Source: Ostreococcus lucimarinus (lineage: Eukaryota). From it: a stretch of 64,000 nucleotides of DNA. A model generated the notes under the pieces. That model made no database searches, was not told the DNA's origin, and worked only from the letters and a program-made list of their open reading frames with translations. This document shows positions 1 through 64,000 of this stretch, piece after piece. The stretch lies in NCBI GenBank assembly GCA_000092065.1, contig CP000586.1, one strand, 5' to 3'. The translations under genes were made by a program, and so were the position numbers. Numbering within the stretch: position 1 is the stretch's first letter; every line of letters starts with the position of its first letter.

Positions 1-721
1 CGCCTTCCGTCGTCTCTCGCATCGACGCCTTCATCGCTTGCGGCGGCGTCATGAATAAGAGCACCAACGTCGCCGCCGCGACGCTCGCCCAACCGGTCAC
101 GCTAATCGCCGCGCTCAGACTAAATCCGGCGAACAACACCCCTCCCAACGTCGGCCCGACGATAAACGCCAGCGTGCACGACGCCTCGCGCCACGCCATG
201 AGCTGTGGCAAAAATTCTGGCGTCGAAGCGTCGGCGAGATACGCCTTCACCACCGGACTCGCCCCCGCGAACGCGCCGCTCAGCACGCGCAAGAGCAAAA
301 ACGTCTCGAACGACGCCCCAGATCGCACACACAACCCTTGCAAAATCAACCCTATCCCTACTCCCATCAAACTCAACACGATGATCGGTTTCCGACCAAC
401 CTTGTCGCTCAACTGCGGCCAAAAAAAGAGCGCTCCGAACATCCCGAGCGGATACGCGCTCGTGAGATATCCCACGTTCTCCGCCGCGACGCCGAACCGT
501 CGCACCAAACCGGGCGTGATCGGCCCCGTCACCGTAAATCCAAGCAGGTGCAGAAACACCGCGAGCATCACACACGCGATGCTGAGCTTTTGTCGCCATT
601 CGATCCGCGCCGCGTCCGGCGCCGCGCGTTCGCTCGCCTTCGCGTCGTTCGCGCGCGTCCTCGTCCTCATCCTCGCGTGCTCCGCGCCCGCGCGCCGCGC
701 GCCGCGCTCAAACGCGCGCAT
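1..721 (-). CDS. MFS-type transporter, partial (continues past window start); ATG candidates at 721 or 673
   Basis: Minus-strand frame absent from ORF track because it runs off the edge. Translation gives ...LGFTVTGPITPGLVRRFGVAAENVGYLTSAYPLGMFGALFFWPQLSDKVGRKPIIVLSLMGVGIGLILQG..., i.e. MFS motif A (G-x-LSD-x-GR[KR]P) plus successive hydrophobic helices. Open through position 1. Confidence 0.7.
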   Translation of the reverse strand, partial: MRAFERGARRAGAEHARMRTRTRANDAKASERAAPDAARIEWRQKLSIACVMLAVFLHLLGFTVTGPITPGLVRRFGVAAENVGYLTSAYPLGMFGALFFWPQLSDKVGRKPIIVLSLMGVGIGLILQGLCVRSGASFETFLLLRVLSGAFAGASPVVKAYLADASTPEFLPQLMAWREASCTLAFIVGPTLGGVLFAGFSLSAAISVTGWASVAAATLVLLFMTPPQAMKASMRETTEG

Positions 722-1002
722 TTCGACGCCCGCGTCCTCCGCGCGCGCGCCCACGCGCACGCGTCGTCGCGCGTCGCCCGTCCCCATCGCGCGCCCGCCC
801 GGTTTCGCCCGCGAACCGCCGTCGCGTCTCTCGCGTCGTCTCTCCGTCGTCGTCGTCGTCCGAGCCGCGCGGTGCGCGCGCGCGACGATCGCGCGCGTCA
901 TGCGCGTCGCGTCTCGCGCGCGCGGTCGCGAACGCGCGTCGCGAACGCGCGCGTCGGCGTCCTCGAGTGAGGCCCCCTCGACACTCGTCGACGCGACGAA
1001 GG

Positions 1003-1566
1003 ATGTCGACGATGCCGACGACGACGATCTCGGCGCCCGCGCGAGCGGTGCGCGCGAACCGCGCGCGAGGCGCCGTGCGCGCGCGCTCGACGGTGTACGC
1101 GTACGAAACGATCGCGCTCGGACGCACGCTCACCGGGACGCACTTCATCGACTTGACGGAACACATCGACGCCGCGGTGGCGAAGAGCGGCGTGAAGAAC
1201 GGCGTGGTGCACGTGCTGAGTCGACACACGACGACGGCGGTGACGATAAACGAAAACGAGGCGCGATTGATGGACGACGCGAGGATGTACTTTGCGAAGC
1301 TGGCGCCGGCGACGGATTTCTATCTGCACAACGACTTGGACAGACGAAGCGGACCGGCGGATTGGCCGGGCGGCGACGAGGCGTGGCGCGCGCAAGAACC
1401 CGAGAACTGTCACGCGCACTTGTTGAGCATGGTGATCGGGAACAGCGAGACGATTCCAGTGAGCGAGGGGAAGACGACGCTGGGGACGTGGCAGAGTTGC
1501 ATGTTCGTCGAATTAGACGGACCGCGCGAACGCACGGTGGGGATTCAAGTCGTCGGCGAGCGATAG
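1003..1566 (+). CDS. yjbQ: YjbQ/UPF0047 family protein (secondary thiamine-phosphate synthase-like), probably organelle-targeted
   Basis: ORF 967..1566 (track start is GTG; first ATGs at 1003 and 1012). Conserved UPF0047 blocks: TGTHFIDLTEH, VHVLSRHTTTAVTINENE, HLLSMVIGNSETIPVSEGKTTLGTWQSCMFVELDGPRERTV. Confidence 0.8.
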   Translation: MSTMPTTTISAPARAVRANRARGAVRARSTVYAYETIALGRTLTGTHFIDLTEHIDAAVAKSGVKNGVVHVLSRHTTTAVTINENEARLMDDARMYFAKLAPATDFYLHNDLDRRSGPADWPGGDEAWRAQEPENCHAHLLSMVIGNSETIPVSEGKTTLGTWQSCMFVELDGPRERTVGIQVVGER

Positions 1567-1607
1567 ATAGATCCGCGCGTGTACTCTATAACTATTCTAT
1601 GTTACAT

Positions 1608-1976
1608 TCATCGCGACCTCGACGCGTCCAGCGCGTCGAGCTGCGAGCGCAAATCGAAGACGCGGCGGCAGCGCGTCCACCACTCGCCAACCTTCGCCTC
1701 GGGCGCCGGTCGCTGCAACGCGCGCGTCACCTCGCCCCACTCCACGCACCGTTCGCTCATCGCCATGTGTCTCGCGAAGTCCACGTCGGGATCGAACGCG
1801 TCGACCGTCGTCATGTGCATGAACAAGCGCACGCCAGAGCGGTAAATGAACATGTCGACCACGCCGACCGCGCGCAGGCTCTCCAAAATCTCTGGCCACG
1901 CGCGCGCGTGTAGGGCGTCGTACGCCTCGATCGCGTCTTCGCTCTCGAGCTCGATCGTCTGCGCGAACGTCTTCAT
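1608..1976 (-). CDS. L-rhamnose mutarotase-like (RhaM/YiiL family) protein
   Basis: ORF 1608..2069; track start is GTG, first ATG at 1976 (MKTFAQTIELESEDAIEAYDALHARAWPEILESL...VGEWWTRCRRVFDL). ~122 aa, matches the RhaM fold pattern (W-PE-L ... WW). Confidence 0.65.
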   Translation of the reverse strand: MKTFAQTIELESEDAIEAYDALHARAWPEILESLRAVGVVDMFIYRSGVRLFMHMTTVDAFDPDVDFARHMAMSERCVEWGEVTRALQRPAPEAKVGEWWTRCRRVFDLRSQLDALDASRSR

Positions 1977-2186
1977 TCGCGTCGCGTCGCGTCGCTTCTC
2001 TCGCGCTCCGCTCGCGCGCGTCGATCGCTTCGCGCCGATCGACGCGCGTGAATGCGGGTGCCGCGACACGAACCGTTGCGCGCGGAATTCAAAAATTTCA
2101 TTTCAAAATTTGACTCGCCCGATTGACGCGACCGCGCGTCAATTCGCGACGCGGCGATCGACGCGCGCGAGAAAATCGGCGGAGAT

Positions 2187-3098
2187 ATGGCGATGATGGA
2201 CGTCGACGACGCGCGCGCGCACCCGGCGGCGCGATTGGTGTTTGACGACGACGAGAGCGTGGAAGTTCGAACGAGCGACGTTTTGAGCGAGGATGCGAAC
2301 GCGCGCGTGCGCGTGCTCACGGCGGACGTGGAGGATGCGATGGATGTGAAGATGAGCGCGGCGAACGCGGGGAAGACGAAAATGGGCGCGGCGACGATGT
2401 TTGCGCGATTGTTCGGGACGGATGGCGAGCGAGGGAGCAAGCGGGACCGAGCGGCGTCGCCGGCGGTGAAAATGAACAGACGGAAAGCCGCCGATGGGAC
2501 GCGCACGCAAGATTTAGGGCGTTTGGCGCGAGAGTTGGCGCAACAATTGGATGAGCCGAAGGTGCGCTTGCTCGCGCGAGCGATAAACGAGCTCGGCGAG
2601 GCGCAAGTCAGAGCGTACGTGCTCGAGGCGGCGACGCAACAGCGCCACGGCGGTGAGATGACCGCGTTGGGAGACCGTCGAAGAACGACGGGAGGGATCT
2701 TTTGGGCCATCGTTCGCGCGAGAACGAAACCGGAGGTGTACGACATCATTTACGCCGAAGAACGAGAACGACAAAAGGAACGAAGCAAGGCGCGCGCTCG
2801 TGCGCGCCGCGCCGCCGCAGACGGCAAGGAAAACATTCCTCCTGTCGGTCATGCCAAGCCTACGATGGCGCAAATCTTGTTTGGAAGCATCAGAGATGAG
2901 CACTTCCCCGAAAACCGCGCGCCCTTGGCCCCGATTGTCGTTCCCATCGACGCCGTCACGCCGAAGCCGACGCTGAAAACCGTTGGATGGGCGGACGACG
3001 ACGACGACTTTGACTTCTCCGCTGGATCCGAGCTCGCGGCGCCGATGAAGACACAAAAGCCCGATTTTACGTTCGCACAAATCGCCAAGATGCGTTAG
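2187..3098 (+). CDS. PHAX: PHAX-like protein (phosphorylated adaptor for RNA export, RNA-binding domain)
   Basis: ATG at 2187. Segment LGRLARELAQQLDEPKVRLLARAINELGEAQVRAYVLEAATQQRHGGEMTALGDRRRTTGGIFWAIVRARTKPEVYDIIYAEERERQKER matches the PHAX RNA-binding domain signature (…GEA…ETA…GG…T.DGSRRRTPGGVF…). Confidence 0.65.
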   Translation: MAMMDVDDARAHPAARLVFDDDESVEVRTSDVLSEDANARVRVLTADVEDAMDVKMSAANAGKTKMGAATMFARLFGTDGERGSKRDRAASPAVKMNRRKAADGTRTQDLGRLARELAQQLDEPKVRLLARAINELGEAQVRAYVLEAATQQRHGGEMTALGDRRRTTGGIFWAIVRARTKPEVYDIIYAEERERQKERSKARARARRAAADGKENIPPVGHAKPTMAQILFGSIRDEHFPENRAPLAPIVVPIDAVTPKPTLKTVGWADDDDDFDFSAGSELAAPMKTQKPDFTFAQIAKMR

Positions 3099-3402
3099 AC
3101 CGCCAAGACTGGCGACTGACGTCCTCGACGAGCGTTTCGCGTCGCGGCGGTCGATGTCAAACCTCGTCTCGCGTGTACTTTACATCTTTAACCCGCGTCC
3201 ACCGGTGGTGTGATCGCCGTGGAATCACCACCAGATCGACGCAATGTTTAATAACGTCACGATTCACACTCTCTGGCGCCACGTCTCGCCGCGTCGCCGC
3301 GCGCGTTCGCCCGTTCGGCGATGGTTCCAATCGACACACACGGACCTTTGAATCCGAGTCACCGACGCGCGGAATCGCGGGTTCATTCCCTCGCGCGTCA
3401 AC

Positions 3403-4082
3403 ATGTTCACCGTTCAAGCCACGCAAATCGTCACCACGGTGCGCATCGACGCACGCTCTCGCGCCCGTTCGTTTCGGCGCGTCACACCGCGGCGCGCGCG
3501 CGACGCGCGCGTCGCACGACGCCGCGACGATCATCGGAGATAGCGTATCTGGACGATCCCGAACGATCGAGACCGACGCCGCGGGACGCGCGCGCGAACG
3601 GCGCGTCGCGCGACGAAGCGGCGCGAATAAATACCTCGCGATGCGCTCGCGAGGCGAACGAACGCGAAGACTGACGCGCGACGCGCTCGCGATCGCAGGC
3701 TAAGGCGCCGACGACGAAGCCCGCGAAGCGCGTCCAAAAGGCGGCGTCGCTCGGCTTGGCCGCCGTCGTCGCGGTTTCGCTTCAAGTCGCCCCGGCTCGC
3801 GCCGATCTCACCTCCGATTTGCTCGCGAAGACGGAAGCGAACAAGGAGTTGAACGATAAGAAGCGCGCCGCGACGTCGAGCGCGAACTTTGAACGCTCTC
3901 GCACCGTCACGGATGGGTTTTGCAACTTTCCGCAAAACATCTTCGGGTGCGAAAACGCCGCGGAGAAGGGCGACGTCAAGTTTTTGTCCGACGATTTGAA
4001 GGTCGAGTGCGAAGGCACGGATGCCGGTAAAATCTGCGCCAGCAAGAACTCTGGTTCGTACCCGTCCTTCCTCGGTTTGTAA
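3403..4082 (+). CDS. psaN: Photosystem I reaction centre subunit N (PsaN) precursor; join(3403..3438,3699..4082)
   Basis: Exon 2 carries the PSI-N signature KTEANKELNDKKRAATSSANFERSRTVTDGFCNFPQNIFGCENAAEKGDVKFLSDDLKVECEGTDAGKIC, preceded by a lumenal targeting domain (KRVQKAASLGLAAVVAVSLQVAPARA, AxA site). No in-frame ATG lies upstream of exon 2 (stop at 3672). Inferred exon 1 is ATGTTCACCGTTCAAGCCACGCAAATCGTCACCACG|GTGCGC (MFTVQATQIVTT). Its intron has the window-typical donor GTGCGC, branch ACTGAC (3669-3674) and acceptor CAG (3696-3698). Confidence 0.7.
3439..3698 (+). other. intron (psaN), 260 bp
   Basis: GTGCGC donor, ACTGAC branch point 25 nt before cgcAG acceptor. Contains the in-frame stop that otherwise truncates the ORF. 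Confidence 0.55.
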
Positions 4083-4102
4083 GCGTGCGAGCGCGGAGCC
4101 CA

Positions 4103-4122
4103 AACGCGTCGACGCGTTGTAA
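4103..4122 (+). promoter_or_regulatory. 3' end signals of psaN: 16-bp perfect palindrome AACGCGTCGACGCGTT immediately followed by TGTAA poly(A) signal
   Basis: Palindrome 4103-4118; TGTAA at 4118-4122, 36 nt after the stop codon. TGTAA is the chlorophyte polyadenylation signal. Confidence 0.45.
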
Positions 4123-4386
4123 CTAAGTCACGCAACCGGCGACCCAGAATCGGAATGAGCGAACCGACTCGCGCGTCACATCGCCGCGTCAGCACCGCGC
4201 GTCTTCGCGCGCACGCGTCTTCGCGCGCTCGCAACTCGATCGAACGCGTCTTCACGCGCGTCGCGCCACGCTCCGCGCGCGCGCGTCGCCGATTCGCGCG
4301 CGGACAACGCCGCCGCCGCCGGCTCATCGATTCGTTCGTTCATTCGTTCGCGCGCGCATCGATCCATCGCTCGCGACGCGCGTTAG

Positions 4387-4677
4387 ATGCCCAAGTACGG
4401 CGTGCACGTGAACAAGTACTACGTCCCCGACGACGTCCCGACGTGGGCGAAACTGAACGTGAAACAAGCGAGCAAGAAGATTGCGAAATCGCGAAGCCGA
4501 GAGACGAAGCAAGCGCTCGGGAAAAAAGCCAAAGCGGCGGTGAAACTGGCGAACCGTAAGGGCGGAAGAGGCAAACGAAATCCCGCGAACGCGGATTTTA
4601 AAAAGAATTTAAAGCTCGCGAAGGATTTGAAGAAGAATAAACGTAAAGGACGTCAGGCAAAAAGACCGGGGACGTAG
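4387..4677 (+). CDS. small lysine-rich basic protein (96 aa), unknown function
   Basis: ATG at 4387. MPKYGVHVNKYYVPDDVPTWAKLNVKQASKKIAK...KRKGRQAKRPGT. The K-rich composition is hard to get by chance in ~70% GC DNA. Ends with TAG only 39 bp before, and in frame with, the next gene. Confidence 0.45.
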   Translation: MPKYGVHVNKYYVPDDVPTWAKLNVKQASKKIAKSRSRETKQALGKKAKAAVKLANRKGGRGKRNPANADFKKNLKLAKDLKKNKRKGRQAKRPGT

Positions 4678-4716
4678 GCGAACGAAGGAACGAAGGAGCG
4701 AAGGAACAAAGGAACG

Positions 4717-6450
4717 ATGGCGGCGAGACGCGAACGAGAGGGTGGCGACGGCGGTGATGATGAAATTTCCGAGACCGAGAGTGATCGTTTCATCGTAAAA
4801 GTTGCGGAGTACTTGCAAGGTGCGATCGGTGCGCACGGTTGGAGCGAGGAGACCGTTCGCGGGGCGTTTGACGAGGCGGTGAAGCACATGCCTAAAGGAA
4901 GAGCTCGAAAGGCTTTGCGAGCGGGTTTCGATGAGTACGCGGATAAATTATGTGACACAATTTACCGCAAAAATGGTCCCTCGATCGAGCGCACGAAAGA
5001 GGAGCGTAAGATTGCAAAGTTGAGCAAGGATCCGTCGAGCGCGTGGTGGGCGTTGCATCAAGAGCCGCTCGAAGATTTTGCGTCGGCGTCTTTGGAAGTA
5101 TTGTGCGTAGAGTTTGACTACTCACTCAAACGTGCATCCTTCGATATCCCCGCATACGTCCTCATGAAGGCGTTGGAGATTTCTGACATGCTGCCTGAAG
5201 ATGTAGCGACGATGGAAGAAATTCGCGAGGCGGCACTTCGTCGTCTCGTCGATATCGCGCAAGCATCCAAAGCTGCGTTTGAAAAGAAGGCAACGAAGAC
5301 GCAGGATGACTTCGTCAAGGTGAATAATCTCGTAGGTAGACTCGCGGGCGCGACGGCTATTCGTCGTAAAATGCAAGGCGCTCGTGATGAAACTGCAAAG
5401 TTGGCGGCGGAGATTGTCATGCTGAGGCACGATTTCCGTAAACTCGCCTCGCAAGACGCGAGTCTGAGTCCACCAGAGCACGAGATCGGCGTCACCGCAT
5501 CACACGATGCCGCGGTGTTATTAGGAAACTATCGTGGGGATTTAGCAGCTTTGCTCGCCGAGAGGTTGCCCGAGGACGAGAACGAGCTCGCGCGCATGTT
5601 TGGCGAAGGCGATTTGCCCATCTTTGAGTGCGCCCTCGGCCTCGGTGGTTTCGACGCCGATTTTGAGAAACGAGGCAAAAAGAATGGACTGATGTTCGGC
5701 ATGTTGGATATCGATGTGAAAGATGTGAAAGATGTCGGCAAGAACGCACCTCCGGCGCTCTTACGTCGACCACCAAAGGCAAAGTTTGATGCCAACAAAG
5801 AGGTGAACGATTACGATATGGAAGCTTTCGCTCACGCGGGGGCCGGGGTATCGACGACCAGTATTGCAGAGTCTGCATTTAATAAGTCCGACTTTATCGA
5901 TACCGACTATCTCACCGAGGCGCTGTCGCTGGTGGGTAAAGACGACGACGAACGTAGCGGACCAGGGCGAGTCAAGTTGTACTTTGCCGTCGTGCGAGTC
6001 GCTCGAGCATACATCAAGCTTTTGAACGAGGCTGGTAAACGTAAGAGGTCCTCGGCTGTGGCGCGATACATGGCAGTCGCACCTGCGCCTGAGGTGCTTC
6101 TCATGCACGTTCCGGAGTCGTCTGGAATCGATAATACAGATGCTCGCGCGATGTCCGTCGAGCTCTCCGTCGCCTCCATCAAGGCGCTGCAAAGCATCGT
6201 CAACGAATGGAACGAAATGCGTACGCTGTTCAAATCTGCGGCGCAGAGTGAAGGTGGCTTTTTCATCGATGTTAATCGTACCGCAGGAGATGCCGCGAGG
6301 TTGGCGTTTGAAGAAGGTGAGTCTGCCGAGGACGACGGCGCGGGCGTCGACGACGAAACCGAAAAAGAACTCATGGCCATGCTCGACAAGCTCGAAGGCC
6401 CGGATGCATCTAGCGACGATAGCGACGACGAGGCGAGCGATGAAGATTAG
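4717..6450 (+). CDS. hypothetical protein, 577 aa (acidic termini, no recognised domain)
   Basis: Long ORF with diverse amino-acid composition and markedly lower GC (~50-55%) than flanks. ATG at 4717. Confidence 0.6.
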   Translation: MAARREREGGDGGDDEISETESDRFIVKVAEYLQGAIGAHGWSEETVRGAFDEAVKHMPKGRARKALRAGFDEYADKLCDTIYRKNGPSIERTKEERKIAKLSKDPSSAWWALHQEPLEDFASASLEVLCVEFDYSLKRASFDIPAYVLMKALEISDMLPEDVATMEEIREAALRRLVDIAQASKAAFEKKATKTQDDFVKVNNLVGRLAGATAIRRKMQGARDETAKLAAEIVMLRHDFRKLASQDASLSPPEHEIGVTASHDAAVLLGNYRGDLAALLAERLPEDENELARMFGEGDLPIFECALGLGGFDADFEKRGKKNGLMFGMLDIDVKDVKDVGKNAPPALLRRPPKAKFDANKEVNDYDMEAFAHAGAGVSTTSIAESAFNKSDFIDTDYLTEALSLVGKDDDERSGPGRVKLYFAVVRVARAYIKLLNEAGKRKRSSAVARYMAVAPAPEVLLMHVPESSGIDNTDARAMSVELSVASIKALQSIVNEWNEMRTLFKSAAQSEGGFFIDVNRTAGDAARLAFEEGESAEDDGAGVDDETEKELMAMLDKLEGPDASSDDSDDEASDED

Positions 6451-6702
6451 TGAACAGTCGTTGTAGTGTATCAGTTCCGCTTCAGAGCCGCTGGAGCGGC
6501 GCCGCCTCGCAGACGGTGAAAAATACAGCCACCGACTCTAGGGATGTTGGCATTGGCGCTCTCGCGTACTTGCTCGCGCCGGAGATGACGGCTTCGCTCG
6601 CCGCCAATTTTGCGCCGACGTAAGGGAGAAGTTTGCTTGGTGTAGTGTTGCTTATTACGGACTAAGATGATATACCAGCACTTGTAGTGGAGAGTTCAGT
6701 TT

Positions 6703-7686
6703 TCATGTAACTTTTTTCCACGCCGACGTGTCAACGTGGGCGGAAACGACGAAGAATATGAAAAGGCCGATCGCGACGGGTGAAAGAGTCGGCAGCGCGC
6801 GGCACACTAACCGACGCACGCCGTGCGTATCTTTCGCACATTCGTACTTGTACCACACCAACGCGCACGCACAGAAGATTATTAAAAAGTATCTCATGTA
6901 TCGTGCCTTTTGGGCCCACGTCATCTTGCGGAAGCCGTACCTATCGAACGGCGCGACGTGATGCCACACCTCGTACGTGCAATTTTTTCGCCGAAACCGC
7001 ATCGAAATACGCTTCATCTCTCCATCATCGCCATCTTGCACCGGAAGCTCGGTGGCGCGACTCGCCACCGCGAAGTCTTTCTCGTCGCTCACGACGTGCC
7101 AAAACGAACCAAATTTCCGCGTCAATTCTTCTCTGATCGCCGACGCGCGTTCGTCGTGATCGTCATCGGCGGTGTCCGCATCGCTGAGAACTTTCAGCAC
7201 GGTATTCACGATCGCTCGTGGAATCCCATCGACGTCGCTCGTCACCGTCGCCGTCGCCGAACCTTTTCTTCGTTTCGCCGTCTCCGTCGCTTCGTCGTGT
7301 TCGTCCCGCATCGCTTGAAACGCCAACTGTTGCGTTCCATCCACCCCACTCCCGAGGCTCAGCGAATCGAACACCAACACGCGAAACTCCGGCGCTTCCT
7401 TCCCTCCCGCGCTTCCGCGCCTCCCTCGCGCGCGCGCCGTCGCGTAGGCCAACGATTTCTTCGCGAATCTCAAATTCACGTTAAAATCCCCCCTCCCCAC
7501 CACGACGTGCGTCGCCGCGTCGTCGATTCCTCGCGCGATCGCTTCCGCGATGCGTTTCATCCCTCCCGCGTCGCCCGCGACCGCGCGCGCGTCGCCCTCG
7601 CGCTCGAACGCCTCGCGCACCGCGCGCAGGATTTCAAGCCTTCGCCGCGGCGCGCAGTCGCATCGCCGCAGCGCGACGTCCGCCAT
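6703..7686 (-). CDS. tandem dynein light chain LC8-type (DYNLL-like) domains with C-terminal transmembrane anchor
   Basis: Real start is ATG at 7686 (MADVAL...) inside longer spurious ORF 6703..8460. Domain 1 KRIAEAIARGIDDAATHVVVGRGDFNVNLRFAKKSLAY...EFRVLVFDS and domain 2 IREELTRKFGSFWHVVSDEKDFAVASRATE...TYEVWHH both fit the LC8 core (..K.FD.KYG.TWHCIVGRNFGSYVTHE..F.YF...A.LLFK). C-terminus has hydrophobic helices (YFLIIFCACALVWY..., AIGLFIFFVVSAHV). Confidence 0.55.
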   Translation of the reverse strand: MADVALRRCDCAPRRRLEILRAVREAFEREGDARAVAGDAGGMKRIAEAIARGIDDAATHVVVGRGDFNVNLRFAKKSLAYATARARGRRGSAGGKEAPEFRVLVFDSLSLGSGVDGTQQLAFQAMRDEHDEATETAKRRKGSATATVTSDVDGIPRAIVNTVLKVLSDADTADDDHDERASAIREELTRKFGSFWHVVSDEKDFAVASRATELPVQDGDDGEMKRISMRFRRKNCTYEVWHHVAPFDRYGFRKMTWAQKARYMRYFLIIFCACALVWYKYECAKDTHGVRRLVCRALPTLSPVAIGLFIFFVVSAHVDTSAWKKVT

Positions 7687-8009
7687 CGCGGTCGAGTTCG
7701 CGTCGGTCGACGTCGACGTCGACGTCGCGCGTCGCCTCGCGCGCGCGCGCGCTCGCTCTCGCGTCGCGCGGTGCGGGCTCGCGCGGAATCGACGGACGGT
7801 TCGCGAACCGTGAAAGAGTCGTCCGTCGAGCGCGACGCGCGCCGCACACGGCGACGCATCGCGACGACGGCGCGCGCGACCGACGCGGCGACGACGATCG
7901 ACGCGCGGCGACGACGCGCGCGGCGACGACGCGCGACGCGACGCGACGCGCGTGAACGACGCGAAGGGAAGGAATCGACGACGGCGATCTCGCGGCGAGA
8001 ATTCATTCG

Positions 8010-8010
<1 letters not shown>

Positions 8011-8037
<27 letters not shown>
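8011..8037. repeat. (ACG)9 trinucleotide microsatellite in divergent promoter region between LC8-like gene and CNOT2
   Basis: acgacgacgacgacgacgacgacgacg read directly. Confidence 0.9.
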
Positions 8038-8041
<4 letters not shown>

Positions 8042-8137
8042 ACGTGAGGCGCGCGCGCGACGGCTCGGGTGGTTTGAACGGCGGTGAAAGCGGCGTCGGA
8101 CGGGGCGTCGGGAGGCCGTCGCGTCGGACGGGCGGCG

Positions 8138-9718
8138 ATGCAGAGCAACGGATACGGGCCGCAGGGCACCGCGCCGCCGCCGGGACCGTACGGGCAGCAA
8201 GGAGGGCTGCCGGGGATGCCGTATAACGCGGTTCCGCGTCCGGGAGGACAGTTTGCGCAGCAACGTCCGATGCAGAACCCGCCGGGGATGCAAGGGGCGC
8301 CGGCGATGCCGCGCGGAGTGATGGGCGGGGCGGCGCGACAAGGTTCGCTGCCGCTGCCGTACGGGGGGGTTCCGGGAACGCAGCAGCAGCCGGGCATGAT
8401 GGGAACGTCCGGAGCGGGAGGACAAGGCTCGATGGCGCAGGGTGGTATGAGCGGCGTCATGGGCGGCGTGCAGCGAGGGGTTATGCTAGACCGCAGCGCG
8501 AGCCAACCCGTGCAAGGGCAAGGGGTTCCGCAGATTCAGCGCGCCGCGAGTGGGTTGCCGATGCCGAGCGCGGGCATGAGCGCGCCCAGAGCGGGAGGTG
8601 TGATGGGCTCTGGGCCGCTGCCGCGAGCGTATCCCACGATTGGGTCGCAAGGAGACGTGAACGGAATGCCGAAGATGCAAGGCGTGGGAGGATTGGACAT
8701 GGATCCGTCGGGTGGTATGATGGGCGGATTAGGCGGTTTTGGGCGAGATCAGAAAGCGCCCGGGTTTGATGATTCCGAGTTCCCGACGTTGGGCGGTGGC
8801 GGTATGCCGCAGCGAGGGCCGTCTTTCGGAAACGGGTACGGAGGCATGCCGGGCGAAGGGTACGAGGGCGTGTACGACTTTTCAAAGCCTCAGCAGGACT
8901 TTAGCATGGAGAAGGAAGATTTCCCCGCCCTCGGTGGAAAAGGGCAAGGAAATATGGGTGGACTCGTTCCTCCGCCGGGGCTGGATGCGTCGGAGGGATC
9001 GAGTCCGTCGTATCCGCCTTTGGCTCGTCAAAGTTCGAGCGGCGTGGGTTTCGGCGCGCAAGCGCCGGGACGTCAAGCGGGTGCGCCGGGTGGAATTCAC
9101 TTCGATGGCGGAGCACCGCCGCCGCCGGGTAAGCCCGGCACGGCGGTACCGGCTAGAACGAGTGGTGGGACTTCGCAGAAGGACCGATACGGCTTGCTCG
9201 GCTTGTTGCCGGTGATTCGAATGGCGAATCCAAACGTGTCCACGCTCGCCTTGGGTGCTGACTTGACCATGCTTGGTTTGAACCTCAACTCTCCGGACAG
9301 CTTGTATAAGTCCTTCTCGTTGCCCTGGAACGATTCGGCGCCAAAGAACGACATGGAACTCACTATTCCATCCGCGTATTCGCAGCAAGTGAGTCGTTGC
9401 CATCCGGCGGTGTTCGCGAAGTTCCAGCAGGAGACGCTCTTTTACATCTTCTACAGCATGCCCGGAGAAGAGTCTCAATTATTCGCCGCGGACGAGTTGG
9501 TACAGCGCGGATGGGGGTTCCACAAAGAACTCAAGGCTTGGTTGATGCGCGTGGCGAACACCGAACCGGCGAATCAAAACGAGCAGGGCGAGCGCGGCTC
9601 TTTCTGGGTGTTCGATCCCATGACGTGGGAGCGAGTGAGGAAAGACAATTTCACGCTGCAGTACGATCAGTTGGAGACGCGCCCGACGGTTCCCTTGGCC
9701 GAAAGGAGCTTGCGTTGA
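8138..9718 (+). CDS. CNOT2: CCR4-NOT transcription complex subunit 2 (NOT2/3/5 C-terminal domain protein)
   Basis: Track ORF starts with TTG at 8084; first ATG at 8138 (MQSNGYGPQG). G/Q/P/M-rich N-terminal half, then NOT2_3_5 box: ...LFYIFYSMPGEESQLFAADELVQRGWGFHKELKAWLMRV...FWVFDPMTWERVRKDNFTLQYDQLE. Confidence 0.85.
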   Translation: MQSNGYGPQGTAPPPGPYGQQGGLPGMPYNAVPRPGGQFAQQRPMQNPPGMQGAPAMPRGVMGGAARQGSLPLPYGGVPGTQQQPGMMGTSGAGGQGSMAQGGMSGVMGGVQRGVMLDRSASQPVQGQGVPQIQRAASGLPMPSAGMSAPRAGGVMGSGPLPRAYPTIGSQGDVNGMPKMQGVGGLDMDPSGGMMGGLGGFGRDQKAPGFDDSEFPTLGGGGMPQRGPSFGNGYGGMPGEGYEGVYDFSKPQQDFSMEKEDFPALGGKGQGNMGGLVPPPGLDASEGSSPSYPPLARQSSSGVGFGAQAPGRQAGAPGGIHFDGGAPPPPGKPGTAVPARTSGGTSQKDRYGLLGLLPVIRMANPNVSTLALGADLTMLGLNLNSPDSLYKSFSLPWNDSAPKNDMELTIPSAYSQQVSRCHPAVFAKFQQETLFYIFYSMPGEESQLFAADELVQRGWGFHKELKAWLMRVANTEPANQNEQGERGSFWVFDPMTWERVRKDNFTLQYDQLETRPTVPLAERSLR

Positions 9719-9828
9719 GGCGCTTAGGCGTTGTCGTTTAGGTAAAAAAGCCTTAAAAGTTTCATAAAAAAATCACAAAATCTTAAAACCTTCGCGTTGC
9801 GCGCGCGCTTAATCGTACACGTTTTGAT

Positions 9829-11031
9829 CTACATCGTGAAATTTGACACAGGAATGATGATTTCGTTTCGCCTGAGGAACGGGTTCGTGAATGGATCGTT
9901 GTACTGCGCCAACGCGGCGGCGCCGCTCGCCTCCAAACCGTCGTTCTCGATCAATTTTCGCAACTGCTTCTCCACGTCACGAGCCGCCTCCTCGGTCGCG
10001 ACGCCAGAAAATTTCTTAGCGACAAAAATACCGCCACTTTCTTCCCGCAACACTACGTTTTCATTCGTGCTCGCTGGGAGCGCGTCCACGGAGTCGCCGC
10101 TCACGACAAATTGCATCGTGGCGTTCTTCGTAAACACAGGCGTCGTCATCTCCATTTTCGTCCCACTCGCGTTGGCTTGGCCGAAGATGTAACCCGCCAA
10201 AGAATTAAAAGCTTGGCCCGCGACTTGACCGTTCATTTTTGCGCTGCTCGACGACACTTCCTTGACGTTCAGACCCGGACCCGTGGCGGCGACCAAGTAC
10301 GGCTCGTATCGTCGCACTTCGTAATCGCGCCTCTTCTTCAGCACCACGTACCCTGGGGTGTCCAAATCCGGCGTCTGCGCGAAATCAAAAATCTGTTTCA
10401 GCACCTCCACCACGCCCTCCGCACTGAGATGCCTCTGATTCTCAATCGAATCCCACGTGTCCACGTGGCGCGTCACCTTCTTAGTCTCCTCGTCGATCCC
10501 CATGATGGACGTTCCCGTAAAAGTCAGCGTCGGTCTCCAAGCGAAAGGAAACGTCGGCAATCCCATCACCATCGTCCATCGCGTCGTGATCTCCCAAGGT
10601 CCGCTCTGATATATTTCATGCATCGCGTACGTCGGCGAGAACACCCGTCGCAGCATCTGAATGTTAAACGCGTACCCGTCGAACGAGTCGTACTTCGTCA
10701 GCGGGTCCTCGAACGACACGTCTTTCGCGTACAGCGACGGATCGATCCCCTCGTCGTCGAACAGGTGCGTCAGATCCTCCGCCAGCGCCTTTCGCATCCG
10801 CGCGGACTCTTCTTCATCCATTCCCTTCGCCGTCGATGACGTCGTCGTCGTCGCGCGCGTCGCCGTCGTCGTCCGGCGTCGCGCGTCGCGCGTCGTCGGT
10901 CGCGTCGTCCGTCGCGTCATCGCGCGCGTCGGTCGCGTCGTCATCGCGCGCATCGTCGTCGTCCGTCGTCCGTCGTCTGTCGTCGTCCGTCGCCATCCGC
11001 CATCCGCCGTCGATCCACGATTTTGCCTCAT
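9829..11031 (-). CDS. SOUL heme-binding protein with N-terminal DUF2358/NTF2-like domain (plant HBP5-like), likely plastid-targeted
   Basis: ATG at 11031; R/T-rich presequence. C-terminal SOUL domain (TPGYVVLKKRRDYEVRRYEPYLVAATG...MTTPVFTKN...GGIFVAKKFSGVATEEAARDVEKQLRKLIENDGL...YNDPFTNPFLRRNEIIIPV). Confidence 0.8.
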   Translation of the reverse strand: MRQNRGSTADGGWRRTTTDDGRRTTTMRAMTTRPTRAMTRRTTRPTTRDARRRTTTATRATTTTSSTAKGMDEEESARMRKALAEDLTHLFDDEGIDPSLYAKDVSFEDPLTKYDSFDGYAFNIQMLRRVFSPTYAMHEIYQSGPWEITTRWTMVMGLPTFPFAWRPTLTFTGTSIMGIDEETKKVTRHVDTWDSIENQRHLSAEGVVEVLKQIFDFAQTPDLDTPGYVVLKKRRDYEVRRYEPYLVAATGPGLNVKEVSSSSAKMNGQVAGQAFNSLAGYIFGQANASGTKMEMTTPVFTKNATMQFVVSGDSVDALPASTNENVVLREESGGIFVAKKFSGVATEEAARDVEKQLRKLIENDGLEASGAAALAQYNDPFTNPFLRRNEIIIPVSNFTM

Positions 11032-11143
11032 TTTCGTCGATTTGGCGAGTCATGACTCGTCCCGAGTACCGTCGTCCGCCATCCGTCGCGCGCGGTGCCG
11101 AGTTCGTCGCGATCCGGGCACGCGCGCACATCGCGACGCCGCG

Positions 11144-11162
11144 ATGGTGCGGTCGCGCGCGC

Positions 11163-11193
<31 letters not shown>

Positions 11194-14100
11194 ACGCGAC
11201 GACGTCGACGCGCGCGCGCGGGTCGCGGACGGACGACGAGGGACGGACGCGCGCGAACGCGCGGACGACGGGCGCGGGTCACGGTTTCCGAGAGACGCGC
11301 GCGCGGCGACGCGCGCGGACGCGACGCGCGGGACGCGCGAGACGGCGCGGACGTCGACGCGAGAGGACGATGGAGACGACGCGCGAGTAGACGATGGGGA
11401 CGACGGCGACGCGGGACGCGCGCGGAGGGACGCGCGACGGCGAACGGTGATGCGGGCGAAGACGCGCGCGCGATTCGACGACGACGAGAGAGGCGAGGAG
11501 ACGTTGGCGGATTTCGCGTTCGGACGGGACGTCGCGACGCGAGAATGCGTTCCGGATTTTGTGAAGCGTCCGGTAGACGCGTGGGGACGCGCGCGCGGGA
11601 GAGGTGGACTCGACGCGGCGATGTATAGATTGTCGAACGCGATGGACGACGGCCGATTCGATCCGTCGAGTTTGCGAATTGAAGACGGCGATTTTTCAAA
11701 GATTAACGGTGAGTTTGCGAAGCAGTTTTGGAGAATTAAGATGCAGTTGATGGATTGCGTCGTGATGGTAAAGCACGGATCGTTCTATAACATGTTTGAT
11801 GTGGACGCCGACGCCGGGAAGGCGGTTGGACTTCAGCAGACGGGGACGAATTCAGGATTCATGCGCAAGGTTGGCTGTCGGGCGGAGTCGTTCGATACGT
11901 GGGCGGCTCGTTTACTCGCTCGTGGGTACACGGTTGCCCGGGTGGAACAGATGAGCGAAGCGGCGAGAGAGACCTCGGTGATGAAGCGGGAGTGTTGCGA
12001 AATATTGACTCCCTCGCTCGATCGCGGGCTGACGAACAACGAGCGCGCGAATTTCTTCATCACCATCGCGGGAAGCTCCGTGAAATCTTTGCACTCGTGC
12101 GACTATTTGGGTGTGTGCGCGGTTGACGCAGATTCTGGCACCGCCGCGTTGGGTGTCGTGACGCCTCAAGATCTGCACACCGTCTTGGTGCAATACGAGC
12201 CACGAGAGGTCGTGATTAGTGAACAGCTTTCTGACGACGCGAGAAAGATGCTCGTGTCGTACGTGCGTGAAGGCGGTGACGCGACAGACTGCGTTTTACG
12301 CGTTATAGAACGTGGCAAAGTGAAAAACCCGTCGATCGAGCGCTCGAACATTCTGAATTGGTTCAAATATCACACCGACGAGCCCGTTTCAAATATTCTT
12401 CAGGAAGCCACTGAGGCAGAGTTACGAGCCGTCGGCTTTGCGATGCGTCATCTCGCTTGGTGTGGTGTGTTGCAAGACGTCTTTTCTCGAACAAAGTTTA
12501 TGTCCATAGTGTCTGTTGAGCCAAGACGAACGAATGCTGAAGAAAACCAGTCGGCTTTTGCGCTCTCGCGCGAGCTCACGCACGTCATGCGACTCGATGG
12601 CGACGCGATCAAGAACTTGCACTTGCTCTATGGCGACACTGGGAAGACTACGGGTTCGCTCTACGAGTTTCTTAATCACACGTTTACCGCTCCCGGTCGT
12701 CGACGGCTGCGACAATGGCTTCTCCGTCCGCTACAAGATGTGCGCGCCATCGACGCTCGCCTGGACGTCGTGCGAGAGTTCTCCAACAATCACGTCTTGC
12801 TACAAACTTTCCGTGACAGACTCAAGCACTTCAAGTGGGACCACGAGCGACTTTTCGCAAAGTCGTGTCGATTGGCTATCAAGTGTACGAAAGTGTACAA
12901 TATCGTTCGATTCAATCAAACGTCGCCGTTGACGCAAGAAGACGAGATGGGTCTCAGAGAACTCGCGCCGAAAGGCGCGACGAAGCTCGAAGAGATTCTT
13001 ATCGACGCTGTGAATATGATTAGCTTTTGGGAAATGCACAAAAGCGCACTTGTTACATTTGTGGACTTGGTTCGCGCGTTGATCGAGATACGCGACGTGG
13101 TTTCCACCTTGAGTGAAATTGCAGAGCGTAACGTCTCCGTTGCGAGCTTACATCGCGACGTCGAAGACGCGATATCGTTTCTTCGTGAGTTGCGTTCGTG
13201 TCTAGAAGATAGACGGAAAGAAAACACGAAAAACAAAGAAAGATACATCGTTCCAAGCGCACTTGTGTTTCGTGACTACGGTGAGTTTGCGGCGGCGGCG
13301 GAGCGAGAGAGAGCGCAAGATCCAATAGTTCGAAAACACGCGCAGCGCCAACGGCGAGAACTGCTGAGAAACATTTACATTCCACTCAGCGATGATGACG
13401 AGCGAGACGATGAAGAGCAAGACGCGGCCGACCGCGCTGACTTAGCGGCGGCTAACGCATTTACTGAAGTGATGCATGCCTTTTACGAAGAAATCCCTCG
13501 TTTTGAACGAGTGGTGAGCGCCATGGCAGATTTAGACGTTTTACAAAGTTTTGCCACGTCTTGTGCGTCTTCAAGAGGTGCTGTTGGTTTCACTCGACCA
13601 CGTTTTACTACTGACACATCCTCGAGTACTTTAGAGCTCGTCTGCAGTTGGCACCCTCTACTCAAGCCGAGTATGGTGGACGACGCCAAGAGAATCACGC
13701 ATAACAGTGGCATCGTCGATAATGATGTATCGATGAAGACGCCCTTCGTGCTTCTTACTGGTCCTAATATGTCGGGAAAATCTTCCATACTACGCCAAGT
13801 TGCTATTATTGTCATCATGGCGCAAATTGGTTGCTACGTTCCCGCGGCATCTTGCGAAATCAGCGTGGCCGACGCTGTGATGACCCGACTTGGCGGCGAC
13901 GACAATTTCGCCAACGGCGTAAGCACATTTTTGAACGAAATGAAAAGTACGGCGAAAATCATGAACGACGTAACTTCGTCTACACTGGTCATACTTGATG
14001 AACTGGGCAGAGGTACGTCTACCTTGGATGGCTACTCGATCGCATTCGCGACGAGCCTTGAATTATGCTCTTGTGCTCAAGCTCCTCGCGTGTTGTTCGC

Positions 14101-14554
14101 CACGCACTACCACGAGTTGGACAAAGATTTGGCGAGACAAGAGATTGCGCGAGGTAAGTTTGTCACAAAGCACATAGACGTATCCAGTACTCGCTCAGGC
14201 GCGCTTAAGATGACGTATAAGCTCAAGAATGGTCCAGCACCTCTCGGATCGTGCGCGTTGAATGTCGCACGCCTCGCTGGCTTTCCTCCTGGAATTCTCA
14301 CCCGCGCTTCGCACGTCTCGCAAACCGTCACCTTCAAAGGGCGAGTTAAGGATAGCGGCTTCTCAAGATCCTCGTATGTACCGCCAAAGGCGTTACTAAG
14401 TAATGAAGAACATCTCATGCTTTCAGCGCTCCTGGGCGATCCCGCTCTGACCGGTGACGCCGATAGGCTCGGCGACGGCGTTGAGTGGTGCCGACGCTTC
14501 CATGCCCTGTGGCGGAAGTGCAACGATTTATCGAACCGCGCGAACGAGCCGTGA
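11144..14554 (+). CDS. DNA mismatch repair protein MutS homologue, MSH6/MSH7-like
   Basis: Track ORF 10661..14554 overlaps the SOUL gene on the other strand. First in-frame ATG outside the overlap is 11144 (MVRSRARDDDD...). Domain I FWRIKMQLMDCVVMVKHGSFYNMFDVDADAG...LLARGYTVARVEQ...ILTPSL; Walker A TGPNMSGKSS; STFLNEM; LVILDELGRGTST; HYHEL. Confidence 0.85.
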
Positions 14555-14623
14555 GGAAAGTTTGCGATATGTTGTCTCGCTGCCATTGTCGCGCACATTC
14601 ATGAACCACACTGTTGAGAAACA

Positions 14624-14628
14624 TGTAA
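14624..14628 (+). promoter_or_regulatory. TGTAA polyadenylation signal downstream of MSH6-like gene
   Basis: acaTGTAAcaaaa ~70 nt after stop codon. Confidence 0.4.
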
Positions 14629-14702
14629 CAAAAACTTTAATCGCATCGCATAACATGGCACTACACACGGTATATACTGGCACGCAAACTTCAAGATGTT
14701 CG

Positions 14703-17700
14703 TTAAATTTGAGGCAAAGCGATGTCGGCGATGTCATCACTGGAGACAAAGCGGATGTTGGCCCAATCACCGGCAGCAGCGGTAGACTTCGTGCGCTCAA
14801 GCGCGGCGATACCCGCATCACCGTCTTCGAGCACGGACGGAGTGGATGCGTTGACATCGAGGCGCTGGCGAGAAATCATAATGATATCACCGATTTGCCA
14901 GTCGCCGGGAGATGGAGCTGGCGTGGAGACGTCTTCTACCCAATAACCGAGACCTAAGACGTCAAGACTGGTGGAATCTTGCACGATCTGCTTAGGATTG
15001 ATTGGTTTTGGTTTCTCCGGTGAGGATTCCTCGGTGTAGACGGGTTTGTAAACAATCATCGTCGTCGCCGTGGCATCGGACTCTGCGTTGGACACCGGCG
15101 TCTCAAGCCGTTTTGGCGCCGAAAGGCAGCAGGAGAGAAAACCCGTCGGGTTTCTGTACGGGGTTTTCTGCACGGGAGCGTGCGACGCCATCGGCATCAC
15201 AGCTTGCGTCGTCGCCGGCGGCATCGGCATCACTGCCGCCGCAACTGGTGAAGGCTTGTCGGCGGGCACGGGTTCCGAAGGTTTTTGTGTGTGAGAGGCG
15301 ACGTAAGTTTCTAGAACGGTTTCATCCGGTTTGTCCGCGAGCATCACTTTGCCCTTCTTGCCGTTTCGCAAGTTTAAAACTTCGTAAGTGCCGGCCCAGT
15401 TCGACCCGTCGCACTTCCCACAGTTTAGCGCACGTACGGCGTCTTTATCGAAACGGAAAATCGAGCCATCGGACGGATAACCGTGTCGCCGAATGTCGAG
15501 AACATTGATGGCGGTGGACGTGCCGAGAATATTGGCGTGAATACCGCCGCCAGAGCGCGCCGTCGAGTTCGCGAGCTTGTGCAAGTCCGTTGATTCCCAT
15601 CGCACACGCACGGCGGACACATCATCCATGATCGACTTGAACGCCCGTCCCCAGCGAACGTTTTCTGTACTGAGCTCTATTTTATGCCACTTTCCATCCG
15701 AACGCAGCGCTTTCGCCGTGAACGGAAGAGCTTCGAACGACGCATCCGTGTGAACGCCGTAAATTCGTGTCCCCACGCTCGCGGCTTCAATCTGAAATTC
15801 AATCTCCAGTTCTTTCCACCACGGACCGACAAGACCGCATTGACCATACCGAATTAAATGCCCGGGTAAGTTCCAACCAGTTTCCGTCTGGCACACGTAG
15901 TTGTCCATCGACAGCGTGAATGTGTACGGCGGAGGTTGGTTGTCATGCGAATACGCCAACAACTCGATGCGATCGCCCGGCTTCCAATCCCCTTCGTGGG
16001 CGTAATCGCAAGGATTCGCGCAACCGACGCCGATGCCCGACTCGTGCTGAAACACTATGACGCTCCCACGTCGTTCGCCCGCGCTCGTGTCGTTGGGGAT
16101 CGCGAATGAGGCGCCATCGCCGCCTTTTATGACGCCCGTCTTCCAGCCTTCGTAACTCGCATCGCCCCAATCTTCAATGCCCGTGATGGCAGAGAGCTGC
16201 GAGCTCTTGAAGCGAAACCACTTCCCTTTAGGCTCTGGCTCTGTTTTGCCGGGCATGACACCGCCGGGGTAATCGATGCTCACGACATCAAGGTGTGGAT
16301 CGACGAGCTTTCTTCGTTGTCGAGGGAACACAAACGCATCGGGCTTCAGCTTTACGACTTTCTTCTCACCCGACGCCGTTTTGTACGTCCGCTCTTTCGG
16401 GGGCGGTGGTTTTTTGTGAGGATTGTACACGTAAAACTCGTCACGCTCCTGCGCGTTTGGCCCACTGATGGATTTGTCGCCCCATTTTGATGCGTCATCA
16501 ACGCACTCTTCGCCGCGGTTGCCTTCGTCCTTGGTTGGCCACTTGTTAGACCCCCAACCAACCCCGAGCAAGTCAGGATCACCCTCGAGTAAGCCGACGT
16601 GAACACCGCCGCCGTACTTTTCACTGTAGCACGGCACCCCGGGGGCGCCTTTGTCAGGCACACGAACATTAAACTTAAAGTGAGTGATAGGTTCGTACTT
16701 TCTGTCGCGATGCAGCATGAGAGCTCCGAAATGTTGCTTGTTTTTATCATCCGTGCACAGTCCACTTCGAAAAGAAGGTTGACCTTCACCTTGACTGTTA
16801 ATGCCCTCGTTGTCGCGGCAGTTGTATGTCTGACAACAACCACCCGCTTGCAGGAGCGTTCGATTATCGATGAAGACGCCGATTGGAGTGTACGGACGCC
16901 CGTTGATCAACTCGGGGTCTGATCCGGTGGGATGCTTCAGCTTGATCTCGAACATGAGCCACATCGTACGCTTGCCTCCTCGGTAATTTTGCTCTTTCGG
17001 GTAAATTCCACTTTGGCCAGGGAATATTCGCTCGATTGGCTCGTCGTTGACGCCGCCCGTCATGAAGTGGGCGTCGTCGTCTTTGGAGTAGTCTTCAACA
17101 AACTTGATCGAATCGAATTTGCTCGGATCCATGAATCGCACACCCTTCGGCAAGCCACGGTACGCGATGAGTTCGATGGGCTCGCCGACGAGCCAGTCGC
17201 CCGGCTGCGCGCTCTCGACGGGGTGATAACAGCCCACGCCCATGCCGTTTGGACCGCCAAAAACGACGATCGCCGAACGCTTTTCTTGTCGATACACACA
17301 GAAAGTCGCGCCTTTCCCCGATTTGACGCTAAAATTTTCTGTTTTGTACGCCTTCAGATCCTTATTCGCCCACTCGTGTCCGATGACGCGCGTGAGCTCA
17401 TCCATGTCGAAGCGAAAGAATCTCCCATCCGCCGGCTTGGATTTGTCCGGATACTCCAACGACGTGACGTGTACGTACTTCCGATCGGGAACTTCATCAG
17501 GAAACACGACAACATCACCCTCATCAACTTTTGAAAGCCCTTGGTCGACCGTCGATCCGTTCGGTTTCACGTCTGGAATCGTCCCGAGCGCCGGCGCCCT
17601 CCCGTCCCCCGCGAGTCCAAAGCTCAACGTTTTCGACAACTGCCTGAGCATCGACGGTTGCTTTTTAAACACGTGCACGTTATGTTCCACCACCACCACC

Positions 17701-18077
17701 GTCGTTTTCAGCGCCGCAGCCTTCATTCGCGCCGCCACCGTGCCGTCCAGCAGCGCTCCCGGTTTCAACCGCTTCGCCGCATCCACGAAGCGTTCGACGA
17801 GCGCGTACAGCCCCGTGTTGCTCGAGCACGTCGACGCGAAGTCCTCCAGCGTCACCCGTCGATCGCACGGTTCGGTGTGATTGATCGCGATCCACGCTTC
17901 GATCGCCGCTTTCTCGTACGTCCGTCCCGTCTTCGCGACGACGACGGGATTCTTCATCACTCGCAGCGTGAGCGCGCACACGTACGCGTCCGGCGCCGCG
18001 GCGTGGAACGCGGGATCGGCGTACATCGCGGCGTCGACGTCGATGTCGCGAGGGAACGGGTTCGCGCGTCGGCCCAT
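14703..18077 (-). CDS. U-box E3 ubiquitin ligase-like protein (1124 aa) with three internal ~100-aa repeats of unknown family
   Basis: ATG at 18077. N-terminal canonical U-box: PDAYVCALTLRVMKNPVVVAKTGRTYEKAAIEAWIAINHTEPCDRRVTLEDF. Three repeats each start G-x-[FW]FRF[DK] (DGRFFRFDMDEL..., KGKWFRFKSSQL..., DGSIFRFDKDAV...) and share W-x-D/N...Y-E/K-G/A-W/Y-K-T and GxGVGC motifs. Lower GC than neighbours. Confidence 0.75.
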   Translation of the reverse strand: MGRRANPFPRDIDVDAAMYADPAFHAAAPDAYVCALTLRVMKNPVVVAKTGRTYEKAAIEAWIAINHTEPCDRRVTLEDFASTCSSNTGLYALVERFVDAAKRLKPGALLDGTVAARMKAAALKTTVVVVEHNVHVFKKQPSMLRQLSKTLSFGLAGDGRAPALGTIPDVKPNGSTVDQGLSKVDEGDVVVFPDEVPDRKYVHVTSLEYPDKSKPADGRFFRFDMDELTRVIGHEWANKDLKAYKTENFSVKSGKGATFCVYRQEKRSAIVVFGGPNGMGVGCYHPVESAQPGDWLVGEPIELIAYRGLPKGVRFMDPSKFDSIKFVEDYSKDDDAHFMTGGVNDEPIERIFPGQSGIYPKEQNYRGGKRTMWLMFEIKLKHPTGSDPELINGRPYTPIGVFIDNRTLLQAGGCCQTYNCRDNEGINSQGEGQPSFRSGLCTDDKNKQHFGALMLHRDRKYEPITHFKFNVRVPDKGAPGVPCYSEKYGGGVHVGLLEGDPDLLGVGWGSNKWPTKDEGNRGEECVDDASKWGDKSISGPNAQERDEFYVYNPHKKPPPPKERTYKTASGEKKVVKLKPDAFVFPRQRRKLVDPHLDVVSIDYPGGVMPGKTEPEPKGKWFRFKSSQLSAITGIEDWGDASYEGWKTGVIKGGDGASFAIPNDTSAGERRGSVIVFQHESGIGVGCANPCDYAHEGDWKPGDRIELLAYSHDNQPPPYTFTLSMDNYVCQTETGWNLPGHLIRYGQCGLVGPWWKELEIEFQIEAASVGTRIYGVHTDASFEALPFTAKALRSDGKWHKIELSTENVRWGRAFKSIMDDVSAVRVRWESTDLHKLANSTARSGGGIHANILGTSTAINVLDIRRHGYPSDGSIFRFDKDAVRALNCGKCDGSNWAGTYEVLNLRNGKKGKVMLADKPDETVLETYVASHTQKPSEPVPADKPSPVAAAVMPMPPATTQAVMPMASHAPVQKTPYRNPTGFLSCCLSAPKRLETPVSNAESDATATTMIVYKPVYTEESSPEKPKPINPKQIVQDSTSLDVLGLGYWVEDVSTPAPSPGDWQIGDIIMISRQRLDVNASTPSVLEDGDAGIAALERTKSTAAAGDWANIRFVSSDDIADIALPQI
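17919..17960. repeat. 42-bp segment of U-box coding sequence, copy 1 of a dispersed direct duplication (copy 2 at 18688..18729)
   Basis: cgtccgtcccgtcttcgcgacgacgacgggattcttcatcac identical at both loci. Confidence 0.85.
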
Positions 18078-18090
18078 GGTCGAGCGCGTC

Positions 18091-18122
18091 GCGGCGTCGC
18101 GGCGTCGCGGCGTCGCGGCGTC
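18091..18122. repeat. (GCGGCGTC)4 tandem repeat in 5' leader of U-box gene
   Basis: gcggcgtcgcggcgtcgcggcgtcgcggcgtc read directly. Confidence 0.85.
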
Positions 18123-18527
18123 GCGCCACGCTCGCGATTCTCCGGCTCGCCGCGCCGCGCTCCGGCGACTCGGCGTTTCGGCGATCCGCGTCGCGCGCGC
18201 GGCGACGGACCGCGCCCCGCCCGCCCGTCGAGGCGCGCGAACGCCATGGAATACGCGATGGGTTTAAAAAAAGTACAGTACGCGATATCAAATGATACCG
18301 CGGTAAGGTTGTTGGACTTTGTGGAACATCCCAACCCCAACGAACGAGGATGTTGGCGCGTTGACGCGGCGCGCGCGCGGCATCGCTCGACGCCGAGCGA
18401 CGCGCGACGCTCGCGCGACTCTCTCGCGCGGCGAAACGCGTCGATCTAAAAAGTTTGCGCGGCGCGAGACCGCGCGCGCGCGAACGCGGCGGGACCGCGC
18501 GACGGACGCGCGCGAAAACGTCAATCG

Positions 18528-18590
18528 CGTCGCGCATCCCGGAGACGGTTCGCGGCGTCGCGCATCCCGGAGACGGTTCGCGGCGTCGCG
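18528..18590. repeat. 28-bp tandem duplication (x2.2) in U-box/LON-N divergent intergenic region
   Basis: cgtcgcgcatcccggagacggttcgcgg repeated head-to-tail. Confidence 0.85.
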
Positions 18591-18687
18591 CGCGTGTTTT
18601 CGGCTCGCGACGCGAGCCGAACCCGCGACCCGTGTATTACACAATTTTGAATCAATAATAATGTTTACGACGTTTCACGAGCGCGTG

Positions 18688-18729
18688 CGTCCGTCCCGTC
18701 TTCGCGACGACGACGGGATTCTTCATCAC
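18688..18729. repeat. copy 2 of the 42-bp U-box coding fragment, 35 bp upstream of the LON-N gene ATG
   Basis: Same 42-mer as 17919..17960; flanks differ. Confidence 0.85.
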
Positions 18730-18763
18730 GCCGACGTTCGGCGTCGCGCCAGACGCCCGCGCG

Positions 18764-19690
18764 ATGCGCGCGTCGTCGCGCGCGTCGGCGACGCGCGTCG
18801 CGCGCGTCGCGCGCGTCGACGCGAGGCGGCCGCGGGCTCGAGCGCGCGCGCGCGCGCGCGACGGTGCCGGCGACGACGACGACGCATCCGCGCTGGACAT
18901 GGACGCGCTGCGAGCGCGCGTCCGCGCGCTGGCGAAGCGCGAAGAAGCGCTGGAAACGCTGCGCATCGTCGTGCTGGACGCGAGCGTGCCGAAACAAGTG
19001 CTGCCGCTGGAGTTCGACGGCGCGAACGTCGAGAGGACGCTCAACGCGGGGACGGCGCTCGGGCGAGACGCGCGCGTGGGCGATCGATTCGGGATGCTCG
19101 GGCAAGCGCCGAGCAACGGACAGATACTGCCGAACGGAGTGGAGGTGACGGTGACGCGAGCGATGGTTCGGCCGAACGGGGGGGAGAGTTTGATCGAACT
19201 CACGGCGTCGCGGCGGTTTAAAATCGTGGGGGCTCCGTTCGAGGACGAGGCGAACGGATCGGCGCCGAGCGCGAGGGTGTGCTGGATTCCCGATACCGAA
19301 GGCGCGGGCGAGCAAACCGTCGCGGGCGGCGTGGAGGAGCCGGGCGCGGTGGATCCCGCCGAGTGCGACGCCGAGTGCGCGGCGCTCGCCGCGGAGCTTC
19401 CCGCGCTCGTCGACGAATGGCGGGCGCTGGTGATTTCGAGAAAGCGCGAGCGTCAGCCCGATCAGTTGAAGTTGATCTTATCGCAAATCGGCGACATCCC
19501 TGGGTCGAACCGACCGGCCGAGCTCTCGCTTTGGGTCGCCGCGCTCATCAACCCGATTCCCGCCCTCGGCGTGGCGTACGAGATTCGTCCGGCGATCCTG
19601 TGCGCGCCGACGACGGGTCACATGGTTCGCATCGCGTCCCAAGGCATCAAACTTTCCATCAACAGTCTGCGCGACGGGCCTCAAATTTGA
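18764..19690 (+). CDS. LON protease N-terminal (substrate-binding) domain-like protein, probable plastid presequence
   Basis: ATG at 18764, R/A-rich N-terminus. Weak similarity to plant LON N-domain proteins: [46 protein letters not shown] ... [27 protein letters not shown]. Confidence 0.4.
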
Positions 19691-19973
19691 CCCTCGAGCG
19701 TTCGGCCCGAAAATTGAGCGACTGAGCGTTCGGCGCCGCGCCGCCGCCGTGTTTCGCTCGCGTCCTCGCGATAGTCCCGCCCCTGAACCGCTGTACATCA
19801 TCACACCGCGACATCAAACGCATCAAACGCATCAAAGGCAACGCTCGCTCTCACGCGCGCCCTCGACCCGATCTCTGTCTCGGGCACTCGGCATTTTCGA
19901 GTCGTCGGAATCCGCGCCCGCCTTCGCCGCGCGTCTGTTGTCACACCTCGCCGCGGTCAAATCACCGAGTCCG

Positions 19974-21125
19974 ATGTCCCGCGGTGCCGGCGCCGGATAC
20001 GATCGGCACATCACCGTATTCTCTCCCGAAGGACGTCTGTACCAAGTCGGTGCGTGTTCGCGCGCGCGCCGACGCCTCCTCGCGCCGTCACCTCGCCCGC
20101 GACGCGCGACGTTCACCGACGAAACGATCTCACCGACTGACCGCGATTCGACGACTTTCGACGCGCAGAGTACGCGTTCAAGGCGATCAAATCCGTCGGC
20201 GTCACCACCATCGGCGTGCGAGGGAAAGACTCCGTGTGCGTCGTGACGCAGAAGAAGATTCCGGTGCGCGAAACGGGCGAACGCGAGGGCGAAGAACGAT
20301 CTCGTCGGCGAACGCGAAGGCGCGAACGCGCTCGAGACGACGCGGGAGGGATCGACCGCGCTGGATCCCGCGAACGCGCGCGCGAGAGGAAGACTGACGC
20401 GTGGTGTGTGATCGGACGTCGCGCGAGCGCAGGATAAATTGATCGATGCGTCGGATGTGACGCACATGTATAAGATTACGAAAACCGTGGGCATGTGCGC
20501 GACGGGAAAAGGACGTACGTTTTCGTTTTCGTCGCTCGGCGGCTTTGTTTGAATGAACACGTACGCGCGCCCGCGCGAGCGCGACTTTTCGCTCGACCGA
20601 TCGACTGACGACTGCTCGCGTCGATTTCGTTTCGCAGCGGATATCCGAGACATAGTACAAAAGGCGCGCAGAAAGGCGGCGGATTTCAAGCAACACTACG
20701 GGTACGAGGTCCCGGTGGACGTGTTGGCGAACATACTCGCCGATGAGTTCCAGGTGTACACGCAGCACGCATACATGCGTCCGCTCGCGGTGATGGTGAT
20801 ATTAATCGCCGTAGATGAGGATCGCGGGCCGAGTCTGTTCAAGTGCGATCCGGCAGGATACTTTGTCGGTTACAGCGCGACGAGCGCGGGGGCGAAGGAG
20901 GTCGAGGCGGTGAACTTCTTGGAGAAGAAGGTCAAGAGCGGCGCATCGTTCGATGTGAATCAGACGGCCCAGCTCGCGATCAGCGCTCTTCAGCACGTGC
21001 TCGGGGAAGAGGTCAAGGCGAGCGAGTTAGAAGTCGCCGTCGTCACGGCGGACAATCCCAATTTCCGCGTCATCAGCGAGAGCGAAGTGGAAGATCATTT
21101 GACATCGATTTCTGAGAGAGACTAG
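19974..21125 (+). CDS. PSMA6: 20S proteasome alpha subunit, alpha-6 type (PSMA6/PAA); join(19974..20049,20169..20263,20433..20514,20638..21125)
   Basis: Spliced product [25 protein letters not shown]|[32 protein letters not shown]|[28 protein letters not shown]|[97 protein letters not shown]... is collinear with PSMA6 with no gaps. All exon junctions restore the expected residues. Confidence 0.9.
20050..20168 (+). other. intron 1 of PSMA6 (119 bp)
   Basis: GTGCGT...ccgACTGACcgcg...cgcAG. Confidence 0.8.
20264..20432 (+). other. intron 2 of PSMA6 (169 bp)
   Basis: GTGCGC...agACTGACgcg...gcgcAG. Confidence 0.8.
20515..20637 (+). other. intron 3 of PSMA6 (123 bp)
   Basis: GTACGT...cgACTGACgactg...tttcgcAG. 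Confidence 0.8.
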
Positions 21126-21184
21126 CAGTAGTTTTTAATTGTGTACCGCGCCCTAGTAGACGCTCTAATTATTCTCGGTCCAGA

Positions 21185-23542
21185 TCAGATGTTGTCCTCG
21201 TCGCTGAGCTCATCGGCGTCGAGTTTCTCGATGGCGCCCTTGATCGAGTTCACGTCCGCGTTCGATGGACGCAAATCGAGCGCGATGCTAAAGTTAATCA
21301 TCGCTTTCTCTTGAAGCCCAAGCTTTTTGTAGATTCTTCCCATGAGAAAAAACACGCTCGCTTCCTTGGGGGCGATCTCTTGCAATTTGTTAAGCTCCGC
21401 CAACGCGGCGTCGTAATTTTCTTCGCTCATCAACACGGCGGCCATTTCGTAACGAGCCAGAGGATTCTTACCATCGAGCGCGATCGCTTGAGAGAGAAGC
21501 GATAACGCTGCATCGTTATCGTTTAGTGCATGCTTTGCCATACCGGCGTAGCAGTACAACACGCTCGACTTCGGATTGATGTTGAGCGCGTATGTGAAGT
21601 GATACTCGCTCATGACGTACTTTTCTTGGCGGTAATACACCGTACCGAGGCCGTACCAGGCGTTGTAATGTCTCGCATCTAATCTCAACGCAGCCCGATA
21701 GCAATTCATACTTTTTTCAAAGTCTTCGTTCGCAAAGTACTCGTGTCCGCTCAGCGTATGCGCGTACGTGCACTTCGGATCGAGTTGGATGGCGCGCTGA
21801 AAAAATTTCAAAGCCGTCTCGTGTTCCTTTTGTAACGAGAAACAGTTTCCGAGCACGCACCACGTTTCTGGAGCTAGACGATCGAGAGACTGAACTTCTT
21901 GTGCCAAATGTGCGAGCTTCACTTCCTCCTTCAAATGCCAAAGAACGGTTGAGTACACATCGAGACCTTCCAAGCGATACGGCGCGGCCGCGCGCGCTTC
22001 TTCAAACGCCTGCGCTGCGTTGGCGTAATCCACCATCTCTGAGTGCGCTTTCGCCATCGCGCACAGCACATAGGCGGTGTCGTATTGAGATCGCGAAAGC
22101 TGTTGAAACGAATGGATCGCTTCTTCGCATCGATACATGGCGAGATGCCTCAGACCCTCCGCGAGCGGACGCAGCTCTTTGAACGCCAACACGGCGCCCT
22201 CGGCTGTTCGCGCGGGCTGCCAACTCCAAGTACCCTGATCGCGCTGATCGCTGTAATGACCACTTTCATACGAAACTTCACCGTCTTCCGGGACTTGACT
22301 CAGGTTTGCCATCATGTCGTCGTGATCGCGATGGTCGTCGTCGGGCGATGCCCCGACGTGTTGCAGTCTCGCGGCGTGTATGCGCGAGCTCCTACGAACG
22401 GCCGTAGACGCTGGATCGTCGCTAAACAATCTACCAGAAACCTTTCTAAGTTTTCCTTCATCCATGAATTTTCGCCGCTCCCCTCCGAATAGCCCGCGAG
22501 CCGCTGTGGACGCCGGCGCGCCTGTGTCTTGAGCGCTCGGCTGTTGCGACGTGCTCTGTCGTCCCGTGCGCGGAGCGCCCGTGGTCGGTGGCGCGCGTCC
22601 TCCGATCGCCTTTTGAGGCGGCGGAGGAGCGGCGGCGGCAGAGCTCGGTGAAGGCGTCACGAAGGCGCCTCCCATGGAATCCGCAGCATCGACGCGAGGG
22701 CCTCCGCCGCCGACGGCGGGCGTTTGAAGTTCCGCGTCGTCCCATCCCTCTCCCGCGCGCGTTCGCTCGCTCGCGCCCGTGCTCGGTGGAACGCCCACGT
22801 CGTGCATGTGTACGTGTGCCGGCGTGCGCGCGAGAGCCTCGCCGTGTTCGCGACCACGCGACCTCGTCGGCGACAGCGGCGGCAATCCACCCGTTCTCGG
22901 CGCGAACGTCTCGCCGCTCGACTTTTGCGCCTCGAACGCGACGTCGTTCGACTCCAACGATGGGTACATCGCCAGAATACTCTCTTCCCGACTCTCCGAC
23001 GCGCACGCCTTCGCCTCGGCGTCGGCACCGAGCGCACACAATCCCTCGTACGCGCACCACATCAACGGATCCGCCATCAACGCGCGCGTAAACCGCGTAA
23101 TCGCCGCCGCGCGTCGCCCCGTATCCTTACAGATCATACCGAGCAGATACTCCCCCGCCGCTCCTCCCGACGCCATCGCCTCGTCCTCGCCCGCGCTCGG
23201 TCGTCGTCTCGCGCCGTACGCCCCCGCGAATCCGTCGTGGTCCGCCTCTCCGCGCAGCGCGCGCTCCGCCTCGTCCAGCTCGCCGCAATCGTAGCACGCC
23301 CTCCCGAACAGGTACCTCGCCCGCTGGCTCGTCAAACGCGTCCCGAGCACCGCGCGCGCGGCGCGCGCTTTGCCTGCCGCGTACAGGCACCGAGCGTGCA
23401 GCAGCGCGTTCGCGTCGCTGTCGCGAACCGCGCGCAGGCGTTCGCTCAAAAATATCGCGTTTTCGACGCAGTGCGCGTCGAGCGAGCGCGTCGCGGCCTC
23501 GGCGAGCGTGGCCTCGAGGGCGTCCGCGTCGACGGCGCGCAT
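21185..23542 (-). CDS. CDC27: Anaphase-promoting complex subunit 3 (CDC27/APC3), TPR-repeat protein
   Basis: Track start 23602 is GTG; first ATG at 23542. C-terminal TPR block collinear with Cdc27: AWYGLGTVYYRQEKYVMSEYHFTYALNINPKSSVLYCYAGMAKHAL...LDGKNPLARYEMAAVLMSEENYDAALAELNKLQEIAPKEASVFFLMGRIYKKLGLQEKAMINFSIALDLRP. Low-complexity S/P/A-rich insert in the middle as in Cdc27. Confidence 0.85.
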   Translation of the reverse strand: MRAVDADALEATLAEAATRSLDAHCVENAIFLSERLRAVRDSDANALLHARCLYAAGKARAARAVLGTRLTSQRARYLFGRACYDCGELDEAERALRGEADHDGFAGAYGARRRPSAGEDEAMASGGAAGEYLLGMICKDTGRRAAAITRFTRALMADPLMWCAYEGLCALGADAEAKACASESREESILAMYPSLESNDVAFEAQKSSGETFAPRTGGLPPLSPTRSRGREHGEALARTPAHVHMHDVGVPPSTGASERTRAGEGWDDAELQTPAVGGGGPRVDAADSMGGAFVTPSPSSAAAAPPPPQKAIGGRAPPTTGAPRTGRQSTSQQPSAQDTGAPASTAARGLFGGERRKFMDEGKLRKVSGRLFSDDPASTAVRRSSRIHAARLQHVGASPDDDHRDHDDMMANLSQVPEDGEVSYESGHYSDQRDQGTWSWQPARTAEGAVLAFKELRPLAEGLRHLAMYRCEEAIHSFQQLSRSQYDTAYVLCAMAKAHSEMVDYANAAQAFEEARAAAPYRLEGLDVYSTVLWHLKEEVKLAHLAQEVQSLDRLAPETWCVLGNCFSLQKEHETALKFFQRAIQLDPKCTYAHTLSGHEYFANEDFEKSMNCYRAALRLDARHYNAWYGLGTVYYRQEKYVMSEYHFTYALNINPKSSVLYCYAGMAKHALNDNDAALSLLSQAIALDGKNPLARYEMAAVLMSEENYDAALAELNKLQEIAPKEASVFFLMGRIYKKLGLQEKAMINFSIALDLRPSNADVNSIKGAIEKLDADELSDEDNI

Positions 23543-23658
23543 CGCGCGAAGCGCACCGCGCGCGGCGCGGACGACCGACGCGAAGTGAAGATGAACAGGC
23601 ACCTCGATGGATTTGCAACAGTTTTTTCAAACGCGCCGAGGCGTCGGCGGCGAACGGG

Positions 23659-25352
23659 CTAAACGTGCGGAAGGTTGCGCGACGGCGAGCGCACGCGCGA
23701 GGCGGCGGCTTGGCTCAAATCTGCGAAAGGATCGCTCGCGGGCGATCGCGAGGGCGCGGCGCGAGAGGGCGTCGGCGGCGAGACGGAGTCGCGCGCGAAC
23801 GCGGCGGGATTCATCGGTCGCATGCCCTCCGGGAGCGGTCTGGCCGGTCGATACCGCTCGTCGGCGAACATCGGGTTGGTCTGCATCGGAGGCGGCGACG
23901 GTGACGTCGTCGACGGGAAGTGAACGATCGGACGCGGCGGGGTGGGACCGGCGGCAAATGGATTGGACGACGACGACGACGGTCCGGCGATGGAAGCCGT
24001 CGGCAAGACGTCGCCGAAAGGGTTCGCGGAGCTTTGGCTCGTCGTCGTGGCGGCGGTGGACGCTCGCATGACGTCGTCGAGTTCGCTCAGTAAACTTTCC
24101 GCCGTGTGCGTTCGCGTCGCGGCCACTGGCGCGGCGAGTCGAGCCCGCGATGCGACGTCGCCCGCCGCGGCTTTCACGAGCAAATCGTATCGTTCCATCT
24201 CCTTGGTCAACTCGTCGTTCAAATGTATGGCGCTCGCGAGCAAGCCCTCGTCTTCGGCGTTCGAGATAAGCTCGATCAGACGTGGCTGCATCGCGCGGCA
24301 CTGCTCCGAGAGCTCGTTCGCTAAACTAGACGGAGACGGCGGGCGAAGGGCGACGCAGCCGTCGAGGACTTGCGTGAACACCTTGAGCGAATTCGTCGCG
24401 ACGGCGATGTCGCCCTTCAATTTTTCTACGTCTTGCGAATTGTACGTCGTCGACACGGATGTCGTGGCGCGAGATGCCTCGGCAGCGGCTGTGCGCTCGC
24501 TTTCGCGAAGCGCTCTCTGTAATTCGCTCTCAGCGCGGTCCGCGAGTCGTCCCGAGGCGTGCGGCGAGCTCAGATGCGGCGCTCGCACGGGCGTACCCAT
24601 GGCGATGTTCCCAGGGTAAATCCCGTGTCTTTGACGCTGCACCGGTGTCATTGCTTCTTCTTCGTCTTCCTCGAGCGCGCGCGCGATCGCGGCTCGATCC
24701 TCCTCGGAGATATCTTCTCTCTTCGACCAGTCGCCGCCGCCGTTCCAGTCCTCGCGAGCCGCCGACGACGTCGCCCCCCGCGCCACCGACCGTCGCTCAA
24801 CCTCGGGAAACTGAAACCCACGCGCGCGCAACTGATGAAACGCCCCCGCGAACGCGGGCTCTCGCCTCAAATTTACCGCCCACTCGTGAACCAACGCCAA
24901 GGTCTTGTCGCGAACCTCCAAATTCGGCGCTCTCTCGCACAACCGCACCATCGTCTCCGGCACCTCCTTCGCCACCGCCATCGCGTGAAACCGTCCTCCG
25001 CAGTTCTTCATGCACATCTCCAGCGCGAACAGCGCCTTGAGCGTCGCGTCCGCGTCCATCACCGCCCGTCCCTTCGTCGGCGCCGTCAGCTTTGCCCGCA
25101 GCGCCTTGACGCAATCCTTCCCGTGCGCGACGAAATCATCGTTCACGCAGTCGCACAGCCGCAGATTAATCTCCAGCGCGTCATCGACCGTTCGTCTCGC
25201 GCCCGATTTGCACGCCTGCGTCGCGTCGCGCGTCGTCGTCGTCGTCAGTCGTCGCGTCGTCTCCGACAGAATCAGAATTCGTCACAGCGTCGCGCACGCA
25301 CGTGATCGACGATTTTGTACGCCAAGCGGTCGCTCTTATCGTTCAGGAACAT
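23659..25352 (-). CDS. TOM1-like (TOL) protein with VHS and GAT domains; join(23659..25215,25302..25352) on minus strand
   Basis: Main ORF begins with GTG inside the VHS domain and has a stop 43 codons upstream. Exon 1 ATGTTCCTGAACGATAAGAGCGACCGCTTGGCGTACAAAATCGTCGATCAC|GTGCGT (MFLNDKSDRLAYKIVDH) joins via an 86-bp intron (ACTGAC branch, cAG) to ACKSGARRTVDDALEINLRLCDCVNDDFVAHGKDCVKALRAKL...CGGRFHAMAVAKEV...VRDKTLALVHEWAVNL (VHS), then a GAT/coiled region. An alternative ATG lies 4 codons upstream (25364). Confidence 0.7.
25216..25301 (-). other. intron of TOM1-like gene (86 bp)
   Basis: Minus strand: GTGCGTgcgcgacgctgtgacgaattctg...cgACTGACgacgacgacgacgcgcgacgcgacgCAG. Confidence 0.6.
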
Positions 25353-25581
25353 CGTCTTGAGCATCCTCGAGCGTCGACGCGCGCGCGGCGAGGACCGACG
25401 CGAATCCACGGTCGACGCGCGATCGTGTGACCGACGCCTCGGCGACCGCTGGGCACTGTGACGTTTCACATTTTTCACGTTTCGAGGCGCGGTCCCGCGC
25501 GCGCGCGGGCGCGAGAGGACGAAACGCGAGGCGCGCGCGCTGGAGAAAATATTCCGTCGCGCGGGCGCGCGCGCGGCGGCG

Positions 25582-26250
25582 ATGCGGCGCGCGGCGGCGG
25601 CGGCGGTGGCGGCGTGCGTCGCGGCGGCGGCGTTCGTCCGGTGTTCGAGGCGCGAAACGGTGGACGTCGTCGAGCGCGCGCGGGTGCCGTTCGCGTTCGG
25701 CGCGCTCGGGCCGGTGGGAACGGCGCGCGAGGGACTGCGATATTACGACGCCGCGCTCGGGGCCGCGTTGTCGTCGTCGCCGCGCGCGCAGAGCGCGCTC
25801 GAAATCGGGTGCGTGAAACCGGCGTTCGCGCGACACCTCTCTTGGATTCGCGATAAGACGTGCGTCGCACCGTATTACGCCGGGTACAAGACGACGGCGG
25901 GCGACGACTCGATCGACGCGACGGACGACGTGCGGTACGTCGTGGGGGATTTCGCCAACGCGAGCCTCGCGCCGTCGTACGATTTGTGTCTCTGCATGCA
26001 AGTCTTGGAACACTTGGATTTCGACGCCGCGAGCGATTTCGTGCGTCGCATGTTCGAGCTGTGCCGTGTGTCCGTCGTGTCGGTGCCGTACAGATGGCCG
26101 GAGTGCGGATCGACGTGCTCGCACAAGCAACACGCCATCGACGAGTCGACGCTCGCTCGATGGAGCGGCGTCGACGCGCCCGCGACGACGACCATCGTGC
26201 GCGAACGCGGCGGCGGCGCGGCGCGCGCCATCGTGGTTTACGACGCATGA
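25582..26250 (+). CDS. hypothetical protein with class-I SAM-methyltransferase-like motifs and N-terminal signal/transit sequence
   Basis: ATG 25582; MRRAAAAAVAACVAAAAFV...; motifs ALEIGCVKP (motif I-like) and YDLCLCMQVLEHLDFD (motif II/III-like). Confidence 0.45.
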   Translation: MRRAAAAAVAACVAAAAFVRCSRRETVDVVERARVPFAFGALGPVGTAREGLRYYDAALGAALSSSPRAQSALEIGCVKPAFARHLSWIRDKTCVAPYYAGYKTTAGDDSIDATDDVRYVVGDFANASLAPSYDLCLCMQVLEHLDFDAASDFVRRMFELCRVSVVSVPYRWPECGSTCSHKQHAIDESTLARWSGVDAPATTTIVRERGGGAARAIVVYDA

Positions 26251-26297
26251 GTCGCTCGAACGCGTATGTTTCTCTTTTAGTGACTACATTTTAGCGT

Positions 26298-26708
26298 TTA
26301 GGTTTGCGCCTTGGTCATGACTTGCGGCGTCGCGGCGCGCATGACTTCGGCGAGGATCGCGACGGCTTCGTCCGGGGACGACGAAGAGAAGCGAAAAGCG
26401 TCGCGCGCGGGATACTTCTTACCGAGCTCGACGTTGCGCACGTTCGTCCGTCTACCATGGATCAACCGAGAGCGCGGTGTCGTGAGTTGATGCGCGTCCG
26501 GCGTGAAGATCATTCCCGCCGACCGAACGGTGTAATCGTGAAACTTGGCCGTCTCGTCGTCGACGTGCGCCGCGAACCCGTCGTGTCCGCCGAGACAAAA
26601 GCACCACGGCTCGACTCGCGTCGCGTCGCGCCGCCGCGCGATCGATCGCTCGATCGCCCGAAGACGCGCGTCGCCGTACCGCGCGGCGCGTCGCGACGTC
26701 GCGACGCG
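26298..26708 (-). CDS. protein-like ORF without its own start codon, in frame with and immediately downstream of the TGA of the J-domain ORF
   Basis: ...RVATSRRAARYGDARLRAIERSIARRRDATRVEPWCFCLGGHDGFAAHVDDETAKFHDYTVRSAGMIFTPDAHQLTTPRSRLIHGRRTNVRNVELGKKYPARDAFRFSSSSPDEAVAILAEVMRAATPQVMTKAQT*. Coding-like composition (F,Y,K,M,H,N,Q) while the antisense is R-rich junk. Only Met is at 26513. Confidence 0.35.
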   Translation of the reverse strand, partial: RVATSRRAARYGDARLRAIERSIARRRDATRVEPWCFCLGGHDGFAAHVDDETAKFHDYTVRSAGMIFTPDAHQLTTPRSRLIHGRRTNVRNVELGKKYPARDAFRFSSSSPDEAVAILAEVMRAATPQVMTKAQT

Positions 26709-27377
26709 TCAGCGCGGGCGCGCCGCGGCCGCCGCGGCCGACGCCTTGAACGCGTCGCGAACCGCGCGACTGGTCGCGTTCACGCGGTCCCTGATCTCGC
26801 CCAAATCCTCCTCGCGCGCGAGGTCGAGATACTTTGAAAACTTGTCGGGGTGCCAGCGCACCAACTCCTCGCGAAGCCTCGCGCGCGCGTCGCCTCTCGG
26901 CGCGTCCGACGTCAGAAAATCGCGAAGCGTCGCCGCGCGCGACGTCAGGGCGTCGTCGACGAACGGGAAATCTTTCGCCCGCATCGCTCGCGCGGGCGAT
27001 TTTCGCGCGCGCGCGCGCTCCAATCTTCGCCACGCGCGTCGATACGCGTCGATCGTCGTCGCCCCGGTCGTCGCGTCCGCGTCGCCGCGCGCCCCTCTCG
27101 TCGTCCCGTTCGCGCGCGTCGTTTCGCTTTTCCGCGAATCATTGTCTCTCGCGTTTCGTCTCGACGTCGCTTCTCGTCGTCCCGCGTCGTCGCGCGCGCG
27201 TCGTCGCCTCTCGCTCGCCGCCCACACGCGCGCTCGATGCGTTTCGTCGCCCAGCGGTCCCGTCGCGCTCCACTCGCGCTCGGCGCGCGCGTACGTCGCC
27301 CACGCGTCGTCGGCGCCCGACTCGAGCGCGCGTTCGTCGCGCAACCGCGCCTCGAACGCGTCGTCGTCGAGAATCAT
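26709..27377 (-). CDS. J-domain (DnaJ-like, HPDKF type) protein
   Basis: ATG 27377 (MILDDDAFEARL...). C-terminal DFLTSDAPRGDARARLREELVRWHPDKFSKYLDLAREEDLGEIRDRVNATSRAVRDAFKA has J-domain helix II/HPD loop/helix III (as in HscB-type HPDKF). Stop TGA at 26709-26711. Confidence 0.5.
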   Translation of the reverse strand: MILDDDAFEARLRDERALESGADDAWATYARAEREWSATGPLGDETHRARVWAASERRRRARDDAGRREATSRRNARDNDSRKSETTRANGTTRGARGDADATTGATTIDAYRRAWRRLERARARKSPARAMRAKDFPFVDDALTSRAATLRDFLTSDAPRGDARARLREELVRWHPDKFSKYLDLAREEDLGEIRDRVNATSRAVRDAFKASAAAAAARPR

Positions 27378-27504
27378 CGCGCGCGGTCGACGGCGGCGAC
27401 GTACGCGAGCGCCGAGCGCGACGCGCGGGTCCCCGCTTACGCGTCGCGCGGTCGACGCGGTCGCGCGTCGCTCGCGTCGACCGCGCCGCACTGCGCGACG
27501 CGAC

Positions 27505-27583
27505 ATGCCGTCGGCGTCGACGTCGTCGTCGATCGACGATTCCGCGCCGCTCGCCGCGATCGCGCGCGCGATCGCGCGCGACG

Positions 27584-27615
<32 letters not shown>

Positions 27616-28260
27616 CGCGACGCCGACGGTATCGGCGCGCGCGCGATCGCGGCGCGCCTGGACGCGACGGCGGAATCGTCGCAAAGAAAAAATGCGCCGA
27701 CGGACGCGTCGAAACCGCGACCGCGACCGCCGAAACCGGATTGGGGGTGCGCGCGGTGCGGGACGCGCGTGAACGTCGTGCGGTGGCACAGCGCGGACGC
27801 GAAGTGGTACTACCATCACAGCCGCACGCGCATGTGCAGGCGGTGCGAACGCGAACGCGAGGCGCGAGAGCGCGGAAGACGCGAGGCGGCGGCGACGACG
27901 ACGACGACGACGCGCGACTACGACGACGACGACCACGACGACCACGCCGACGACGACGGGACGGCGAGCGACGACGACGGGACGGACGACGACGCGCGCT
28001 TCGGCCGGGTCGCGCGAGCGACGCGACGACGGCGGTGCGGCCAGTGCGGCTCTCAGACGAACGTGGAGACGTTCGACGCGAAGACGCGACGGTGGACGTG
28101 GACGCGACCGAAGACGCGCATGTGCGAGGGGTGCGACGAGGCGTACGAGGACGCGGCGCGCGCGTACGAGGCGATTTTCGCGAGCGAGACGCGCGCGCGC
28201 GACGGCGAACCGGCCCTCGCGCCGGCGCCGCCGACGTTCGTGTACGACGTCGCGGATTAG
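27505..28260 (+). CDS. protein with two tandem Cys4 zinc-ribbon-like repeats
   Basis: ATG 27505 (MPSASTSS...). Internal repeat GCARCGTRVNVVRWHSADAKWYYHHSRTRMCRRCE / RCGQCGSQTNVETFDAKTRRWTWTRPKTRMCEGCD (CxxCG-x-NV-x9-W-x6-TRMCxxC), separated by an acidic D/T-rich linker. Confidence 0.5.
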
Positions 28261-28291
28261 AGACGTTTAATGACGATACATTTGATGATAG

Positions 28292-29416
28292 ATGTGCGAC
28301 GCGTTCGAAGCGCGTCGGCGCTCGGGCGCTTCGGCGTCACTCGTCGACGCGTCCCGCGCGATGGCGTCTCGCGCGGCCGTCGACCGCGTCGTCGCGCGCG
28401 CGCGCCTCGCCCTCGAGCGCTGCGAGCTCGCGGTGCCGATCCATTTCGACGCGTGCGCGCGCGCCGCGCTCGCCGACTCCTCGCGCTGGGTCGTCGCGGA
28501 CGACGTCGACGCGTCGCGCGCGCACCCGCTCGTCGTCCCGCTCGCGCGCGCGGCGACGACGACGCGCGCGCCCGTCGTCCTCGGCGTCGCCGTCGGCGCG
28601 CGCGCCGTCGACGCGCGATTCGCGTCCAGCGGCGGGTTCTACGCGCGCGCGCGATCGGCGCAGGCGTCGACGCCGTGGGTCGTCGCGGGCGCGCGGGGCG
28701 CGCGCCTGCTCGCGCCGTCGGCGACGGCGATGCTGCGACGCGCGCTCGCCGAGGACGAGCGCGCGCACGGCGTCGGCGGCGGCGCGGCGACGGCGGCGTG
28801 CGGAAGCGACGCGCTGGACGCGTACGCGCCGGGAGAGCTGACGAATTCGCCGTACGCGACGCGCGTCGAGGCGTTTCTGACGCGACGCGTCGGGCGATTT
28901 CTGGACGCGGACGAAACGCTGATCGAGCGACACGTAGAGCGAGGGGACGTCACGAGCGCGCTGGTGACGGCGGAGTGGTGCGCGGACGGGCCGTACGCCG
29001 GGTGGTCCAGGCCGCACGCGGTGCACGCGGCGACGCTGGCGCGATTCGGACGCGCGGCGGAGGCGAGGGACCAGGCGCGCGTGGCGCTGAGCGTCGGACC
29101 GTGGTGGACGATGGGAGAGGACGGCGCGATGATGACGCAGATGCAAACGCTGAGCGGGTACGCGGGACGAAGCGCGGCGGACGTGCGGAGGACGCTCGAG
29201 GGAGGGGACGTGGACGCGGGAGGCGCGAGCGGCGGCGAACCGGCGCCGACGAGGGAGGAGACGGCGCTGAAGCGCGCGATGGACGCCATGGACGCGGTGG
29301 CGTGGGGGGAGCGCGGTGAGACGTGGGCGTCGGTTCGCGAGCGCGTCGCGGAGAGCCTCGACGAGGCGGGGTTGCGCGCGCTGTCCGCGCACGTGCTCGC
29401 GCCTTTGCGCGAGTGA
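28292..29416 (+). CDS. hypothetical protein (374 aa), unknown function
   Basis: Only frame here with non-junk composition (W,Y,M,E mix: ...AEWCADGPYAGWSRPHAVHAATLARFG...VGPWWTMGEDGAMMTQMQTLSGYAGRSAADV...). ATGs at 28292 and 28361. Confidence 0.45.
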   Translation: MCDAFEARRRSGASASLVDASRAMASRAAVDRVVARARLALERCELAVPIHFDACARAALADSSRWVVADDVDASRAHPLVVPLARAATTTRAPVVLGVAVGARAVDARFASSGGFYARARSAQASTPWVVAGARGARLLAPSATAMLRRALAEDERAHGVGGGAATAACGSDALDAYAPGELTNSPYATRVEAFLTRRVGRFLDADETLIERHVERGDVTSALVTAEWCADGPYAGWSRPHAVHAATLARFGRAAEARDQARVALSVGPWWTMGEDGAMMTQMQTLSGYAGRSAADVRRTLEGGDVDAGGASGGEPAPTREETALKRAMDAMDAVAWGERGETWASVRERVAESLDEAGLRALSAHVLAPLRE

Positions 29417-29510
29417 TTAGATTGTATTACGCGACGCGCGAATCGGTAGAACGTGTGTCGCGCGCGCGCGCGCTGGTGCGTTGTTTTACAATGTGTACAA
29501 TGTTCGTTCA

Positions 29511-32500
29511 TCATTCTAATTCTATAACCTCGCGATCGACGTCGTCGCCGTCGCCGTCGCGACGCCGCGCGTCGAGCGCGCGTCGAGCGCGTCCATCCGG
29601 TCGCTCGAGCAGCGCGCGCAATTCGCCCAGGGTCAAGCCTGCGTCCTTGCCCTTCTTCTGCAGGGCGACGTCGCTCGCGATGTCACTCATGGCGTCCGCG
29701 CGTTGGCGCGAAAAATTGTGCACGTTTTCTTCAATCGTGTCGCGAATGAAAAACCTGTGGACGCACGTCGGGCGCGTTTGTCCGATGCGATCGACGCGCT
29801 TGATCGCCTGGGCTTCCATTCCGGGATCGAGCACGGGCTCGAGCAGTAACACGTGCTGCGCTTCGGTGAGGTTCAAACCGTGCGCGCCACGCTTAAGCGG
29901 CAGCAACAGAACGTTGCACGCGGCGTCGTGCTTAAATGTATCGATGACGTCGCGAAACTTTGGACCAGAGACGCCGCGAACGAAGCGAATTTCATTCGCG
30001 CGCATCGCTTTTTCGACCACGTCCAGGACGTCGTCCCATTCAGAAAACACTATCATTTTAGCGTCATCCTCACGCAACAGCAAATATCTCAGACGTCGAA
30101 TGATCGCTTCAATTTTTGTGCCCCAGCTCCCGGAGACGAGCACTTGTTGTTCCCCGCCGAGGAGGTCGGCTTCGACGCCGAGCAGATCCGTAAGAAATCG
30201 CACGTCGCCTCCTTTACCGCGCCTCACGTAATCAGCCGCATCTCGCACTCCCGTGCGATTGTCAACGTTGTTCACGTACATCAACTCTTCGACGTACGCA
30301 CGAACGCGACAGGTGACGCACGACACTCTCTCCCCGTGCTCGCGTCGGACCAAGTCGAGAGCGCACGAGACGCACGTTCGGTGACCGCAAGGGAAAACAC
30401 ATATTTCAGCGTTAGTTCCCGCGAATGACACCATACAGACCGGACAATCAGTTGCTATAGTGTTTTCTCCGCCAGCGTTCTCCGCGCGAAGATTGTCCTC
30501 CAGATACTTGAGTTGAGACATCGCTTTGCGCAAATCCTTTTCGTACACGAGCTTTTGCGTCGTGTAGTTGACGCTCAAACCCTCCACTTCGTCTCGATAG
30601 ATGACCGACCCTCGGAGACCCTCGGGCACGGGATCGTTTTGCATCAACCAACCCGTGAACCGATGGAAGCCGTGCGGTGGAAGCTCGTGATCGTGCCGAG
30701 TGCGTATTCTCGCCACCGCCATGTCGAGCTCGTCGCGAGACGCGACTTCTTCCCTCTGTTGGACGATGAGCTGCGATATTTTGTAAAATTCCTTGCGCAT
30801 CTCTTCAAGCGCAGCGACGTGCGCCGCGGATTCTTCAACATACGAACTGGGTGCACTCAACGAATGCACCATGGGGACTAAAATACGAAGCACGGCTTCC
30901 ACCGAGCTCGCTCCACCGCGGTTGGTTTCCTCTCGTTCATACTTCCGACCGTAACGAGAAACGCGTGGCACAAACGTTTCCCTGTTCTGACTATCGTCGT
31001 CATTGGTGCGATTTTGCTGAAGCCGCAGGTTGCGAACACCGAATATCTTTGCCTCAAACTCCGAAAGTAACGGTTCGGCCTTGCAAAACATACACACCAC
31101 GCCGGGAAGGGCAAAGTCCGTATCTTTACGGCAGTTTGAGCACGAACCGATCGTACGCACATCATCTTCACTCGGATTTTCAACCCGTACGCGGATTTCT
31201 GAGACAGATTCCATGACTCTGGCGCGTGTGTTGTGAATTTCTTCCAAATCGTTCGCCATCGTCATCTTCAAACCGTCGGTGCTTCGAAAAGGTGCTTGCT
31301 TGTCTTGCCAGCGTCCATCCAAAGCTTCAAGCACACGCGCGAGTATATTCGACGCCGCAACATCTTCTGCGGTTCCTTCTGACGTCATCGCATGATCGAG
31401 GATGAATAGCCACCACGTGAATTTGTCCACGCGCGCGATCGAGCCAAACGCTAAATGCTTCGCCACGTTTGCACTCGTAACTTCGAGTTCGCGCGTCGCT
31501 GCAGGGACGCCGCCAGCACGCTGTGCCATGTATGCAGCTCGCTCTAAATTGGCTTCTTTTTCCAAATCATCGTCCCGTATCGTCGGTGCTATTATCTTGC
31601 CTTTTAGTAACTCTTTGTTCGCCTTGACTTCGCGCATGGCCAAGTTGAGATTGTGAAGCGCGTGAAGTCTTTGAAGGGTGTCCATCCGAATGCCTCGCTG
31701 CTTCCCCTCACCTTCGAGCTTAAGGACTTCACGATACGTTTCTATGACGATGTCGAAAGTTCCTAAAATCCAAGCGATCCCAGCGAGGGCGTTGAGCGAA
31801 AACGCCACGAGACGCTGCGCCTCTTCGGCTTCGATGCGAGCTCTTTCGACAAGCTTTTCAGAAATTTGCTCCATCGTCAACACGTTAGCGCCGGCGCGAA
31901 TACCGCCAGCAAGACCGTGTGATCCCGCTTGCGGATGATCACACGCTTGACGCAATCGCAACAAAGGTCCCATGACGCTCGATGCTTTGTTCGGTGGAAG
32001 GCTTTCGCTGTCGGCGTGACGGATGAATCGTCTCAGAGTCGCGTTGGCGTCGGCCGCACAGTTGGCGTATTGTCGGGAGTACCAGTGCTGCTCCACCGCG
32101 CTTGACCGCAACCACGTGGCGACTTCACCTTGGGGAGGAATTCCTAGTTGTCGCTCCATGTCAGCGCGCGAGTTTCGCCACATCAAGCCCTTCAAAATTT
32201 TATGAAGAAGTTCGCGCGCGGAGACGTCGCCACTCATGTACGGTATTTCAATCATACGTCGCCACCAAAAGTCACCATGTTGAAACGGAGACACCATCAG
32301 AAACGTTAACAGACCGAATATATCCCCTAAACCTCGCGAAATGGGCGTGCCCGTGACTGCCCATCGGTGCACTGTGGGCAGCCGGCGCACCATCTCGGCG
32401 GCTTTTGACACCGTGGACTCGACCATTTGCGCCTCGTCCAGAACAACGCGCCACCACTTCAATCGAGTCAGTGGTGTCGGCACCACTTCATACTTCTTTT

Positions 32501-34226
32501 CATATCGTCGTGCTCTCTCAGCGCCGGCCAAGCCGTGTCCATTGGCGGTGTCGATGTCGATTTCAGTACGAAGCGTGTCGTACGTTGTCAGTACGATGTC
32601 GGCGTCGGCGAGCTCCTTGGCGGAAAACACGCCCTTCATCGAGCCCCCAGCGCCACTTCGCTTCGACTGTCCCTCATATGTGATGATTTTCAGCGTGCCC
32701 GGGCGTACGTGTTGCTTGCACTCGTCTCGCCATTGTTTGATGATGGCGCTCGGGCAGACGACGAGCGTGGCGCCGCACGTCTCGTCTACTGTTTCGCTCG
32801 CGTGCGCGGCGATGCATTTACCACACGTGAAATCTTTGAGCTTTCGTCCCCGCTCTTCCTCAGACATTTTCATAAGTTTTATCTCTTGATTTCTGCTTTG
32901 GGCTAGCCCCACGCATCTTGCGTGCATCCACGTCTCGCACTTTTCACATTCGATCCACAAACCGTCGTAGAATGGGTCGTCATGTCGCGCACCGCACGGG
33001 CAGCACACCTTCACGGGCGCTTCATCGTCTTTAATGAGCACAACATCATCGATTTCCTCTTTCATGTCATCTGTCATGGGCGGAGGGACAAATTGAGATC
33101 GACTTTGCGCGCGCCGCGGCTCGCGATTCGCCAACACGAGCATGATTACTTCCACCGTTTTCCCAAGACCCATCTCATCGGCCAAGATACCGCCGCTCAC
33201 AGATTCAAAATCGCATTCGAATCGCGTTTTCGTGAGATGACCCGAGTACGGATTTATGTAGCCACCTCCCTCCGGGAGTTCGCGCCAAAGCGGATGCAAC
33301 TCTGTCTTGTCGACGTCGCCGCCGCGTTTCGCCGACAACGCCCCAGCCGGCGCATCCTTCGCTCGTTCTCTCGCCAGCATCCATCCCACGGCTTGTTTCT
33401 GATATGATCGCGGCGTCGGCAAGAGCGCGTAGTAGTCTCGATCGGCTTCTGGACACGCGTTCTCGTTCGGTTTCACGGCTTCAAAAATACCCGCCAAATC
33501 CAAACCGCCGTCAAATCTACCGGGCGCTTCTCCATCGATACCATCGTCGCACAATCCGGCGTAAACGACCGCTAGCGCCTTAAACACCTTCGCGAACCCT
33601 TTAGTGACGCACCCACCGGCCGTTTGCACCTCCGAACACGCCTCGAAAGCTACCGGTTTCATCTTCACCGTCAACCGTCCGCCCTCCGCGCCATCCTTCG
33701 TCAACCGCGCCGTCGCCATCCCTGACCGCATCACCACCCTAAAAGCCTCCGCGTTCACCCCATCCACGCGATACACCGCATCATTCTCACACTTAAACCG
33801 CAGCGACATCGCGTCCGGCGTCGACGGCGCCGCATCCACTTCCACTTCGCCGCCGACGAAGTCGCCCCGCGCGCTCGTCGTCGCCGTCGCCGTCCCATCG
33901 CGCGTCTCCCCGCGCGTCCGACGCGACGCGCGGACGACCGCGACGACGGTCGACGCCGATGCGTTTGTCACGCTCGCCGCGCCGATCCGCGTCGCGACCG
34001 CGCTCCCGAGCGCGACGCCGTCGTCGTTTTCATCGTCGATGGCGAAATTAATCAAACCGTCGCGCGGCGACGCGGCGACGCGTTTCTTCGCGCGCGACGC
34101 GTCGTTCGCCGCCGCGCGCTTCTCGCCGCGCGGCGCGACGTCCGGACGCCGCGCGGACGAGGGGGGGTCGACGTCCACGCCCGCGACGCGCACGCGCGTC
34201 GGGTTTGGATTTTTCGCGCGAGGCAT
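29511..34226 (-). CDS. SHPRH: SNF2-family helicase with PHD and RING fingers (SHPRH-like E3 ligase/helicase), single 1571-aa exon
   Basis: ATG at 34226. SNF2_N (LLPTPRSYQKQAVGWM...ILADEMGLGKTVEVIML), PHD (CPCGARHDDPFYDGLWIECEKCETWMHARCVGL), DEAQ box (VVLDEAQMVES), RING (CPVCMVSFAGTNAEICVFPCGHRTCVSCALDLV), Helicase_C (KMIVFSEWDDVLDVV...LLLPLKRGAHGLNLTEAQHVLLLEP...RVDRIGQTRPTCVHRFFIRDTIEENV). Confidence 0.9.
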   Translation of the reverse strand: MPRAKNPNPTRVRVAGVDVDPPSSARRPDVAPRGEKRAAANDASRAKKRVAASPRDGLINFAIDDENDDGVALGSAVATRIGAASVTNASASTVVAVVRASRRTRGETRDGTATATTSARGDFVGGEVEVDAAPSTPDAMSLRFKCENDAVYRVDGVNAEAFRVVMRSGMATARLTKDGAEGGRLTVKMKPVAFEACSEVQTAGGCVTKGFAKVFKALAVVYAGLCDDGIDGEAPGRFDGGLDLAGIFEAVKPNENACPEADRDYYALLPTPRSYQKQAVGWMLARERAKDAPAGALSAKRGGDVDKTELHPLWRELPEGGGYINPYSGHLTKTRFECDFESVSGGILADEMGLGKTVEVIMLVLANREPRRAQSRSQFVPPPMTDDMKEEIDDVVLIKDDEAPVKVCCPCGARHDDPFYDGLWIECEKCETWMHARCVGLAQSRNQEIKLMKMSEEERGRKLKDFTCGKCIAAHASETVDETCGATLVVCPSAIIKQWRDECKQHVRPGTLKIITYEGQSKRSGAGGSMKGVFSAKELADADIVLTTYDTLRTEIDIDTANGHGLAGAERARRYEKKYEVVPTPLTRLKWWRVVLDEAQMVESTVSKAAEMVRRLPTVHRWAVTGTPISRGLGDIFGLLTFLMVSPFQHGDFWWRRMIEIPYMSGDVSARELLHKILKGLMWRNSRADMERQLGIPPQGEVATWLRSSAVEQHWYSRQYANCAADANATLRRFIRHADSESLPPNKASSVMGPLLRLRQACDHPQAGSHGLAGGIRAGANVLTMEQISEKLVERARIEAEEAQRLVAFSLNALAGIAWILGTFDIVIETYREVLKLEGEGKQRGIRMDTLQRLHALHNLNLAMREVKANKELLKGKIIAPTIRDDDLEKEANLERAAYMAQRAGGVPAATRELEVTSANVAKHLAFGSIARVDKFTWWLFILDHAMTSEGTAEDVAASNILARVLEALDGRWQDKQAPFRSTDGLKMTMANDLEEIHNTRARVMESVSEIRVRVENPSEDDVRTIGSCSNCRKDTDFALPGVVCMFCKAEPLLSEFEAKIFGVRNLRLQQNRTNDDDSQNRETFVPRVSRYGRKYEREETNRGGASSVEAVLRILVPMVHSLSAPSSYVEESAAHVAALEEMRKEFYKISQLIVQQREEVASRDELDMAVARIRTRHDHELPPHGFHRFTGWLMQNDPVPEGLRGSVIYRDEVEGLSVNYTTQKLVYEKDLRKAMSQLKYLEDNLRAENAGGENTIATDCPVCMVSFAGTNAEICVFPCGHRTCVSCALDLVRREHGERVSCVTCRVRAYVEELMYVNNVDNRTGVRDAADYVRRGKGGDVRFLTDLLGVEADLLGGEQQVLVSGSWGTKIEAIIRRLRYLLLREDDAKMIVFSEWDDVLDVVEKAMRANEIRFVRGVSGPKFRDVIDTFKHDAACNVLLLPLKRGAHGLNLTEAQHVLLLEPVLDPGMEAQAIKRVDRIGQTRPTCVHRFFIRDTIEENVHNFSRQRADAMSDIASDVALQKKGKDAGLTLGELRALLERPDGRARRALDARRRDGDGDDVDREVIELE

Positions 34227-34356
34227 GGTGTGAGTCTGCCCGAGACATTATTATGATTATTACAGTACGCGATACAGTACCGATGATGTTGGTTATTGTT
34301 ATCGATGATGTTGGTTATTGATGAGAGATAAATATGGGTCGACGATGTCGCGCGCG

Positions 34357-37281
34357 TCATACGCGCCAGGGCTTGACGAATGGGTAACACGCCGGCGCGC
34401 ACCGCGAACGCGGGTTGGGCTCGTCTTCGATGTCTTCTTCGAACGTCGCACGCTTTCTGAAGCGTTTCAAGTTGCCATTTCTGTCGTATCCAGTCTTCGG
34501 GGCGTGACAGATGAGCTTGTTCACGCCCGGGATGACCATCAAAATGAATGGAAACGCGAGAAGGTTGTACAAAGTCTGCCCCCAAAACGCGACGCCGTAA
34601 AGTTGCCAGGTTTCGCCGCGACCCCAGTCGACCCACGCCAGAAATCGGATGGAGCAACCAACGGTGACCGCAAAGGTGACAAGTTCGTAGATCCACAGAA
34701 TGCGCTGTACGCGGCGCGGTTGGATGTGCTTGAGCTTCATAACCGTATACGTCACCGTGCCGAGATCGATTTGATGTCGCTGGTGCGTAAGGTCATCCTT
34801 GTAGTACAACGTGTGCATTCCGCTCGCAACATCGTAGTCCTTGACTTTGGCGATGCGGTGAACGTAATGAAATGATTTGAACGCATTTCGCGCGCGTGCC
34901 GTACCACCACGAATACCTTTGGCCGCCGCCAGACGTTCAAGCTGCAAATTCACGATTCGACGGAACCGTTCGAGCGGCGTTTCTTTGCGCTTAACGAAAA
35001 TATACTTCAAAGCCTTCTTCAACGCGCCGTAGGTCTTATACCGTGAACCGATTCCAACGGTTGTGATTCGAATTCTAGCACCAACCAATCTGTGATCGCT
35101 CGCGATCGCGCGCCCAAACGCGAACGAACGACGGAGCTTGTGAAACGCGTACCAGCACATCATGATACGTACGAGGTACGCGCCGACATTGAGCGCGACA
35201 CAAGTGCTCGAATCAATCGCACACGACTGCATCTCTGTTACCCATGGTCCTGTGGTGTCACACGTGTGCGTGGTGCCAGCGTCACGTACGCCGGCACACT
35301 GGATGAACGCGAACACGCCGGCGAAGACGGAAATCGTTCCCGAAATGAACTGAATTCCCTTGAAAACCATGATGTACTCGAACATCTGCCACTCGTCTCG
35401 CCTATCCACGAGAGCCAGACGAATGAAGAACACAAACGCTTGGAGACCGAGACCAAAGTAGAGCTTTGAAACGAGGAACAACCACCAATAAGGATTTCGC
35501 ACCTTACCGAAGATGGAGAGATCACCCGGAACTTCGTTGTAAAGGTACCAGCACCGAATAGATTCAAATAATCCAAACACCGAACGCTTCATGCTGAAGC
35601 TCTGTGGAACGCTCCTGCGTTTAACCTGCTCTGCGTCATTTTGATCTGCTTGAGCGGATCCTTGCGATTTAGCGCTGTCTAGAATTTTCAAACGAATCCC
35701 CAAGTCGCTCATCAGCCCCTGCTGAATATCCGAGATGTACATGTTCACAACGCCTGCGAGATAGTTTCGGATCACCGACGGCATATCGCGATCCGCCACG
35801 GCGAGTTCACAAACCTTATTCTTCTTTTCCTCAATCGTCGCATCGATGACTTTCAAAGCACGGCGCTTTCCAACGTCGACGGCTTGTTCGACTTTGCTAT
35901 TTAGCCAAAGACCGACTCCAGTTTGGTTGAAGCTCTTTCCAAAGTTTCGTGGGTCGACCAGCTGCTTCGCGAAGGACAACATCGCTTTGGCTTCTTCGAA
36001 TATGAACGACGACGTCCGCGGAGGTCGCAGCTTAAAGTGCACGACCAGCTCGTTTGAGTTGCGTTCGACGAAGTATCCGTCGTCAAAGTGCGTCGGTGCC
36101 CGGTTTTCAGGCGTGTTCTTTACTTTGTGCAAATGTAACGCCGCCGCGGGCACTTGCGATGGTGACTTTGAAAGCGCGTCGGCGAGTGAAGGCGATGGAT
36201 CGATCACCTTTGCGTCGGTGTCCTTCACTGACTTTACGTCTTTAAAGTTGGCTTTCATTTTCGCGAAATGCGTCAGAGGCAACGTCGCCGAGCCCATGGC
36301 GTCGTCGGCTGACATGAGATCGAAGTCGTACACTTCAAACTTCAACGAGCAGTCCTTATATCTCAGTTTTTCGCTACCCATGTAAAACGACTCGTTCCAC
36401 ACCGGATTCGTAGTTTTCGGGCGGTACCCCGTTCGGTGTACTTGACCGTCGACGGCGAGCCCGGCGCTGTTGACGATAGACACCTTCACGTACGGGTCCG
36501 ACGTCTCGCCCGCGTCCATGGCGAGCAAACCGCTCCCGGATTCGACGTTCACTCGTATGAATAAGCCGCTCAAGCACTGGATCATGCGAACGTCGACGAA
36601 AATAGAACCCGCGGAACCGTCCTCGTCCTCGTTCGTCGCCTCGCCCGCCGACGAAAACATCGCCGCCCCCGTCGCGCCGACCTCGTACGCGACTCTCTTG
36701 GCGATCGCCATCCCCCCCGAACCGTCGTCCTCGTCGCCTCGCTTCGTCTCCGACGTCGCCGGCGTCGCCTCGACCTCGCGCTTCGCCCCGCGTTCGCGCT
36801 CCGCCGTCGTCGCGTCCTCCTCCGCGTCGCCGCCGCCCCCGACGTCCGACCGCATCCGCATCGCCATCTCCCTCGCCCCCGACAGGTCGGACATCATCTT
36901 CTCCAGCTCATCCGCGTCCGATTCTCCCACCGCGCGCGCCCACGCGCTCTGCCGTCGCTCCGCGCGCGCGCGCTCCGGCGCGGCGTCCTCGTCCGAATCG
37001 TAATCATCGCTCGAGTCGCTCTCCATCATCAGCGCGTTTCGCTCGACCGCCTTACGGAGCGCGCCGAAAAATCCCAATCGCGCCGCTCGCGCCGTCGCCC
37101 GTCGCTTCCGCGCGCGCTCGACGTCGTCGTCGTCGTCGTCGTCGCGACGTTCGGCATCCGGTCGGTCTCCGGCGTCAGTTCGCGCGGCGTCGCGCGCGCC
37201 GTCGCCGTCGCGCGCGCGCGGCGTCGTCGGCGCGCGCGCGCGACCCTTTTCGTTCGTCCCTCGCGCCGCGCCGCGCGCCAT
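34357..37281 (-). CDS. C2-domain protein with large C-terminal multi-pass membrane region (975 aa)
   Basis: Track ORF extends to 38421 as antisense of the tandem-YjbQ gene; realistic ATG at 37281 (MARGAARGTNEKG...). C2 domain: IQCLSGLFIRVNVESGSGLLAMDAGETSDPYVKVSIVNSAGLAVDGQVHRTGYRPKTTNPVWNESFYMGSEKLRYKDCSLKFEVYDFDLMSADDAMGSATLPL. At least eight hydrophobic helices downstream (YWWLFLVSKLYFGLGLQAFVFFI..., FISGTISVFAGVFAFI..., ILWIYELVTFAVTVG..., LLAFPFILMVIPG). Lower GC in 3' two-thirds. Confidence 0.7.
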   Translation of the reverse strand: MARGAARGTNEKGRARAPTTPRARDGDGARDAARTDAGDRPDAERRDDDDDDDVERARKRRATARAARLGFFGALRKAVERNALMMESDSSDDYDSDEDAAPERARAERRQSAWARAVGESDADELEKMMSDLSGAREMAMRMRSDVGGGGDAEEDATTAERERGAKREVEATPATSETKRGDEDDGSGGMAIAKRVAYEVGATGAAMFSSAGEATNEDEDGSAGSIFVDVRMIQCLSGLFIRVNVESGSGLLAMDAGETSDPYVKVSIVNSAGLAVDGQVHRTGYRPKTTNPVWNESFYMGSEKLRYKDCSLKFEVYDFDLMSADDAMGSATLPLTHFAKMKANFKDVKSVKDTDAKVIDPSPSLADALSKSPSQVPAAALHLHKVKNTPENRAPTHFDDGYFVERNSNELVVHFKLRPPRTSSFIFEEAKAMLSFAKQLVDPRNFGKSFNQTGVGLWLNSKVEQAVDVGKRRALKVIDATIEEKKNKVCELAVADRDMPSVIRNYLAGVVNMYISDIQQGLMSDLGIRLKILDSAKSQGSAQADQNDAEQVKRRSVPQSFSMKRSVFGLFESIRCWYLYNEVPGDLSIFGKVRNPYWWLFLVSKLYFGLGLQAFVFFIRLALVDRRDEWQMFEYIMVFKGIQFISGTISVFAGVFAFIQCAGVRDAGTTHTCDTTGPWVTEMQSCAIDSSTCVALNVGAYLVRIMMCWYAFHKLRRSFAFGRAIASDHRLVGARIRITTVGIGSRYKTYGALKKALKYIFVKRKETPLERFRRIVNLQLERLAAAKGIRGGTARARNAFKSFHYVHRIAKVKDYDVASGMHTLYYKDDLTHQRHQIDLGTVTYTVMKLKHIQPRRVQRILWIYELVTFAVTVGCSIRFLAWVDWGRGETWQLYGVAFWGQTLYNLLAFPFILMVIPGVNKLICHAPKTGYDRNGNLKRFRKRATFEEDIEDEPNPRSRCAPACYPFVKPWRV

Positions 37282-37296
37282 CGCGCGCGCGCGACA

Positions 37297-38559
37297 ATGC
37301 GCGTCGCGACGATCGCGTCGTCGTCGTCCGTCGATTCCCCGCGCGCCGACGTCGCGCGCGCCGCGCTGCGCGTCCGCGCGCGCCCCGGCGAGGCGGTCGC
37401 GATCGATCTTCGCGCCGACGCCGCCCTCGCGGTCGCGCTCGCGCGGTGCGACGAGGGCGTCGTCCACGCGTGCGCGACGGACGACGACGTCGCGCTCGTC
37501 TCGACGCGCGACGGCGCGCGACGGACCGGCGCGGTCGACGCGCTCGCGCGCGTCTTCGCGAGGCACGGCGCCGACGTCGCGAGCGCGGCGGTCGGGCGGA
37601 CGTGGGACGGCGTCGCGCTGGACGGCGGCGCGGGCGCGCGCGGGTGCGCGCTCGTCGCGTTCGGCGACGCGGGAGCGGAGGCGCGCGAACGCGAGGTGGT
37701 GGTGACGCTGACGACGCACGCGCGGGCGGGCGAGCGGACGCGGACGCGGTCGAGGGCGCGGGCGAGCGGGTGCCACTTGGTCGAGGCGCCGGCGTGCGAG
37801 GCGACGCCGCGCGCGGGGACGGCGACGTGGGCGCTGGCGGACGGCGACGCGGCGGCGTCGCTCGCCGTCAACGAGAACTGCGACCCGGACGTGCGCGCGG
37901 ACCTGGACGAGGCGCTGGCGGCGATCGTGCGCGAGGCGAGCGAGGACGAGGCGACGCGCGCGGCGGCGAGGGCGATGCTGGTCGGCGGCGCGGTGCGCGC
38001 GCCGGTGACGAACGGGCGCGCGCGGATGGGGACGTGGCAGGGACTGTACCTGTGCGAACACGGGGCGCGCGGCGAACACGCGCGCGACGTCTTGGCGGTG
38101 TGCGACGCGCGTGAAGCGACGGCGCGGACGACGATCGTGGTGAGCGCGGGAAAGCGCGGCTTGCGAGACATCACGGACGACGTGACGGCGGCGATTCGCG
38201 ACGCGCACCGACCGGGGACGATTGGCACTTTGCACTGCTTTTGCGAACACACGTCGGCGTCGCTCGTCGTCGGACCGTCGGATCCCACGTTCGCGACGCG
38301 CTTTGAGGACGCGTTGAACGACATCGTGCCCGAGTCGTGGAACGACGAGTTCTTCAGACACACGGCGGAGGGCCCAGACGACATGCCCGCGCACGTGAAG
38401 AGCACCATCGTGGGGGCGCACAAGACGGTCCCCGTCGACGCCGACGGCACGTTATCTCCCCTGAACGGCCAACGATTGTACTTGTGCGAACACAGAAACG
38501 TGGGTGGATTCAATTCCGGTCTCGCCCGTCGCGTGACGTTGACGTTACAATGCGACTAG
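37297..38559 (+). CDS. tandem-domain YjbQ/UPF0047 protein (degenerate domain 1 + complete domain 2)
   Basis: Domain 1: GCHLVEAPACE...SLAVNENCDPDVRADLDEAL...MGTWQGLYLCEHGARGEHARDVLAV. Domain 2: TIGTLHCFCEHTSASLVVGPSDPTFATRFEDALNDIVPESWNDEFFRHTAEGPDDMPAHVKSTIVGAHKTVPVDADGTLSPLNGQRLYLCEHRNVGGFNSGLARRVTLTLQ. ATG at 37297 lies only 15 bp from the divergent C2-gene ATG, so the true start may be downstream. Confidence 0.7.
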   Translation: MRVATIASSSSVDSPRADVARAALRVRARPGEAVAIDLRADAALAVALARCDEGVVHACATDDDVALVSTRDGARRTGAVDALARVFARHGADVASAAVGRTWDGVALDGGAGARGCALVAFGDAGAEAREREVVVTLTTHARAGERTRTRSRARASGCHLVEAPACEATPRAGTATWALADGDAAASLAVNENCDPDVRADLDEALAAIVREASEDEATRAAARAMLVGGAVRAPVTNGRARMGTWQGLYLCEHGARGEHARDVLAVCDAREATARTTIVVSAGKRGLRDITDDVTAAIRDAHRPGTIGTLHCFCEHTSASLVVGPSDPTFATRFEDALNDIVPESWNDEFFRHTAEGPDDMPAHVKSTIVGAHKTVPVDADGTLSPLNGQRLYLCEHRNVGGFNSGLARRVTLTLQCD

Positions 38560-38586
38560 CGTTAGCGCCGTGTAACGCGGTTCGGT

Positions 38587-38883
38587 TTAGTACGCGTTCG
38601 CGTGCGCGCCCGCCTTCCAATCCTTCGCCCTCGGCGCGACGTTTTTCGCGTTCGGCACGAACTTCGAGTCCTCGTCCCTCAGCCGCACCTCGTGATTCCT
38701 CAATCGCGCGTGATCGATCCGTCCGTCGTACCCCTCCGTCGTGCGCGTCTTTTCGTACTGCTCCTCCAGGTAACAATCGCGCGCGCTCTTCCCCGCCCAG
38801 TCCCCTTTCGCGCCCCACGCGTGTTCGCTCGCGGGCGGGACGTACGCGACGTGCGGTTCGTGCACGCCGGGCGTGATCGGCAT
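38587..38883 (-). CDS. small conserved-looking hypothetical protein (98 aa) in YjbQ/LeuRS intergenic gap
   Basis: C-terminal 98 codons of spurious antisense ORF 38587..39618, beginning at ATG 38883: [98 protein letters not shown]. Balanced composition unlike the surrounding R-rich junk. Confidence 0.35.
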
Positions 38884-39087
38884 CGCGATTCGCGCTCTTC
38901 GTCGCGCTGTGTCGCGCGTCGTCGTCGTCGCCGCGCGCGCGAAAACGCTCGAGTAACGCTCGAGTCTCACGGTCCGTCCGTTTACAACACGGATTTCAGG
39001 GCACAAACCCTCGGCGGCGTCGCGGGCGCGCCGTCGCGACGCGCGGCGCCGCGCACCGACGCGCGCGCGCGACGCGAACGCGCGCGC

Positions 39088-39170
39088 ATGCACACGACGC
39101 GCCCGTGCGGCGCCGCGCGCGACGCGCGCGCGATGTTCGCGTCGACGATGCGTCGACGCGCGCGATGGAT

Positions 39171-39201
<31 letters not shown>

Positions 39202-41922
39202 ACGACGACGGCGCGGACGCGCGGCGCGCGCGCGGCGACGGCGGCGACGACGGCGACGACGGGACGACGACGAATCGACGCGACGCGACGCGCGGCGATC
39301 GCGAGCGAGAGCGAGCGGACGACGAGCGCGGGGTACGCGTTCGGCGACGTCGAGGCGAAGTGGCAAAAGTTTTGGCGGGAGGAGAAGACGTTCGCGACGC
39401 CGCGCGCGATCGACGCGACGAAGCCGAAATTTTACGCGCTGGACATGTTTCCGTATCCCAGCGGCGCGGGGCTGCACGTCGGACATCCCGAGGGGTACAC
39501 GGCGACGGATATCGTGGCGAGGTATAAGCGAATGACGGGGCACAACGTGTTGCATCCGATGGGATGGGACGCGTTTGGATTGCCGGCGGAGCAGTACGCG
39601 ATCGAAACCGGAACGCATCCGAGAGACACGACGAAAACGAACGTCGGGAGGTTTCGCGAGCAGTTGCAGAGCCTCGGGTTTTCGTACGATTGGGATCGAG
39701 AGGTGGCGACGTGCGACGCGACGTATTACAAGTGGACGCAGTGGATCTTTTTAAAGTTGTTGGAGAAAGATTTGGCGTACCAAGCCGAGGTGCCGGTGAA
39801 TTGGTGTCCAGCGCTCGGAACGGTGCTGGCGAACGAGGAAGTGATCGATGGATTGAGCGAGCGCGGGAACCATCCCGTCATTCGCAAGCCGATGAAGCAG
39901 TGGATGTTGAAAATCACTCAATACGCCGATCGATTGTTGGAGGACTTGGACGAGCTCGACTGGCCGGATTCGATCAAGGAAATGCAACGAAACTGGATCG
40001 GTAAGTCCGAGGGCGCTCAACTCGCGTTCGCCGTGGACGGCTTGGGCGCCGACGCCGAAAAGTTGGAAGTGTACACCACTCGACCGGATACGCTCTTCGG
40101 CGCGACGTACTTGGTCGTCGCCCCGGAGCATCCGATGATCGACGCTCTTTCCGCGGGAGGCGCGCAAAAAGATCAAGTCGCCGAGTATGTTCTCGCGGCA
40201 TCTCGCAAGAGCGATCTCGAGCGCACGGAATTGAGCAAAGAGAAGACGGGTGTCTTTACGGGTTCGTACGCCGTGCACCCGCTTACGGGCGAAAAGCTCC
40301 CCATTTGGGTTGCCGATTACGTGCTCGGATCTTACGGCACCGGTTCCATCATGGCTGTGCCCGCGCACGACGAACGTGACTACGAATTTGCGCAAGCGTT
40401 CGATTTACCCATCGTTGAAGTCGTGCAAAAGCCGAAAGACACCGAAGGCGTGTACTCGGGCGGCGGAAAGATGATGAATAGCAAGTGCGCCGCCATCGAC
40501 GTGGACGGGTTGGACAACGTCCAGGCGGGGCTCAAAATCATCGACTACGTCAACGAAAAGGGCGTCGGGTACAAGAAGACCAACTACAAGCTCCGAGACT
40601 GGCTCTTCGCCCGTCAGCGTTACTGGGGCGAACCGTTCCCGGTTGTGTTCCCCGAAGACGATCCGAACACCGCGGTGCCCATTCCTGAATCTGAGCTTCC
40701 TTTGGTGTTGCCGGAGACGGACAACTTCAAGCCCAGCGGCTCGGGCGAGGGTCCGCTGGCGAACTGCGAAGACTGGGTGAAAACCGTCGATCCGCGCACT
40801 GGAAAGCCCGCGCGCCGGGAGACGAACACCATGCCTCAGTGGGCGGGCTCGTGCTGGTACTACCTGCGCTTCATCGACCCGACGAACGAAGACGCCCTCA
40901 TCGACGGCTCGCTCGAAAAGTATTGGTTGCCGGTTGATTTATACGTCGGTGGCGCCGAGCACGCCGTGTTGCACTTGCTTTACGCGCGGTTTTGGCACAA
41001 AGTGCTGTACGACATCGGCGTCGTGAGCACGAAGGAACCGTTCCAACGATTGGTTTCGCAAGGGATGATTTTGGGCGAAGTCGAGTATTCGGCGCACGTG
41101 GACGCCGACGGCGCGTTCGTCGAAGGTAACAAGACGAGCGGGTTACAAACCATCAAGGTGCCCGCGAGTGATGTCACGAAAAAGGGTGACGGTTTCGTTC
41201 TCACCGCTAACCCGAAGGTTAAGATCTCCGCGCGTGCGCACAAGATGAGCAAGTCTCGCGGCAACGTCGTCAATCCGGATGACGTCGTCGGCGAGTACGG
41301 CGCCGATTCTCTTCGTTTATACGAAATGTTTATGGGTCCGTTGCGAGACACCAAGATTTGGCAAACAAAGGGTGTTGAAGGTTGCTACAGGTTTTTGGCG
41401 CGAACGCACCGTTTGTTGGACAAAGTGACGGATGAAAAGCCCGACGACGAGGGCCTCGTGGCGTTGAACAAGTGCATCGCCAAGGTTACGGAGGAAACCG
41501 AGCAGATGCGTTTCAACACCGCCATCTCCGCGATGATGGAACTCACCAACGCTTGCACAAAAATGGACAAAGTCTCGCGCGACATCCTGGAGCCGTTTTC
41601 TTTACTTTTGTCTCCTTACGCGCCGCACCTTAGCGAAGAGATGTGGGAGCGTCTCGGTCACTCGGGATCAAATTCGCAAACGGCTTGGCCCGTCGCCGAC
41701 GAGAGCTTGCTGGTGCAAGACACGGTGGATATCGGCGTGCAAGTAAATGGTAAGATGCGAGGAACGATTTCGGTTAGCTTAGAAACGTCGCAAGACGATG
41801 CGATGGCGGCGGCGTTGGCGCAAGATTCGGTGAAAAAGTTCACCGAAGGCGTCGACATCAAAAAAATAATCTACGTGCCCGGTAAAATCCTCAACATCGT
41901 CGCCCCTCCGGCGAAGAAGTAA
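39088..41922 (+). CDS. LARS2: Leucyl-tRNA synthetase, bacterial/organellar type, with N-terminal T/A/R-rich presequence
   Basis: In-frame ATG 39088 ([24 protein letters not shown]...). HIGH motif [17 protein letters not shown] motif [10 protein letters not shown]1 editing domain, typical LeuRS blocks ([63 protein letters not shown]). Confidence 0.92.
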
Positions 41923-41947
41923 GTTCGCATCGCGCATCGCATTGTAG

Positions 41948-41977
41948 TCAGTAATCTATTTCATTCTATTTCATTCT
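41948..41977. repeat. (CTATTTCATT)3 tandem repeat in the 54-bp convergent 3' region between LeuRS and the F-box-like gene
   Basis: ctatttcattctatttcattctatttcat read directly. Confidence 0.85.
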
Positions 41978-42797
41978 ATTTCATGTCAAACTTCTTGAAG
42001 ACGTCCTCAAAATTCATCGCGTCCGAAGTCTCCGCGGGCGAACGCGGTCGATCGTCTCCTCGATCGTCTCCTCGATCGTCTCCTCGATCGTCCTCGTCGT
42101 CCGCGCACCCAACTTTCACGATCCGATTCGTGCGCTCGTCTATCGCGACGTCGTACAATTTCGCATCGCCGTCTCTTTCGAACTCTTTCTTCAGCCACGC
42201 AAACCATTCCTCCGGATCGGCGCCCCGTTCGAGCAGCCACGTCTGCTTCGCCGGCGGCCTCCGCGTCGCGGGGCACCCGTTATCGCAGCAATACGCGAAC
42301 GATCCGAGGTACCCTCTCTTCAAGCACGCCTCAGTCACGCGCGCGTCCCAATCGCATCGCAATCGCTCGCGAAGGTACCGCAAACGATGCTTCACGTGCG
42401 CGTCTCCGCGTCCTCGCGGCGGTCTCGCGATCGTCCCCAACATCGTCTCCGCCCCCAGAGATAGCCCCCAGCGCCCGAGCCGGCCCGCCGAAACTTTCCG
42501 CCACCAGATCTCCATCGGGTCGTCCGCGCGCACGGGGTGCGTGACGTCGACGCGCGCGTCGTCCTCGAACAACCGCACGCGATGCAGCGTCTTCGCTCGC
42601 TCCGGCGCCGCCGCGTTCGTCGCGCGCCGCATCGCGCGGCTCGCGCACCGCGCCATCAACAGCTCCGCGTCCGACAACCGCGCGACGACGCGTTCGCCGT
42701 ACACGCTCGGGTGCTCCGAGACGAACCGTTCGAGCGGCGCGCGCGCGTCGCCGTCGTCGCCGTCGTCGTCGTCGCGCGTCGTCGCGCGCGCGAACAT
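41976..42797 (-). CDS. hypothetical protein with F-box-like motif and (DDRG)n acidic repeat
   Basis: ATG 42797. LERFVSEHPSVYGERVVARLSDAELLMARCASRAMRRA resembles an F-box. C-terminal DDRGDDRGDDRGDDR is encoded by a 12-bp x3 tandem repeat (cgatcgtctcct, 42046-42090). Confidence 0.45.
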   Translation of the reverse strand: MFARATTRDDDDGDDGDARAPLERFVSEHPSVYGERVVARLSDAELLMARCASRAMRRATNAAAPERAKTLHRVRLFEDDARVDVTHPVRADDPMEIWWRKVSAGRLGRWGLSLGAETMLGTIARPPRGRGDAHVKHRLRYLRERLRCDWDARVTEACLKRGYLGSFAYCCDNGCPATRRPPAKQTWLLERGADPEEWFAWLKKEFERDGDAKLYDVAIDERTNRIVKVGCADDEDDRGDDRGDDRGDDRPRSPAETSDAMNFEDVFKKFDMK

Positions 42798-42980
42798 GTT
42801 CGAGTCGGCACTCGAATCGTCACTTCGCGACGTCGGTCGACCGCGCGCGCGTCCGACCGCGACGCGCGCATGCGAGAGGCGCTCGCGCGCGGCGCGACGC
42901 GCGGCGCGGCGTCGCGCGCGTCGAGCGCCGCGCGCGCGACGCGCTCGAGAGTGACGCGGCGACGCGCGCGCGTCTCAGCC

Positions 42981-44336
42981 ATGGCTGCGCGGGCGGCGGA
43001 CGACGCGCGCGCGCGCGCGAATTGCTTCGTCGAGAACCCGCGCGAGGGCGAGATCGCGAACGCGGACGTGGGCGGCGCGCGCGGAGGGCGGCTCCGGGGA
43101 CTGCGCGTCGCGGTGAAGGATAACGTCGCCGTGCGAGGGCTGCGCGCGGGCGCGGGGAACCCGACGTACCTCGAGACGATCGGGAAAGACGCGGCGGAGG
43201 CGCACGCGTCGTGCGCGCGCAAAGTGCTGGACGAGGGAGCGGTGTTCGTCGGGAAGACGCACATGGATGAGCTGGCGTGGAGCTTGCAGGGGGAGAATTT
43301 TCACTACGGGACGCCGAAGAACGCGCGAGGAAACGCGCCGGGGAAGATTCCAGGAGGATCGAGCAGCGGAAGCGCGTCGGCGGTGTGCAATGATTTAGCG
43401 GATATCGCGATCGGGACGGATACGATCGGGAGCGTGCGGTTGCCGGCGAGTTTTTGTGGATTGTACGGCGCGCGGCCGACGCACGGGAGGGTGGAGACGG
43501 ACGGCGTGGTGCCGTTGAGTCATAGTTTCGACACCGTGGGGTGGTTTGCGAAGGACGCGAAGACACTGCGCGTGTTGGGAGACGTTTTACTCGACCCCGA
43601 CACTAAAGACGCGGAGACGAGCGCGAAAATCGGTAAAGGGCGACTGGCGATGTGCAGCGACGCCTTTGCGCTCGTCGATCCCGCTGTGAGGCGCGAGATC
43701 CGTCAAGTTTTATCCTCAGAGGGCGTCAAACGCGTGTTCATCGAGGCGCGGGGTGGCGCGACGCCAGACGCGTTCGGGCTGGTCGATCTCATGCTCTCCG
43801 ACGTCGGTTTGACGGACAAGAGCGGGAGGAGCGCGTTGCCCCCCATAACCGAGTGGAGCGAGACTTTTCGCGTCATTCAAACCGCCGAAGTCTGGGGATC
43901 TCACGGCGCGTGGATCACCGAGCACAGACCGGAATTCGGTCCTGGAATTCGCGATAGGTTTCGTCTCGCCGAGGCCGGGGTCGACGCGGCGACCATGACG
44001 CATCACCGCGAGTTACGCGAACGCATCACCGACCATCTCGACGCGCTCCTCGCCGACGGTTCTATCTTGCTCCTTCCCGCCGCGCGCGGGCCGGCGCCGA
44101 TGGCCACCGATTACGATAGCGAAGAGTCTCTCAGTAAGCTCGCCGAGGCGCGAAACGCGGCGCTCGCGATCGGTGCTCCCGGCTCGATCGCGAGATTACC
44201 GTGCGTCGTTTTGCCCGCTATTGAAATAGCCGGCGAACCCGTCGGCTTGATGCTCATGTCCAGACGAGGCACCGACGAAGCCTTGCTTGCGTTCGCCGAG
44301 AAATTGGCGTGGGTGATCGGGCTCAAAGTTCCGTAG
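42981..44336 (+). CDS. Amidase-signature enzyme (plant AMI1/Toc64-amidase-like)
   Basis: First ATG in frame 42981 (MAARAADD...). LRVAVKDNVAVRGLRAGAGNPTY...GKTHMDELAWSLQGENFHYGTPKNARGNAPGKIPGGSSSGSASAVCNDLADIAIGTDTIGSVRLPASFCGLYGARPTHGRV = AS signature (GGSSGG-S-A) with Ser-cisSer-Lys triad context. Confidence 0.85.
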   Translation: MAARAADDARARANCFVENPREGEIANADVGGARGGRLRGLRVAVKDNVAVRGLRAGAGNPTYLETIGKDAAEAHASCARKVLDEGAVFVGKTHMDELAWSLQGENFHYGTPKNARGNAPGKIPGGSSSGSASAVCNDLADIAIGTDTIGSVRLPASFCGLYGARPTHGRVETDGVVPLSHSFDTVGWFAKDAKTLRVLGDVLLDPDTKDAETSAKIGKGRLAMCSDAFALVDPAVRREIRQVLSSEGVKRVFIEARGGATPDAFGLVDLMLSDVGLTDKSGRSALPPITEWSETFRVIQTAEVWGSHGAWITEHRPEFGPGIRDRFRLAEAGVDAATMTHHRELRERITDHLDALLADGSILLLPAARGPAPMATDYDSEESLSKLAEARNAALAIGAPGSIARLPCVVLPAIEIAGEPVGLMLMSRRGTDEALLAFAEKLAWVIGLKVP

Positions 44337-44366
44337 AGTCGCGCGTCTGGCGCGCGCGCGATGAGC

Positions 44367-44371
44367 TGTAA
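44367..44371 (+). promoter_or_regulatory. TGTAA polyadenylation signal after amidase gene
   Basis: gagcTGTAAtgatg 31 nt after stop. Confidence 0.4.
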
Positions 44372-44444
44372 TGATGAATACGACGACGCGTAAAACGTGT
44401 TTCGTTTCAGTTTTCTATTACAACGCGTTGGTCGTTCGGTCTTC

Positions 44445-45416
44445 CTAAGGGATTTCGAAGTAAGAATTATCTAAGGGATGAATTCTAACGTAACCATCCT
44501 CCCCGCCACTCGTGAACGAGCGACCATCGGGATTGAACGCCAGGGCGTTGATCGGACCGAAGTGTCCGCGAATGCCGCCGATTTCCTCTTCAAAAATCTT
44601 GTGGTAAATTTTAGAGTCAAACTTCCCCGCCTTTGAGCTCGTCGTCGTCACCGCCATCGCGTCTTGACCACCACCGAGCACGATGTGATCTCTAATCGGC
44701 GATAAAATCGCCGCGTTCACCGGACGATCCGCGCTGTACGTCTTCAGGCACTCCAACGTCTCGCTGTCGAACACCTTCGCCGTCTTATCCAACGACGCGC
44801 TGATAAAGTGCGAGCCATCGTCGCTCATCACCAAATGCTGAATCTGCTTCGAATGTTCCTGCGACATCTTCAAGACATCACCCGTCTCGACGTCCCAACT
44901 TCGAATGATCCCGTCCTCGCCCCCCGTGACGACTGTCTTGTTCAGCGGTCCCCACATCACGCGCGTCACCCGCCCTTGCGGTCCCTCAATCCTCTTCACC
45001 ACCTCCCCTCGCTGCGCCGCTCGATCCCCGAGATTCACATTCACGATATGTATCGCGCTCGGCACTCCCATGAACGGATCCGTCGTGATCGCGCACTGCG
45101 TCCCTCCCGCGTTCAGCGCCACCGCCCGCACCGGCTGGTCGAACTCAAACGTAAAGTAACACTCCCCCGTCTTCGTGTCCCACAGCTTCGCCGTCGTGTC
45201 CGCGCTCCCGGTGACGAGCGTCGACGAGTCATCGCTCACGTCGCACGTCCACACCGCGCCGTTGTGTCCGACGTACGTCCCGACGCGTTCGCCGTTATCG
45301 CCGTACCACAGCGTCGGGTGATGATCCTTCGCGCACGTGAACAGCAGATCGCCCTCGCGGTTGTACTTGATGAACGTCAGCGGGCGCTCGTGGCCCTTGA
45401 GCAGGATGGGGCGCAT
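44445..45416 (-). CDS. EIF3I: Eukaryotic translation initiation factor 3 subunit I (eIF3i/TRIP-1), WD40
   Basis: ATG 45416. MRPILLKGHERPLTFIKYNREGDLLFTCAKDHHPTLWYGDNGERVGTYVGHNGAVWTCDVS... nearly collinear with plant TRIP-1 through the C-terminal ...GGEDGYVRIHPLDNSYFEI. Confidence 0.92.
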   Translation of the reverse strand: MRPILLKGHERPLTFIKYNREGDLLFTCAKDHHPTLWYGDNGERVGTYVGHNGAVWTCDVSDDSSTLVTGSADTTAKLWDTKTGECYFTFEFDQPVRAVALNAGGTQCAITTDPFMGVPSAIHIVNVNLGDRAAQRGEVVKRIEGPQGRVTRVMWGPLNKTVVTGGEDGIIRSWDVETGDVLKMSQEHSKQIQHLVMSDDGSHFISASLDKTAKVFDSETLECLKTYSADRPVNAAILSPIRDHIVLGGGQDAMAVTTTSSKAGKFDSKIYHKIFEEEIGGIRGHFGPINALAFNPDGRSFTSGGEDGYVRIHPLDNSYFEIP

Positions 45417-45604
45417 GTCGCTCGATCCGTCGGCGTCGCTCGCGCGCGCGCGGCCTCGCGTCGGCGCGTGCGGCGCGACGCGCGGTCGCCGTCGAGGGTT
45501 TGCGCGCGCCGCCGTCGCGACGGTTCGTGTTTTACGCGAGTCTCGAGACGCGTCGCGTCCGCCCGCGACGATTCGAATCGTCGCGCTAAAAATACGCGCG
45601 CGCG

Positions 45605-47395
45605 ATGGCGACGGCGACGGCGACGCGCGCGAGCGACGACGCGTTCGAGTACCGCGCGCGGCGAACGAGCGCGGGGGGGTATTATCGCCCGACGGCGTCG
45701 AGCGATGGACGCGCGGGCGCGACGTACGAGGTCGCGGAACGCGGCGGCGAGCACGCGGAGGAAGAGACGAGGACGCGGAGGTTCGACACGGCGTCGGCGC
45801 GCGGCGTGACGACGTTCGACGCGCGGACGTGCGAGGCGATCGAGTTCGTGCCGATCGACGCGTGGTCGCGGGATAAGGCGAATTTTGAAAAGTTGCGGTC
45901 GATGCGAACGTTTCGACTGCACAGACTGTGGAAGGCGTTCGCGACGATGCGCGCGCACGCGCGAAGGAGAAAGTTTCGGCGCGCGCGCGCGCGGTTTAAG
46001 GAATCGTCCGCGATTTACGGTGATGCGTTCGCGGGATACGCCGTTCCGACGATGATGCGCGTGTACGACGCGTGTCACTCGATCGCGCGAGACGCGCGCG
46101 TGTTTCGGCGCGAGGAAGCGCCGGCGACGAAGGTCGAAGAATCGTACGAGTTCGACGACGAAGCGAATCTCGCGCCGGCGACGTACGACGCGCGAGCTCT
46201 GTTCGAGACTCTGCTACGACTCGCAAACGAAGGCTCGACGCACATTCGTGACGTCGCGTCGGCGATTTCCAGCGATGTGGAAATCGCCAAAGACGCGATC
46301 GAGCGACGATTTCTCGCCGATTTGGATGAGCGTCTACAGCCCATGATCGCGGCGACGAAGCGGTACCGTCGACGATCGAGCGGAACGAACGGTGGAAAGC
46401 CAGCGCTCGCGCCCACGATCGGCGACGATCGACTTGTGACGGCGTCAGAGTCGAGAGACGCGTATCCTTACACCGAGCGCGCGCTCGTGGCGGCGCTTCG
46501 AATGAAGCTGGAATCTTTCGAGCGCTCGATTTGGATGTGTTTTCGAGTCGCGATTTCGCGCGCGAGAGACGCATCGCTCGAAGAACTCACCGCGTACGTG
46601 AGGGATGCGCGTTCGTCGGAGTCAGCGATATTTCAAACCACGTTTGATTTCGAAACGTCCGCGCTCGTACCGAGCTCGGATGCGTTCGAGCGAGCGATTC
46701 GAGACGGCGCCGCCGCCTGGACGTCGTCCTCGCTCGGCGAGCGCGTCGGCGACGCCGTCGATTTGCGCTCGCTCGAGGATGAAGAGTTTGAAAATCGCAT
46801 CGATAAATTTTGTGACCTCGTCCGCGACACGTTCGCGAGCGCGCAAGAGGCGTTGCTGGTCGTCGAGACGCGGTTGCGCGAAAAATCGCCAGACGCCGTC
46901 GCGGACGCAGACGGAGGCGATGACGAATCGTCGATGATTGAACGTTTGAGCGAGATCGTGGCGCGTTCGAATGCGTTCAAGAAGGAAGTCGACGCGTTGC
47001 CAGGATCGATTCGTCCGAACGACGGCGCGATCGCCGTGGACATCGTATCGCTGAAGCGCGCTTTGAAACCGGTGGCGTCGGCGACGATTGACTCCGCGTG
47101 CCGAACCGCCGTGGATTGGGCGGCCGAACGCGCGCAGACGATCGCGCAGAAGTTCACGCGCGTGAAAACCCTCGATGATAACGACGATGAGACCAAGTTG
47201 AGTAAGATCCGTGATCTCCGCGACGAGGCGCGAGAGCTCGAGAATGTGCATTTGGCGATGAAACGACTCGGCGCAAACATTCCGGATTTCGACCGCGCGG
47301 CGTTCAAAGGCGTCGTGGAGGAGATCGAAAACGCGCTCGCGGGTGACGACGGTGGCTACGAAAAAGATGAAACAAAGCACGGCGGCGATCGTTGA
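45605..47395 (+). CDS. hypothetical protein (596 aa), basic IQ-like stretch then acidic coiled region
   Basis: ATG 45605. No recognised domain; RLHRLWKAFATMRAHARRRKFRRARARF resembles an IQ/basic helix. Composition coding-like. Confidence 0.5.
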   Translation: MATATATRASDDAFEYRARRTSAGGYYRPTASSDGRAGATYEVAERGGEHAEEETRTRRFDTASARGVTTFDARTCEAIEFVPIDAWSRDKANFEKLRSMRTFRLHRLWKAFATMRAHARRRKFRRARARFKESSAIYGDAFAGYAVPTMMRVYDACHSIARDARVFRREEAPATKVEESYEFDDEANLAPATYDARALFETLLRLANEGSTHIRDVASAISSDVEIAKDAIERRFLADLDERLQPMIAATKRYRRRSSGTNGGKPALAPTIGDDRLVTASESRDAYPYTERALVAALRMKLESFERSIWMCFRVAISRARDASLEELTAYVRDARSSESAIFQTTFDFETSALVPSSDAFERAIRDGAAAWTSSSLGERVGDAVDLRSLEDEEFENRIDKFCDLVRDTFASAQEALLVVETRLREKSPDAVADADGGDDESSMIERLSEIVARSNAFKKEVDALPGSIRPNDGAIAVDIVSLKRALKPVASATIDSACRTAVDWAAERAQTIAQKFTRVKTLDDNDDETKLSKIRDLRDEARELENVHLAMKRLGANIPDFDRAAFKGVVEEIENALAGDDGGYEKDETKHGGDR

Positions 47396-47477
47396 AGTGC
47401 TCTAATGTACTCGTGTTGTGTTACAAGACGTCAGCCCCGCGTACTAAAATTAGCGGTCTGTTATTTGTAAATACGAC

Positions 47478-48401
47478 TCACTCGGGATCGTCAAACGGAT
47501 CGAACCCATCGTCCAGAGTCCGCAACGTCGTGTTTTCGCTGTGCGTGTCGCCCAACATATCCTCAAGTCCGCGCTCCGCGGCGTCAAATTCTTCGAGTAA
47601 AGATCGCACGACGCGTCCTCGAGGCCTCGGCGCCGACGAGTCGTCGGCGCCGATTTGACGAGTTCTTCGCGCCTTGAACGGCGTCGCCGGGCACGCCGGC
47701 GCGCTATTCCTCGCGCTAGGCGACGAAGGCGGCGTTCCATACGTATACCCTTCGGCACCGTCACCCATCGTCGCCGTCGCCGCCGGCATCGCCATCGTCG
47801 CCTCGCGCGTCTCCTCGTCTCCCGACTCGCCCCCGAGCGTCGGCGTCCCTCCCGAGCGTTCCGGGCTCTCCAACCCTCCACCGCCCCCGACGCTCGCGCG
47901 CACCGCGACGGGCGACCACAGCGTATCCCCGCCCGCCATCGGCGCTCGAACGACGCTCTCCGGCGTCTCCTTCCCTCGCCCAGCCCCCCCCCCTCGGTCC
48001 GCCGCGCGCGGCGTCGGCGTCGTCATCATCGCCGCCGCCCGTCGTTTCTCCCCGACCCCACCCTTCGCCCGATCCATCGCCCGCGTCGGCGTCGACGCAT
48101 CCCGCGCCATCGCGCCGTCCCGCTCGCGCCGCATCGTCCCGTCTCCGCGCGTCGGCGTCCCGTCCATCGTCGATCCGGTCTCGCCCGCGCGTAATCGTCC
48201 GATCGCGTCGACCGCCCGCGCGTGATCGTCCGCGCCTTCGTCGCGCGCCGGTCTCGCGCGCGATCGAGATTCGCGCGGTTCGAGGCGCCCGCGCGGTTCG
48301 ACGACGCGCGCCGGTCTCGCGCGCGCGCGTCGCGGTGTGCCCAATCGCGTCGGCGCCGCTGACAATCCGCGTTTCCCGCGCTTTCGGGCGTCGTCTCTCA
48401 T
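47478..48401 (-). CDS. possible intrinsically disordered S/T/P/G/R-rich protein with acidic C-terminus (low confidence)
   Basis: Only the C-terminal ...LLEEFDAAERGLEDMLGDTHSENTTLRTLDDGFDPFDDPE looks protein-like. Track start 48563 sits on the AdSS start codon (palindromic CATG) and is not credible; first internal ATG 48401. Confidence 0.25.
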   Translation of the reverse strand: MRDDARKRGKRGLSAAPTRLGTPRRARARPARVVEPRGRLEPRESRSRARPARDEGADDHARAVDAIGRLRAGETGSTMDGTPTRGDGTMRRERDGAMARDASTPTRAMDRAKGGVGEKRRAAAMMTTPTPRAADRGGGAGRGKETPESVVRAPMAGGDTLWSPVAVRASVGGGGGLESPERSGGTPTLGGESGDEETREATMAMPAATATMGDGAEGYTYGTPPSSPSARNSAPACPATPFKARRTRQIGADDSSAPRPRGRVVRSLLEEFDAAERGLEDMLGDTHSENTTLRTLDDGFDPFDDPE

Positions 48402-48561
48402 GGGCCAAACCTTCGCTTCTGTGCGTCCTTCGCCGGGATTTATGTTTCGCTGTTCTGACGGGTCGTGACTCGACGGGTCGTGACATCTAGGGTTTGCAGA
48501 AGCCGCGGTCGATGTCGGCGGTCGAGCCCTCGCGGGCGGCGCCACACGACGACGCGACGCC

Positions 48562-50275
48562 ATGGCTCACGCGCTCGCGCGCGCGCGCGCGCCCGCGTCG
48601 CGAGGACGCGCGCCGGCGCGCGCGTCCGCGCCGGCGACCGCGCGACGATGCGTCGCGCGCGCGGCGCCGATCGCCGCGCGCGAAAAGGCTGCGCGCCGCG
48701 TCGCGATCGCGACGCGCGCGAGCGCGGACGCGCGCGGTGAATACGCGTCGCTCGGACAAGTGTGCGCGGGTACGATGAGAGCGCGCGATGCGAGGGCGCG
48801 AGGACGCGAACGCGCGCGGTCGGGGGGAGGGAGGACGGGACGCGGGCGAACGCGACCCTACGCGGCGAGCGGGACGAGACGCGAAGGCGAAGCGACGACG
48901 GCCGCGACGATGGAGGGAGGCCGAGGGATTCGAACGCGCGCGCGCGGTGAACGAAGCACGAGGCGATGGGCGCGCGGGGACTGACGGAGAGATTGATGCG
49001 TTTGCGTCGCGCGCGACAGTGCTCGGAAGCCAGTGGGGCGACGAGGGCAAGGGGAAATTAGTGGATATTTTGGCGCGCGAATACGACGTCGTGGCGAGAT
49101 GTCAAGGCGGTGCGAACGCGGGTCACACTATTTATGACGATGATGGGAAGAAGTACGCGCTGCATCTCGTTCCGAGCGGGATTTTGAATGAAAACGCGAC
49201 GTGCGTCGTCGGCAACGGCGTCGTGGTGCACCTTCCGGGGATGTTTGATGAGATTGACGCTTTATTAAAGGCTGGTGTGGACGCTCGAGGGCGTATGATG
49301 GTGTCTGATCGCGCGCATTTGTTGTTCGATCTTCATAAAGAAATCGATGGCTTGCGCGAGGCGGAGTTGAGTGGGAATAAAATCGGTACGACGAAGCGCG
49401 GCATCGGTCCCGCGTACGCCTCCAAAGCGACGCGCAACGGGGTTCGTTTGGGGGATATTCGAGACGCCGATAAGTTTGCGAACGCTTTGCGCACGCTTGC
49501 GGCGGACGCGGCGGCTCGATTCGATGGTTTCGAGTACGATGTCGAGGCGGAGATTGTGCGATACAGAGAAATCGCGTCGCGCATCGAGCCGTTCATCGCG
49601 GACACGGTCGAGTACGTCAACGACGCGCACAGGAACGGGAAGAAGATCTTAGTCGAGGGTGCGAACGCGACCATGCTTGATTTGGATTTCGGTACGTATC
49701 CGTTCGTGACGTCCTCCAACCCAGCGATTGGTGGCGTTAGCAATGGCCTCGGTTTGGCGCCGAGAAAGTTTGAAACCATCATCGGCGTCGCCAAGGCGTA
49801 CACCACGCGCGTCGGTGCGGGTCCGTACCCGACTGAACTTTTCGGTGACGTCGCCGATAAACTCCGCGAACTCGGCTACGAGTACGGCACCACCACCGGT
49901 CGCCCTCGTCGCATCGGTTGGTTGGACATGGTGGCGTTGAACTACGCCAACCAAATCAACGGCTTCACGCACTTGAATATCACCAAGCTCGACGTATTGA
50001 GCGAGATGGACGAGCTCAAAATCGGCGTCGCCTACGAGCTTCCTAACGGAAAGACCACGACTGCGTTCCCGGCCGACATCGCCACCTTGGAAAATGTCAA
50101 GGTGGTTTACGAAACCTTGCCCGGTTGGAAAACCGACATCGCAAACGTGCGCTCTTGGGACGACATGCCCGAAAACGCCAAAAAGTACATTCTTCGCTGC
50201 GAGGAGCTCTCGGGCGTCGAGTGTCGCTACATTGGCGTCGGCCCGGGTCGCGACGCCATGGTAATTAAACCGTAA
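48562..50275 (+). CDS. ADSS: Adenylosuccinate synthetase, chloroplast-type precursor; join(48562..48769,49020..50275)
   Basis: Exon 2 ORF (track 48788..) has full AdSS sequence ([15 protein letters not shown]...GGANAGHTI...[11 protein letters not shown]...[14 protein letters not shown]...[10 protein letters not shown]) but an acidic, non-transit-like N-terminus. Exon 1 in another frame ([70 protein letters not shown]) is a typical A/R-rich transit peptide. Splicing at GTACGA (48770) / ACTGAC branch / acAG (49019) gives ...[20 protein letters not shown], matching plant AdSS (...[20 protein letters not shown]). Confidence 0.88.
48770..49019 (+). other. intron of ADSS (250 bp)
   Basis: GTACGATGAG...ggggACTGACggagagattgatgcgtttgcgtcgcgcgcgacAG. 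Confidence 0.75.
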
Positions 50276-50402
50276 TCGTAATAATACCAGTACTTTCGGA
50301 CGTACAACGCGCGCGCGCGTTCGCCGACCTCGCCCCGCCGCACACCACGCCGCTTCTCGCGTCGCCCGACCCGCGACGCCCGACTCGAGCGCTCAAGTCA
50401 CG

Positions 50403-51218
50403 ATGTCGTCTTTCACCGTCTCTTCGGCGTCGCGCGTCACCGCGCGCGCCGCGACGCGCGTCGCGTCGACGCGCGTCCGCGCGAAAACCTCAAAGTTCGC
50501 GTTCGCCGGCGATCGTCGCCCACGCCGCGACGTCGCGCGCTTCGCGAGCGCCGCGGGCGGCGCCGAGGGCGCGGACCCGTACGCCGTGCTCGGCGTCAAG
50601 CCGGACGCGGACGCGCTGGCGGTGAAGAAGGCGTATAACAGCAAGCAAATGCTGTACAAGGGCGAGGGCGACAAGCTCGCGGCGGTCGAGCGGGCGTACG
50701 AAGCCATCCTGCAAGCTGGCCTGAGCGCGCGATTGAGCGGCAAGGGCGCGGTTGACACGAACGTGCGATTCGCGGATAAGGTGATCCGATCGAAGTGGGC
50801 GCCGCGACCGTGTCCGTCGCCGATGAAGGACGTCGTGGTCAATTACGGATTGACGATGGGGTGCGCGCTCGTCACGCTGGTGACGCCGCCGAACATGCGA
50901 ACGCTGCAAGTGACCATCTTCGCCGCGCTTTTGATGGTGTTCAGGTTCTTTGTGAAACTCGTGGACGTCGATCCGGGTCCTAACGCCGTGCTCGATCCGC
51001 CGGCGGCGCAAAAGCATAACAACGCGAGATTTGCGAGATCCTTCGGCGTCGTCTTGGGGACGTTTGTCGCCACGTTGTTCGTCACGTTTTGGTTGCCGCA
51101 GTTCTTCATCGAGGTGTTGGGGCTGACTGTGCCGGCGTGGGTCATGTTGCACCAGGAAGTTTTCGTGAGCTCTGCGTGCGGGTTCGTCTTAGCGTCGCTC
51201 GTGAGCTTTTATCGATGA
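50403..51218 (+). CDS. J-like domain membrane protein (CPP1/CDF1-like), transit peptide + J-like domain lacking HPD + C-terminal TM helices
   Basis: ATG 50403. S/T/R-rich presequence; DPYAVLGVKPDADALAVKKAYNSKQMLYKGEGDKLAAVERAYEAI (J-like, no HPD); hydrophobic helices LTMGCALVTLVTPP, IFAALLMVFRFFV, FGVVLGTFVATLFVTFWL, CGFVLASLVSF. Confidence 0.6.
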   Translation: MSSFTVSSASRVTARAATRVASTRVRAKTSKFAFAGDRRPRRDVARFASAAGGAEGADPYAVLGVKPDADALAVKKAYNSKQMLYKGEGDKLAAVERAYEAILQAGLSARLSGKGAVDTNVRFADKVIRSKWAPRPCPSPMKDVVVNYGLTMGCALVTLVTPPNMRTLQVTIFAALLMVFRFFVKLVDVDPGPNAVLDPPAAQKHNNARFARSFGVVLGTFVATLFVTFWLPQFFIEVLGLTVPAWVMLHQEVFVSSACGFVLASLVSFYR

Positions 51219-51224
51219 GCGTTG

Positions 51225-51229
51225 TGTAA
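51225..51229 (+). promoter_or_regulatory. TGTAA polyadenylation signal after CPP1-like gene
   Basis: gcgttgTGTAAtatcc 7 nt after stop. Confidence 0.4.
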
Positions 51230-51271
51230 TATCCGACGTCGCGCTTCACATCTCGACTCTCAGCGCCCGAC

Positions 51272-51970
51272 ATGACTTTCTCCTTTGCTTTAGCGTCGTC
51301 CGACCGTTTCGTTCACATTTCTCGCACATCGTCGCCGCAACGCGTCCGAGCGGCCGTTCGCACGAGCGCATCGCACCGCGGCGACCGCCTCGTCGCCGAC
51401 CGTTCACACGTGACGTTCAAGGACCCCACGACGGAACGTTGGACGATGGTGTATCAGGTCAACCTCCCCGCTTCGAACATGGGCTTGGAGTTCAAAGACG
51501 TCGGCTATGGACCACCGGTGGTTGCAAATATTCCACCAGGCGGATACGCGGCTGCGTACACAGACATCAAGGTGGGAGACGTGTTACTTCGTTGCTCGGC
51601 GCTCGAAATCGACGTACATCACCCACACGTAAAGCCGAGAAAGTTTGAATTCGACGCGCTCGAACCCACGCCGACGGGTCGCTTGCCGTCTTTCGAGACG
51701 TGCATGAATGCGTTGAGATCGACGGCGGTGTACTCGGCCGGTTTCAAACATCTTGAGGTCACGTGCGAGTTCAAGCGCGACATCGACGATCGTGCAGAGC
51801 ACGAGGATTACGCGCGTTTGATGGAAACGATGACACGCGTGGGAAGACTCGAAGCCGATCGAGAAAACGCGGGTGACTACGGCCCGCGCGCGCCGGGCGA
51901 GCACCCCGAAGGCACGCCGAGTGAACCTCTTTACGTCCCCGACGATGGAACGTACCCCGTCGACGATTGA
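51272..51970 (+). CDS. hypothetical protein with PDZ-like segment, probable organellar presequence
   Basis: ATG 51272. VNLPASNMGLEFKDVGYGPPVVANIPPGGYAAAYTDIKVGDVLLRCSALEID resembles a PDZ fold (GLGF-like loop, G-D-x-L). Confidence 0.45.
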   Translation: MTFSFALASSDRFVHISRTSSPQRVRAAVRTSASHRGDRLVADRSHVTFKDPTTERWTMVYQVNLPASNMGLEFKDVGYGPPVVANIPPGGYAAAYTDIKVGDVLLRCSALEIDVHHPHVKPRKFEFDALEPTPTGRLPSFETCMNALRSTAVYSAGFKHLEVTCEFKRDIDDRAEHEDYARLMETMTRVGRLEADRENAGDYGPRAPGEHPEGTPSEPLYVPDDGTYPVDD

Positions 51971-52178
51971 CGAACTCTTCGGCGACTGATTTTTCGCGAA
52001 GAAACGCTTTCGAAATCACTTCCGAATCGCTGCCTCACTCGCGTTTTCTTTCTCGCTCGCGCTTTAGATGACGTTCTCTCTGTGTTGTTCTAGTTAGATC
52101 GTCTCAGAGCGAACGGCGACGCGCCCGGAAACGTTCGCGGATTCGCCGCGCGAGGCGCGCGCTTCATTTCTATTTTTG

Positions 52179-55091
52179 ATGAATGGGCGTTTCCGAGGGA
52201 GACGAACAGTCGCGACACTCCTCGACGCGCGCATCGCTCTCGCGCGCGCGCGCGTCGTCGTCCTCCCTCGCGCGAAACGTCGCGCCGCGAGCTTCGCATC
52301 GCGCGTCATGCCGCTGTGGCGACCGGCGCGCGAGCGGGACGCCGACGCGCCCGCGACGGTTCGCGAGACGGCGATCGACCCGAGCGCGCCCATCGGCGAG
52401 CTCACGACGTCGATCGCGATCATCGAGCCCTCGGCGCCGCCGGCGAGCGAAATCGAAACGCGCGATGGATTCGCGAAGCGCGACACGCGGTACGTGAGTT
52501 CGGCGGAGTCGTTCGAACGCGGGGACTTGACGCCGCTGTCGCTCGCGGAGACGTGCTGGGTGCTCGCGGCGACGTGCGCGCTGACGGCGTCGTACGTCGT
52601 CGCGTTTTCATCCGTCATTGGATTTGGTTCGACGACGTTTCGAGTTTTACGACGGGATCAAAAAGAAAACGTTCTGCTGGCCGTGAGCGCGGTGATTGCG
52701 TTGATGCTTTACGTCACGGATGCTTCGCATTGGAGAGGCGCTCGAACGCGCTTGGCGAGGGACGTCTTCGTGGGCGTCGCCGCGATACTCGCCGCACTAT
52801 CCCTCGGCCTGAGCGCGTATCGCTACCCTCAAGCGCCACCAACGCTGTATTTAGTGGTGTCACCGCTCGTGTACTCGTATATGCGCACGAAAGTGTTCGC
52901 ACATCGATCGCTGTCGAGCTATCTGAGCGCGATAGCTCGAAGCCTGTACGCGTGCGCCGGCATCGTCGTCATGTGCTTCTTCGTCGAGGCATCGCGCGTG
53001 AACGCTTGGTGGTCGACGTCGTTGGAGCTCAAATACCGTGACGCTATTGGATGCGATTTGGACCTCTCCACCGACTGTCTATCGGCGTACATCATGTGGT
53101 TTTCCCCGTGTCTAGCCGCGCTCGCGAGTTTAATCTTCGCCACGTTTTGCGCGTTGCTGGCGTCTTCCATGCGTTCAAACGACAAGCAAAATGTGCTCAA
53201 CTTCACGATCAAGGCCTTCGGCTGCGGTTTAATTTTCGTCTTTCTCGGAATCTGGGTCGCCGTATCCATCGCGGGCGGCGCAAAACCGCTTTCATCCATC
53301 TTGGTGACGTTTTCCATGGCGGCACTCGTCGTGCTCAGCGGCGCCCTCGTGGCGACGATCGGACTCGACACCATCACGTCCAAAGTCACGTCTGTGCCGT
53401 TGTTCGCGTCGATCATGAATGCCGTGACGGAAAAATACGCCAACGTGTTCAAGGCCATCTTAATTTCGACGCCGTTGACATTTGCGTTTGCGCTGTACTT
53501 AGTGTTGTCCATCGTCAATCAACGCGTTCGCGCGATGTTCGGCACGGCGCCGTCGGAGACGAGCGATTCGCGTTGGTTCACCGCCAAGGTTGCCAAGCAA
53601 TTACAGGAGCTCCGCGATTGGAAATGGTCTCGTATCATGATTAATGTGCACTACTGGATCGCTGTCGTTCTCGCCTTCCAAGTTATCGCCGGTTCGTTCA
53701 CGATCGTCTTTCTGAGCTACTTGCGCGTGCAACTTGCGGCGATTCCAATCGCGCTCGTCTACTTCATCTTCGCCCTCGTCGGATTGGCGATGTTTCTTAT
53801 TCCAATCATTCCTGGCTTACCGGTGTACCTTACGGGTGGAATCATTCTGACGGATAAACCTCTGGTGAACGCCCTCGGCGGTGGCAGCCGTGGATACGTG
53901 TGGGCGTGTTTCTGGGCCGTCGTGCTCTGCTTCGTCATCAAGCTCCTCGCCGTCGTGATGCAGCAAAAAGGCATCGGCGAACGTCTTGGCAATCGCGTGT
54001 GGATTCGAAGTATGGTGAACGTGAACAGTACCACGATGCGATCGATTCGGTATTTGCTCACTCGACCAGGCTTGAACTTTCCGAAAGTTGCAATTCTCGT
54101 CGGTGGACCGGATTGGCCCACGAGCGTGACGACTGGCATCTTACGGCTGAGCGTACGAGAGATGCTCATCGGCACGCTGCCGGTGTTCTTTCTTATCGCG
54201 CCTACGACGTTAGCTGGCGCGTTTATGCTCAAGGCGTCGCACGCTGCGAACGCGAGCGGCATTGACACACTCTGTCGCGAAACCGCCGTCTCTTCGCTCG
54301 CAACGGATGATACCAGCGCGTGGACGTCGATCGCAGACATCGGTTTGCTTTGCACCGGACTCGCGCAGGGGCTCGGGCTCGTCTCCGCGGCGTATTACAT
54401 TGAAAAGACCGCCGTCGAAGCGCGCGAAGCGCTCGATGACATACCATACGACGAAGAAGTCCTCGAGGTTGAACGCGAGGAAGCGCATCGAAACGAACTC
54501 TTGCGCGCAATCTTGCAGTGGGACGAATTGTCCAAAACATCGCGGCGAGCCCTCCTCGCGAGTACGCTCATCGTCATCGCCGCTTTTTGGGGCATCATGT
54601 TTGGGCCGTTTTTCCTCGGCGAAGAAGCCATCGTGCGCGAGTACCTTCTCACGGATTGCGTGTCCACGCGGTTGAACGGGAAAGCGTGGAACATTATGAC
54701 GTCGCTTGGCTGGGCTTTGCTCGCCGTCGTGTGCGCGTCGCTCTTCGTCGTCTCGCGCGTGAACGCGAATGCAAAATATGACGTCGATGCCATCATTGCG
54801 GATGAAGAAGCCTTCATGAAAGAGCTCGAGGGAACGCCCAAACGAGTGTGGGACAAGTGCCCGAATCACGACGAGGCGATAAACGAGGAAAAGTTTCGCG
54901 AGAGGATCGCCGCCGCCCTGACGACGATGTCGCGCAGCCAAATCAAAAGAGTCGATGAAACGATGACAGAGCGCGAGCTCGCGCCGTTCTCTGATGAGAC
55001 GAAGAAGTTCATCCTCGAGAGCATCGAGAGCGCTTTGAGCGCGCGCAATAAGGCGTCTGAAACCAACGCCGGCGCCGCGCCGTCGGCTTAA
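52179..55091 (+). CDS. large multipass membrane protein (~970 aa), unknown family
   Basis: First ATG 52179 (track TTG 52176). More than 15 predicted hydrophobic helices distributed along the ORF, acidic C-terminal tail. Lower GC than flanks. Confidence 0.65.
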   Translation: MNGRFRGRRTVATLLDARIALARARVVVLPRAKRRAASFASRVMPLWRPARERDADAPATVRETAIDPSAPIGELTTSIAIIEPSAPPASEIETRDGFAKRDTRYVSSAESFERGDLTPLSLAETCWVLAATCALTASYVVAFSSVIGFGSTTFRVLRRDQKENVLLAVSAVIALMLYVTDASHWRGARTRLARDVFVGVAAILAALSLGLSAYRYPQAPPTLYLVVSPLVYSYMRTKVFAHRSLSSYLSAIARSLYACAGIVVMCFFVEASRVNAWWSTSLELKYRDAIGCDLDLSTDCLSAYIMWFSPCLAALASLIFATFCALLASSMRSNDKQNVLNFTIKAFGCGLIFVFLGIWVAVSIAGGAKPLSSILVTFSMAALVVLSGALVATIGLDTITSKVTSVPLFASIMNAVTEKYANVFKAILISTPLTFAFALYLVLSIVNQRVRAMFGTAPSETSDSRWFTAKVAKQLQELRDWKWSRIMINVHYWIAVVLAFQVIAGSFTIVFLSYLRVQLAAIPIALVYFIFALVGLAMFLIPIIPGLPVYLTGGIILTDKPLVNALGGGSRGYVWACFWAVVLCFVIKLLAVVMQQKGIGERLGNRVWIRSMVNVNSTTMRSIRYLLTRPGLNFPKVAILVGGPDWPTSVTTGILRLSVREMLIGTLPVFFLIAPTTLAGAFMLKASHAANASGIDTLCRETAVSSLATDDTSAWTSIADIGLLCTGLAQGLGLVSAAYYIEKTAVEAREALDDIPYDEEVLEVEREEAHRNELLRAILQWDELSKTSRRALLASTLIVIAAFWGIMFGPFFLGEEAIVREYLLTDCVSTRLNGKAWNIMTSLGWALLAVVCASLFVVSRVNANAKYDVDAIIADEEAFMKELEGTPKRVWDKCPNHDEAINEEKFRERIAAALTTMSRSQIKRVDETMTERELAPFSDETKKFILESIESALSARNKASETNAGAAPSA

Positions 55092-55129
55092 GACTACGCA
55101 AACTCATCTTTTAACCTTTCACAATTACG

Positions 55130-56305
55130 CTAATCGCTATCGCTGTCGTGTCTCCTTCTACCTTCGTCTCGCCGCCGTTTCGGCGATCGAGATCGAGAGC
55201 TCGTCCCGGACGAACTTCTCGAGCGGCTCGAAGAGTCGTCGCGACGGCGTCTGCGCGTTCGGCTGTCGCTTCTCGAATCGCGCCGGCGTCTCGGCGGCGA
55301 ACGACTTCTCGAATCGCTGCTCGAGTAAGACGACGATCTACTATAACTCCGCGAGCGACTGCTGTCGCGCTCGCGCGAGCGGCCGCGCGGCGGCGGAGGC
55401 ACATCCACCTGTCGCGGCGGCGGCGGAGGCACTTCGGCGACGCGGCGCTGCGGCGGCGGCGGAGGCACTTCAGCCACGCGCTGCGATGGCGGCGGAGGCA
55501 CGTCCACGCGTCGGCGCTCGTCAACCACCGCGGATGGACGCGCGTTCGGATCCAAACCTCGACGCTTAATCTCCGCGTCGACGACGTCCAATTCCTCTCG
55601 GAAGCGCGCCGCGTTTCTCTTCGCGTCCTCCGCCTCTCGCTCGCCGCGTCTCTTCGACTTCTCCCTGCGCTCTCTCTCCTTGCGCTCCCTCTTCTCCCGT
55701 TTCTTCGCCCGTTTCTTCGCCTTCTTCTCCCGCTTCTCCGCCCTCCGTCGCTCCCTCGCTCGTCGCCGTTCTTCCTCCTCCCTCGCCGCGCGCTTCTCCT
55801 CTCGCAACGTCTGTTGCAGCTCCCGATCGAACGCGTCCCCCTCCCTCGCGTCTCGCTCCCTCTTATCCACCCCGAACGCCCGCGCCAGGCGTTCCATCTC
55901 TTCCTCTTTCCTCTGCATCACCCCGTGCGTGCTCTCGTCCCTCGCCTCGCTCTTCGCCTTCGTCGCCGTCTCTCGCCTTCGCCGCAGCGCGTCTCGCCCG
56001 TCTCGCCGCGTCTTCTCGATCGCCGCCTCGATCGCCCCCTCGCTCGCCCCCTCGCTCGCCATGCGTTCCTCCAGCTCCGCGCACGCCACCTCGATCGCTC
56101 GCAGCGCGTTGTGCTCGAGGATCGCCGCGCTCGGCCGTCGCGTCGTCGTCGCGCCGGCGCCGCCGTCGCGATCCCTCGCGCGCCATCCCTCGTTCGTTTT
56201 CGCGTCTCGCGTCAGTCTCGACGCGTCGCGATGGAACTTGTTCGTCTGGACGTACCCGGACGTGCCGGAGCCGCGCGCGCTGGCGAGGCCGACGCCGTTG
56301 CGCAT
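55130..56305 (-). CDS. cwf21/SRm300 (SRRM2-like) splicing-related SR protein
   Basis: Long antisense ORF 55130..57499; real ATG 56305. MRNGVGLASARGSGTSGYVQTNKFH matches the SRRM2 N-terminus [22 protein letters not shown]. cwf21 helix ILEHNALRAIEVACAELEERMASEGASEGAIEAAIEKTRRDG; K/E/R coiled region; C-terminal RS/SR repeats (SRSRSYSRSSSYSSSDSRSRSPPRRRRDSRSDSRTRRRRR). Confidence 0.75.
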   Translation of the reverse strand: MRNGVGLASARGSGTSGYVQTNKFHRDASRLTRDAKTNEGWRARDRDGGAGATTTRRPSAAILEHNALRAIEVACAELEERMASEGASEGAIEAAIEKTRRDGRDALRRRRETATKAKSEARDESTHGVMQRKEEEMERLARAFGVDKRERDAREGDAFDRELQQTLREEKRAAREEEERRRARERRRAEKREKKAKKRAKKREKRERKERERREKSKRRGEREAEDAKRNAARFREELDVVDAEIKRRGLDPNARPSAVVDERRRVDVPPPPSQRVAEVPPPPPQRRVAEVPPPPPRQVDVPPPPRGRSRERDSSRSRSYSRSSSYSSSDSRSRSPPRRRRDSRSDSRTRRRRRDDSSSRSRSSSGTSSRSRSPKRRRDEGRRRHDSDSD

Positions 56306-56488
56306 CGCGCGCCGTCGCCGTGTGCCGCGCGACGCGATCGCCGACCGCGGCGACGTCCCGCGGTCGGTCGACCTATGGGCAAACAGTGAGGATGTGATCA
56401 CGCGAGACGTATCACACACGGACTTCAGACGCCCGACCGACCGTCGCGCGACGGCGCGCGCGACGTCGCGACGCGCGGCGCGCGCGCG

Positions 56489-57529
56489 ATGCGCGGCGCG
56501 CCGACGGCGACGGGACGCGCGGCGCGCGGGCTCCACCGCGCGCGACGGCGATCGACGTCGGCGCGATGGACGACGACGGCGCGGTCGGCGCGAAGACGCG
56601 TCGGCGGGCGAGGACGGAGGCGCGCGACGACGCGCGCGGACGCGACGCGCTTGACGGAGCTCGCGACGGACGCGACGCTCGGGATGGCGTGCTACGCGGT
56701 GTCGGACGAGATCGCGCAGAGGCTCGGGACGAGGACGCACGCGAGGGAGAGCGCGGAGGCGGACGCGTGCGAGCTGCCGACGGCGACGACGAGGGGGCGG
56801 TTCGTCAGGGATGGGAGGCGCGTGGGAAGGTACGTTGCGTTCGGAGCGATGGATGGGGCGACATCGTACGCGTGGTACGAGTGGGTCGATCGCGTGGTGC
56901 CGGACGACGCGACGAGGTCGGACGCGATGACGACGGCGATGAAGGTGGCGATGGACGCGGCGATTTATAATCCGATATGGGGGGCGTTTTTCATCGTTTC
57001 CATGGGCGTGCTGAGCGCGAAAGACGCGGAGACGATCGCGGGGGATGTGAAGAGGGATTGGAAGGCGCTGATCACGAGTAATTTGACGTTTTGGGTGCCG
57101 ATGAACTTTATCATCTACGGCTTCACGCCGTTGAATTTTAGAGTGCAAGTGCTGTACGCGCTCAACATCATCTACGTGTGTTCGCTGTCGATGTATTCGG
57201 AGCGCAAAACGCTGTTGAAGGACTCGGGGGATACGATGAGCATTCCCGACGTCGTCGCGCGAGTGCTTCCGGACGACGCGCGCGGAGATTGGCGAGCTTT
57301 GACGGGGTGCCCATCGTGCGGAGGCGAAAGGTTCGTGCCGTGTCCGGCGTGCGAGAGCGGACGGGAAACCACCACCGTGGTCGACGTCAACGGACGCACG
57401 CGCACGTTGTCCGTGGATTCGTGCGCGGGTTGTCAGGGCGCGCGACGAATCGCGTGTCCGGAATGTACTAACGTCGGCGCCGGCCGAGCGCCGCTTCAAA
57501 GCGAAGACGAATTCACGCCTACATATTGA
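56489..57529 (+). CDS. Mpv17/PMP22-family membrane protein fused to C-terminal DnaJ-type CxxCxG zinc-finger repeats
   Basis: ATG 56489. Mpv17/PMP22 core SYAWYEWVDRVVP...AMDAAIYNPIWGAFFIVSMGVL...LTFWVPMNFIIYGFTPLNFRVQVLYALNIIYVCSLS. C-terminus CPSCGGERFVPCPACESG...CAGCQGARRIACPECTN (four CxxC pairs). Confidence 0.7.
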   Translation: MRGAPTATGRAARGLHRARRRSTSARWTTTARSARRRVGGRGRRRATTRADATRLTELATDATLGMACYAVSDEIAQRLGTRTHARESAEADACELPTATTRGRFVRDGRRVGRYVAFGAMDGATSYAWYEWVDRVVPDDATRSDAMTTAMKVAMDAAIYNPIWGAFFIVSMGVLSAKDAETIAGDVKRDWKALITSNLTFWVPMNFIIYGFTPLNFRVQVLYALNIIYVCSLSMYSERKTLLKDSGDTMSIPDVVARVLPDDARGDWRALTGCPSCGGERFVPCPACESGRETTTVVDVNGRTRTLSVDSCAGCQGARRIACPECTNVGAGRAPLQSEDEFTPTY

Positions 57530-57653
57530 TCATGTCACGAGCGCCGTGACTTGTAAACTTATTAGCGAGAGTGAAGAATAGTTGTTATTTTAACCATGGC
57601 CTATCTAGTTAGTCATCACCGACTCCACGTTCGGCGAACTTTGATCGACGAGT

Positions 57654-58777
57654 TTAGCTCTCTTGGTCAAAAATACCAGCGTGAGTATCCGTCGAGCACA
57701 TGAAGAGCGGATTTTCCACCGTCATCACGCGCTTTTCGTTATCGATGAGCGTGCGCAGCGGCTTGGGCAGCGCAAACATGCGCCTGTGCGACACGGTGTC
57801 GTAAAACTTCATCTCTAATCCACGCTTTTTCAAAGTCTCGTCCGCGTCGACGCCGCTCAAGTCGATGCTCGTGTCGTTTACGGCGAGATTGAAACCCCAC
57901 TCTGACGTGAACGACGGCACGCACATGGTGTAACCGTAAACTTTCGGGAACACTTGCGTCAGAGTGTGATGAATCGGTGAGAAGACGTGATGCGCATCGC
58001 GCACGGACGCGCATCCGCTCTGCGTGACGAAGATTCCTCCCGGCGCGAGCTTCTTGCTCAGCAATCGATAGAAATCCGTCGTGTACAGTTGATAGCACGG
58101 CCCCCCATCGAGCGGGTCGCTCAAATCCATGATGATCACGTCAAAGCTCCCATCGGGCTCGTTCGCCAATCCTTCCTTCGCGTCGCCGATGATCAAACGC
58201 GTTCGTTTATCCCCGTACGCCCCCGCGCTGTAAAACGGCGTGTGCTCTCGGCACATGTTCACCACGTCGCCGTCGATGTCCACCATCACGCACTCCTCCA
58301 CGCTCTCGTGCCTCAACACCTCGCGCAGCGTCGCTCCCTCGCCACCGCCACCGATGAACACCCGCTTCGGGTTCGCGTGCGCCACCAGCGCCGGATGCGC
58401 CAGCGACTCGTGATACACGTACTCGTCGTGCTCGCTCGACTGCATCAACCCATCCGTGATGAGAAGCGACCCGAACGGCACCGTCCGCACGACCTCGACC
58501 TCTTGAAACTTCGACGTCCCCTGATACAGCACCTCCTCGACCTATCGCGCGCGCCGTCGTCGTCGTCGTCGTCGTCAGTCCTCCCTCGCGCGCGTCCCGC
58601 GTCGTCGCGTCGCCGCTCGCGTCCCATCGTCCCATCGTCCCGCCCCCTCGCGTCGCGTCGCGTCGCGTCTTCGCGCACCCGATAGCTCAGCGCGAGCCCA
58701 TCCTCGAGGAGTTCGTGGTACCAGTGCCCCTCGGCGAACGTCTCGGCGCCGTACGCGCTCGGCTCGGCGTCCGCCAT
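57654..58777 (-). CDS. ACL5: Thermospermine synthase ACL5-like / SpeE-family aminopropyltransferase; join(57654..58541,58679..58777) on minus strand
   Basis: Main ORF begins at GTG with an in-frame stop 4 codons upstream. Exon 1 ATG 58777 MADAEPSAYGAETFAEGHWYHELLEDGLALSYR|GTGCGC..(137-bp intron, ACTGAC branch, atAG)..|VEEVLYQGTSKFQEVEVV restores the ACL5 N-terminal HWYEE...LHQGTSEYQ block. Body: GGGEGATLREV, MDLSDPLDGGPCYQLYT, GGIFVTQSG. Confidence 0.85.
58542..58678 (-). other. intron of ACL5-like gene (137 bp)
   Basis: Minus strand GTGCGCgaagacgcg...ggACTGACgacgacgacgacgacgacggcgcgcgcgatAG. Confidence 0.75.
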
Positions 58778-59094
58778 CGCGCGGTGTGTCGAGCGACGCG
58801 TTGTCGCGGTCGCCGCCGCCGCGCGCGCGACGCGCGGGTCGAACCCGCGTCGCGTCGCGCCTTCGCGAAGGGTCTCTCGGTCGATGGTCGTCACTGTTTA
58901 CCCATACGGATCGTGCGTTCGGAGGTGATTTCGAGCGCTTTTGCGACCTCGCGCGCTCGACGCCGCGCGCGTCGCGCCGCGCGCGCGACGCACGCGCGCG
59001 CGCGGCGACCGGTCGAGCGCGCGCGCGCGACCGCGGCGCGCGCGCGAACGCGCGCGACCGCGCGCGACGCGCGCGCGCGCGACGCGAGCGACCG

Positions 59095-62019
59095 ATGGGC
59101 GCGCGCGACGACGATTTGAAACCGAATCGACAGACGGCGTCGATCGCGTCGTTCTTCGCGACGACGCGCGCGACGACGGCGACGCGCGCGACGCGCGACG
59201 ACGGGGGGGACGATGGCGGTGGGAAGCGCGCGCGGACGGGCGAACGCGCGACGGAGGCGATCGCGGTGGACGAGGAGGAGGCGACGCGAGACGACGCGGG
59301 CGCGGCGAGACGCGACGACGCGGTGGATCTCACGATGGAGGGCGAGGAGACGATCGCGACGGCGAGCGGAGGGGGAGGGGGGGGTGGGGACGCGGCGCGC
59401 GACGGCGCGAGGGCGTCGAGGGAGGGCGAGGGATCGAGGGTGAAGGTGCATAGTTTTTTTACGAATTTCGCGAAGAGACGCAAAGCCGCGGCGACGGCGA
59501 GGGAGGGCGAGGGAGGGACGGTGAGGGAGACGCAGGCGGAATTCGTGCGGGTGAAACCGGCACCGATCGAGGAGGCGTTGGGACCGGTGCACGTGGGGTA
59601 CGTGCCGATCGCGTACGAACGGCGGACGGACGCGACGTCGACGACGGTTTCGTTTTCGACTCGCGTCGACGACGGCGAGAGACGTCCGATGACGACGCAC
59701 GCGTTCGAGTTGGTGCAACTCGGGCGAACCGCGCGAGAGGATGTGACGGCGACGCGCGGTGGCGCCGTTTCACGGCCGTCGACGTCGACGGAGTCGGAGG
59801 AGGACGCGTACTTGGCGGACGTCGCCGTCGCGGCGAATCGCGTCGACGTCGAGCTGGACGGTGTCGCGATGGCGACCGAGAGCGAGCTCGCGCGTGCGCG
59901 AGGTGAATGTAGGAATGCGTTGTTAGGGTTGAAGGAACGCGGCGGTCAAAGTCAGGCTGCGTTTCAGTGGGTCGATCGATTCAAGCCGACGCGCGGTTCC
60001 GACACCATCGGTCAAAACGCCGGCGTGGTGGAATCGCTACAGAATTGGTTTCGCGCTTGGCAGGGTCGCATTGCGATGCAGGCGAAAGGGAAAGTACCAC
60101 CATCGCCGTCGCGACCGTGCATCCCTCGTAAGGTGTACGATTCGGACGACGAAGAGTTTTGGCACAGCGACGAAGAAGAGGATGACGGCCTCGGAAGCGG
60201 CGAATCCGTGGCAAACGGCGTTTTGATTAGTGGTCCGGTGGGATGCGGTAAGACGGCCACGGTATACGCGTTGGCGAAGGAGTTTGGATTTAAAGTGCTC
60301 GAGGTGAATGCGTTGGACAGACGCAGTGGTCAAGAAGTCTTGGGGCGATTCACGGAGGCGACTCAATCAAAGCGTTTCGGTAAAAAGGCGAAAGCCGGCG
60401 CTGAGCGGCCGGCGCCGGCGAATGGTGGATTGAAGGCGTTTTTTGGTGGCGCGAGCGATGATGAAACGAAACGAAAAGAAGCGATTGCGGCGAAGACGAA
60501 AGAGGATAACGAAAAAGCAGATGCGCAATCGTTGATTTTGTTTGAAGAGATTGATATTCAACTCGCCTCGGAGCGCGGATTCATGGCGGCGCTTTCGCAA
60601 CTCGTCGAGAACACGAAGCGACCGATTGTTTTTACGTCGAATACGTCAATTTTACCAGATCTTTCGATGAATTTACCTCTGGCGCGTGTGCGATTCGACG
60701 CGCCGGGCATTCGCGAATGTGCGACGTACGCCGCGCTCGTGTCAGCTGCGGCAAAGTCGGCGCTCAGACCGAGCGACGCGACGTCAATTTCGCTCGCGTG
60801 CAAGGGAGATCTGCGTAGAACTTTGCACAACGCTCAATTTGCGTCGTTCAGCGACAGTGAAGTCCACTTTGACTCGATCGCTAGCGATCGTCACTCTACC
60901 GCGCTCATCGACGCCGCTCGCGCCGCTGTGCTCGACGGCGTCAAGCATTTGGGCGCAATACCTGTCGACGCGGCAAAAGAGCTACACGCGAGTTTAGTCG
61001 AGCGAGAGCGAGCTGATTTTGAGTCGATGATGCATGAAGTGGAATGTGGATTGATCAGGCACCAATCGCGGTTGGCGCGTTGGGACGCCATGAAAGAGGC
61101 GAAAAGAATTGAACGAATCGAGGCGAAGAAAAAGTTGCTCGGCATTCCGGCGGACAAAAATCCACTCGATCTCGTGGACTCGACCAAGAAAGAAGTAATC
61201 GTGGACGAACGCACAAAAGAAGACGAGGCCGAAGCTCGGATTCAAGCCGCGCTCGCGGTGTTTGAGCCGCGAGTCCCCTTGCCAGCCCCCGATTGGACGA
61301 CCTTCGACGCCGAGGCGCCCGCGGGCGGGTGGGATCGAGCGCGTGACGAACTCACCGCGCTAGCCGCGCTCGCGCGATCGATGTCGCAAGTTGATGTGTT
61401 GCGATCGGCGACGTGCGTCGGAATCATGGGTCCGTGTCGACGAGACGTGCCGTGGAGTAAGGAAACCATCGGCGACGCGCAAGCGTTAGAAGATTGCGCG
61501 CCGAGTGAAGATTTCTACCTAAGCAACGGACCCGCGCGACAGACGCTCGGTGGAAGCGATAATGTGAGCGTAATGGCGTCTGAATTTATAACGGTCCACT
61601 GCACGCAGCGTTACACGTCCACAAGGCTGTCGCTACGCGAATCTCATCCCGAATCCGAGCCCACGGCGTTGCAACCGATGTGCGCGCCGGCGACGCCAGT
61701 GAAGGCTTCCAAGCGTGCGCGAGGGTCTACTCGAGCTCCCTTGATCATTCAGAGCGGATCTATGCACTCGACGTGGCGCGCGCGAGTTCTCGCCGAATCC
61801 GCGGGTGGGCACACGGTAAATTCGAAGGAGACGACTGATCGATTGGGATTCTTGTCGCGAATGGTTCGCCTTCAGAGCGCGCCAAAGGCGCTCTCGTCGC
61901 CCAACTCTCGAGACTCGCGACGCCGCACCAGAAATAGACGAAAACACTTGGCATTAGCTAGCGAAACGCACGCCGATTTGCTCGACATTTCGAACTTTGG
62001 CGGTAGCAATCATATGTAG
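59095..62019 (+). CDS. RFC1-like AAA+ ATPase, ELG1/ATAD5-like (alternative clamp-loader large subunit)
   Basis: Track start 58786 is GTG; in-frame ATG 59095. RFC box II-like AFQWVDRFKPTRGSDTIGQNAGVVESLQNWF; Walker A LISGPVGCGKTATVYALAKEFGFKVLEVNA; Walker B LILFEEIDI; sensor region TKRPIVFTSN. Confidence 0.7.
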   Translation: MGARDDDLKPNRQTASIASFFATTRATTATRATRDDGGDDGGGKRARTGERATEAIAVDEEEATRDDAGAARRDDAVDLTMEGEETIATASGGGGGGGDAARDGARASREGEGSRVKVHSFFTNFAKRRKAAATAREGEGGTVRETQAEFVRVKPAPIEEALGPVHVGYVPIAYERRTDATSTTVSFSTRVDDGERRPMTTHAFELVQLGRTAREDVTATRGGAVSRPSTSTESEEDAYLADVAVAANRVDVELDGVAMATESELARARGECRNALLGLKERGGQSQAAFQWVDRFKPTRGSDTIGQNAGVVESLQNWFRAWQGRIAMQAKGKVPPSPSRPCIPRKVYDSDDEEFWHSDEEEDDGLGSGESVANGVLISGPVGCGKTATVYALAKEFGFKVLEVNALDRRSGQEVLGRFTEATQSKRFGKKAKAGAERPAPANGGLKAFFGGASDDETKRKEAIAAKTKEDNEKADAQSLILFEEIDIQLASERGFMAALSQLVENTKRPIVFTSNTSILPDLSMNLPLARVRFDAPGIRECATYAALVSAAAKSALRPSDATSISLACKGDLRRTLHNAQFASFSDSEVHFDSIASDRHSTALIDAARAAVLDGVKHLGAIPVDAAKELHASLVERERADFESMMHEVECGLIRHQSRLARWDAMKEAKRIERIEAKKKLLGIPADKNPLDLVDSTKKEVIVDERTKEDEAEARIQAALAVFEPRVPLPAPDWTTFDAEAPAGGWDRARDELTALAALARSMSQVDVLRSATCVGIMGPCRRDVPWSKETIGDAQALEDCAPSEDFYLSNGPARQTLGGSDNVSVMASEFITVHCTQRYTSTRLSLRESHPESEPTALQPMCAPATPVKASKRARGSTRAPLIIQSGSMHSTWRARVLAESAGGHTVNSKETTDRLGFLSRMVRLQSAPKALSSPNSRDSRRRTRNRRKHLALASETHADLLDISNFGGSNHM

Positions 62020-62037
62020 CAAGTACGTACCGGCGCG

Positions 62038-63031
62038 ATGAAATCAGAAAGTCAACCGATGTCGGCGCCGCACTTCGAGGCGCACATGACGTTCGAGCTC
62101 ACGCCCCGCGCGCTCAAACGCGCGTGCTTAGATCAAAACGGGTGCGTCAAACGAATGCGCGGCTGCGACCCTTCGAAATTCGCGCACGCGAGCCGCGCGA
62201 ATGCCACCGCTGAACGCTCTCGTTTGACTCGCGCGCAGATATTCCACTCCAGAGCTCAACGAGGTGCTCTACCTTCATCACAGAGGCATCGTCGAGCTGC
62301 GGCACTTCGAGCCGTATTCAAATTTACGGTGCTTGCACCTCGAGTGCAACGCCATATCTTCGCTCGACGGTTTGCGAGCTTTGACCGAGCTCTCGCAGCT
62401 GTGCGTCGACGGCAACGCGTTGCGCGACTTGCGCGGCGTCGAACGCTTGACAAAACTTCGGCATCTCAACGCGAACGATAACGTGATCGAGACCTTGGAA
62501 CACGCGCGCGGCCACGGGGCGTTAGAAACGCTGTGCGTGCGCGGGAACCGTCTTCGAGACGTGGGCAAGGCGTTGGAGCCGCTGCGAGCGTGCGCGGCGC
62601 TGCGATCGCTCGACGTCTCTCGCAACGACATCGACATCGACGCGGCCACGGACGACGACGCCCGCCGAGGCTTGCTCGAGGCGTTATCACACGTCTCAAA
62701 CGTCGAACTGCTGTATTTCGCCGACGGTAACCCCGCGTCGCGCTCGACCGAGGCCTATCGCGCCGTCGTCGTCGAAGCCCTCCCTCGCCTCCGCTGGCTC
62801 GACGACGCGCCCGTCGACGCCACCTCCCGCCGACTCGCCGCCGCTCGCCTCCTCGACGGCGTTCGAGGCGAAATCCAAGCCCAACGAGACGTCGCCGTCG
62901 AGCGTCGTCGCCGCGCCGACGCCGAGCACGCCGCCTTCCCCGTCGCGTGCGCCGCCGTCGCGCGCGCCCGCCGCGCGCGTCCCGTCGCCGACGTCGACGC
63001 CCTCGACGCCCTCGACGCCCATCTCGCGTGA
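62038..63031 (+). CDS. DNAAF1: Dynein axonemal assembly factor 1 (DNAAF1/LRRC50/ODA7), LRR protein; join(62038..62141,62239..63031)
   Basis: Track ORF starts with GTG and has a stop 13 codons upstream. Exon 1 (ATG 62038 or 62086) ...MTFELTPRALKRACLDQNG|GTGCGT..97-bp intron..cgcgcAG|YSTPELNEVLYLHHRGIVELRHFEPYSNLRCLHLECNAISSLDGLRALTELSQLCVDGNALRDL... is collinear with human DNAAF1 [32 protein letters not shown]...LRCLWL. Confidence 0.8.
62142..62238 (+). other. intron of DNAAF1 (97 bp)
   Basis: GTGCGTcaaacgaatg...ccgCTGAACgctctcgtttgactcgcgcgCAG. Confidence 0.7.
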
Positions 63032-63112
63032 CCGCGCGCGCCGCCTCATTTTTCCTCGCGCGTCCCTCGCGCGTCGCGCCCCACCGCCGTCGCGCGTTCC
63101 TCCAATCGTCGA

Positions 63113-63160
63113 AATCATCAAATCTCAAATCTCAAATCTCAAATCTCAAATCTCAAATCC
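63113..63160. repeat. (AAATCTC)n heptanucleotide microsatellite, ~6.5 units
   Basis: atcaaatctcaaatctcaaatctcaaatctcaaatctcaaatcc between DNAAF1 stop and WIPI start. Confidence 0.9.
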
Positions 63161-63211
63161 AAAAGTCGTTACGCATCCGCGTCCGAGCCGTCGTTCGCAC
63201 TCACCGCCGCG

Positions 63212-64000
63212 ATGCCCGCCGTCGCCGTCAACGCCGCGTCGCACAACCAGGACTTCACGTACGTCGCCCTGGCGACGTCTCGCGGGTACGTCATCCACAG
63301 CACGCTCGACGGCCAGCGGTACCACGGCGACGACGCGCTCGGCGGTTTAAAACTCGTCGAGATGCTCTTCACGTCGTCGCTGTTGTGCGTCGTCGGCGAC
63401 GGCGACAGCGCGCGCATGAGCCCGAGACGGGTGAAAATACTCGACGCGCGATGCCGACGCGTGCTGGGGGAGATCGCGTGCGCGAGCACGGTGCTGGCGG
63501 TGCGATTGAACCGAGCGAGGGTGATCGCGCGAGAGCGAACGCGGTGCACGATATACGAATTGGGGACGCTGGCGAGACAACAGACGATCGATACGGTGGC
63601 GTGCGAACGAGGATTGGTGGCGCTGAGCGCGGATGCGGAGAGCTCGGTGCTGGCGTTCGCGGGAAGCGCGAGCGAGGGGAAGGTGGTGGTGCACGATGCG
63701 TTGAATTTGTGCGAGATTTGCGAGGTGCGAGCGCACCGAACGCCGCTGGCGGCGTTGGCGTTGAACGCGGATGGGACGATGTTGGCCACGGCGAGCGTGA
63801 AAGGAACGGTGATTCGAGTGACGGCGCTGCCGAGTGGGACGAAGATGTGGAGTTTTCGACGAGGGGCGACGAGTTCGGTGATACAGAGTTTGAATTTTGG
63901 GGCGACGGCGTTTCAACCGCCGCTGTTGTGCGTTTCGAGCGATAAAGGAACGGCGCACGTGTTCGCGATTGAGGGCGAACCGAAGGAGTGCGAATCGTTC
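63212..64000 (+). CDS. WD-repeat phosphoinositide-interacting protein (WIPI/Atg18 PROPPIN), partial, continues past window end
   Basis: Not in ORF track (runs off edge). ATG 63212: MPAVAVNAASHNQDFTYVALATSRGYVIHSTLDG...LKLVEMLFTSSLLCVVGDGDSARMSPRRVKILDARCRRVLGEIACASTVLAVRLNRARVIARERTRCTIYELGT...HRTPLAALALNADGTMLATASVKGTVIRVTALPSGTKMWSFRRGATSS.IQSLNFG...LLCVSSDKGTAHVFAIEG, collinear with WIPI2/Atg18 (F..NQD, EMLFSSSLVAIVG, SPRRL.I.NTK, VLAVRLNR.RLVVVLE..IYIYD, AH.SPLAALAF...GTKLATASEKGTVIRVF, FRRG, SSDTGTVHIF). Confidence 0.8.
   Translation, partial: MPAVAVNAASHNQDFTYVALATSRGYVIHSTLDGQRYHGDDALGGLKLVEMLFTSSLLCVVGDGDSARMSPRRVKILDARCRRVLGEIACASTVLAVRLNRARVIARERTRCTIYELGTLARQQTIDTVACERGLVALSADAESSVLAFAGSASEGKVVVHDALNLCEICEVRAHRTPLAALALNADGTMLATASVKGTVIRVTALPSGTKMWSFRRGATSSVIQSLNFGATAFQPPLLCVSSDKGTAHVFAIEGEPKECESF

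Follow-up and report, generated by a model that had tools for sequence, protein, structure and literature searches.

The introns of Ostreococcus lucimarinus were described in 2008, when ACTGAC was found in 87.15% and GACTGACG in 66.5% of 319 EST-confirmed introns outside chromosome 2 (Irimia & Roy 2008, PLoS Genet 4:e1000148; PMC2483917). The 5' splice site of these introns was GTGCGTG, atypical and strong; the pattern fails on chromosome 2 and is absent from about 13% of introns elsewhere (PMC2483917). These signals were later described for the whole class as well: in Micromonas RCC299 and CCMP1545 the canonical introns carry AG/GTGCGT (exon/intron) and NCTGAC, an intron class described for all Mamiellophyceae (Verhelst et al. 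2013, PMC3879977). A preprint gives Mamiellales donors as GYGCGY and U1 snRNAs with the standard pairing sequence (bioRxiv 10.1101/2022.06.08.495308).

The window analysed here is a stretch of 64,000 nt that exact identity to RefSeq proteins identifies as nuclear DNA of O. lucimarinus CCE9901. Its intron set, which consists of eight placed introns in six genes and is not a full census, matches the published canonical introns closely, with ACTGAC in 7/8 (87.5%, versus 87.15%) and GACTGACG in 6/8 (versus 66.5%). All eight are GT..AG introns, every splice yields a complete open reading frame (ORF), and the evidence supports reading all of them as genuine spliceosomal introns and the upstream mini-exons as real first exons. 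We put at about 95% the probability that they are ordinary U2-type introns of the canonical, non-chromosome-2 class of O. lucimarinus and other Mamiellophyceae. The window lies in a record of 818,664 bp; its GC content (0.53-0.68) and its eight placed introns fit the normal genome, as opposed to the intron-dense region of chromosome 2. The signals are real and ordinary and have been on record since the 2008 report, and the reference annotation already contains the majority of the gene models thus rescued; what is new relative to the record is at the level of annotation only and concerns ADSS and a DNAAF1-like gene. The features are:

3403..3438, plus strand: psaN exon 1, 12 codons (MFTVQATQIVTT), present in intron-less contigs L009-L013
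3439..3698, plus strand: psaN intron, 260 nt; GTGCGCA, GACTGACG at 3669-3676, branch A 24 nt from acceptor GCAG
3699..4082, plus strand: psaN exon 2 including the stop codon; Pfam PsaN 1.5e-44, residues 6-128
19974..21125, plus strand: PSMA6 (20S proteasome alpha-1 type) gene; exons 19974-20049, 20169-20263, 20433-20514 and 20638-21125
20050..20168, plus strand: PSMA6 intron 1, 119 nt; GTGCGTG, branch GACTGACC, A to AG 28 nt
20264..20432, plus strand: PSMA6 intron 2, 169 nt; GTGCGCG, branch GACTGACG, A to AG 35 nt
20515..20637, plus strand: PSMA6 intron 3, 123 nt; GTACGTT, branch GACTGACG, A to AG 29 nt
25302..25364, minus strand: VHS/GAT (TOM1-like) exon 1, 21 codons
25216..25301, minus strand: VHS/GAT intron, 86 nt; GTGCGTG, branch GACTGACG, A to AG 29 nt; in the RefSeq model
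48562..48769, plus strand: ADSS exon 1, an A/R-rich presequence; contig L004 joins 48769 to 49020
48770..49019, plus strand: ADSS intron, 250 nt; GTACGAT, branch GACTGACG, A to AG 35 nt, acceptor ACAG
58679..58777, minus strand: ACL5-like (thermospermine synthase) exon 1, 33 codons including HWYHELLEDG, kept in L018
58542..58678, minus strand: ACL5-like intron, 137 nt; GTGCGCG, branch GACTGACG, A to AG 33 nt, acceptor ATAG
62086..62141, plus strand: DNAAF1-like LRR gene exon 1 (MTFELTPRALKRACLDQNG)
62142..62238, plus strand: DNAAF1-like intron, 97 nt; GTGCGTC, TTTGAC 11 nt before the acceptor G, CTGAAC farther upstream

The initial annotation had proposed that a uniform intron grammar exposes first exons that the ORF track misses, and those first exons are borne out by intron-less contigs, RefSeq identity, Pfam domains and orthologues. 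Six of the eight introns (psaN, all three of PSMA6, ADSS and ACL5-like) are removed exactly in independent intron-less environmental contigs from several samples, and those of VHS/GAT and the DNAAF1-like gene draw their support from RefSeq or comparative data. Residue-for-residue identity to RefSeq O. lucimarinus proteins holds for four of the six spliced products, and Pfam domains run continuously over the junctions in PSMA6, ACL5-like and ADSS. The 12-codon first exon claimed for psaN stands, its 139-aa product being exactly XP_001418138 and its intron being cleanly missing from five contigs (four Logan runs, two JGI samples). The 246-aa PSMA6 product equals XP_001418143, Proteasome_A_N (1-23/23) and Proteasome domains cover every junction, all three introns are missing from L005-L008 and L014-L016, and an AG lying 5 nt upstream of the intron 2 acceptor is bypassed. 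ACL5-like regains a conserved N-terminal block, as had been suggested: its 328-aa product equals XP_001418368, Spermine_synt_N is matched over 2-53/53 (residues 19-70, junction included) and the intron is deleted in Logan contig L020. In the Ostreococcus-like contig L018 the orthologous intron has kept its position as well as GTGCGC and GACTGACG; nucleotide identity is about 60% in its interior and 83-86% in the flanking exons. The spliced VHS/GAT product (539 aa) equals XP_001418360; its Pfam VHS alignment begins at residue 24, with exon 1 outside it, and contig L014 terminates precisely at 25215, where exon 2 begins. Searching for exact copies of the spliced VHS product returned no contig, and no contig spanning that junction was found. 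Matching the VHS and DNAAF1-like junction 23-mers against JGI metagenome contigs gave 0 matches in a scan that had no positive control and is uninformative.

ADSS and the DNAAF1-like gene are the two cases in which the reference departs from the spliced models. The gain of an A/R-rich first exon in ADSS is confirmed by the junction in L004 and matched by the O. tauri orthologue Q017T9.2, in which the homologous stretch ends ...AELGNVCAVLGSQWG. The frame-correct donor is GTACGA at 48770, backed by the same intron-less contig; a GTGCGC at 48762, 8 nt upstream, is a decoy: paired with acceptor 49019 it disrupts the reading frame, and paired with 49029 it deletes the conserved VLGS. The RefSeq model (XP_001418148 / A4RYD2) has a wrong first exon and misses the true exon 1, and because its start codon is an ATG that belongs to the true intron it lacks the plastid presequence. 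For the DNAAF1-like gene, whose regained N-terminal block had also been claimed, the first-exon peptide and the position and phase of the intron are conserved in L018 (MAFVLTPRALERACVDQNG) and L019 (MSFELTPRALARACLDQKG), and RefSeq XP_001418154 is a 255-aa model flagged "partial" that lacks exon 1. No spliced, junction-spanning contig was found for this intron, which is retained in L021-L023. ACTGAC has zero copies anywhere in 58580-64000 and hence none in the intron, where gCTGAAc and tTTGACt are the alternatives. A [G/T]TTGAC 10-15 nt from the acceptor is conserved in three related DNAAF1-like sequences and could be a conserved minor branch-site variant with a U.G wobble to U2 and an unusually short distance from branch to acceptor. 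A 291-aa protein (P0123) was considered as a sign of a further intron in this gene and rejected; it reflects a structural variant downstream of 63020.

How uniform are the signals? The initial annotation had given all eight introns a common donor hexamer, GT[GA]CG[TC], and an ACTGAC branch. Each holds for seven, the exceptions being the GTACGA donor of ADSS and the DNAAF1-like intron with its TTTGAC or CTGAAC, so the grammar amounts to a strong consensus rather than a rule. The donors are GTGCGC (three), GTGCGT (three), GTACGT (one) and GTACGA (one), with GT[AG]CG in 8/8. In the seven introns with ACTGAC the putative branch A lies 24-35 nt before the acceptor G, and the assignment of this motif as the branch site follows from position and analogy. 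Pyrimidines make up only 40-70% of the last 20 nt, and most introns are located in the first 12-70 codons. That the main ORFs open with GTG or TTG, as had been stated, is true of psaN, ACL5-like, DNAAF1-like and VHS; the ADSS main ORF (48788-50275) begins at an ATG within the intron. By chance, at least seven of eight introns would carry ACTGAC in a 25-nt slot with a probability of about 1e-17, and at least seven of eight donors would match, given GT, with one of about 1e-9. U12-type introns came into consideration solely for their likewise rigid donor and branch consensus; they have [AG]TATCCTT and TCCTTAAC, as against GT[AG]CG and ACTGAC in the window.

The intron-less contigs are most likely transcript assemblies, a status that we infer for these Logan and JGI sequences because introns are lost from them exactly. 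They might instead be genomic alleles, with intron presence/absence polymorphism in wild populations, in which case splicing of the reference allele would lack direct demonstration. The contigs include intergenic sequence and neighbour genes on both strands and diverge by 0.1-0.7% from the window, which speaks for this reading; yet in very compact genomes UTRs overlap and assemblers fuse adjacent transcripts. Allelic loss would have to account for three PSMA6 introns absent together in four samples and for intron-less psaN (L012) and ADSS (L004) contigs from one run, SRR28369075, at loci about 45 kb apart, whereas metagenome contigs of the same population (TARA, L001-L003) retain the psaN intron and ESTs confirm 560 introns of this strain (Irimia & Roy, PMC2483917). 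We consider it very unlikely, and even if it were true, the precise loss at GT..AG boundaries would still mark these as spliceosomal introns.

Could the co-occurrence of donor, ACTGAC and AG be an accident of a CG-rich genome, with some first exons spurious? The composite pattern is indeed common. The strict form (donor hexamer, ACTGAC and AG) occurs at 10 loci in the window versus 6.3 +/- 2.5 in Markov-1 simulations. Three of the window loci are false hits, with ACTGAC at 13610 (plus), 32472 (minus) and 56216 (minus), within long, well-supported coding ORFs; relaxing the donor and branch patterns and adding ORF context gave 201 ORF-joining candidates, mostly spurious in GC-rich sequence. ACTGAC itself is not enriched (15 copies versus 20.7 expected), but seven of the 15 lie within the introns, which have independent support and total 1,241 nt, against an expectation of 0.15; six junctions are backed by intron-less contigs, which refutes chance for those six, and four products match RefSeq. 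Chance hardly merits consideration as a source of these introns. Every ACTGAC copy outside the seven introns was rejected as an intron: that at 3115 lies beyond the stop codon of PHAX, in sequence to which transcript contigs are colinear, those at 13610, 32467, 32587 and 56211 lie within coding ORFs, that at 36227 is antisense to a coding ORF, that at 37174 has its sole AG 8 nt away, and that at 41947 lies past a stop codon. The remaining alternative makes the eight introns copies of one mobile introner element of the Micromonas IE-C type, as opposed to independent introns shaped by common selection. IE-C elements of RCC299 carry the GACTGACG branch motif (PMC3879977), and some intron pairs reach local alignment z-scores of up to 8 against mononucleotide shuffles. 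What aligns, however, is low-complexity sequence rich in CG (GACGCG...), segments drawn at random from the window score as high (maximum 23 versus 22), and intron lengths span 86 to 260 nt. The ACL5-like and DNAAF1-like introns are old and unique, since orthologues share their position and their interiors have diverged. IE-C elements are short introns whose copies are mutually alignable, whereas the eight window introns share signals only, and common descent from one element is as far-fetched as chance.

Why are such first exons so easily lost? Because the introns are 5'-proximal, single-ORF or prokaryote-style calling loses the start codon, the transit peptide or an N-terminal domain, and many metagenome-derived Ostreococcus proteins are therefore truncated or include translated intron; examples are 495-aa ADSS calls and 150/151-aa PsaN calls that start with intron-encoded residues, including KTDA from the branch motif. 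The 2007 reference annotation gives a faulty 5' end to two of the six intron-containing genes of the window (ADSS and DNAAF1-like), and XP_001418148 / A4RYD2 and XP_001418154 deserve correction. Should that rate apply across the genome, RefSeq and UniProt would carry erroneous N-termini for a substantial fraction of the O. lucimarinus proteins whose genes contain introns, and targeting predictions made from them would be wrong as a result. That this rate does extend genome-wide and that the DNAAF1-like TTGAC is a minor branch variant is a joint proposition we advance tentatively, the odds leaning somewhat against it. The grammar had also been offered as a handy annotation rule, and here it falls short: used alone the pattern is about as frequent as chance, and so it needs the context of reading frame or homology. 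The discovery value of these results is small and their practical value modest, for gene calling in compact, intron-poor algae.

Mechanistically, the few introns of an intron-poor genome have converged on a GUGCGY-like 5' splice site and a (G)ACUGAC(G) branch, with a short, fixed distance from branch to YAG acceptor completing the near-invariant signals. From general spliceosome biology, ACUGAC would pair with U2 snRNA GUAGUA (A-U, C-G, U-A, G.U, bulged A, C-G). The yeast UACUAAC pairs similarly with the U2 branch-recognition sequence. Such a strong branch consensus may stand in for the weak branch and polypyrimidine tract of intron-rich species. At the donor, C is favoured at +4, although the U1 snRNAs of Mamiellales are reported to be standard. 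An Rfam search of the window found no snRNA and no other RNA family.

The branch motif had been called reminiscent of Mamiellales and some yeasts; the first comparison is right because the source organism belongs to Mamiellales. Within that lineage, the Micromonas branch lies 43-52 bp upstream of the acceptor (PMC3879977) as against 24-35 nt in the window, and exons end in AG in the Micromonas consensus as against CG, AC or GG before the window donors. The likeness to Saccharomyces and other hemiascomycetes lies in an intron-poor genome, near-invariant donor and branch, 5'-biased introns and a weak or absent polypyrimidine tract, whereas the sequences differ, GTATGT...TACTAAC...YAG (branch core ACTAAC) in hemiascomycetes versus GTGCGY and ACTGAC in the window; the algal and hemiascomycete consensuses converged independently (PMC2483917). 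Set against the published O. lucimarinus introns there is no substantive difference, and the window adds individual examples, among them the DNAAF1-like TTGAC intron and the GTACGA donor.

Eight introns in six genes can be located from the sequence, and splicing them in silico yields a complete ORF, from ATG to stop, in each of the six.

Introns of the window (position, strand, gene, length)
3439-3698, plus strand, psaN, 260 nt
20050-20168, plus strand, PSMA6 intron 1, 119 nt
20264-20432, plus strand, PSMA6 intron 2, 169 nt
20515-20637, plus strand, PSMA6 intron 3, 123 nt
25301-25216, minus strand, VHS/GAT (TOM1-like), 86 nt
48770-49019, plus strand, ADSS, 250 nt
58678-58542, minus strand, ACL5-like (thermospermine synthase), 137 nt
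62142-62238, plus strand, DNAAF1-like LRR gene, 97 nt

Placement is 5'-proximal, with six of the eight being first introns that lie 12-70 codons into the gene. The spliced psaN, PSMA6, VHS and ACL5-like proteins are identical at every residue to XP_001418138, XP_001418143, XP_001418360 and XP_001418368, respectively. Pfam profiles run unbroken across the junctions of the spliced products for Proteasome_A_N (profile positions 1-23 of 23), Proteasome (4-189 of 189) and, in ACL5-like, Spermine_synt_N (2-53 of 53), and Adenylsucc_synt covers 1-415 of 416 in ADSS, the domain starting directly at the junction.

Environmental contigs in which each spliced protein is encoded by one continuous ORF were retrieved, and alignment to the window shows that they lack exactly the predicted introns: L009-L013 (five contigs) lack that of psaN, L005-L008 all three of PSMA6 (four contigs, one per Logan run, three of them refetched at full length as L014-L016), L004 that of ADSS and L020 that of ACL5-like. 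These alignments establish precise excision at the predicted boundaries, which, together with the RefSeq identity, supports the reading in the initial annotation of genuine introns that expose hidden first exons. What are these intron-less contigs? Given the exact intron loss, they are most simply read as transcript assemblies, since TARA metagenome contigs of the same population keep the psaN intron. Several (L004, L005-L008, L014-L016) each cover two to four adjacent genes on both strands, which fits a very compact genome whose neighbouring UTRs overlap or adjoin, letting assemblers merge adjacent transcripts. For the VHS intron, support consists of the RefSeq model and, circumstantially, the end of L014. 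This Logan contig of 6,013 nt contains the LON-domain gene, PSMA6 in spliced form, CDC27 and the greater part of the VHS gene, and it breaks off at precisely 25215, where VHS exon 2 begins; a fork in the assembly graph, separating spliced from unspliced reads, would be expected at that position. A search for a spliced contig of the DNAAF1-like gene found none.

The uniform grammar proposed for all eight introns holds in large part and fails at two points. Donors are GTGCGC (three), GTGCGT (three), GTACGT (one) and GTACGA (one), so GT[GA]CG[TC] describes seven of the eight; the exception is ADSS, where the donor that restores the frame and is used by the intron-less contig is GTACGA at 48770. 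Frame and contig both favour GTACGA, which makes the GTGCGC located 8 nt upstream a decoy. The branch motif ACTGAC is likewise present in seven of the eight (GACTGACG in six), and 24-35 nt separate its branch A from the acceptor G; acceptors are GCAG (six), ACAG (one) and ATAG (one). An extra AG in PSMA6 intron 2 (20426-20432), 5 nt upstream of the used acceptor (GAGCGCAG/G), is passed over in every intron-less contig, so splicing here does not simply take the first AG after the branch.

The DNAAF1-like intron lacks ACTGAC; in its place are CTGAAC and a TTTGAC situated 11 nt upstream of the acceptor G. The window (62205-62238) and two related Ostreococcus-like contigs, L018 (~6125-6150) and L019 (~3240-3262), all have [G/T]TTGAC at 10-15 nt upstream of the acceptor, and, judged from this comparison, the motif may serve as a conserved branch site that departs from the consensus and lies unusually near the acceptor. 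Both contigs share the intron position, its phase and the exon-1 peptide (MTFELTPRALKRACLDQNG in the window, MAFVLTPRALERACVDQNG in L018, MSFELTPRALARACLDQKG in L019), with exon identity of 75-84% against ~66% for the intron interior. The orthologous ACL5-like intron in L018 similarly keeps its position, GTGCGC and GACTGACG and has a diverged interior. The name DNAAF1 itself is weak: the best solved-structure matches are PPP1R7/SDS22 and internalin LRRs, and only JGI automatic naming labels relatives "dynein assembly factor 1". Ostreococcus is not known to have a flagellum, so a DNAAF1 orthologue would be unexpected. Three Logan contigs (L021-L023) are 99.7% identical to 59379-63020 and have nothing in common with 63021-64000; this break is a structural variant that sets in 9 nt short of the DNAAF1-like stop codon, and it yields a 291-aa product with another C-terminus, followed by an HMA-domain ORF.

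How far can the motifs alone find introns? Counted as a word, ACTGAC shows no excess in the window (15 copies against 20.7 ± 4.6 expected from dinucleotide shuffles), but intron sequence, 1,241 nt in all, holds seven of the 15 against an expectation of 0.15 (P ~1e-17). Just eight copies lie beyond the seven introns on both strands, which may mean that exons and spacers avoid the branch motif, or may be a mere codon-usage effect. The composite pattern (a donor within 400 nt, then ACTGAC, then AG 20-40 nt on) occurs at 10 loci, where first-order Markov simulations give 6.3 ± 2.5, and three of the ten (13610 plus, 32472 minus, 56216 minus) lie within long coding ORFs; it is unspecific and useful only with reading-frame or homology context. 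We also considered the eight introns as copies of one element and rejected this, as their interior likeness consists of CG-rich low-complexity runs and is no higher than between random window segments.

The window is densely packed with genes (GC 0.53-0.68), and TARA and ENA metagenomes hold nearly identical contigs. Exact-sequence look-up matched five plain ORFs to RefSeq proteins, all from one 818,664-bp O. lucimarinus CCE9901 record.

Plain ORFs with exact RefSeq matches
2187-3098, XP_001418137
14703-18077, XP_001418357
44445-45416, XP_001418365
45605-47395, XP_001418147
50403-51218, XP_001418149

The LON N-terminal-domain gene (18764-19690) has 263 aa in XP_001418142 (start MDALRARV) and 308 aa from the first ATG, a matter of start-codon choice with no intron. 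ARAGORN predicted tRNA-Ala(CGC) at 39058-39130 (minus) and a 94-nt tRNA-Pro(CGG) at 58971-59064 (minus); Rfam, run over the whole window at gathering score, returned no tRNA or other RNA family, and both calls are probably false positives of CG-rich sequence.

Two gene models need correction. The ADSS entry XP_001418148 / UniProt A4RYD2 (428 aa) starts at ATG 48788, within the true intron, so that a short false first exon is joined to VLGSQW, and it lacks the real A/R-rich presequence exon (ADSS 5' end, 48562-49020), which L004 and O. tauri Q017T9.2 both back. Prokaryote-style callers give a 495-aa product from the same ATG by translating intron sequence, and metagenome gene callers routinely yield shortened or intron-translated versions of the window's intron-bearing proteins. 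XP_001418154 (DNAAF1-like, 62086-63031), a "partial" 255-aa model, is the bare ORF, which a 19-codon exon 1 would complete.

In yeast, UACUAAC pairs with the GUAGUA box of U2 with a bulged A, and general knowledge of the spliceosome suggests that ACUGAC would pair likewise in Ostreococcus. A rigid, constantly spaced branch site could then take the place of a polypyrimidine tract; pyrimidines account for only 40-70% of the final 20 nt of the eight introns.

The intron grammar itself is already known for O. lucimarinus, and what is new here is confined to annotation details, the ADSS and DNAAF1-like models. Micromonas has the same canonical class (AG/GTGCGT with NCTGAC), common to all Mamiellophyceae (Verhelst et al. 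2013, PMC3879977). Donors are GYGCGY across Mamiellales, where U1 snRNA pairing sequences are standard (2022 preprint 10.1101/2022.06.08.495308), implying no compensatory change. In O. lucimarinus, chromosome 2 introns lack the ACTGAC and GTGCGTG signals, whereas outside chromosome 2 donors conform to an atypical 5' splice-site consensus, GTGCGTG, of high strength (4.8 bits), and 319 EST-confirmed introns carry ACTGAC in 87.15% and GACTGACG in 66.5% of cases (Irimia & Roy 2008, PMC2483917). The window's frequencies (7/8 and 6/8) are nearly equal to these, and the grammar is therefore a correct rediscovery.

Follow-up and report, generated by a model that had tools for sequence, protein, structure and literature searches.

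The gene on the minus strand at 6703..7686 of the window, by which we mean the whole 64,000-nucleotide stretch of Ostreococcus lucimarinus nuclear contig CP000586.1 that was analysed, encodes a protein in which a single polypeptide unites two divergent LC8 domains, with two conserved hydrophobic helices and a short basic tail behind them. What is new is a known domain, that of the LC8 dynein light chain, in an undescribed architecture that is restricted to one lineage and carries a plausible signal for localisation; the function is what we infer. The double-LC8 protein is a lineage-specific extra LC8 paralogue of the prasinophyte green algae, and not the canonical LC8.

Two divergent LC8 domains in a single polypeptide

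Translation of the minus strand across 6703..7686 gives a product of 327 aa plus a stop codon, encoded by a single exon without introns. The coding sequence is complete (327 codons, with the stop at 6703-6705), and its two ends coincide with those of the orthologues. The product is identical to O. lucimarinus CCE9901 XP_001418355.1 / ABO96648.1 / UniProt A4RYB2, for which the database name (XP_001418355.1 / A4RYB2) is "predicted protein" and the NCBI model is likewise 327 aa long. Both of the peptides in which a preliminary description had seen LC8-like cores, THVVVGRGDFNVNLRFAKKSLAY...EFRVLVFDS and KFGSFWHVVSDEKDFAVASRATE...TYEVWHH, are present in this translation. The start methionine is common to the orthologues, where it opens the motif M-x-[DE]-V-x-V-[RK]-R. 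Upstream of it the reading frame runs on without a stop to 8460 (window 7687-8460, ~770 nt), because the intergenic region is CG-rich and of low complexity, containing (GAC)9 at 8010-8037 as well as CGCGACG-type repeats at 7726-7961; this extension overlaps the 5' end of a NOT2/3/5 gene on the opposite strand. In metagenome gene calls the protein appears in a spurious form of 481 aa (P0001/P0017), and an antisense ORF of 438 aa on the plus strand (6910..8226) is probably a compositional artefact like the upstream extension.

The N-terminal LC8-like domain (aa 1-110; 7357..7686, minus strand) was recognised by profile, by an AlphaFold2 (AF2) model, by Foldseek, and by PF01221 matches of the family N-halves. 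Its elements follow the order beta1-alpha1-alpha2-beta2-(beta3)-beta4-beta5, and in O. lucimarinus 14 extra aa are inserted between beta4 and beta5. In the PDB, a broadened profile of this half (alignment A5) picked out 34 different LC8/DYNLL sequences at E 0.003-0.28 before its first non-LC8 match, at E=6. Eight of 18 family N-halves match PF01221 individually, and no competing Pfam family was matched by more than one of these 18; the query's own isolated N-half gave no match to Pfam. An AF2 model of the N-half alone (aa 1-111) reached a pLDDT of 87.6 and a pTM of 0.81, and the best 50 PDB matches of this model in Foldseek were all LC8 (E from 5e-5, TM up to 0.83). The N-terminal half is a divergent LC8 homologue with the LC8 fold.

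A linker (aa 111-145; 7252..7356, minus strand), modelled with pLDDT <50 for residues 111-142 and variable in length among family members (well over 100 aa in P0112), leads to the C-terminal LC8-like domain (aa 146-246; 6949..7251, minus strand), which was identified from Pfam, a C-half profile, and AF2 secondary structure. Its core KFGSFW-H is invariant in the family, and an insertion of 10-20 aa separates beta3 from beta4. The full protein matches PF01221 (Dynein_light) with 30.0 bits (E 7e-7; best stretch aa 159-206), a marginal pass of the gathering score of 29.1 bits, and all 14 of 14 close homologues match the same family at E<1. The isolated C-half scores 21.7 bits against PF01221 (E 2.6e-4), and each half alone falls below the Pfam threshold. 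The C-half profile (alignment A6) searched against the PDB finds LC8 at E 1e-4, with dynein light chains making up nine of its 10 matches. A full-length AlphaFold2 model of moderate confidence (pLDDT 69, pTM 0.58) contains two beta-alpha-alpha-beta-beta-beta-beta units (aa 3-107 and 147-242) and then two long C-terminal helices. The order in the second unit is E147-150, H157-167, H177-192, E196-201, E205-209 ... E228-233, E236-242; this C-half fold is taken from the full-length model, whose fold matches are not assignable to either half. The C-terminal half, too, is a divergent homologue of LC8 with its fold.

It should be noted that the LC8 matches became significant only once distant family members had joined the half profiles: a single-sequence PDB search gave a weak LC8 match (E 0.5), and half profiles built from Ostreococcus alone were likewise weak (E 0.14 and 0.27). 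With the broader profiles, the proposal in the preliminary description that one chain carries two LC8 domains is borne out by the half profiles, Pfam PF01221, and Foldseek with the N-half, the homology having been examined by profile and fold searches and upheld for both halves. No significant similarity between the N-half and the C-half was detected by hhalign with either narrow or broad alignments; we therefore reject a recent internal duplication and regard the two as an old, anciently diverged pair. Two further candidates were set aside, namely a Pfam 'Ground-like' match (E 0.03, far below the cut-off), taken as noise, and a linker 'GTQQL' read as a self-binding TQT-like motif, which was dropped because its T and Q vary among orthologues.

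Both halves align in register with human DYNLL1. Among the residues that we take to form the dimer interface and ligand groove of DYNLL1 (W54, H55, G59, F62, Y65, T67, Y75, Y77, F86, and S88), H55 and F62 are kept in both halves (H60 and F68 in the N-half, H197 and F205 in the C-half). W54 is lost in the N-half (T59) and kept in the C-half (W196), G59 is kept as G64 in the N-half and is Asp (D201) in the C-half, and F86 is kept as F106 in the N-half and is Trp (W241) in the C-half. The N-half also keeps Y75 (Y81), D12 (D10), and R60 (R65, not kept in the C-half), and of the pair K87-S88 it retains S88 as S108, with H242-H243 standing in this place in the C-half. Groove substitutions are found at Y65 (to N or A), at T67 (to R), and at Y77 (to T in the N-half), and canonical TQT binding may therefore be lost. 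Because Y65, T67, and Y77 are substituted, the linear-motif specificity of the protein, as read from its sequence, probably differs from canonical TQT.

A prasinophyte family next to NOT2/3/5

When 1.84 billion representative proteins were searched by profile, only 28 relatives came back, including distant full-length proteins of the same layout. The named members are from O. lucimarinus, O. tauri (XP_022839137.1), and Pyramimonas sp. CCMP2087 (MMETSP), and a second homologue search with a broad profile added no further named taxa. The remaining members lie on marine metagenome contigs, some of ~47% GC and others of ~67% GC, which by composition only would be Bathycoccus-like and Micromonas-like, respectively.

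In the window, the double-LC8 gene stands head-to-head with a plus-strand gene (8084..9718) encoding a NOT2/NOT3/NOT5 C-terminal domain of the CCR4-NOT complex. The same neighbour occurs at L001 859-2358, L003 484-2094, L006 589-2040, and L011 1175-3082, with a spacing of the divergent pair from a few hundred bp to ~1 kb. This adjacency is conserved beside members that are only 25-30% identical and thus supports orthology across the Mamiellales, and the arrangement may reflect a shared bidirectional promoter; one more distant member has different neighbours. Beyond the NOT2/3/5 gene lies a minus-strand gene with DUF2358 and a SOUL haem-binding domain (9829-11031), in the same order as in L001. 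On the downstream side, a plus-strand gene (4717-6450) encodes a 577-aa acidic-tailed protein without a Pfam match, and a gene of ~581 aa in L001 and L002 is syntenic with it.

One Ostreococcus-like lineage carries tandem paralogues (L001 3001-3936 and 4241-5200; also L002). One of the pair, 319 aa long, is a normal copy that has the hairpin and ends in KKSD; the other, of 311 aa, diverges after 'WHHVAPF' and has one weak hydrophobic stretch and no di-lysine motif. We considered whether the different C-terminus of the P0014 type was an unspliced intron and rejected this, as it belongs to a separate tandem paralogue beside a normal copy. Elsewhere in the window, ARAGORN places a tRNA-Ala(CGC) at 39058-39130 and a tRNA-Pro(CGG) at 58971-59064, both on the minus strand; the latter, at 94 nt, possibly contains an intron.

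O. lucimarinus builds no flagellum (Wickstead & Gull 2007, PMC2239267). According to the same survey it is without cytoplasmic dyneins 1 and 2 and outer-arm dynein and has kept IAD-1alpha/1beta and IC138, and canonical LC8 is found in all 24 of the 24 genomes analysed, including that of O. lucimarinus (PMC2239267). The double-LC8 protein is therefore an additional, divergent member of the LC8 family in this organism.

A predicted membrane hairpin ending in a di-lysine motif

Downstream of the second LC8 domain are two hydrophobic helices. Helix 1, the predicted first arm of a hairpin in the membrane (6850..6891, minus strand; core aa 266-279 between R265 and K280), was delimited by Kyte-Doolittle hydropathy, an AF2 helix spanning 257-282, and its position, which is conserved across the family alignment; it is short, with a core of ~14 residues and Kyte-Doolittle values of 1.3-1.4, and drops below threshold in several orthologues. 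Helix 2 (aa 298-316; 6739..6795, minus strand; AF2 helix 290-326) rests on hydropathy and conservation, with Kyte-Doolittle values of 1.9-2.4 in 11 of 11 full-length Ostreococcus-group members scanned and a hydrophobic stretch at this position in distant members too, and is a strong predicted transmembrane segment. Between them runs a loop (aa 280-297; 6796..6849, minus strand) that contains C283, directly after helix 1, and C295, directly before helix 2. In an alignment of 19 sequences these cysteines are the sole invariant residues outside the LC8 cores, and the loop that spaces them varies from 10 to 84 aa; it is possibly closed by a disulfide. A basic C-terminal tail (aa 317-327; 6706..6738, minus strand) completes the protein and ends in KKVT. 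The C-terminal membrane anchor of the preliminary description thus stands, with both hydrophobic helices conserved in orthologues.

By position, helix 2 (298-316 of 327) fits the criterion for a tail anchor; a weaker conserved helix (266-279) lies 18 residues upstream, and this second hydrophobic segment makes a hairpin likelier than a classical tail anchor. Arg residues stand ahead of helix 1, long-loop members have a neutral to acidic loop, and the tail has a net charge of +2 to +9, a distribution that fits the positive-inside rule. Since beta1 of the first LC8 domain already begins at residue 3, there would be no signal peptide, and we infer a hairpin whose two ends both lie in the cytosol and whose Cys-flanked loop projects into the lumen.

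The extreme C-terminus, KKVT (6706-6717, minus strand), is a di-lysine motif of the KKXX type. A Lys at position -3 is present in 23 of 26 distinct family tails and in 18 of 21 after de-duplication, every other position of the tail holding Lys in just 1-7 of these 21 (binomial P ~2e-9 for the enrichment at -3, uncorrected for phylogeny). Canonical KKXX or KXKXX is found in 12 of the 26 distinct tails, and eight more combine K(-3) with an Arg at -4/-5; some family tails are without a second basic residue at -4/-5. The tails are otherwise unalignable and of differing length, so that what is constrained is how far the Lys lies from the C-terminus. A Lys at a fixed distance from the C-terminus characterises the di-lysine ER-retrieval motif recognised by COPI, a motif that needs a cytosolic C-terminus. 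The KKXX/KXKXX pattern thus points to a putative cytosolic C-terminus and ER retrieval, and the cytosolic C-terminus that the motif requires agrees with the hairpin topology. A role at the ciliary base, which had also been suggested, is unlikely because the family is retained in non-flagellate genera, and the KKXX/KXKXX pattern indicates the ER instead.

A protein of the same architecture might have another destination, such as the mitochondrial or chloroplast outer membrane or some other endomembrane, with K(-3) acting as a general basic signal. Organelle outer-membrane anchors typically combine moderate hydrophobicity with a basic tail, and the short, weakly hydrophobic helix 1, the strongly basic tails, and the restriction of strict KKXX or KXKXX to fewer than half of them would all suit such a destination. 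The enrichment of Lys is nevertheless specific to position -3 relative to its neighbours and persists despite indels, as a general basic patch would not, and we hold these other membranes to be an unlikely, if serious, alternative to ER retrieval.

A candidate LC8 pair at the endoplasmic reticulum

The reading that we prefer, and that as a whole we judge about evenly balanced between right and wrong, is of a membrane-tethered single-chain LC8 pair that is inserted as a hairpin in the ER and nuclear envelope, retrieved by COPI, and captures clients as a pseudodimer. Hairpin insertion would leave the N-terminus and both LC8 domains in the cytosol, send the loop to the lumen, and return the C-terminus to the cytosol, where COPI would read KKXX/KXKXX and confine the molecule to the ER and nuclear envelope. 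Packed against each other as the subunits of an LC8 dimer are, the LC8-like domains would form an intramolecular hetero-pseudodimer, and this would offer one or two non-identical grooves by which short linear motifs of disordered clients could be captured at the ER surface.

LC8 has a ligand groove only where its two subunits meet in the dimer. Because of this, and because both halves carry H55 equivalents and are joined by a long flexible linker, an intramolecular LC8-type pseudo-dimer appears plausible; pairing between molecules, or no pairing, would be just as conceivable. The beta3 strand of LC8 pairs with the partner subunit, and beta3 of the N-half (68-70) is a strand in the full-length model and absent as a strand in the model of the isolated N-half, which gives a hint of a pseudo-dimer.

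The LC8-like domains may instead be structural relics without peptide binding, serving as a dimerisation module (N:N' and C:C') or as a scaffold for the hairpin. We consider this improbable, to about the same degree as another destination, though both halves carry substitutions at several canonical groove positions, the C-half has Asp for G59 in addition to its beta3-beta4 insertion of 10-20 aa, and neither half reaches the Pfam threshold by itself. Against mere relics, equivalents of Phe62 and His55 persist in both halves and those of D12, Y75, F86, and S88 in the N-half, and the kept residues are nearly invariant at a family identity of ~20-30%, which suggests that a surface, and not the fold alone, is under constraint.

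That the N-half is no LC8 at all and resembles it through a chance motif, 'VVVGxxDF...RVLVFDS' being similar to a bacterial NHL-repeat blade (three bacterial NHL-repeat proteins in the family profile search show 5-9 repeated weak matches at positions 51-111, and the query's isolated N-half has no Pfam match), or that the hydrophobic C-terminus is an artefact of reading into the 3' UTR, is highly improbable, given a confident alpha/beta LC8 model of the N-half with LC8 throughout its best 50 PDB matches, a profile that matches 34 LC8 sequences exclusively, and the conservation of the hydrophobic C-terminus, the Cys pair, and K(-3) in orthologues down to ~20% identity. This conservation, together with the complete MMETSP transcripts that exist for relatives of the double-LC8 protein, rules out the 3'-UTR read-through against which the anchor had to be checked. 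The NHL beta-propeller reading was likewise rejected, being a single motif-level resemblance to a half that folds as an alpha/beta LC8. The three proteins concerned (P0110, P0116, and P0120, all large bacterial NHL-repeat proteins) match the family profile at E 1e-7 to 4e-4; their blade 'ADVVIGQxDF...NNRVLIYNS' mimics 'HVVVGRGDF...RVLVFDS' of LC8 beta2-beta3 and beta5, a convergent false positive that could contaminate iterative searches.

Canonical LC8 is a free, soluble, symmetric homodimer of ~89-aa subunits and a highly conserved eukaryotic hub that joins disordered partners. The protein described here differs from canonical LC8/DYNLL1-2 (PF01221) in its 327 aa, its two non-identical domains, its linker and insertions, and its membrane hairpin, and its halves are 13-20% identical to canonical LC8. 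For both halves, the best matches in sequence and structure are Chlamydomonas LC10 and LC6 and the trypanosomatid LC8-like chains (9y6s, 9e5c), represented by 7kzm_P and 9y6s_6Y/6Q/6E. These axonemal chains show that heterodimers of non-identical LC8-like subunits are possible; they are, however, separate small soluble polypeptides of axonemal dynein, whereas the double-LC8 protein is one anchored chain in algae without an axoneme. Among the top structural matches are also the flatworm tegumental proteins FhCaBP2/4 and CsTAL3 (5fwz, 9voa, 5x2d), in which a DLC-like domain is fused to another module; they differ in having one DLC-like domain with EF-hands and no transmembrane segment, and come from an unrelated lineage. 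The likeness to di-lysine ER-resident membrane proteins lies in the KKVT end, the near-universal K(-3) of the family, and the predicted cytosolic tail, and is one of putative sorting signal and not of homology. We found no solved LC8-class chain in the PDB that covers both domains, and no description in the literature of tandem or duplicated LC8 domains, of a membrane-anchored LC8, or of this protein under its accessions.

If true, a membrane-bound, asymmetric pair of LC8 domains joined in nature would represent a new use of this hub, with two different grooves in 1:1 stoichiometry and clients recruited to the membrane. The double-LC8 protein is also a candidate for a link to the unexplained retention of axonemal-type dynein in non-flagellate Ostreococcus. 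The anchored pseudo-dimer might even be the membrane receptor for the orphan I1/f-type dynein (IAD-1alpha/1beta and IC138), taking hold of its intermediate chain at the LC8-binding region, alongside free LC8 or in its stead; we rate this as very unlikely, but if true an axonemal-type motor would be put to work moving membranes in the cytoplasm. The small, intron-less protein and the transformability of O. tauri make work on localisation and interactors feasible. The family is a lineage marker for prasinophyte picoalgae, in which the minimal cells of Ostreococcus serve as a model of a stripped-down eukaryotic plan.

Follow-up and report, generated by a model that had tools for sequence, protein, structure and literature searches.

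The described ligases closest in U-box sequence to the protein analysed here are the plant-type PUB enzymes, namely AtPUB14 (1t1h), the OsPUB/SPL11-type proteins and PUB12/13 (7xed, 8hpb). The PUB layout, in which a repeated recognition region comes after the U-box, is also that of our protein; however, PUB ligases employ ARM, WD40, TPR or kinase domains, whereas here the U-box is followed by FRF–discoidin-like units, for which no described family gave a match. Another set of related systems comprises galactose-binding-like domains (discoidin, F5/8 type C and CBM32), which occur also in the ubiquitin-ligase machinery, as the discoidin domain of muskelin and as APC10/DOC. Six-stranded beta-barrels of the EF-Tu domain 2, RimM-N, Gar1, eL33 and FAD-binding-domain type were likewise listed among the closest known systems. 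What defines a U-box ligase is its recognition of targets, and in the present case the putative recognition part is a domain family found in no database. Our search of the literature revealed no account of this protein or of the FRF domain.

Organisation of the gene and its product

The gene lies in the window, by which we mean the whole analysed stretch of 64,000 nucleotides of Ostreococcus lucimarinus DNA. From the N- to the C-terminus its product consists of a U-box, FRF-A followed by X1, FRF-B followed by a discoidin-like jelly roll (X2), and a third FRF split by a disordered insertion, FRF being a provisional name for a module of ~110 amino acids that corresponds to no database family. 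Everything from FRF-A onwards lies within the C-terminal ~930 residues.

14703..18077, minus strand: single-exon open reading frame including the stop codon, encoding 1124 aa
17787..17996, minus strand: U-box (aa 28-97; Pfam PF04564)
17154..17486, minus strand: FRF-A (aa 198-308); DGRFFRFD ... GVGCYHP ... GDWLVGEPIELIAY
16305..17153, minus strand: X1 (aa 309-591), directly after FRF-A
15942..16304, minus strand: FRF-B (aa 592-712); KGKWFRFK ... GVGCANP ... GDWKPGDRIELLAY
15513..15941, minus strand: X2 (aa 713-855); TGWNLPG, GQCGLVGPWWKELEIEF, HTDA, RVRWESTDLHK, RSGGGIHA
15324..15512, minus strand: FRF-C, first part (aa 856-918); DGSIFRFDKDAVRAL ... YEVLNLRNGKKGKVMLAD
14970..15323, minus strand: insertion splitting FRF-C (aa 919-1036), Pro/Ala-rich, fast-evolving, ~118 aa
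14853..14969, minus strand: FRF-C, second part (aa 1037-1075); LDVLGLGYW ... PGDWQIGDIIMISR
14706..14852, minus strand: conserved C-terminal tail (aa 1076-1124); APSVLED ... AAGDWANIRF ... LPQI

The sequence of this reading frame is that of the NCBI model XP_001418357.1 (UniProt A4RYB6) of O. lucimarinus CCE9901. A gene-model artefact or a pseudogene was rejected: intact homologous open reading frames exist at 64-66% identity, and conservation of the domains far exceeds that of the insertion. The gene had been described as AT-richer than its flanks, which holds against the GC-rich 5' intergenic stretch (GC content 0.70) but not against the 3' neighbour and other long genes in the window, whose GC content of 0.567 is the same as its own. 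Its GC3 (0.659) also resembles that of neighbouring long genes, and in view of both values a foreign origin or unusual composition was discarded.

The U-box, recognised already in the original prediction, matches PF04564 with 30.1 bits (cut-off 21.4) over model positions 1-67 of 73; among PDB sequences U-boxes alone match it (E 1e-6 to 1e-4), and the plant PUB structures 7c96, 1t1h and 7xed align with it. Compared with PUB ligases, it has CAL in place of CPI (CPL in homologues) at one E2-contact position, the consensus residue being the Ile of CPI, and SSN in place of xPN at another, the latter through replacement of Pro of the LxPN motif by Ser both here and in P0002-P0009; the x-P-N is retained in the U-boxes of P0010, P0063, P0068 and P0071. 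That this U-box is off consensus at two E2-contact positions was counted against the preferred reading given below.

The FRF module and the jelly roll

Besides the U-box, no Pfam family (2025 copy) was found in the protein at E<=1 and no NCBIfam match was obtained, and FRF was detected neither among PDB sequences nor among PDB folds. The module is thus undescribed, as had been proposed, and in the Pfam scan it did not resolve into MATH, SPRY, CAP-Gly or any other curated family. A viral fold search (BFVD) with FRF returned nothing at E<=0.001, the best TM-score being 0.43, and no informative fold relative was found. A word-index protein search yielded no more than 3 matches for the FRF alignment and none for X1 alone, missing even the near-identical P0001; both results reflect a limit of the index and are uninformative.

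A profile built from 34 FRF modules runs G-[KR]-x-F-x-F, helix, (K-x-G-x-G-A), R-T-G hairpin, G-x-G-C-W-N-P, D-W-x-x-G-D-x-[IV]-x-L. Structure prediction, which covered FRF-A and the second unit (FRF-B with X2), showed the FRF fold to be a beta-barrel of ~110 residues with a helical insert (pLDDT 83 in the AF2 model of FRF-A, and >90 across most of FRF-B in the unit model). The original prediction spoke of three clearly related modules. This was borne out for A and B both by direct alignment (Smith-Waterman score 185 versus 30.8+/-5.0 in 500 shuffles, z=30.7) and by hhalign (probability 99.8, E 6e-28), and for C by profile comparison only, as discussed below. A family HMM from which FRF-A was left out detects this copy with 77.7 bits (E 4e-26), whereas the E of 9e-37 for FRF-B comes from a model whose training sequences include FRF-B. 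Comparing the protein with itself by blastp gave nothing more than the identity diagonal.

A fold of the beta-sandwich or lectin-like kind, for which a check had been suggested at the outset, is present in residues 713-855. X2 is a discoidin (F5/8 type C)-like jelly roll, with eight strands superimposable on solved discoidin and CBM32 domains, and the earlier statement that the rest of the protein matches no nameable domain holds for Pfam at E<=1 and NCBIfam but not for this region. PF00754 (F5/8 type C) itself had no match at E<=1 in the window protein or in any of the 25 units scanned against Pfam, i.e. that of the window and 24 homologues. A distant family member, P0124, is the only one to pass the Pfam F5_F8_type_C cut-off (29.7 bits versus 28.2).

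The nature of X1, which only the window protein, P0002 and P0003 carry, is a matter of conjecture; it might represent a further copy of the jelly roll that has expanded and diverged strongly. Smith-Waterman alignment with X2 gave z=1.0, hhalign a probability of 4.6%, and the X2 family HMM run on X1 found nothing. At low stringency, hhalign aligned X1 and X2 collinearly but without significance (P=0.023, probability 2%), pairing five motifs: GQSGIYP/GQCGLVG, MWLMFEIKL/WWKELEIEF, IGVFID/IYGVHTD, FNVRVPD/VRVRWESTD and GGGVH/GGGIH.

Distribution and conservation of the unit

The FRF–jelly roll family comprises 97 protein clusters at E<=1e-3. Since most of them match profile positions ~32-271, FRF and the jelly roll form one unit, and the two domains pack together in the model of FRF-B with X2, as its confidence indicates (pLDDT 88.8, pTM 0.86). 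A single rigid unit of ~240 residues is predicted by modelling. The repeat of ~100 residues proposed originally corresponds to FRF (~110 aa), but the evolutionary unit is the larger pair.

The search was extended beyond Mamiellophyceae, as had been advised, and hosts were found in Chlorophyta, Cryptophyta, Dinoflagellata and Raphidophyceae (one raphidophyte), and in marine metagenomes. The unit is fused to U-boxes in P0071, P0076, P0078, P0068 and P0116, to a PARP catalytic domain in P0065 and P0072, to TPR in P0111 and to laminin-G in P0072 and P0073; a RING-like match in P0069 is weak and below Pfam's cut-off, and Lipase_3 in P0134 is accompanied by FRF modules alone. These data show the FRF–jelly roll unit to be an ancient mobile cassette of marine protists, and the first unit of our protein (FRF-A with X1) to be a lineage-specific addition.

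The 25 units, 28-79% identical to that of the window, share 17 invariant columns, and the polar loops CWNP, TGWNL, FGxCGLVGxWW, TD and TDLHK..RSGGGxHA are nearly invariant. Identity to the Ostreococcus-type homologues P0002-P0005 amounts to 62-86% in the domains versus 34-39% in the insertion; all three FRF copies are constrained (62-83%), FRF-A sharing 77-83% with P0002 and P0003. The C-terminal tail retains 65-69% identity in P0002-P0005, with several invariant columns.

Possible functions of the FRF–discoidin unit

We infer the function of the unit from architecture only. Recognition domains are usually marked by the combination of a constant module with differing effectors, and the FRF–jelly roll pair is thus probably a target-recognition device. 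The reading we prefer, with a probability of roughly 0.6, is that of a cytosolic U-box E3 ligase in which recognition of a substrate or ligand falls to the FRF–discoidin units. The U-box, by family an E2-recruiting domain, would form one end of such an enzyme and the units its recognition end; what they bind would be a conserved ligand or degron, be it a glycan, a lipid head group, a modified residue or a peptide motif, classes suggested by analogy with the ligands of galactose-binding-like domains elsewhere. The bound target would be brought to the E2~ubiquitin on the U-box, and the presence of three modules may render recognition multivalent or broaden it. In other lineages, the same sensing unit could deliver RING, PARP or lipase activity to the same kind of target. 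That FRF and the jelly roll share a pocket is our conjecture.

A catalytic or cofactor site would also be compatible with the invariant polar motifs (RSGGGxHAE and CWNP, for instance). It is accordingly conceivable, if rather unlikely, that the unit senses a small molecule or modification and regulates the effector allosterically, or is itself an enzyme, rather than a passive substrate receptor. Extreme conservation of the polar and glycine-rich motifs (CWNP, TD, TDLHK, RSGGGxHAE) in four protist lineages, with 17 columns invariant, is less typical of protein-protein recognition than of catalysis or of a fixed small-ligand pocket, and the unit adjoins PARP and lipase catalytic domains. On the other hand, the galactose-binding-like fold serves overwhelmingly for binding, and no catalytic family was matched by sequence or structure. 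Moreover, FRF-A has His for the invariant Asn of CWNP (CYHP) and X1 is devoid of most of the motifs, so that at least one unit of the protein could not share such a site.

Still less probable is that the repeated region acts as a structural, oligomerisation or membrane-association scaffold, with partner proteins choosing the substrates. The insertion contains TTMIVYK and a conserved di-cysteine motif, FLSCCL/FSCCF (aa ~980-985), whose SCC columns are nearly invariant among homologues and which could be a palmitoylation site; discoidin domains of factors V and VIII bind membranes; and unit 1 is dispensable, as its secondary loss from the close relatives P0004 and P0005 indicates. Yet scaffolds seldom retain, from one supergroup to another, as many as 17 invariant positions, most of them polar or glycine, and the unit travels with many unrelated effectors.

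A bolder form of the recognition hypothesis, to which we would give little weight at present, is that the FRF–discoidin unit is an unrecognised marine-protist sensor of one conserved ligand, coupled to ubiquitylation (U-box or RING), ADP-ribosylation (PARP) or lipolysis. Glycans, modifications derived from nucleotides (e.g. ADP-ribose) and molecules of viral or stress origin are examples of what such a ligand might be. If true, protists would have in this unit their own equivalent of the WWE-type connection between the ubiquitin and PARP systems, possibly in antiviral or stress signalling.

The split third module

FRF-C is split and lacks the K-x-G-x-G-A segment. Without any editing, its profile aligns through the first part with the FRF profile in hhalign at a probability of 98.3 (E 2.4e-14); the similarity of the copies does not vanish in a proper alignment. 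The earlier description of this copy was correct as far as profiles attest, but it missed the second half (LGLGYW...PGDWQIGDIIMI, aa 1037-1075), located ~118 residues downstream. First parts of C in homologues give weak FRF HMM matches (E 5e-4 to 1e-2). That there are only two FRF modules and the third is a chance motif match may be put aside as very improbable: single-sequence tests (A-C z=4.2, B-C not significant by Smith-Waterman) and the family HMM (about -1 bit per half) would allow it, and the E of 2.2e-19 (probability 99.2, FRF positions 14-116) required post hoc excision of the insertion, but the unedited profile, an E of ~1e-5 between the second half alone and the second halves of A and B in the correct order (hhalign), the much shorter insertion between the halves in P0064 and the conservation of both halves all argue against it.

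Comparison with known systems

The motifs are near-invariant in green algae, dinoflagellates, cryptophytes and raphidophytes alike, and the unit is common to ubiquitin-ligase and PARP enzymes. With a family name and a ligand, about a hundred protein clusters of ecologically dominant picoplankton would be annotated, and ubiquitin and ADP-ribose signalling might prove to have an input not recognised before. The hypothesis is testable, as Ostreococcus tauri is genetically tractable and allows homologous recombination.

The domain family described here is new and solid, but the enzyme that carries it is of a known kind and does not amount to a new kind of system. X2 shares 5-14% sequence identity with its discoidin and CBM32 matches, and unlike discoidin domains it is devoid of the terminal disulfide pair, has invariant motifs of its own (FGxCGLVGxWW, TDLHK, RSGGGxHA) and, in the majority of matched proteins of sufficient length, follows an FRF barrel. 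In functional terms, and by analogy only, the FRF–discoidin unit resembles the WWE domain, a small domain likewise common to ubiquitin ligases and PARPs.

Results

The U-box gene is a single unbroken ORF, the product of which (1124 aa) is identical to the translation quoted in the original prediction. An exact look-up identified it as the annotated 'predicted protein' of Ostreococcus lucimarinus CCE9901 (XP_001418357.1, ABO96650.1, UniProt A4RYB6). The gene and the features around it are as follows.

10661..14554, plus strand: MutS homologue, 1297 aa, with MutS domains I, III and V; domain I begins at aa 352, after a long low-complexity N-terminal extension
14703..18077, minus strand: U-box gene
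18078-18140: short GC-rich repeat (CGCGACGCCG units), abutting the ATG at 18077 on its upstream side
18527-18582: perfect 28-nt tandem duplication (GCGTCGCGCATCCCGGAGACGGTTCGCG x2) within GC-rich intergenic sequence upstream of the U-box gene
18688-18729, minus strand: 42 nt identical to VMKNPVVVAKTGRT, part of the U-box coding sequence at 17919-17960 (minus strand); 98% over 46 nt
18764..19690, plus strand: LON substrate-binding-domain protein

The MutS and LON neighbours carry no functional implication for the U-box gene, since the host is a eukaryote. The 42-nt copy, for which the number of matches expected by chance is zero, is intergenic; it lies about 770 nt upstream, some 35 nt ahead of the ATG of the LON-domain gene, which is transcribed divergently. 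A partial duplication may have left it as a remnant, or it may be a gene-conversion tract. In P0001, a near-identical metagenomic variant of the protein with a few substitutions, the ORF call is 20 aa longer (1144 aa), and the copy number of the CGCGACGCCG repeat differs from that in the window genome.

Base composition of the gene (GC 0.567, GC3 0.659) is not unusual: the MutS neighbour has a GC content of 0.567 and the other long genes of the window 0.545-0.59. The gene had been described as AT-richer than its flanks, which is true with respect to GC-rich intergenic and low-complexity stretches (0.70-0.78) but not with respect to the MutS neighbour and the long genes. Across the window GC alternates sharply between conserved coding sequence (0.49-0.58) and intergenic or low-complexity, Arg/Ala/Asp-rich stretches, and from the latter come numerous long, spurious ORFs in both orientations.

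The N-terminal U-box that had been proposed is supported by the Pfam model (aa 28-97, 30.1 bits, cut-off 21.4), and the protein, as judged from its sequence, belongs to the U-box family. Its only matches among PDB sequences are U-boxes (plant PUB-type and Legionella LubX); no other Pfam match at E<=1 was obtained in the rest of the protein, and no NCBIfam match in the whole of it. Two consensus E2-contact positions are changed. The CPI position reads CAL (CPL in most homologues), and the proline of LxPN is replaced by serine here and in the homologues P0002-P0009, while being retained in the other-lineage members P0010, P0063, P0068 and P0071. Catalytic competence of this U-box is assumed.

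The long tail had been said to hold three related modules, and this was borne out. We refer to the module as FRF, from the G-x-[FW]-F-R-F with which it begins. Copies A (aa ~198-308) and B (aa ~592-712) gave a Smith-Waterman score of 185, compared with 30.8+/-5.0 in 500 shuffles (z=30.7), and a profile-profile probability of 99.8 (E 6e-28); an HMM built from B and 25 modules of other proteins, with A left out, recovered A at 77.7 bits (E 4e-26). Copy C was elusive in single-sequence tests (A-C z=4.2; B-C not significant), and the family HMM scored about -1 bit for each of two short stretches. Nevertheless, the FRFD opening at aa 873 and the GLGYW...PGDWQIGDIIMI block at aa 1037-1075 correspond to the beginning and the end of the module, in the correct order, and a profile of the C-terminal region of 12 homologues matches the 34-sequence FRF profile with its first part alone (probability 98.3, E 2.4e-14). 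Taken by itself, the second half aligns with the corresponding halves of A and B (E ~1e-5). With the intervening segment removed, the match extends over FRF positions 14-116 (probability 99.2, E 2.2e-19), a figure which is supportive rather than independent, as the excision was picked after the data had been seen. These profiles indicate that the third copy is real and split, the split having escaped the original prediction; it is devoid of the K-x-G-x-G-A strand.

The segment dividing copy C is a Pro/Ala-rich insertion of ~118 aa, with 34-39% identity among Ostreococcus-type homologues (folded parts 62-86%); in the homologue P0064 the stretch between the two halves is much shorter. Within this otherwise fast-evolving insertion, an FSCCF/FLSCCL di-cysteine motif (FLSCCL at aa 980-985, window ~15123-15140) is nearly invariant in Ostreococcus-type homologues, and Micromonas-type homologues have a basic GRKFIRFG in its place. 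The motif is a candidate site of S-palmitoylation or of contact with a membrane.

No consistent Pfam match was found in any of 34 FRF modules, in agreement with the claim of an undescribed module; the FRF profile had no match among PDB sequences (best E 0.17), nor FRF among BFVD viral models. As far as these libraries reach, the module has no described counterpart. An AlphaFold2 model of FRF-A alone (34-sequence alignment; pLDDT 83, pTM 0.76) predicts a small beta-barrel in which a helical segment follows the FRF strand.

The claim that the remaining ~1000 aa match no nameable domain did not hold in full, as a discoidin-like jelly roll in a two-domain unit had been missed. A profile that runs from FRF-B to the C-terminus was compared with 1.84 billion representative proteins, of which 97 clusters matched at E<=1e-3 (60 at E<=1e-10), the majority covering profile positions ~32-271 as one block, that is FRF and the next ~145 aa, terminating in TDLHK..GLSTxRSGGGxHAE. 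The jelly roll (X2, aa 713-855) is too diverged for Pfam in 25 of the 25 units tested; P0124, a distant family member, exceeds the Pfam F5_F8_type_C cut-off and bridges the two. The AlphaFold2 model of the unit (aa 578-870, 25-sequence alignment) has a mean pLDDT of 88.8 and pTM of 0.86, from which a fixed packing of FRF-B and the jelly roll is predicted.

The region between FRF-A and FRF-B (X1, aa 309-591, ~280 aa) occupies the position of a jelly roll. It escapes the X2 HMM; permissive hhalign aligned five motifs in the same order (GQSGIYP/GQCGLVG, MWLMFEIKL/WWKELEIEF, IGVFID/IYGVHTD, FNVRVPD/VRVRWESTD, GGGVH/GGGIH), at P=0.023 only. X1 is thus likely, but unproven, to be a diverged and expanded jelly roll. 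It is under constraint, since its identity among long homologues (63%) is well above that of the insertion. When X1 alone (aa 312-578) served as query in a word-indexed protein search, there were 0 matches, not even to the near-identical P0001, and this search is uninformative on the distribution of X1.

FRF-A and X1 (unit 1) occur together only in the window protein, P0002 and P0003. Homologues of other Mamiellophyceae-type lineages (P0006-P0010, P0061-P0064) have the U-box, FRF-B, jelly roll and split FRF-C without them. Close relatives differ by this whole segment of ~400 aa, present in P0002 and P0003 and absent from P0004 and P0005 (alignment A1); the P0005 contig (2464 nt) has no room to hide it. 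Because the short forms fall inside the group of long ones, short P0005 being closer to long P0003 (87% identity in the shared region) than P0003 is to long P0002 (82%), unit 1 was gained in the window-protein clade and then lost at least once.

Domain partners of FRF and of the FRF–jelly-roll unit outside the Mamiellophyceae
U-box + unit: P0068, P0071, P0076, P0078, P0116
RING-like N-terminus + unit: P0069 (weak zf-RING_5 match, 18 bits, under the Pfam cut-off of 27.9)
Two units, then PARP catalytic domain: P0065
Laminin-G + unit + PARP: P0072
TPR + unit: P0111
Three FRF modules without jelly roll + class-3 lipase domain: P0134

Short tandem arrays of FRF only also occur (P0122, P0127, P0142, P0151).

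The named sources comprise two dinoflagellates (Polarella glacialis, Gymnodinium smaydae), a raphidophyte (Heterosigma akashiwo) and a cryptophyte (Baffinella frigidus); the remaining sources of the unit are marine metagenomes and transcriptomes. None of the unit-bearing proteins has a functional name.

Discussion

The protein comprises a U-box, three FRF barrels and one confident discoidin-like jelly roll in a rigid pair with FRF-B, and the unit combines with alternative effector domains across lineages. As the module is constant while the effectors vary, and as nearly all galactose-binding-like domains have a binding role, the FRF–discoidin units could well be the recognition end of the ligase (probability about 0.6). 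They would hold a target or ligand and present it to the E2~ubiquitin that the U-box brings in.

The polar loop motifs are strongly conserved across lineages (17 invariant columns), and the extreme conservation of CWNP and RSGGGxHAE would fit equally well a pocket that binds a single fixed small ligand, or even a catalytic role, readings that we regard as rather unlikely. The conserved FSCCF di-cysteine of the insertion hints at a scaffold or membrane-association role, which seems more improbable still.

The observation behind the original prediction is confirmed, and its interpretation is partly supported. The protein is a U-box E3, an enzyme of an ordinary kind, and its probable recognition cassette starts with FRF, a domain of an undescribed family; the cassette is common to several protist supergroups, where it is joined to ubiquitin-ligase and PARP effectors.

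Follow-up and report, generated by a model that had tools for sequence, protein, structure and literature searches.

The window analysed here is a stretch of 64,000 nucleotides of the Ostreococcus lucimarinus genome (GenBank contig CP000586.1), and the genes of interest lie on its minus strand. There, an ORF of 222 aa runs from MILDDDAF at 27377 down to 26712, ends with ...AVRDAFKASAAAAAARPR and is closed by a TGA at 26711-26709, after which the same frame stays free of stops through 136 sense codons until a TAA at 26300-26298. In the other direction, the frame of this upstream ORF is open further 5', to an ATG at 27506. Re-reading of the sequence confirmed the layout described in the first-pass annotation, namely the in-frame TGA and the open continuation of the same frame to 26298. 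Two details had to be corrected: the continuation, given there as 137 codons, has 136 sense codons plus the stop, and it holds three Met codons instead of only one, the first of which (26513-26511) opens an ORF of 71 aa. The features of the locus are collected in Table 1.

Table 1. Features of the locus in window coordinates, with the evidence for each
Feature	Position	Strand	Evidence or remark
Upstream gene, including stop	26709..27377	-	222-aa protein with invariant C-terminal RWHPDKF (J-like, NFKBIL1-like tail)
TGA, read as the genuine stop of the upstream gene	26709..26711	-	Invariant in alignment A1; anchor CGCCCGCGCTGA in every spanning conspecific locus
Stretch derived from the intergenic spacer and from the 5' leader of the downstream gene, 93 nt, 78% GC	26616..26708	-	Matches long alleles L001-L015
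Putative deletion junction	26612..26620	-	Break at 26616/26615; GCGA microhomology at 26619-26616
3' remnant of a small gene with a predicted PH-like domain, 105 codons (VEPWCFCLGGHDGF...KAQT) and TAA	26298..26615	-	ORF comparison, tblastn
Longest ATG-started ORF in the remnant, 71 aa (MIFTPDAHQ...)	26298..26513	-	ORF listing
Convergent methyltransferase-like gene	25582..26250	+	Weak Pfam Methyltransf_11 match; syntenic in all loci

The upstream protein gave 44 homologs in a protein search. The conspecific ones fall into 25 clusters of 211-229 aa, mostly of 222 aa and with the N-terminus MILDDDAF (ATG at 27377), and the distant ones, with identities from 69% down to 44%, are 208-406 aa long and carry additional N-terminal sequence. 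In an alignment with 20 homologs (A3), the C-terminus lies 3-11 residues past AVR[DE]AFKA in all of them except one with 18 residues, so that no C-terminal extension is seen among the 20, and RWHPDKF is invariant in the 21 sequences that include the upstream protein itself. The TGA is present in every conspecific metagenome contig spanning the site, and in the sister species (contig L028) the upstream gene stops with TAG, five codons earlier. Judged from these comparisons, the upstream gene can be taken as complete and the TGA as its real stop. At the N-terminus, the orthologs of 322-406 aa carry about 100-150 additional residues, a region which is weakly ankyrin-like (a PDB profile search gave a weak ankyrin match for it, 1s70_B, E=0.011), and no trace of this region was found in the window by tblastn.

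The first-pass annotation had called the upstream product a J-domain protein, a label which neither Pfam nor a PDB profile search supports. Like a J-domain (DnaJ, PF00226), the protein has an invariant HPD, within RWHPDKF, and this tripeptide is flanked by predicted helices (164-175 and 177-188) in an AF2 model of low confidence (pLDDT 62, pTM 0.22). Unlike a J-domain, it finds no support in profile searches: Pfam DnaJ has no match at E<=1 in the window protein or in its orthologs P0042, P0033 and P0030, a profile of 21 homologs retrieves no J-domain chain from the PDB at E<=10, and Foldseek against the PDB gives nothing better than E=3, with a model of too little confidence for the fold to be judged by it. 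There is also a likeness to the C-terminal region of NFKBIL1, in which a segment FP..(~30 aa)..LR...RWHPD[KR]F...V.A.SQA can be aligned; the ortholog P0042 matches the tail of human NFKBIL1 in BLASTP with E=9e-8, a value to be read as a lead and not as a test. The longer orthologs resemble NFKBIL1 in their weakly ankyrin-like N-terminus as well, whereas the protein of the window differs from it in having no such N-terminal region of about 100-150 residues. A literature search found no paper joining NFKBIL1 with the term "J domain".

The downstream stretch is best understood by comparison with metagenome contigs that show synteny with the window at 98.5-99.8% identity and therefore come from the same species. 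Their gene order is SNF2 helicase, PAB-like, zinc ribbon, upstream gene, downstream ORF, convergent methyltransferase-like gene, VHS/GAT, APC3 and proteasome. In the commonest allele, the downstream ORF encodes 228 aa (P0049) and starts at an ATG of its own, 92 nt beyond the TGA, in a frame that differs from that of the upstream gene; in L006, for example, the upstream ORF lies at 3240-3908 and the downstream one at 4001-4687, with the 92-nt spacer between them and in different frames. The exact 228-aa product is present in 135 blocks of the searched collection. Relative to the conspecific contigs, the window lacks 368 nt (369 in comparison with L001/L002), and columns 950-1318 of alignment A1 are absent from the window only. 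The segment begins at the ATG of MAIAYFNG... in L001-L003, L006-L015, L030, L033 and L039, and what is missing from the window runs from the TG of this ATG to just before GTCGAGCCGTGG; the 93-nt stretch that follows the TGA thus consists of the 92-nt spacer and, as its last base, the A of the lost ATG. At 26627-26604 the window reads GACGCGACGCGA/GTCGAGCCGTGG, and the corresponding flanks of the long alleles are ..GACGCGACGCGA/TGGCG.. and ..GACGCGCGGCGA/GTCGAG... This exact 368-nt junction occurs in none of about 40 other loci examined and is known from one assembly.

What remains beyond the junction shares about 98-99% identity with the 3' portion of the 228-aa ORF (P0049/P0001) and differs from the consensus at two sites only, both of them non-synonymous (V to A and N to D). 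When the whole 136-residue continuation is used in a protein search, only three protein clusters are matched, all metagenomic and nearly identical to one another, and the remnant contains no Pfam domain. The same 71-aa product is called on contigs where the 5' part is absent or unassembled. On the other side, the stop of the methyltransferase-like gene is 47 nt from that of the remnant, and this gap between the convergent stops leaves almost no room for a 3' UTR element.

Intact relatives of the downstream gene, collected by a HMMER scan and then a profile search (P0063, P0065 and P0067-P0075), are stand-alone ORFs of 213-293 aa. Their neighbours are YchF, His_Phos_1, or ATP-synthase gamma with CDC48, and never the orthologs of the upstream gene. 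In these proteins of about 250 aa, an N-terminal region is followed by a hydrophobic segment rich in Cys and by a predicted PH-like domain at the C-terminus. The predicted fold of the intact protein (pLDDT 60.7, pTM 0.64) is a seven-stranded beta sandwich with a C-terminal helix cap, as is characteristic of PH-like domains; it is unlike known PH-like or GRAM-like domains, e.g. the Lam6 PH-like domain (PDB 5yqr), in having no Pfam match, and the model is moderately confident. A further difference is that no more than the final third of the domain survives in the window. In tblastn with the intact ortholog P0074, the window retains just the last ~118 aligned residues (about 175-292), and homology to the real gene begins after strand 4, at VEPWCFC, which means that strands 1-4 are missing and that a complete PH-like domain is not encoded by the remnant; the 71-aa ORF would encode only the last strand and the C-terminal helix. 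We infer that the remnant is non-functional, because strands 1-4 of the PH-like domain and any conserved start are missing. In the sister species, only a 74-nt spacer separates the upstream gene from the methyltransferase-like gene and no downstream gene is present there; the two genes of L028 are 69% and 93% identical, respectively, to those of the window. That the two halves should be unrelated genes in orthologs had been named at the outset as a finding that would speak against a single gene, and this is what the orthologs show.

On the whole, our reading, to which we give a probability of roughly 0.85, is that the minus strand carries two independent genes, head to tail, of which the upstream one is complete and the downstream one is reduced to a 5'-truncated remnant that has come into frame by chance. 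On comparative grounds, the downstream stretch and the upstream gene are to be regarded as two genes, not one. Among the options raised in the first-pass annotation, it is the last, a downstream ORF that has lost its start, which agrees with the 368-nt deletion seen against the conspecific contigs. A 368-bp deletion between short direct repeats (GACGCG..GCGA, with 4 nt of exact microhomology) removed the ATG together with about 122 codons and, since 368 equals 2 mod 3, left the other 105 codons (VEPWCFC...KAQT) reading in the same frame as the upstream ORF. With the GC-rich 93-nt spacer being stop-free, this shift of frame gives the look of one ORF split by a single TGA. The deletion itself may have originated by replication slippage or by microhomology-mediated repair.

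An open in-frame stretch behind the TGA is not beyond chance for a GC-rich block of this kind. In the block at 22.5-29.5 kb, 25% of all inter-stop intervals are of 136 codons or more; the 31 leader codons from the TGA to the junction have a probability of 0.71 of being stop-free given their composition (78% GC); and the sharing of one frame by the upstream ORF and the downstream part is a 1-in-3 event. Like a unitary pseudogene produced by microhomology-mediated deletion, the remnant has lost its start and N-terminal coding sequence between short direct repeats, its remainder is intact without a start, and intact alleles exist in the same species. Unlike such a pseudogene, it happens to share the frame of the gene before it, with a GC-rich spacer free of stops in between, which mimics read-through, and several independent deletions affect the same segment in the wild population. 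A strain-specific 5'-truncated remnant is in itself an ordinary kind of event.

The alternatives that make one gene of the locus differ in how they dispose of the TGA. If it were read through, decoded as selenocysteine or produced by a sequencing error, a fusion protein of 358 aa would result, and the in-frame layout with its 136 codons without a stop is what such a reading asks for, as are the alleles of L001/L002 and L020/L023, which are likewise in frame with the TGA. We nevertheless regard it as highly improbable. The identical TGA in every spanning conspecific contig, the end of all aligned homologs of the upstream protein at this place, with no extended ones among them, and the different frames of the two ORFs in the common allele all argue against it, and on these points the option of one gene with a sequencing error or read-through, as first proposed, does not hold. 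Moreover, the downstream family is stand-alone elsewhere and the sister species has no such sequence, the 31 bridging codons are former intergenic DNA, and a quarter of the inter-stop intervals in the block are at least as long as the continuation. As for selenocysteine, which the first-pass annotation had judged unlikely, this judgement is upheld by the SECIS search: an Rfam scan of 25500-27800 has no SECIS match at E<=10, where 47 nt of 3' space are available, and an Rfam scan of the whole window at gathering thresholds gives neither SECIS nor any other family. Homologs that have Cys or Sec aligned at the UGA and continue beyond it were not found, 20 of 20 ending at or near the site. The window thus shares with read-through and selenoprotein genes a single in-frame UGA followed by an open frame, and is unlike them in that SECIS, conserved extension and Cys-aligned homologs are missing and the extension comes from a different gene. 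Still more improbable, to the point of being hardly credible, is a single gene in which an unconventional intron takes out the TGA and links the upstream ORF with a downstream exon. It would account for a downstream coding-like part without its own start, and a GGTACGG is found 27 nt past the TGA; this candidate donor, however, lies 3' of the stop, and the last 13 codons before the TGA contain no consensus-like donor. In 20 homologs, conservation of the upstream protein extends right up to its C-terminus. The downstream segment belongs, as its tail, to another protein family, one that stands alone and has an N-terminus of its own, and a joined protein is seen in no ortholog. The 368-nt segment, for its part, lacks GT..AG ends in any register that the GCGA allows and encodes conserved protein sequence, and with no usable donor before the stop the option of an unconventional intron has to be given up. 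We also considered the variable segment as an intron or introner-like insertion, its indels being of non-3n length, and rejected this, as P0063 and P0074 show conserved coding in shifted frames.

Two other readings leave the genes separate. One of them takes the deletion as an assembly artefact, the source genome carrying the ~560-nt allele with an ATG-started ORF and a GC-rich, locally repetitive stretch having collapsed; we hold this to be unlikely, with a chance that is still appreciable. Seven of the 10 contigs found via the 71-aa ORF have N runs exactly here, the TARA contig L037, at 99.84% identity with the window, breaks off inside the gene, and the exact junction was not found in the other loci examined. 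Against a collapse of the assembly graph stands the exact repeat at the junction, which at only 4 nt is far under any assembler k-mer. In addition, a gap-free deletion of 374 nt, at the GCGATCGATC repeat, removes nearly the same segment in two independent samples (L020 and L023), and a third deletion (171 nt shorter, in L032/L036/L038) is found in three samples; such gap-free deletions in independent samples show that real deletions do arise at the locus. The conclusion that there are two genes stands even if the junction of the window is an assembly artefact. The other reading, which we find quite unlikely, is that the truncated gene is still used, with translation beginning either at a non-AUG codon or at the Met at 26513 (71 aa) to yield a short functional C-terminal protein. 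The remnant is free of stops and frameshifts, and in a second, incomplete copy of this 3' part, located elsewhere, an in-frame ATG has been gained, opening an 87-aa ORF (MFECSAKFHNY...). Yet at least four of the seven strands predicted for the PH-like fold are missing from the fragment, the promoter-proximal leader is kept with no conserved start, and both differences of the remnant from the consensus are non-synonymous.

The N runs, of about 100 (L017-L019, L021, L022, L024 and L025), and the contig end (L037) lie exactly at this place in contigs from several studies, and the region is hard to assemble from short reads, by reason of either high GC or allele mixtures. The contigs with the 71-aa ORF were at one point considered as many independent deletion alleles; this was rejected, most of them being scaffolds with N gaps.

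In the wild population, the locus of the small gene is a hotspot of structural variation. Measured between the TGA and the MIFTP codon, no fewer than six length alleles are distinguished, of 563, 564, 392, 371, 195 (the window) and 189 nt, and three of these six (195, 189 and 564 nt) are multiples of 3 and place the downstream part in the upstream frame. The 189-nt allele (L020 and L023, two samples) is a different deletion from that of the window, within the GCGATCGATC repeat, and the 392-nt allele (L032, L036 and L038) is a third; three independent 5' deletions at short direct repeats are present among the length alleles. Comparison with P0074 by tblastn shows that in the common 563-nt allele the ancestral coding information lies in frames 3, 1 and 3, with two compensating frameshifts (a deletion of roughly 90 nt and a -1 change in a G run), and that between them its 228-aa ORF (L006:4001-4687) reads residues ~26-100, about 75 codons, out of the ancestral frame. 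By the same comparison, the 564-nt allele has a single frame from FWHEYD onward, and in the 371-nt allele an in-frame loss of about 99 codons is seen. The full ancestral protein is encoded in no conspecific contig among those examined. The length alleles, the independent deletions and the compensating frameshifts, together with the partial duplicate (98-99% identical) beside a Helitron and the mosaic copy that are described next, might point to recurrent structural change of the small PH-like gene under selection for loss or diversification, or by transposon shuffling, and not to neutral decay; we consider this unlikely, with only a small chance of being right.

A partial duplicate of the locus, 96-99% identical over ~326 nt (corresponding to L006:4434-4758 and to ~26227-26550 of the window), is found in L031, L040, L029, L034 and L035, in another context and behind a common leader of ~250 nt. 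It contains the last 85 codons of the small gene, the 47-nt spacer and the last 9 codons of the methyltransferase-like gene, with a potential ORF of 87 aa. Just upstream of it, in L035 (3665-10711, +), L029 and L034, there is a Helitron RepHel ORF of 2349 aa (Helitron_like_N, DUF6570 and PIF1 helicase). The flank of this element ends ...AACTAACTAG/TATAAAAAA, compared with the empty site ...ACAAAA/TATAAAAAA in L031 and L040, which would fit a CTRR 3' end inserted at an A/T site. A RepHel gene was searched for in the window and is absent from it. Another related sequence is the mosaic contig L041 (1-1680), ~87% identical to the locus, which holds the only intact copy of the small gene seen (P0074). 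Its colinear pieces are zinc-ribbon gene fragments, intact P0074, 117 nt of the 3' end of the methyltransferase-like gene and 62 nt of VHS/GAT, and it could represent either a captured block or a segmental duplicate that has degenerated.

For annotation, the TGA should be kept as a real stop and the 136-codon continuation treated as a truncated remnant or pseudogene, not as part of a read-through, selenoprotein or intron-containing gene. More generally, when two coding-like stretches of a GC-rich genome are parted by just one in-frame stop, this says little in favour of recoding. The structural polymorphism of the small gene in wild populations offers a modest lead for the population genomics of gene loss.

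The base composition of the surrounding DNA also deserves mention. Plus-strand ORFs of 177-663 aa at 26304-28841 of the window, long, Arg-rich and antisense to both genes, are artefacts of the GC content. Of these antisense ORFs, only the 3' part at ~27700-28260 (+) looks real; it resembles a double zinc-ribbon protein, matches Pfam DZR weakly and is called in syntenic contigs as well. At ~30-33.5 kb the GC content falls to 50-57%, coinciding with an ORF of 1571 aa for a SNF2/SHPRH-type helicase (29511-34226, -), the neighbours of which are at 65-80% GC, and a second GC dip, at 21.0-22.0 kb, falls within the APC3-like ORF.

Follow-up and report, generated by a model that had tools for sequence, protein, structure and literature searches.

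The gene at 56489..57529 on the plus strand of the Ostreococcus lucimarinus window (the whole 64,000-nt stretch of DNA that was analysed) encodes a single protein in which an Mpv17/PMP22-type membrane core continues, through a conserved linker, into a Cys-rich C-terminal tail. As judged from sequence comparison, this is a new domain architecture made from known parts and restricted to the Ostreococcus lineage, within which it arose and where it is under purifying selection. The tail is classified, from its profile matches and Cys spacing, as a J-less "DnaJE" zinc finger of the BSD2/GRXCR1 type and is a predicted zinc binder. With modest confidence, we read the whole, the fusion itself included, as an organellar Mpv17 core that carries a tethered zinc-finger tail for binding a client or partner. 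The gene and its parts, in window coordinates, are:

56489..57529 (+): complete CDS of the Mpv17-zinc-finger fusion protein, 346 aa plus stop
56489..56638 (+): N-terminal extension, residues 1–50, putative organellar targeting peptide, by composition
56639..57208 (+): Mpv17/PMP22-type helical membrane core, residues 51–240, from Pfam, AF2 and hydropathy
56735..56812 (+): loop 1 with the motif T83-H84-A85 ... C94-x-L96-P97 (THAxE...CxLP), from the ortholog alignment
57005..57190 (+): Pfam PF04117 Mpv17_PMP22 signature, residues 173–234, 43 bits against a cutoff of 27
57209..57304 (+): conserved linker, residues 241–272 (..LLKDSGDTMSIPDVVARVLPDDARGDWRALT), 32 aa, from the ortholog alignment and dN/dS
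57305..57469 (+): Cys-rich BSD2/GRXCR1-type domain, residues 273–327, predicted to hold two zinc ions, from profiles and spacing
57308–57319, 57341–57352, 57422–57433 and 57455–57466 (+): the CxxC motifs, from the sequence
57470..57526 (+): short acidic C-terminal tail, residues 328–346 (..PLQSEDEFTPTY), conserved in the closer orthologs

A preliminary description of this gene had proposed that both domains lie on one stop-free ORF, and this is borne out, with 346 uninterrupted codons running from an ATG start at 56489. The first in-frame stop on the 5' side is at 56387, and no second in-frame ATG occurs ahead of Met66. The gene has an exact sequence match in O. lucimarinus CCE9901 (XP_001418152.1 / ABO96445.1 / UniProt A4RYD7), annotated as a "predicted protein" of 281 aa that starts at Met66 (nt 56684) and covers 56684..57529 only. 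Residues 51–65 (..LTELATDATLG) are kept in the orthologs, with Asp61 and Gly65 invariant, and two of these orthologs (P0007 and P0008) have no Met around the position of the annotated Met66. Because the conserved residues 51–65 precede Met66, and because there is no other upstream in-frame ATG, Met1 (56489) is almost certainly where translation begins, and the RefSeq model probably omits the first 65 residues, with the Arg-rich presequence among them. Residues 1–50 comprise 17 Arg/Lys, 10 Ala and 11 Ser/Thr with no Asp or Glu, and are fast-evolving and nearly neutral, with a dN/dS of about 1. From this composition, we infer a targeting peptide for an organelle, either plastid or mitochondrion.

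As for the membrane core, the earlier assignment of the N-terminal 240 residues to the Mpv17/PMP22 family stands with respect to the family itself (residues 173–234, E=4.8e-11, 43 bits against the gathering score of 27, spanning the full model length 1–62), but the Pfam signature covers only 62 residues, and the region is actually composed of an Arg-rich extension of about 50 aa and a helical core of about 190 aa. The AF2 model of the trimmed protein has five long core helices (approximately residues 52–83, 109–136, 145–175, 180–212, and 215–243; pLDDT 70–88), and Kyte-Doolittle hydropathy yields three strong hydrophobic segments (151–177, 193–212, and 212–237) together with two weak ones. The number of membrane helices in the core, four or five, is ambiguous in these predictions. 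For the Mpv17/PMP22 family, four TM helices are predicted and a role as non-selective channels in organelles is described (PMC6767901). A Foldseek comparison of the full AF2 model with the PDB returned no match at E<1, which suggests that a solved Mpv17 structure is absent from the PDB, and the NCBIfam search gave no matches to the protein. In common with human MPV17, yeast Sym1 and PXMP2/PMP22, the protein has the C-terminal signature above cutoff, a multi-helix core, and a probable organellar location; it differs from the family by the addition of the Arg-rich N-terminal extension, a loop-1 motif of its own, and the C-terminal zinc-finger domain. In humans, MPV17 is a disease gene for mitochondrial DNA depletion, and the physiological role of Mpv17/PMP22 proteins remains debated.

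The tail contains four CxxC motifs (C274–C277, C285–C288, C312–C315, and C323–C326), arranged twice with the spacing C-x2-C-x7-C-x2-C, while the other 293 residues of the protein hold just three Cys. At least four CxxC motifs within 60 aa were reached in 2 of 200,000 composition-preserving shuffles with all 11 Cys kept, and the cluster is therefore real and no chance pattern. The four motifs had been described as CxxCxG repeats of the DnaJ type; all four CxxC pairs are indeed present, but only two of them fit CxxCxG (CPSCGG and CAGCQG), and none fits CxxCxGxG. The accompanying label "DnaJ/BSD2-type" is to be narrowed to BSD2/GRXCR1-type. A profile built from the ortholog tails matches the solved BSD2 structures (6ekb, E=4.9e-6; 9ci1, E=1e-5) with all four CxxC motifs aligned, whereas the same profile gives non-significant values for E. 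coli DnaJ 1exk and for 6jzb (E=2.7–3.9), and the Pfam DnaJ_CXXCXGXG model (PF00684) scores 10.8 bits against a cutoff of 32.7.

Scores against the curated Pfam models depend on the sequence that is used. In the full-length protein, GRXCR1-2_C reaches 21.7 bits (cutoff 26) and BSD2_CRD 14.4 bits (cutoff 27), and with the isolated tail from the window, GRXCR1-2_C reaches 26.5 bits against 26, a borderline value obtained over two short stretches, and BSD2_CRD 17.0 against 27. The tail of the ortholog P0007 is above both curated cutoffs (BSD2_CRD, 29.6 against 27; GRXCR1-2_C, 29.5 against 26). Among eight tails, GRXCR1-2_C matches seven, BSD2_CRD six, and DnaJ_CXXCXGXG three, the last with a best E of 0.011. 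Pfam finds no DnaJ J domain in the full-length protein at E<=1, and no glutaredoxin or thioredoxin-fold domain in it either. The AF2 prediction for the tail alone (eight sequences) has a mean pLDDT of 43, and the tail stays below 55 within the full-length model, such that the fold is assigned here from sequence only.

The closest solved relative of the tail is BSD2 (PF25436; 6ekb and 9ci1), with which it shares four CxxC motifs, identical half-site spacing, a hairpin of similar length (23 versus 21 residues), and the absence of a J domain. BSD2, however, is a small soluble stromal protein, while the domain here is carried C-terminally by a polytopic membrane protein; in addition, the window sequence taken alone is under the Pfam cutoff, and there is no sign of a Rubisco-related role. 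The C-terminal domain of GRXCR1/2 (PF23733) is alike in that the first half-site of the tail, CPSCGGERFVPCPAC, aligns to the start of the model, besides the borderline score of the isolated tail given above. It differs in that the fusion is without a glutaredoxin-like domain and in that neither half-site aligns to more than a small portion of the 47 model positions. A resemblance to the DnaJ Cys-rich domain has also been noted for the C-terminal domain of GRXCR proteins (PMC6114524). With canonical type I DnaJ/Hsp40 (PF00684; 1exk), the tail shares the general logic of a two-zinc hairpin with four CxxC motifs, but the spacing differs, and the fusion has neither a J domain nor CxxCxGxG motifs nor the C-terminal substrate-binding domains.

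Many DnaJE zinc-finger proteins work in chloroplasts as chaperones or assembly factors, and some of them have a membrane anchor; the anchored members ZnJ6, LQY1, and PSA2 resemble the fusion in combining a transit peptide and such an anchor with a zinc finger that has four CxxC motifs and no J domain, and their finger works as an assembly factor, chaperone or oxidoreductase (PMC7865324). Their anchor consists of one or two simple TM helices, whereas in the fusion it is a channel-family core, and the likeness is one of design. OR is another membrane-anchored chloroplast protein with a DnaJE zinc finger.

A search of 5.8 billion proteins retrieved full-length homologs at 93–96% identity (P0002–P0004) and at 50–62% identity (P0007–P0011). 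They come from independent genome and metagenome assemblies and are all single ORFs with the same architecture, so that the single-ORF fusion is kept in five diverged lineages (50–96% identity). A convergent spermidine synthase gene adjoins the fusion gene in all of the fusion lineages, which are therefore syntenic orthologs. In a wider search with an Mpv17 profile HMM over 1.84 billion representative proteins, 2321 matches were obtained at E<=1e-3. Among the best 150 of these 2321, 145 end at the core (profile position 190–213), and the entries that extend into a tail are the full-length Ostreococcus-type fusion clusters P0003 and P0011, the tail fragment P0091, and a divergent pair, P0111/P0141. 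The nearest relatives without a zinc finger are P0089, located on a contig of 41.5% GC with no shared synteny, and P0090 from Pyramimonas parkeae. The preliminary description had pointed to other Mamiellales as the place to look for the same fusion, and Ostreococcus-type lineages do keep it, but O. tauri has lost the zinc finger and distant green-algal relatives are without it. A word-indexed search with the tail profile returned the fragment P0091 alone and missed known full-length fusions, probably reflecting a limit of candidate selection, and it is therefore silent on stand-alone tails.

The situation in O. tauri is informative with respect to the role of the tail. The ortholog is located as follows:

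L011 3806–4765 (GCA_002158475.1, KZ155774.1): O. tauri ortholog, 209 aa annotated, ORF allows 274 aa

The identical 209-aa protein is present in two assemblies (CAL53328.1/XP_003079683.1, annotated as "Mpv17/PMP22", and OUS48621.1), occupies the same syntenic position, and ends with ...DVVARVREEAGK*, inside the linker. In the DNA alignment, homology extends through DVVARV and a degenerate remnant of five codons to the stop, with no similarity beyond. On the 3' side of the stop lie 135 bp of AT-rich sequence, followed by the 3' end of the spermidine synthase gene. A neighbour-joining tree built from the core makes O. tauri the sister of P0010, which carries the zinc finger, and so puts O. tauri inside the zinc-finger clade; the loss of its tail is therefore secondary. 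Given this loss, the tail would be dispensable in at least one lineage.

The tail is not the only element that differs in O. tauri. The motif in loop 1 of the core is invariant in all seven zinc-finger-bearing sequences and is absent in the sequences without a zinc finger (O. tauri, P0089, P0090, and P0092). It thus seems to have arisen along with the tail, and it disappeared together with the tail in O. tauri, which amounts to approximately two evolutionary events. A co-occurrence based on about two events suggests a single functional unit made up of loop 1 and the tail; such a unit requires that both are on the same membrane face, an arrangement that a topology with five helices would permit.

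Based on these comparisons, we propose that the N-terminal extension directs import of the protein into a plastid or a mitochondrion, and that the Mpv17 core performs the channel-like membrane function of the family by itself. This function would need no tail, because O. tauri retains the core alone. The tail would fold as a two-zinc hairpin at the membrane surface and serve as an accessory protein-binding module, a holdase or an adaptor, in analogy to the J-less DnaJE proteins BSD2, LQY1, PSA2, and ZnJ6 (PMC7865324). It would probably dock on, or cooperate with, loop 1, which would place both on one side of the membrane. The coupling of a channel-like protein to a holdase-like finger, as suggested in the preliminary description, is plausible.

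Of the other ways to understand the tail, a redox- or zinc-sensing switch is conceivable although we think it rather improbable; it would control the gating or activity of the Mpv17 channel core instead of holding clients. The switch could follow an Hsp33-like logic, or depend on thiol-oxidoreductase activity as reported for LQY1, CYO1, and ZnJ6. Redox activity is documented for ZnJ6 and related DnaJE proteins (PMC7865324). The eight invariant Cys of the tail would suit such a function, and so would His84 and Cys94, both invariant in the loop 1 that accompanies the tail. Moreover, the gating of the human MPV17 channel is reportedly responsive to redox state. The closest solved relative of the tail, BSD2, nevertheless reportedly works through client binding, on assembly intermediates of the Rubisco large subunit, and not through redox chemistry.

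The linker and the tail are strongly conserved among the orthologs. Invariant positions in the linker and at the junction are Asp245, Ser246, Gly247, 254–258 (from Asp254 to Arg258), 260–262 (from Leu260 to Asp262), Arg265, Trp268, Arg269, Thr272, and Gly273, and the eight Cys of the tail are invariant in orthologs down to 51% identity. In Nei-Gojobori comparisons with the closest relative, L005, dN/dS is 0.065 for the linker and 0.091 for the zinc finger, and 0.070 for the tail as a whole (17 synonymous and 4 non-synonymous differences). With more distant orthologs, dN/dS for the tail is 0.14–0.24. The counts behind the regional values for L005 are small; dS is 0.11 in the core (56639–57208), 0.44 in the linker, and 0.18 in the zinc finger, and dN/dS is higher in the core, at 0.48, than in the tail, at 0.07.

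This pattern of conservation also bears on the remaining alternatives. The tail could act mainly in oligomerisation or as a structural element, by keeping an Mpv17 homo-oligomer stable or by tying the protein to a fixed partner complex, with no chaperone or sensing role, which we regard as unlikely. Conservation is higher in the linker than in the finger's hairpin loop, as expected of a fixed interface, and homo-oligomers are predicted for Mpv17/PMP22 proteins (PMC6767901). On the other hand, assembly of the core would be independent of the tail, as O. tauri has the core without it. To our knowledge, the BSD2/DnaJE class has no members that function as oligomerisation modules. Even less probable is a lineage-specific appendage of little functional consequence that is in the process of being lost. 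The tail is gone in O. tauri and absent from the nearest outgroups, P0089 and the Pyramimonas protein P0090, but its dN/dS of 0.07–0.24 reflects selection that, against the closest relative, is stronger than that on the core, and its eight Cys are invariant even in lineages where synonymous sites are saturated.

An artefactual origin of the fusion, from two neighbouring genes, an overlooked intron or stop codon, or a frameshift in the sequencing, is scarcely credible, because the same ORF recurs in at least five diverged lineages from independent assemblies without any indel in the linker and at low dN/dS, while of the other frames across the junction one holds stop codons and one is open here but not conserved as protein, and the zinc finger of P0009 and P0011 has no Met of its own. 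By these comparative data, the fusion is accordingly genuine, as first described, being one conserved ORF under strong purifying selection over the junction in several independent assemblies. An intron near 57230, considered along with that description, is rejected, since this stretch is the most strongly constrained coding segment.

A second Mpv17 protein with a Cys-rich tail is represented by P0111 and its contig L004, a 1138-bp Tara Oceans sequence of 75% GC in which a distant Mpv17 core is followed by LGCGACGGRGMVPCARGCGG...CRSCRGTGNEVCRQC. The tail has the pattern C-x2-C-x7-C-x3-C ... C-x2-C-x7-C-x2-C, and the first helix is separated from the remainder by an in-frame stop, which suggests a short intron. 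The two kinds of tail are alike in the x7 spacing and in the context "W.R..GC..CGG...VPC", and their comparison scores 5.7 bits, a value reached by 8 of 1000 shuffles. The P0111 tail has no Pfam match, its core falls in a different Mpv17 subclade of the neighbour-joining tree, and a word-indexed homolog search returned only P0111 and its frameshifted twin. With weak tail homology (5.7 bits) and a core from another subclade, P0111 is rejected as an instance of the same fusion; a parallel fusion is possible, which is no proof of an ancient one.

A further-reaching interpretation takes the fusion as a "Rosetta stone", implying that Mpv17-family proteins physically work with J-less zinc-finger factors of the BSD2/DnaJE type. 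We consider this doubtful. If true, an assembly or redox chaperone could take over from an organellar Mpv17 pore or control its gating; loop 1, with His84 and Cys94, and the tail would constitute one metal- or redox-dependent unit; and P0111/L004, from an unrelated marine eukaryote with 75% GC, would be a parallel fusion reflecting the same partnership. The molecular role of Mpv17 proteins would then have gained a new handle.

The combination of domains had been called unfamiliar among described Mpv17 proteins, and literature searches that paired Mpv17 either with DnaJ-like zinc fingers or with both the chloroplast envelope and zinc fingers agree with this in that they turned up no paper in the library searched. 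One candidate, PMC4602308, was rejected as an Ostreococcus Mpv17 paper, "Mpv17" there being a virus name plus a reference number. Both domains are already present in the precomputed Pfam annotations of P0007, and the gene is public as an uncharacterised protein. The class of DnaJE zinc-finger proteins, which serve as assembly and redox factors in organelles, keeps growing, and Ostreococcus is genetically transformable. O. tauri, with both the tail and the co-occurring loop motif lost, provides a natural control, and combined with a conserved and selected fusion this makes for a compact, testable hypothesis of functional coupling. The scope is narrow, being confined to one picoalgal lineage; the fusion does not overturn current understanding, and its immediate value is a correct annotation and a lead rather than a discovery.

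As for the surroundings of the gene, an antisense ORF of 789 aa (55130–57499, –) traverses the entire Mpv17 gene. Its C-terminal 391 aa (55130..56305, –) are rich in Arg, Ser, Glu, and Lys, contain a proline repeat, and have no Pfam match. Only this C-terminal part looks like a real gene, and the remainder looks like stop-free antisense of GC-rich coding DNA. A cwf21-type domain considered for the upstream gene was dropped, as Pfam gave no match. The gap of 183 bp between the two genes (56306–56488) would be a shared divergent promoter region. On the other side, the Mpv17 gene faces the convergent spermidine synthase gene (57654..58532, –; PF01564, E=3e-42), and the tail-to-tail pair is kept at every ortholog locus examined. 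The spacer between the two has 44% GC, and because it measures only 124 bp, the 3' UTRs would have to be very short or to overlap.
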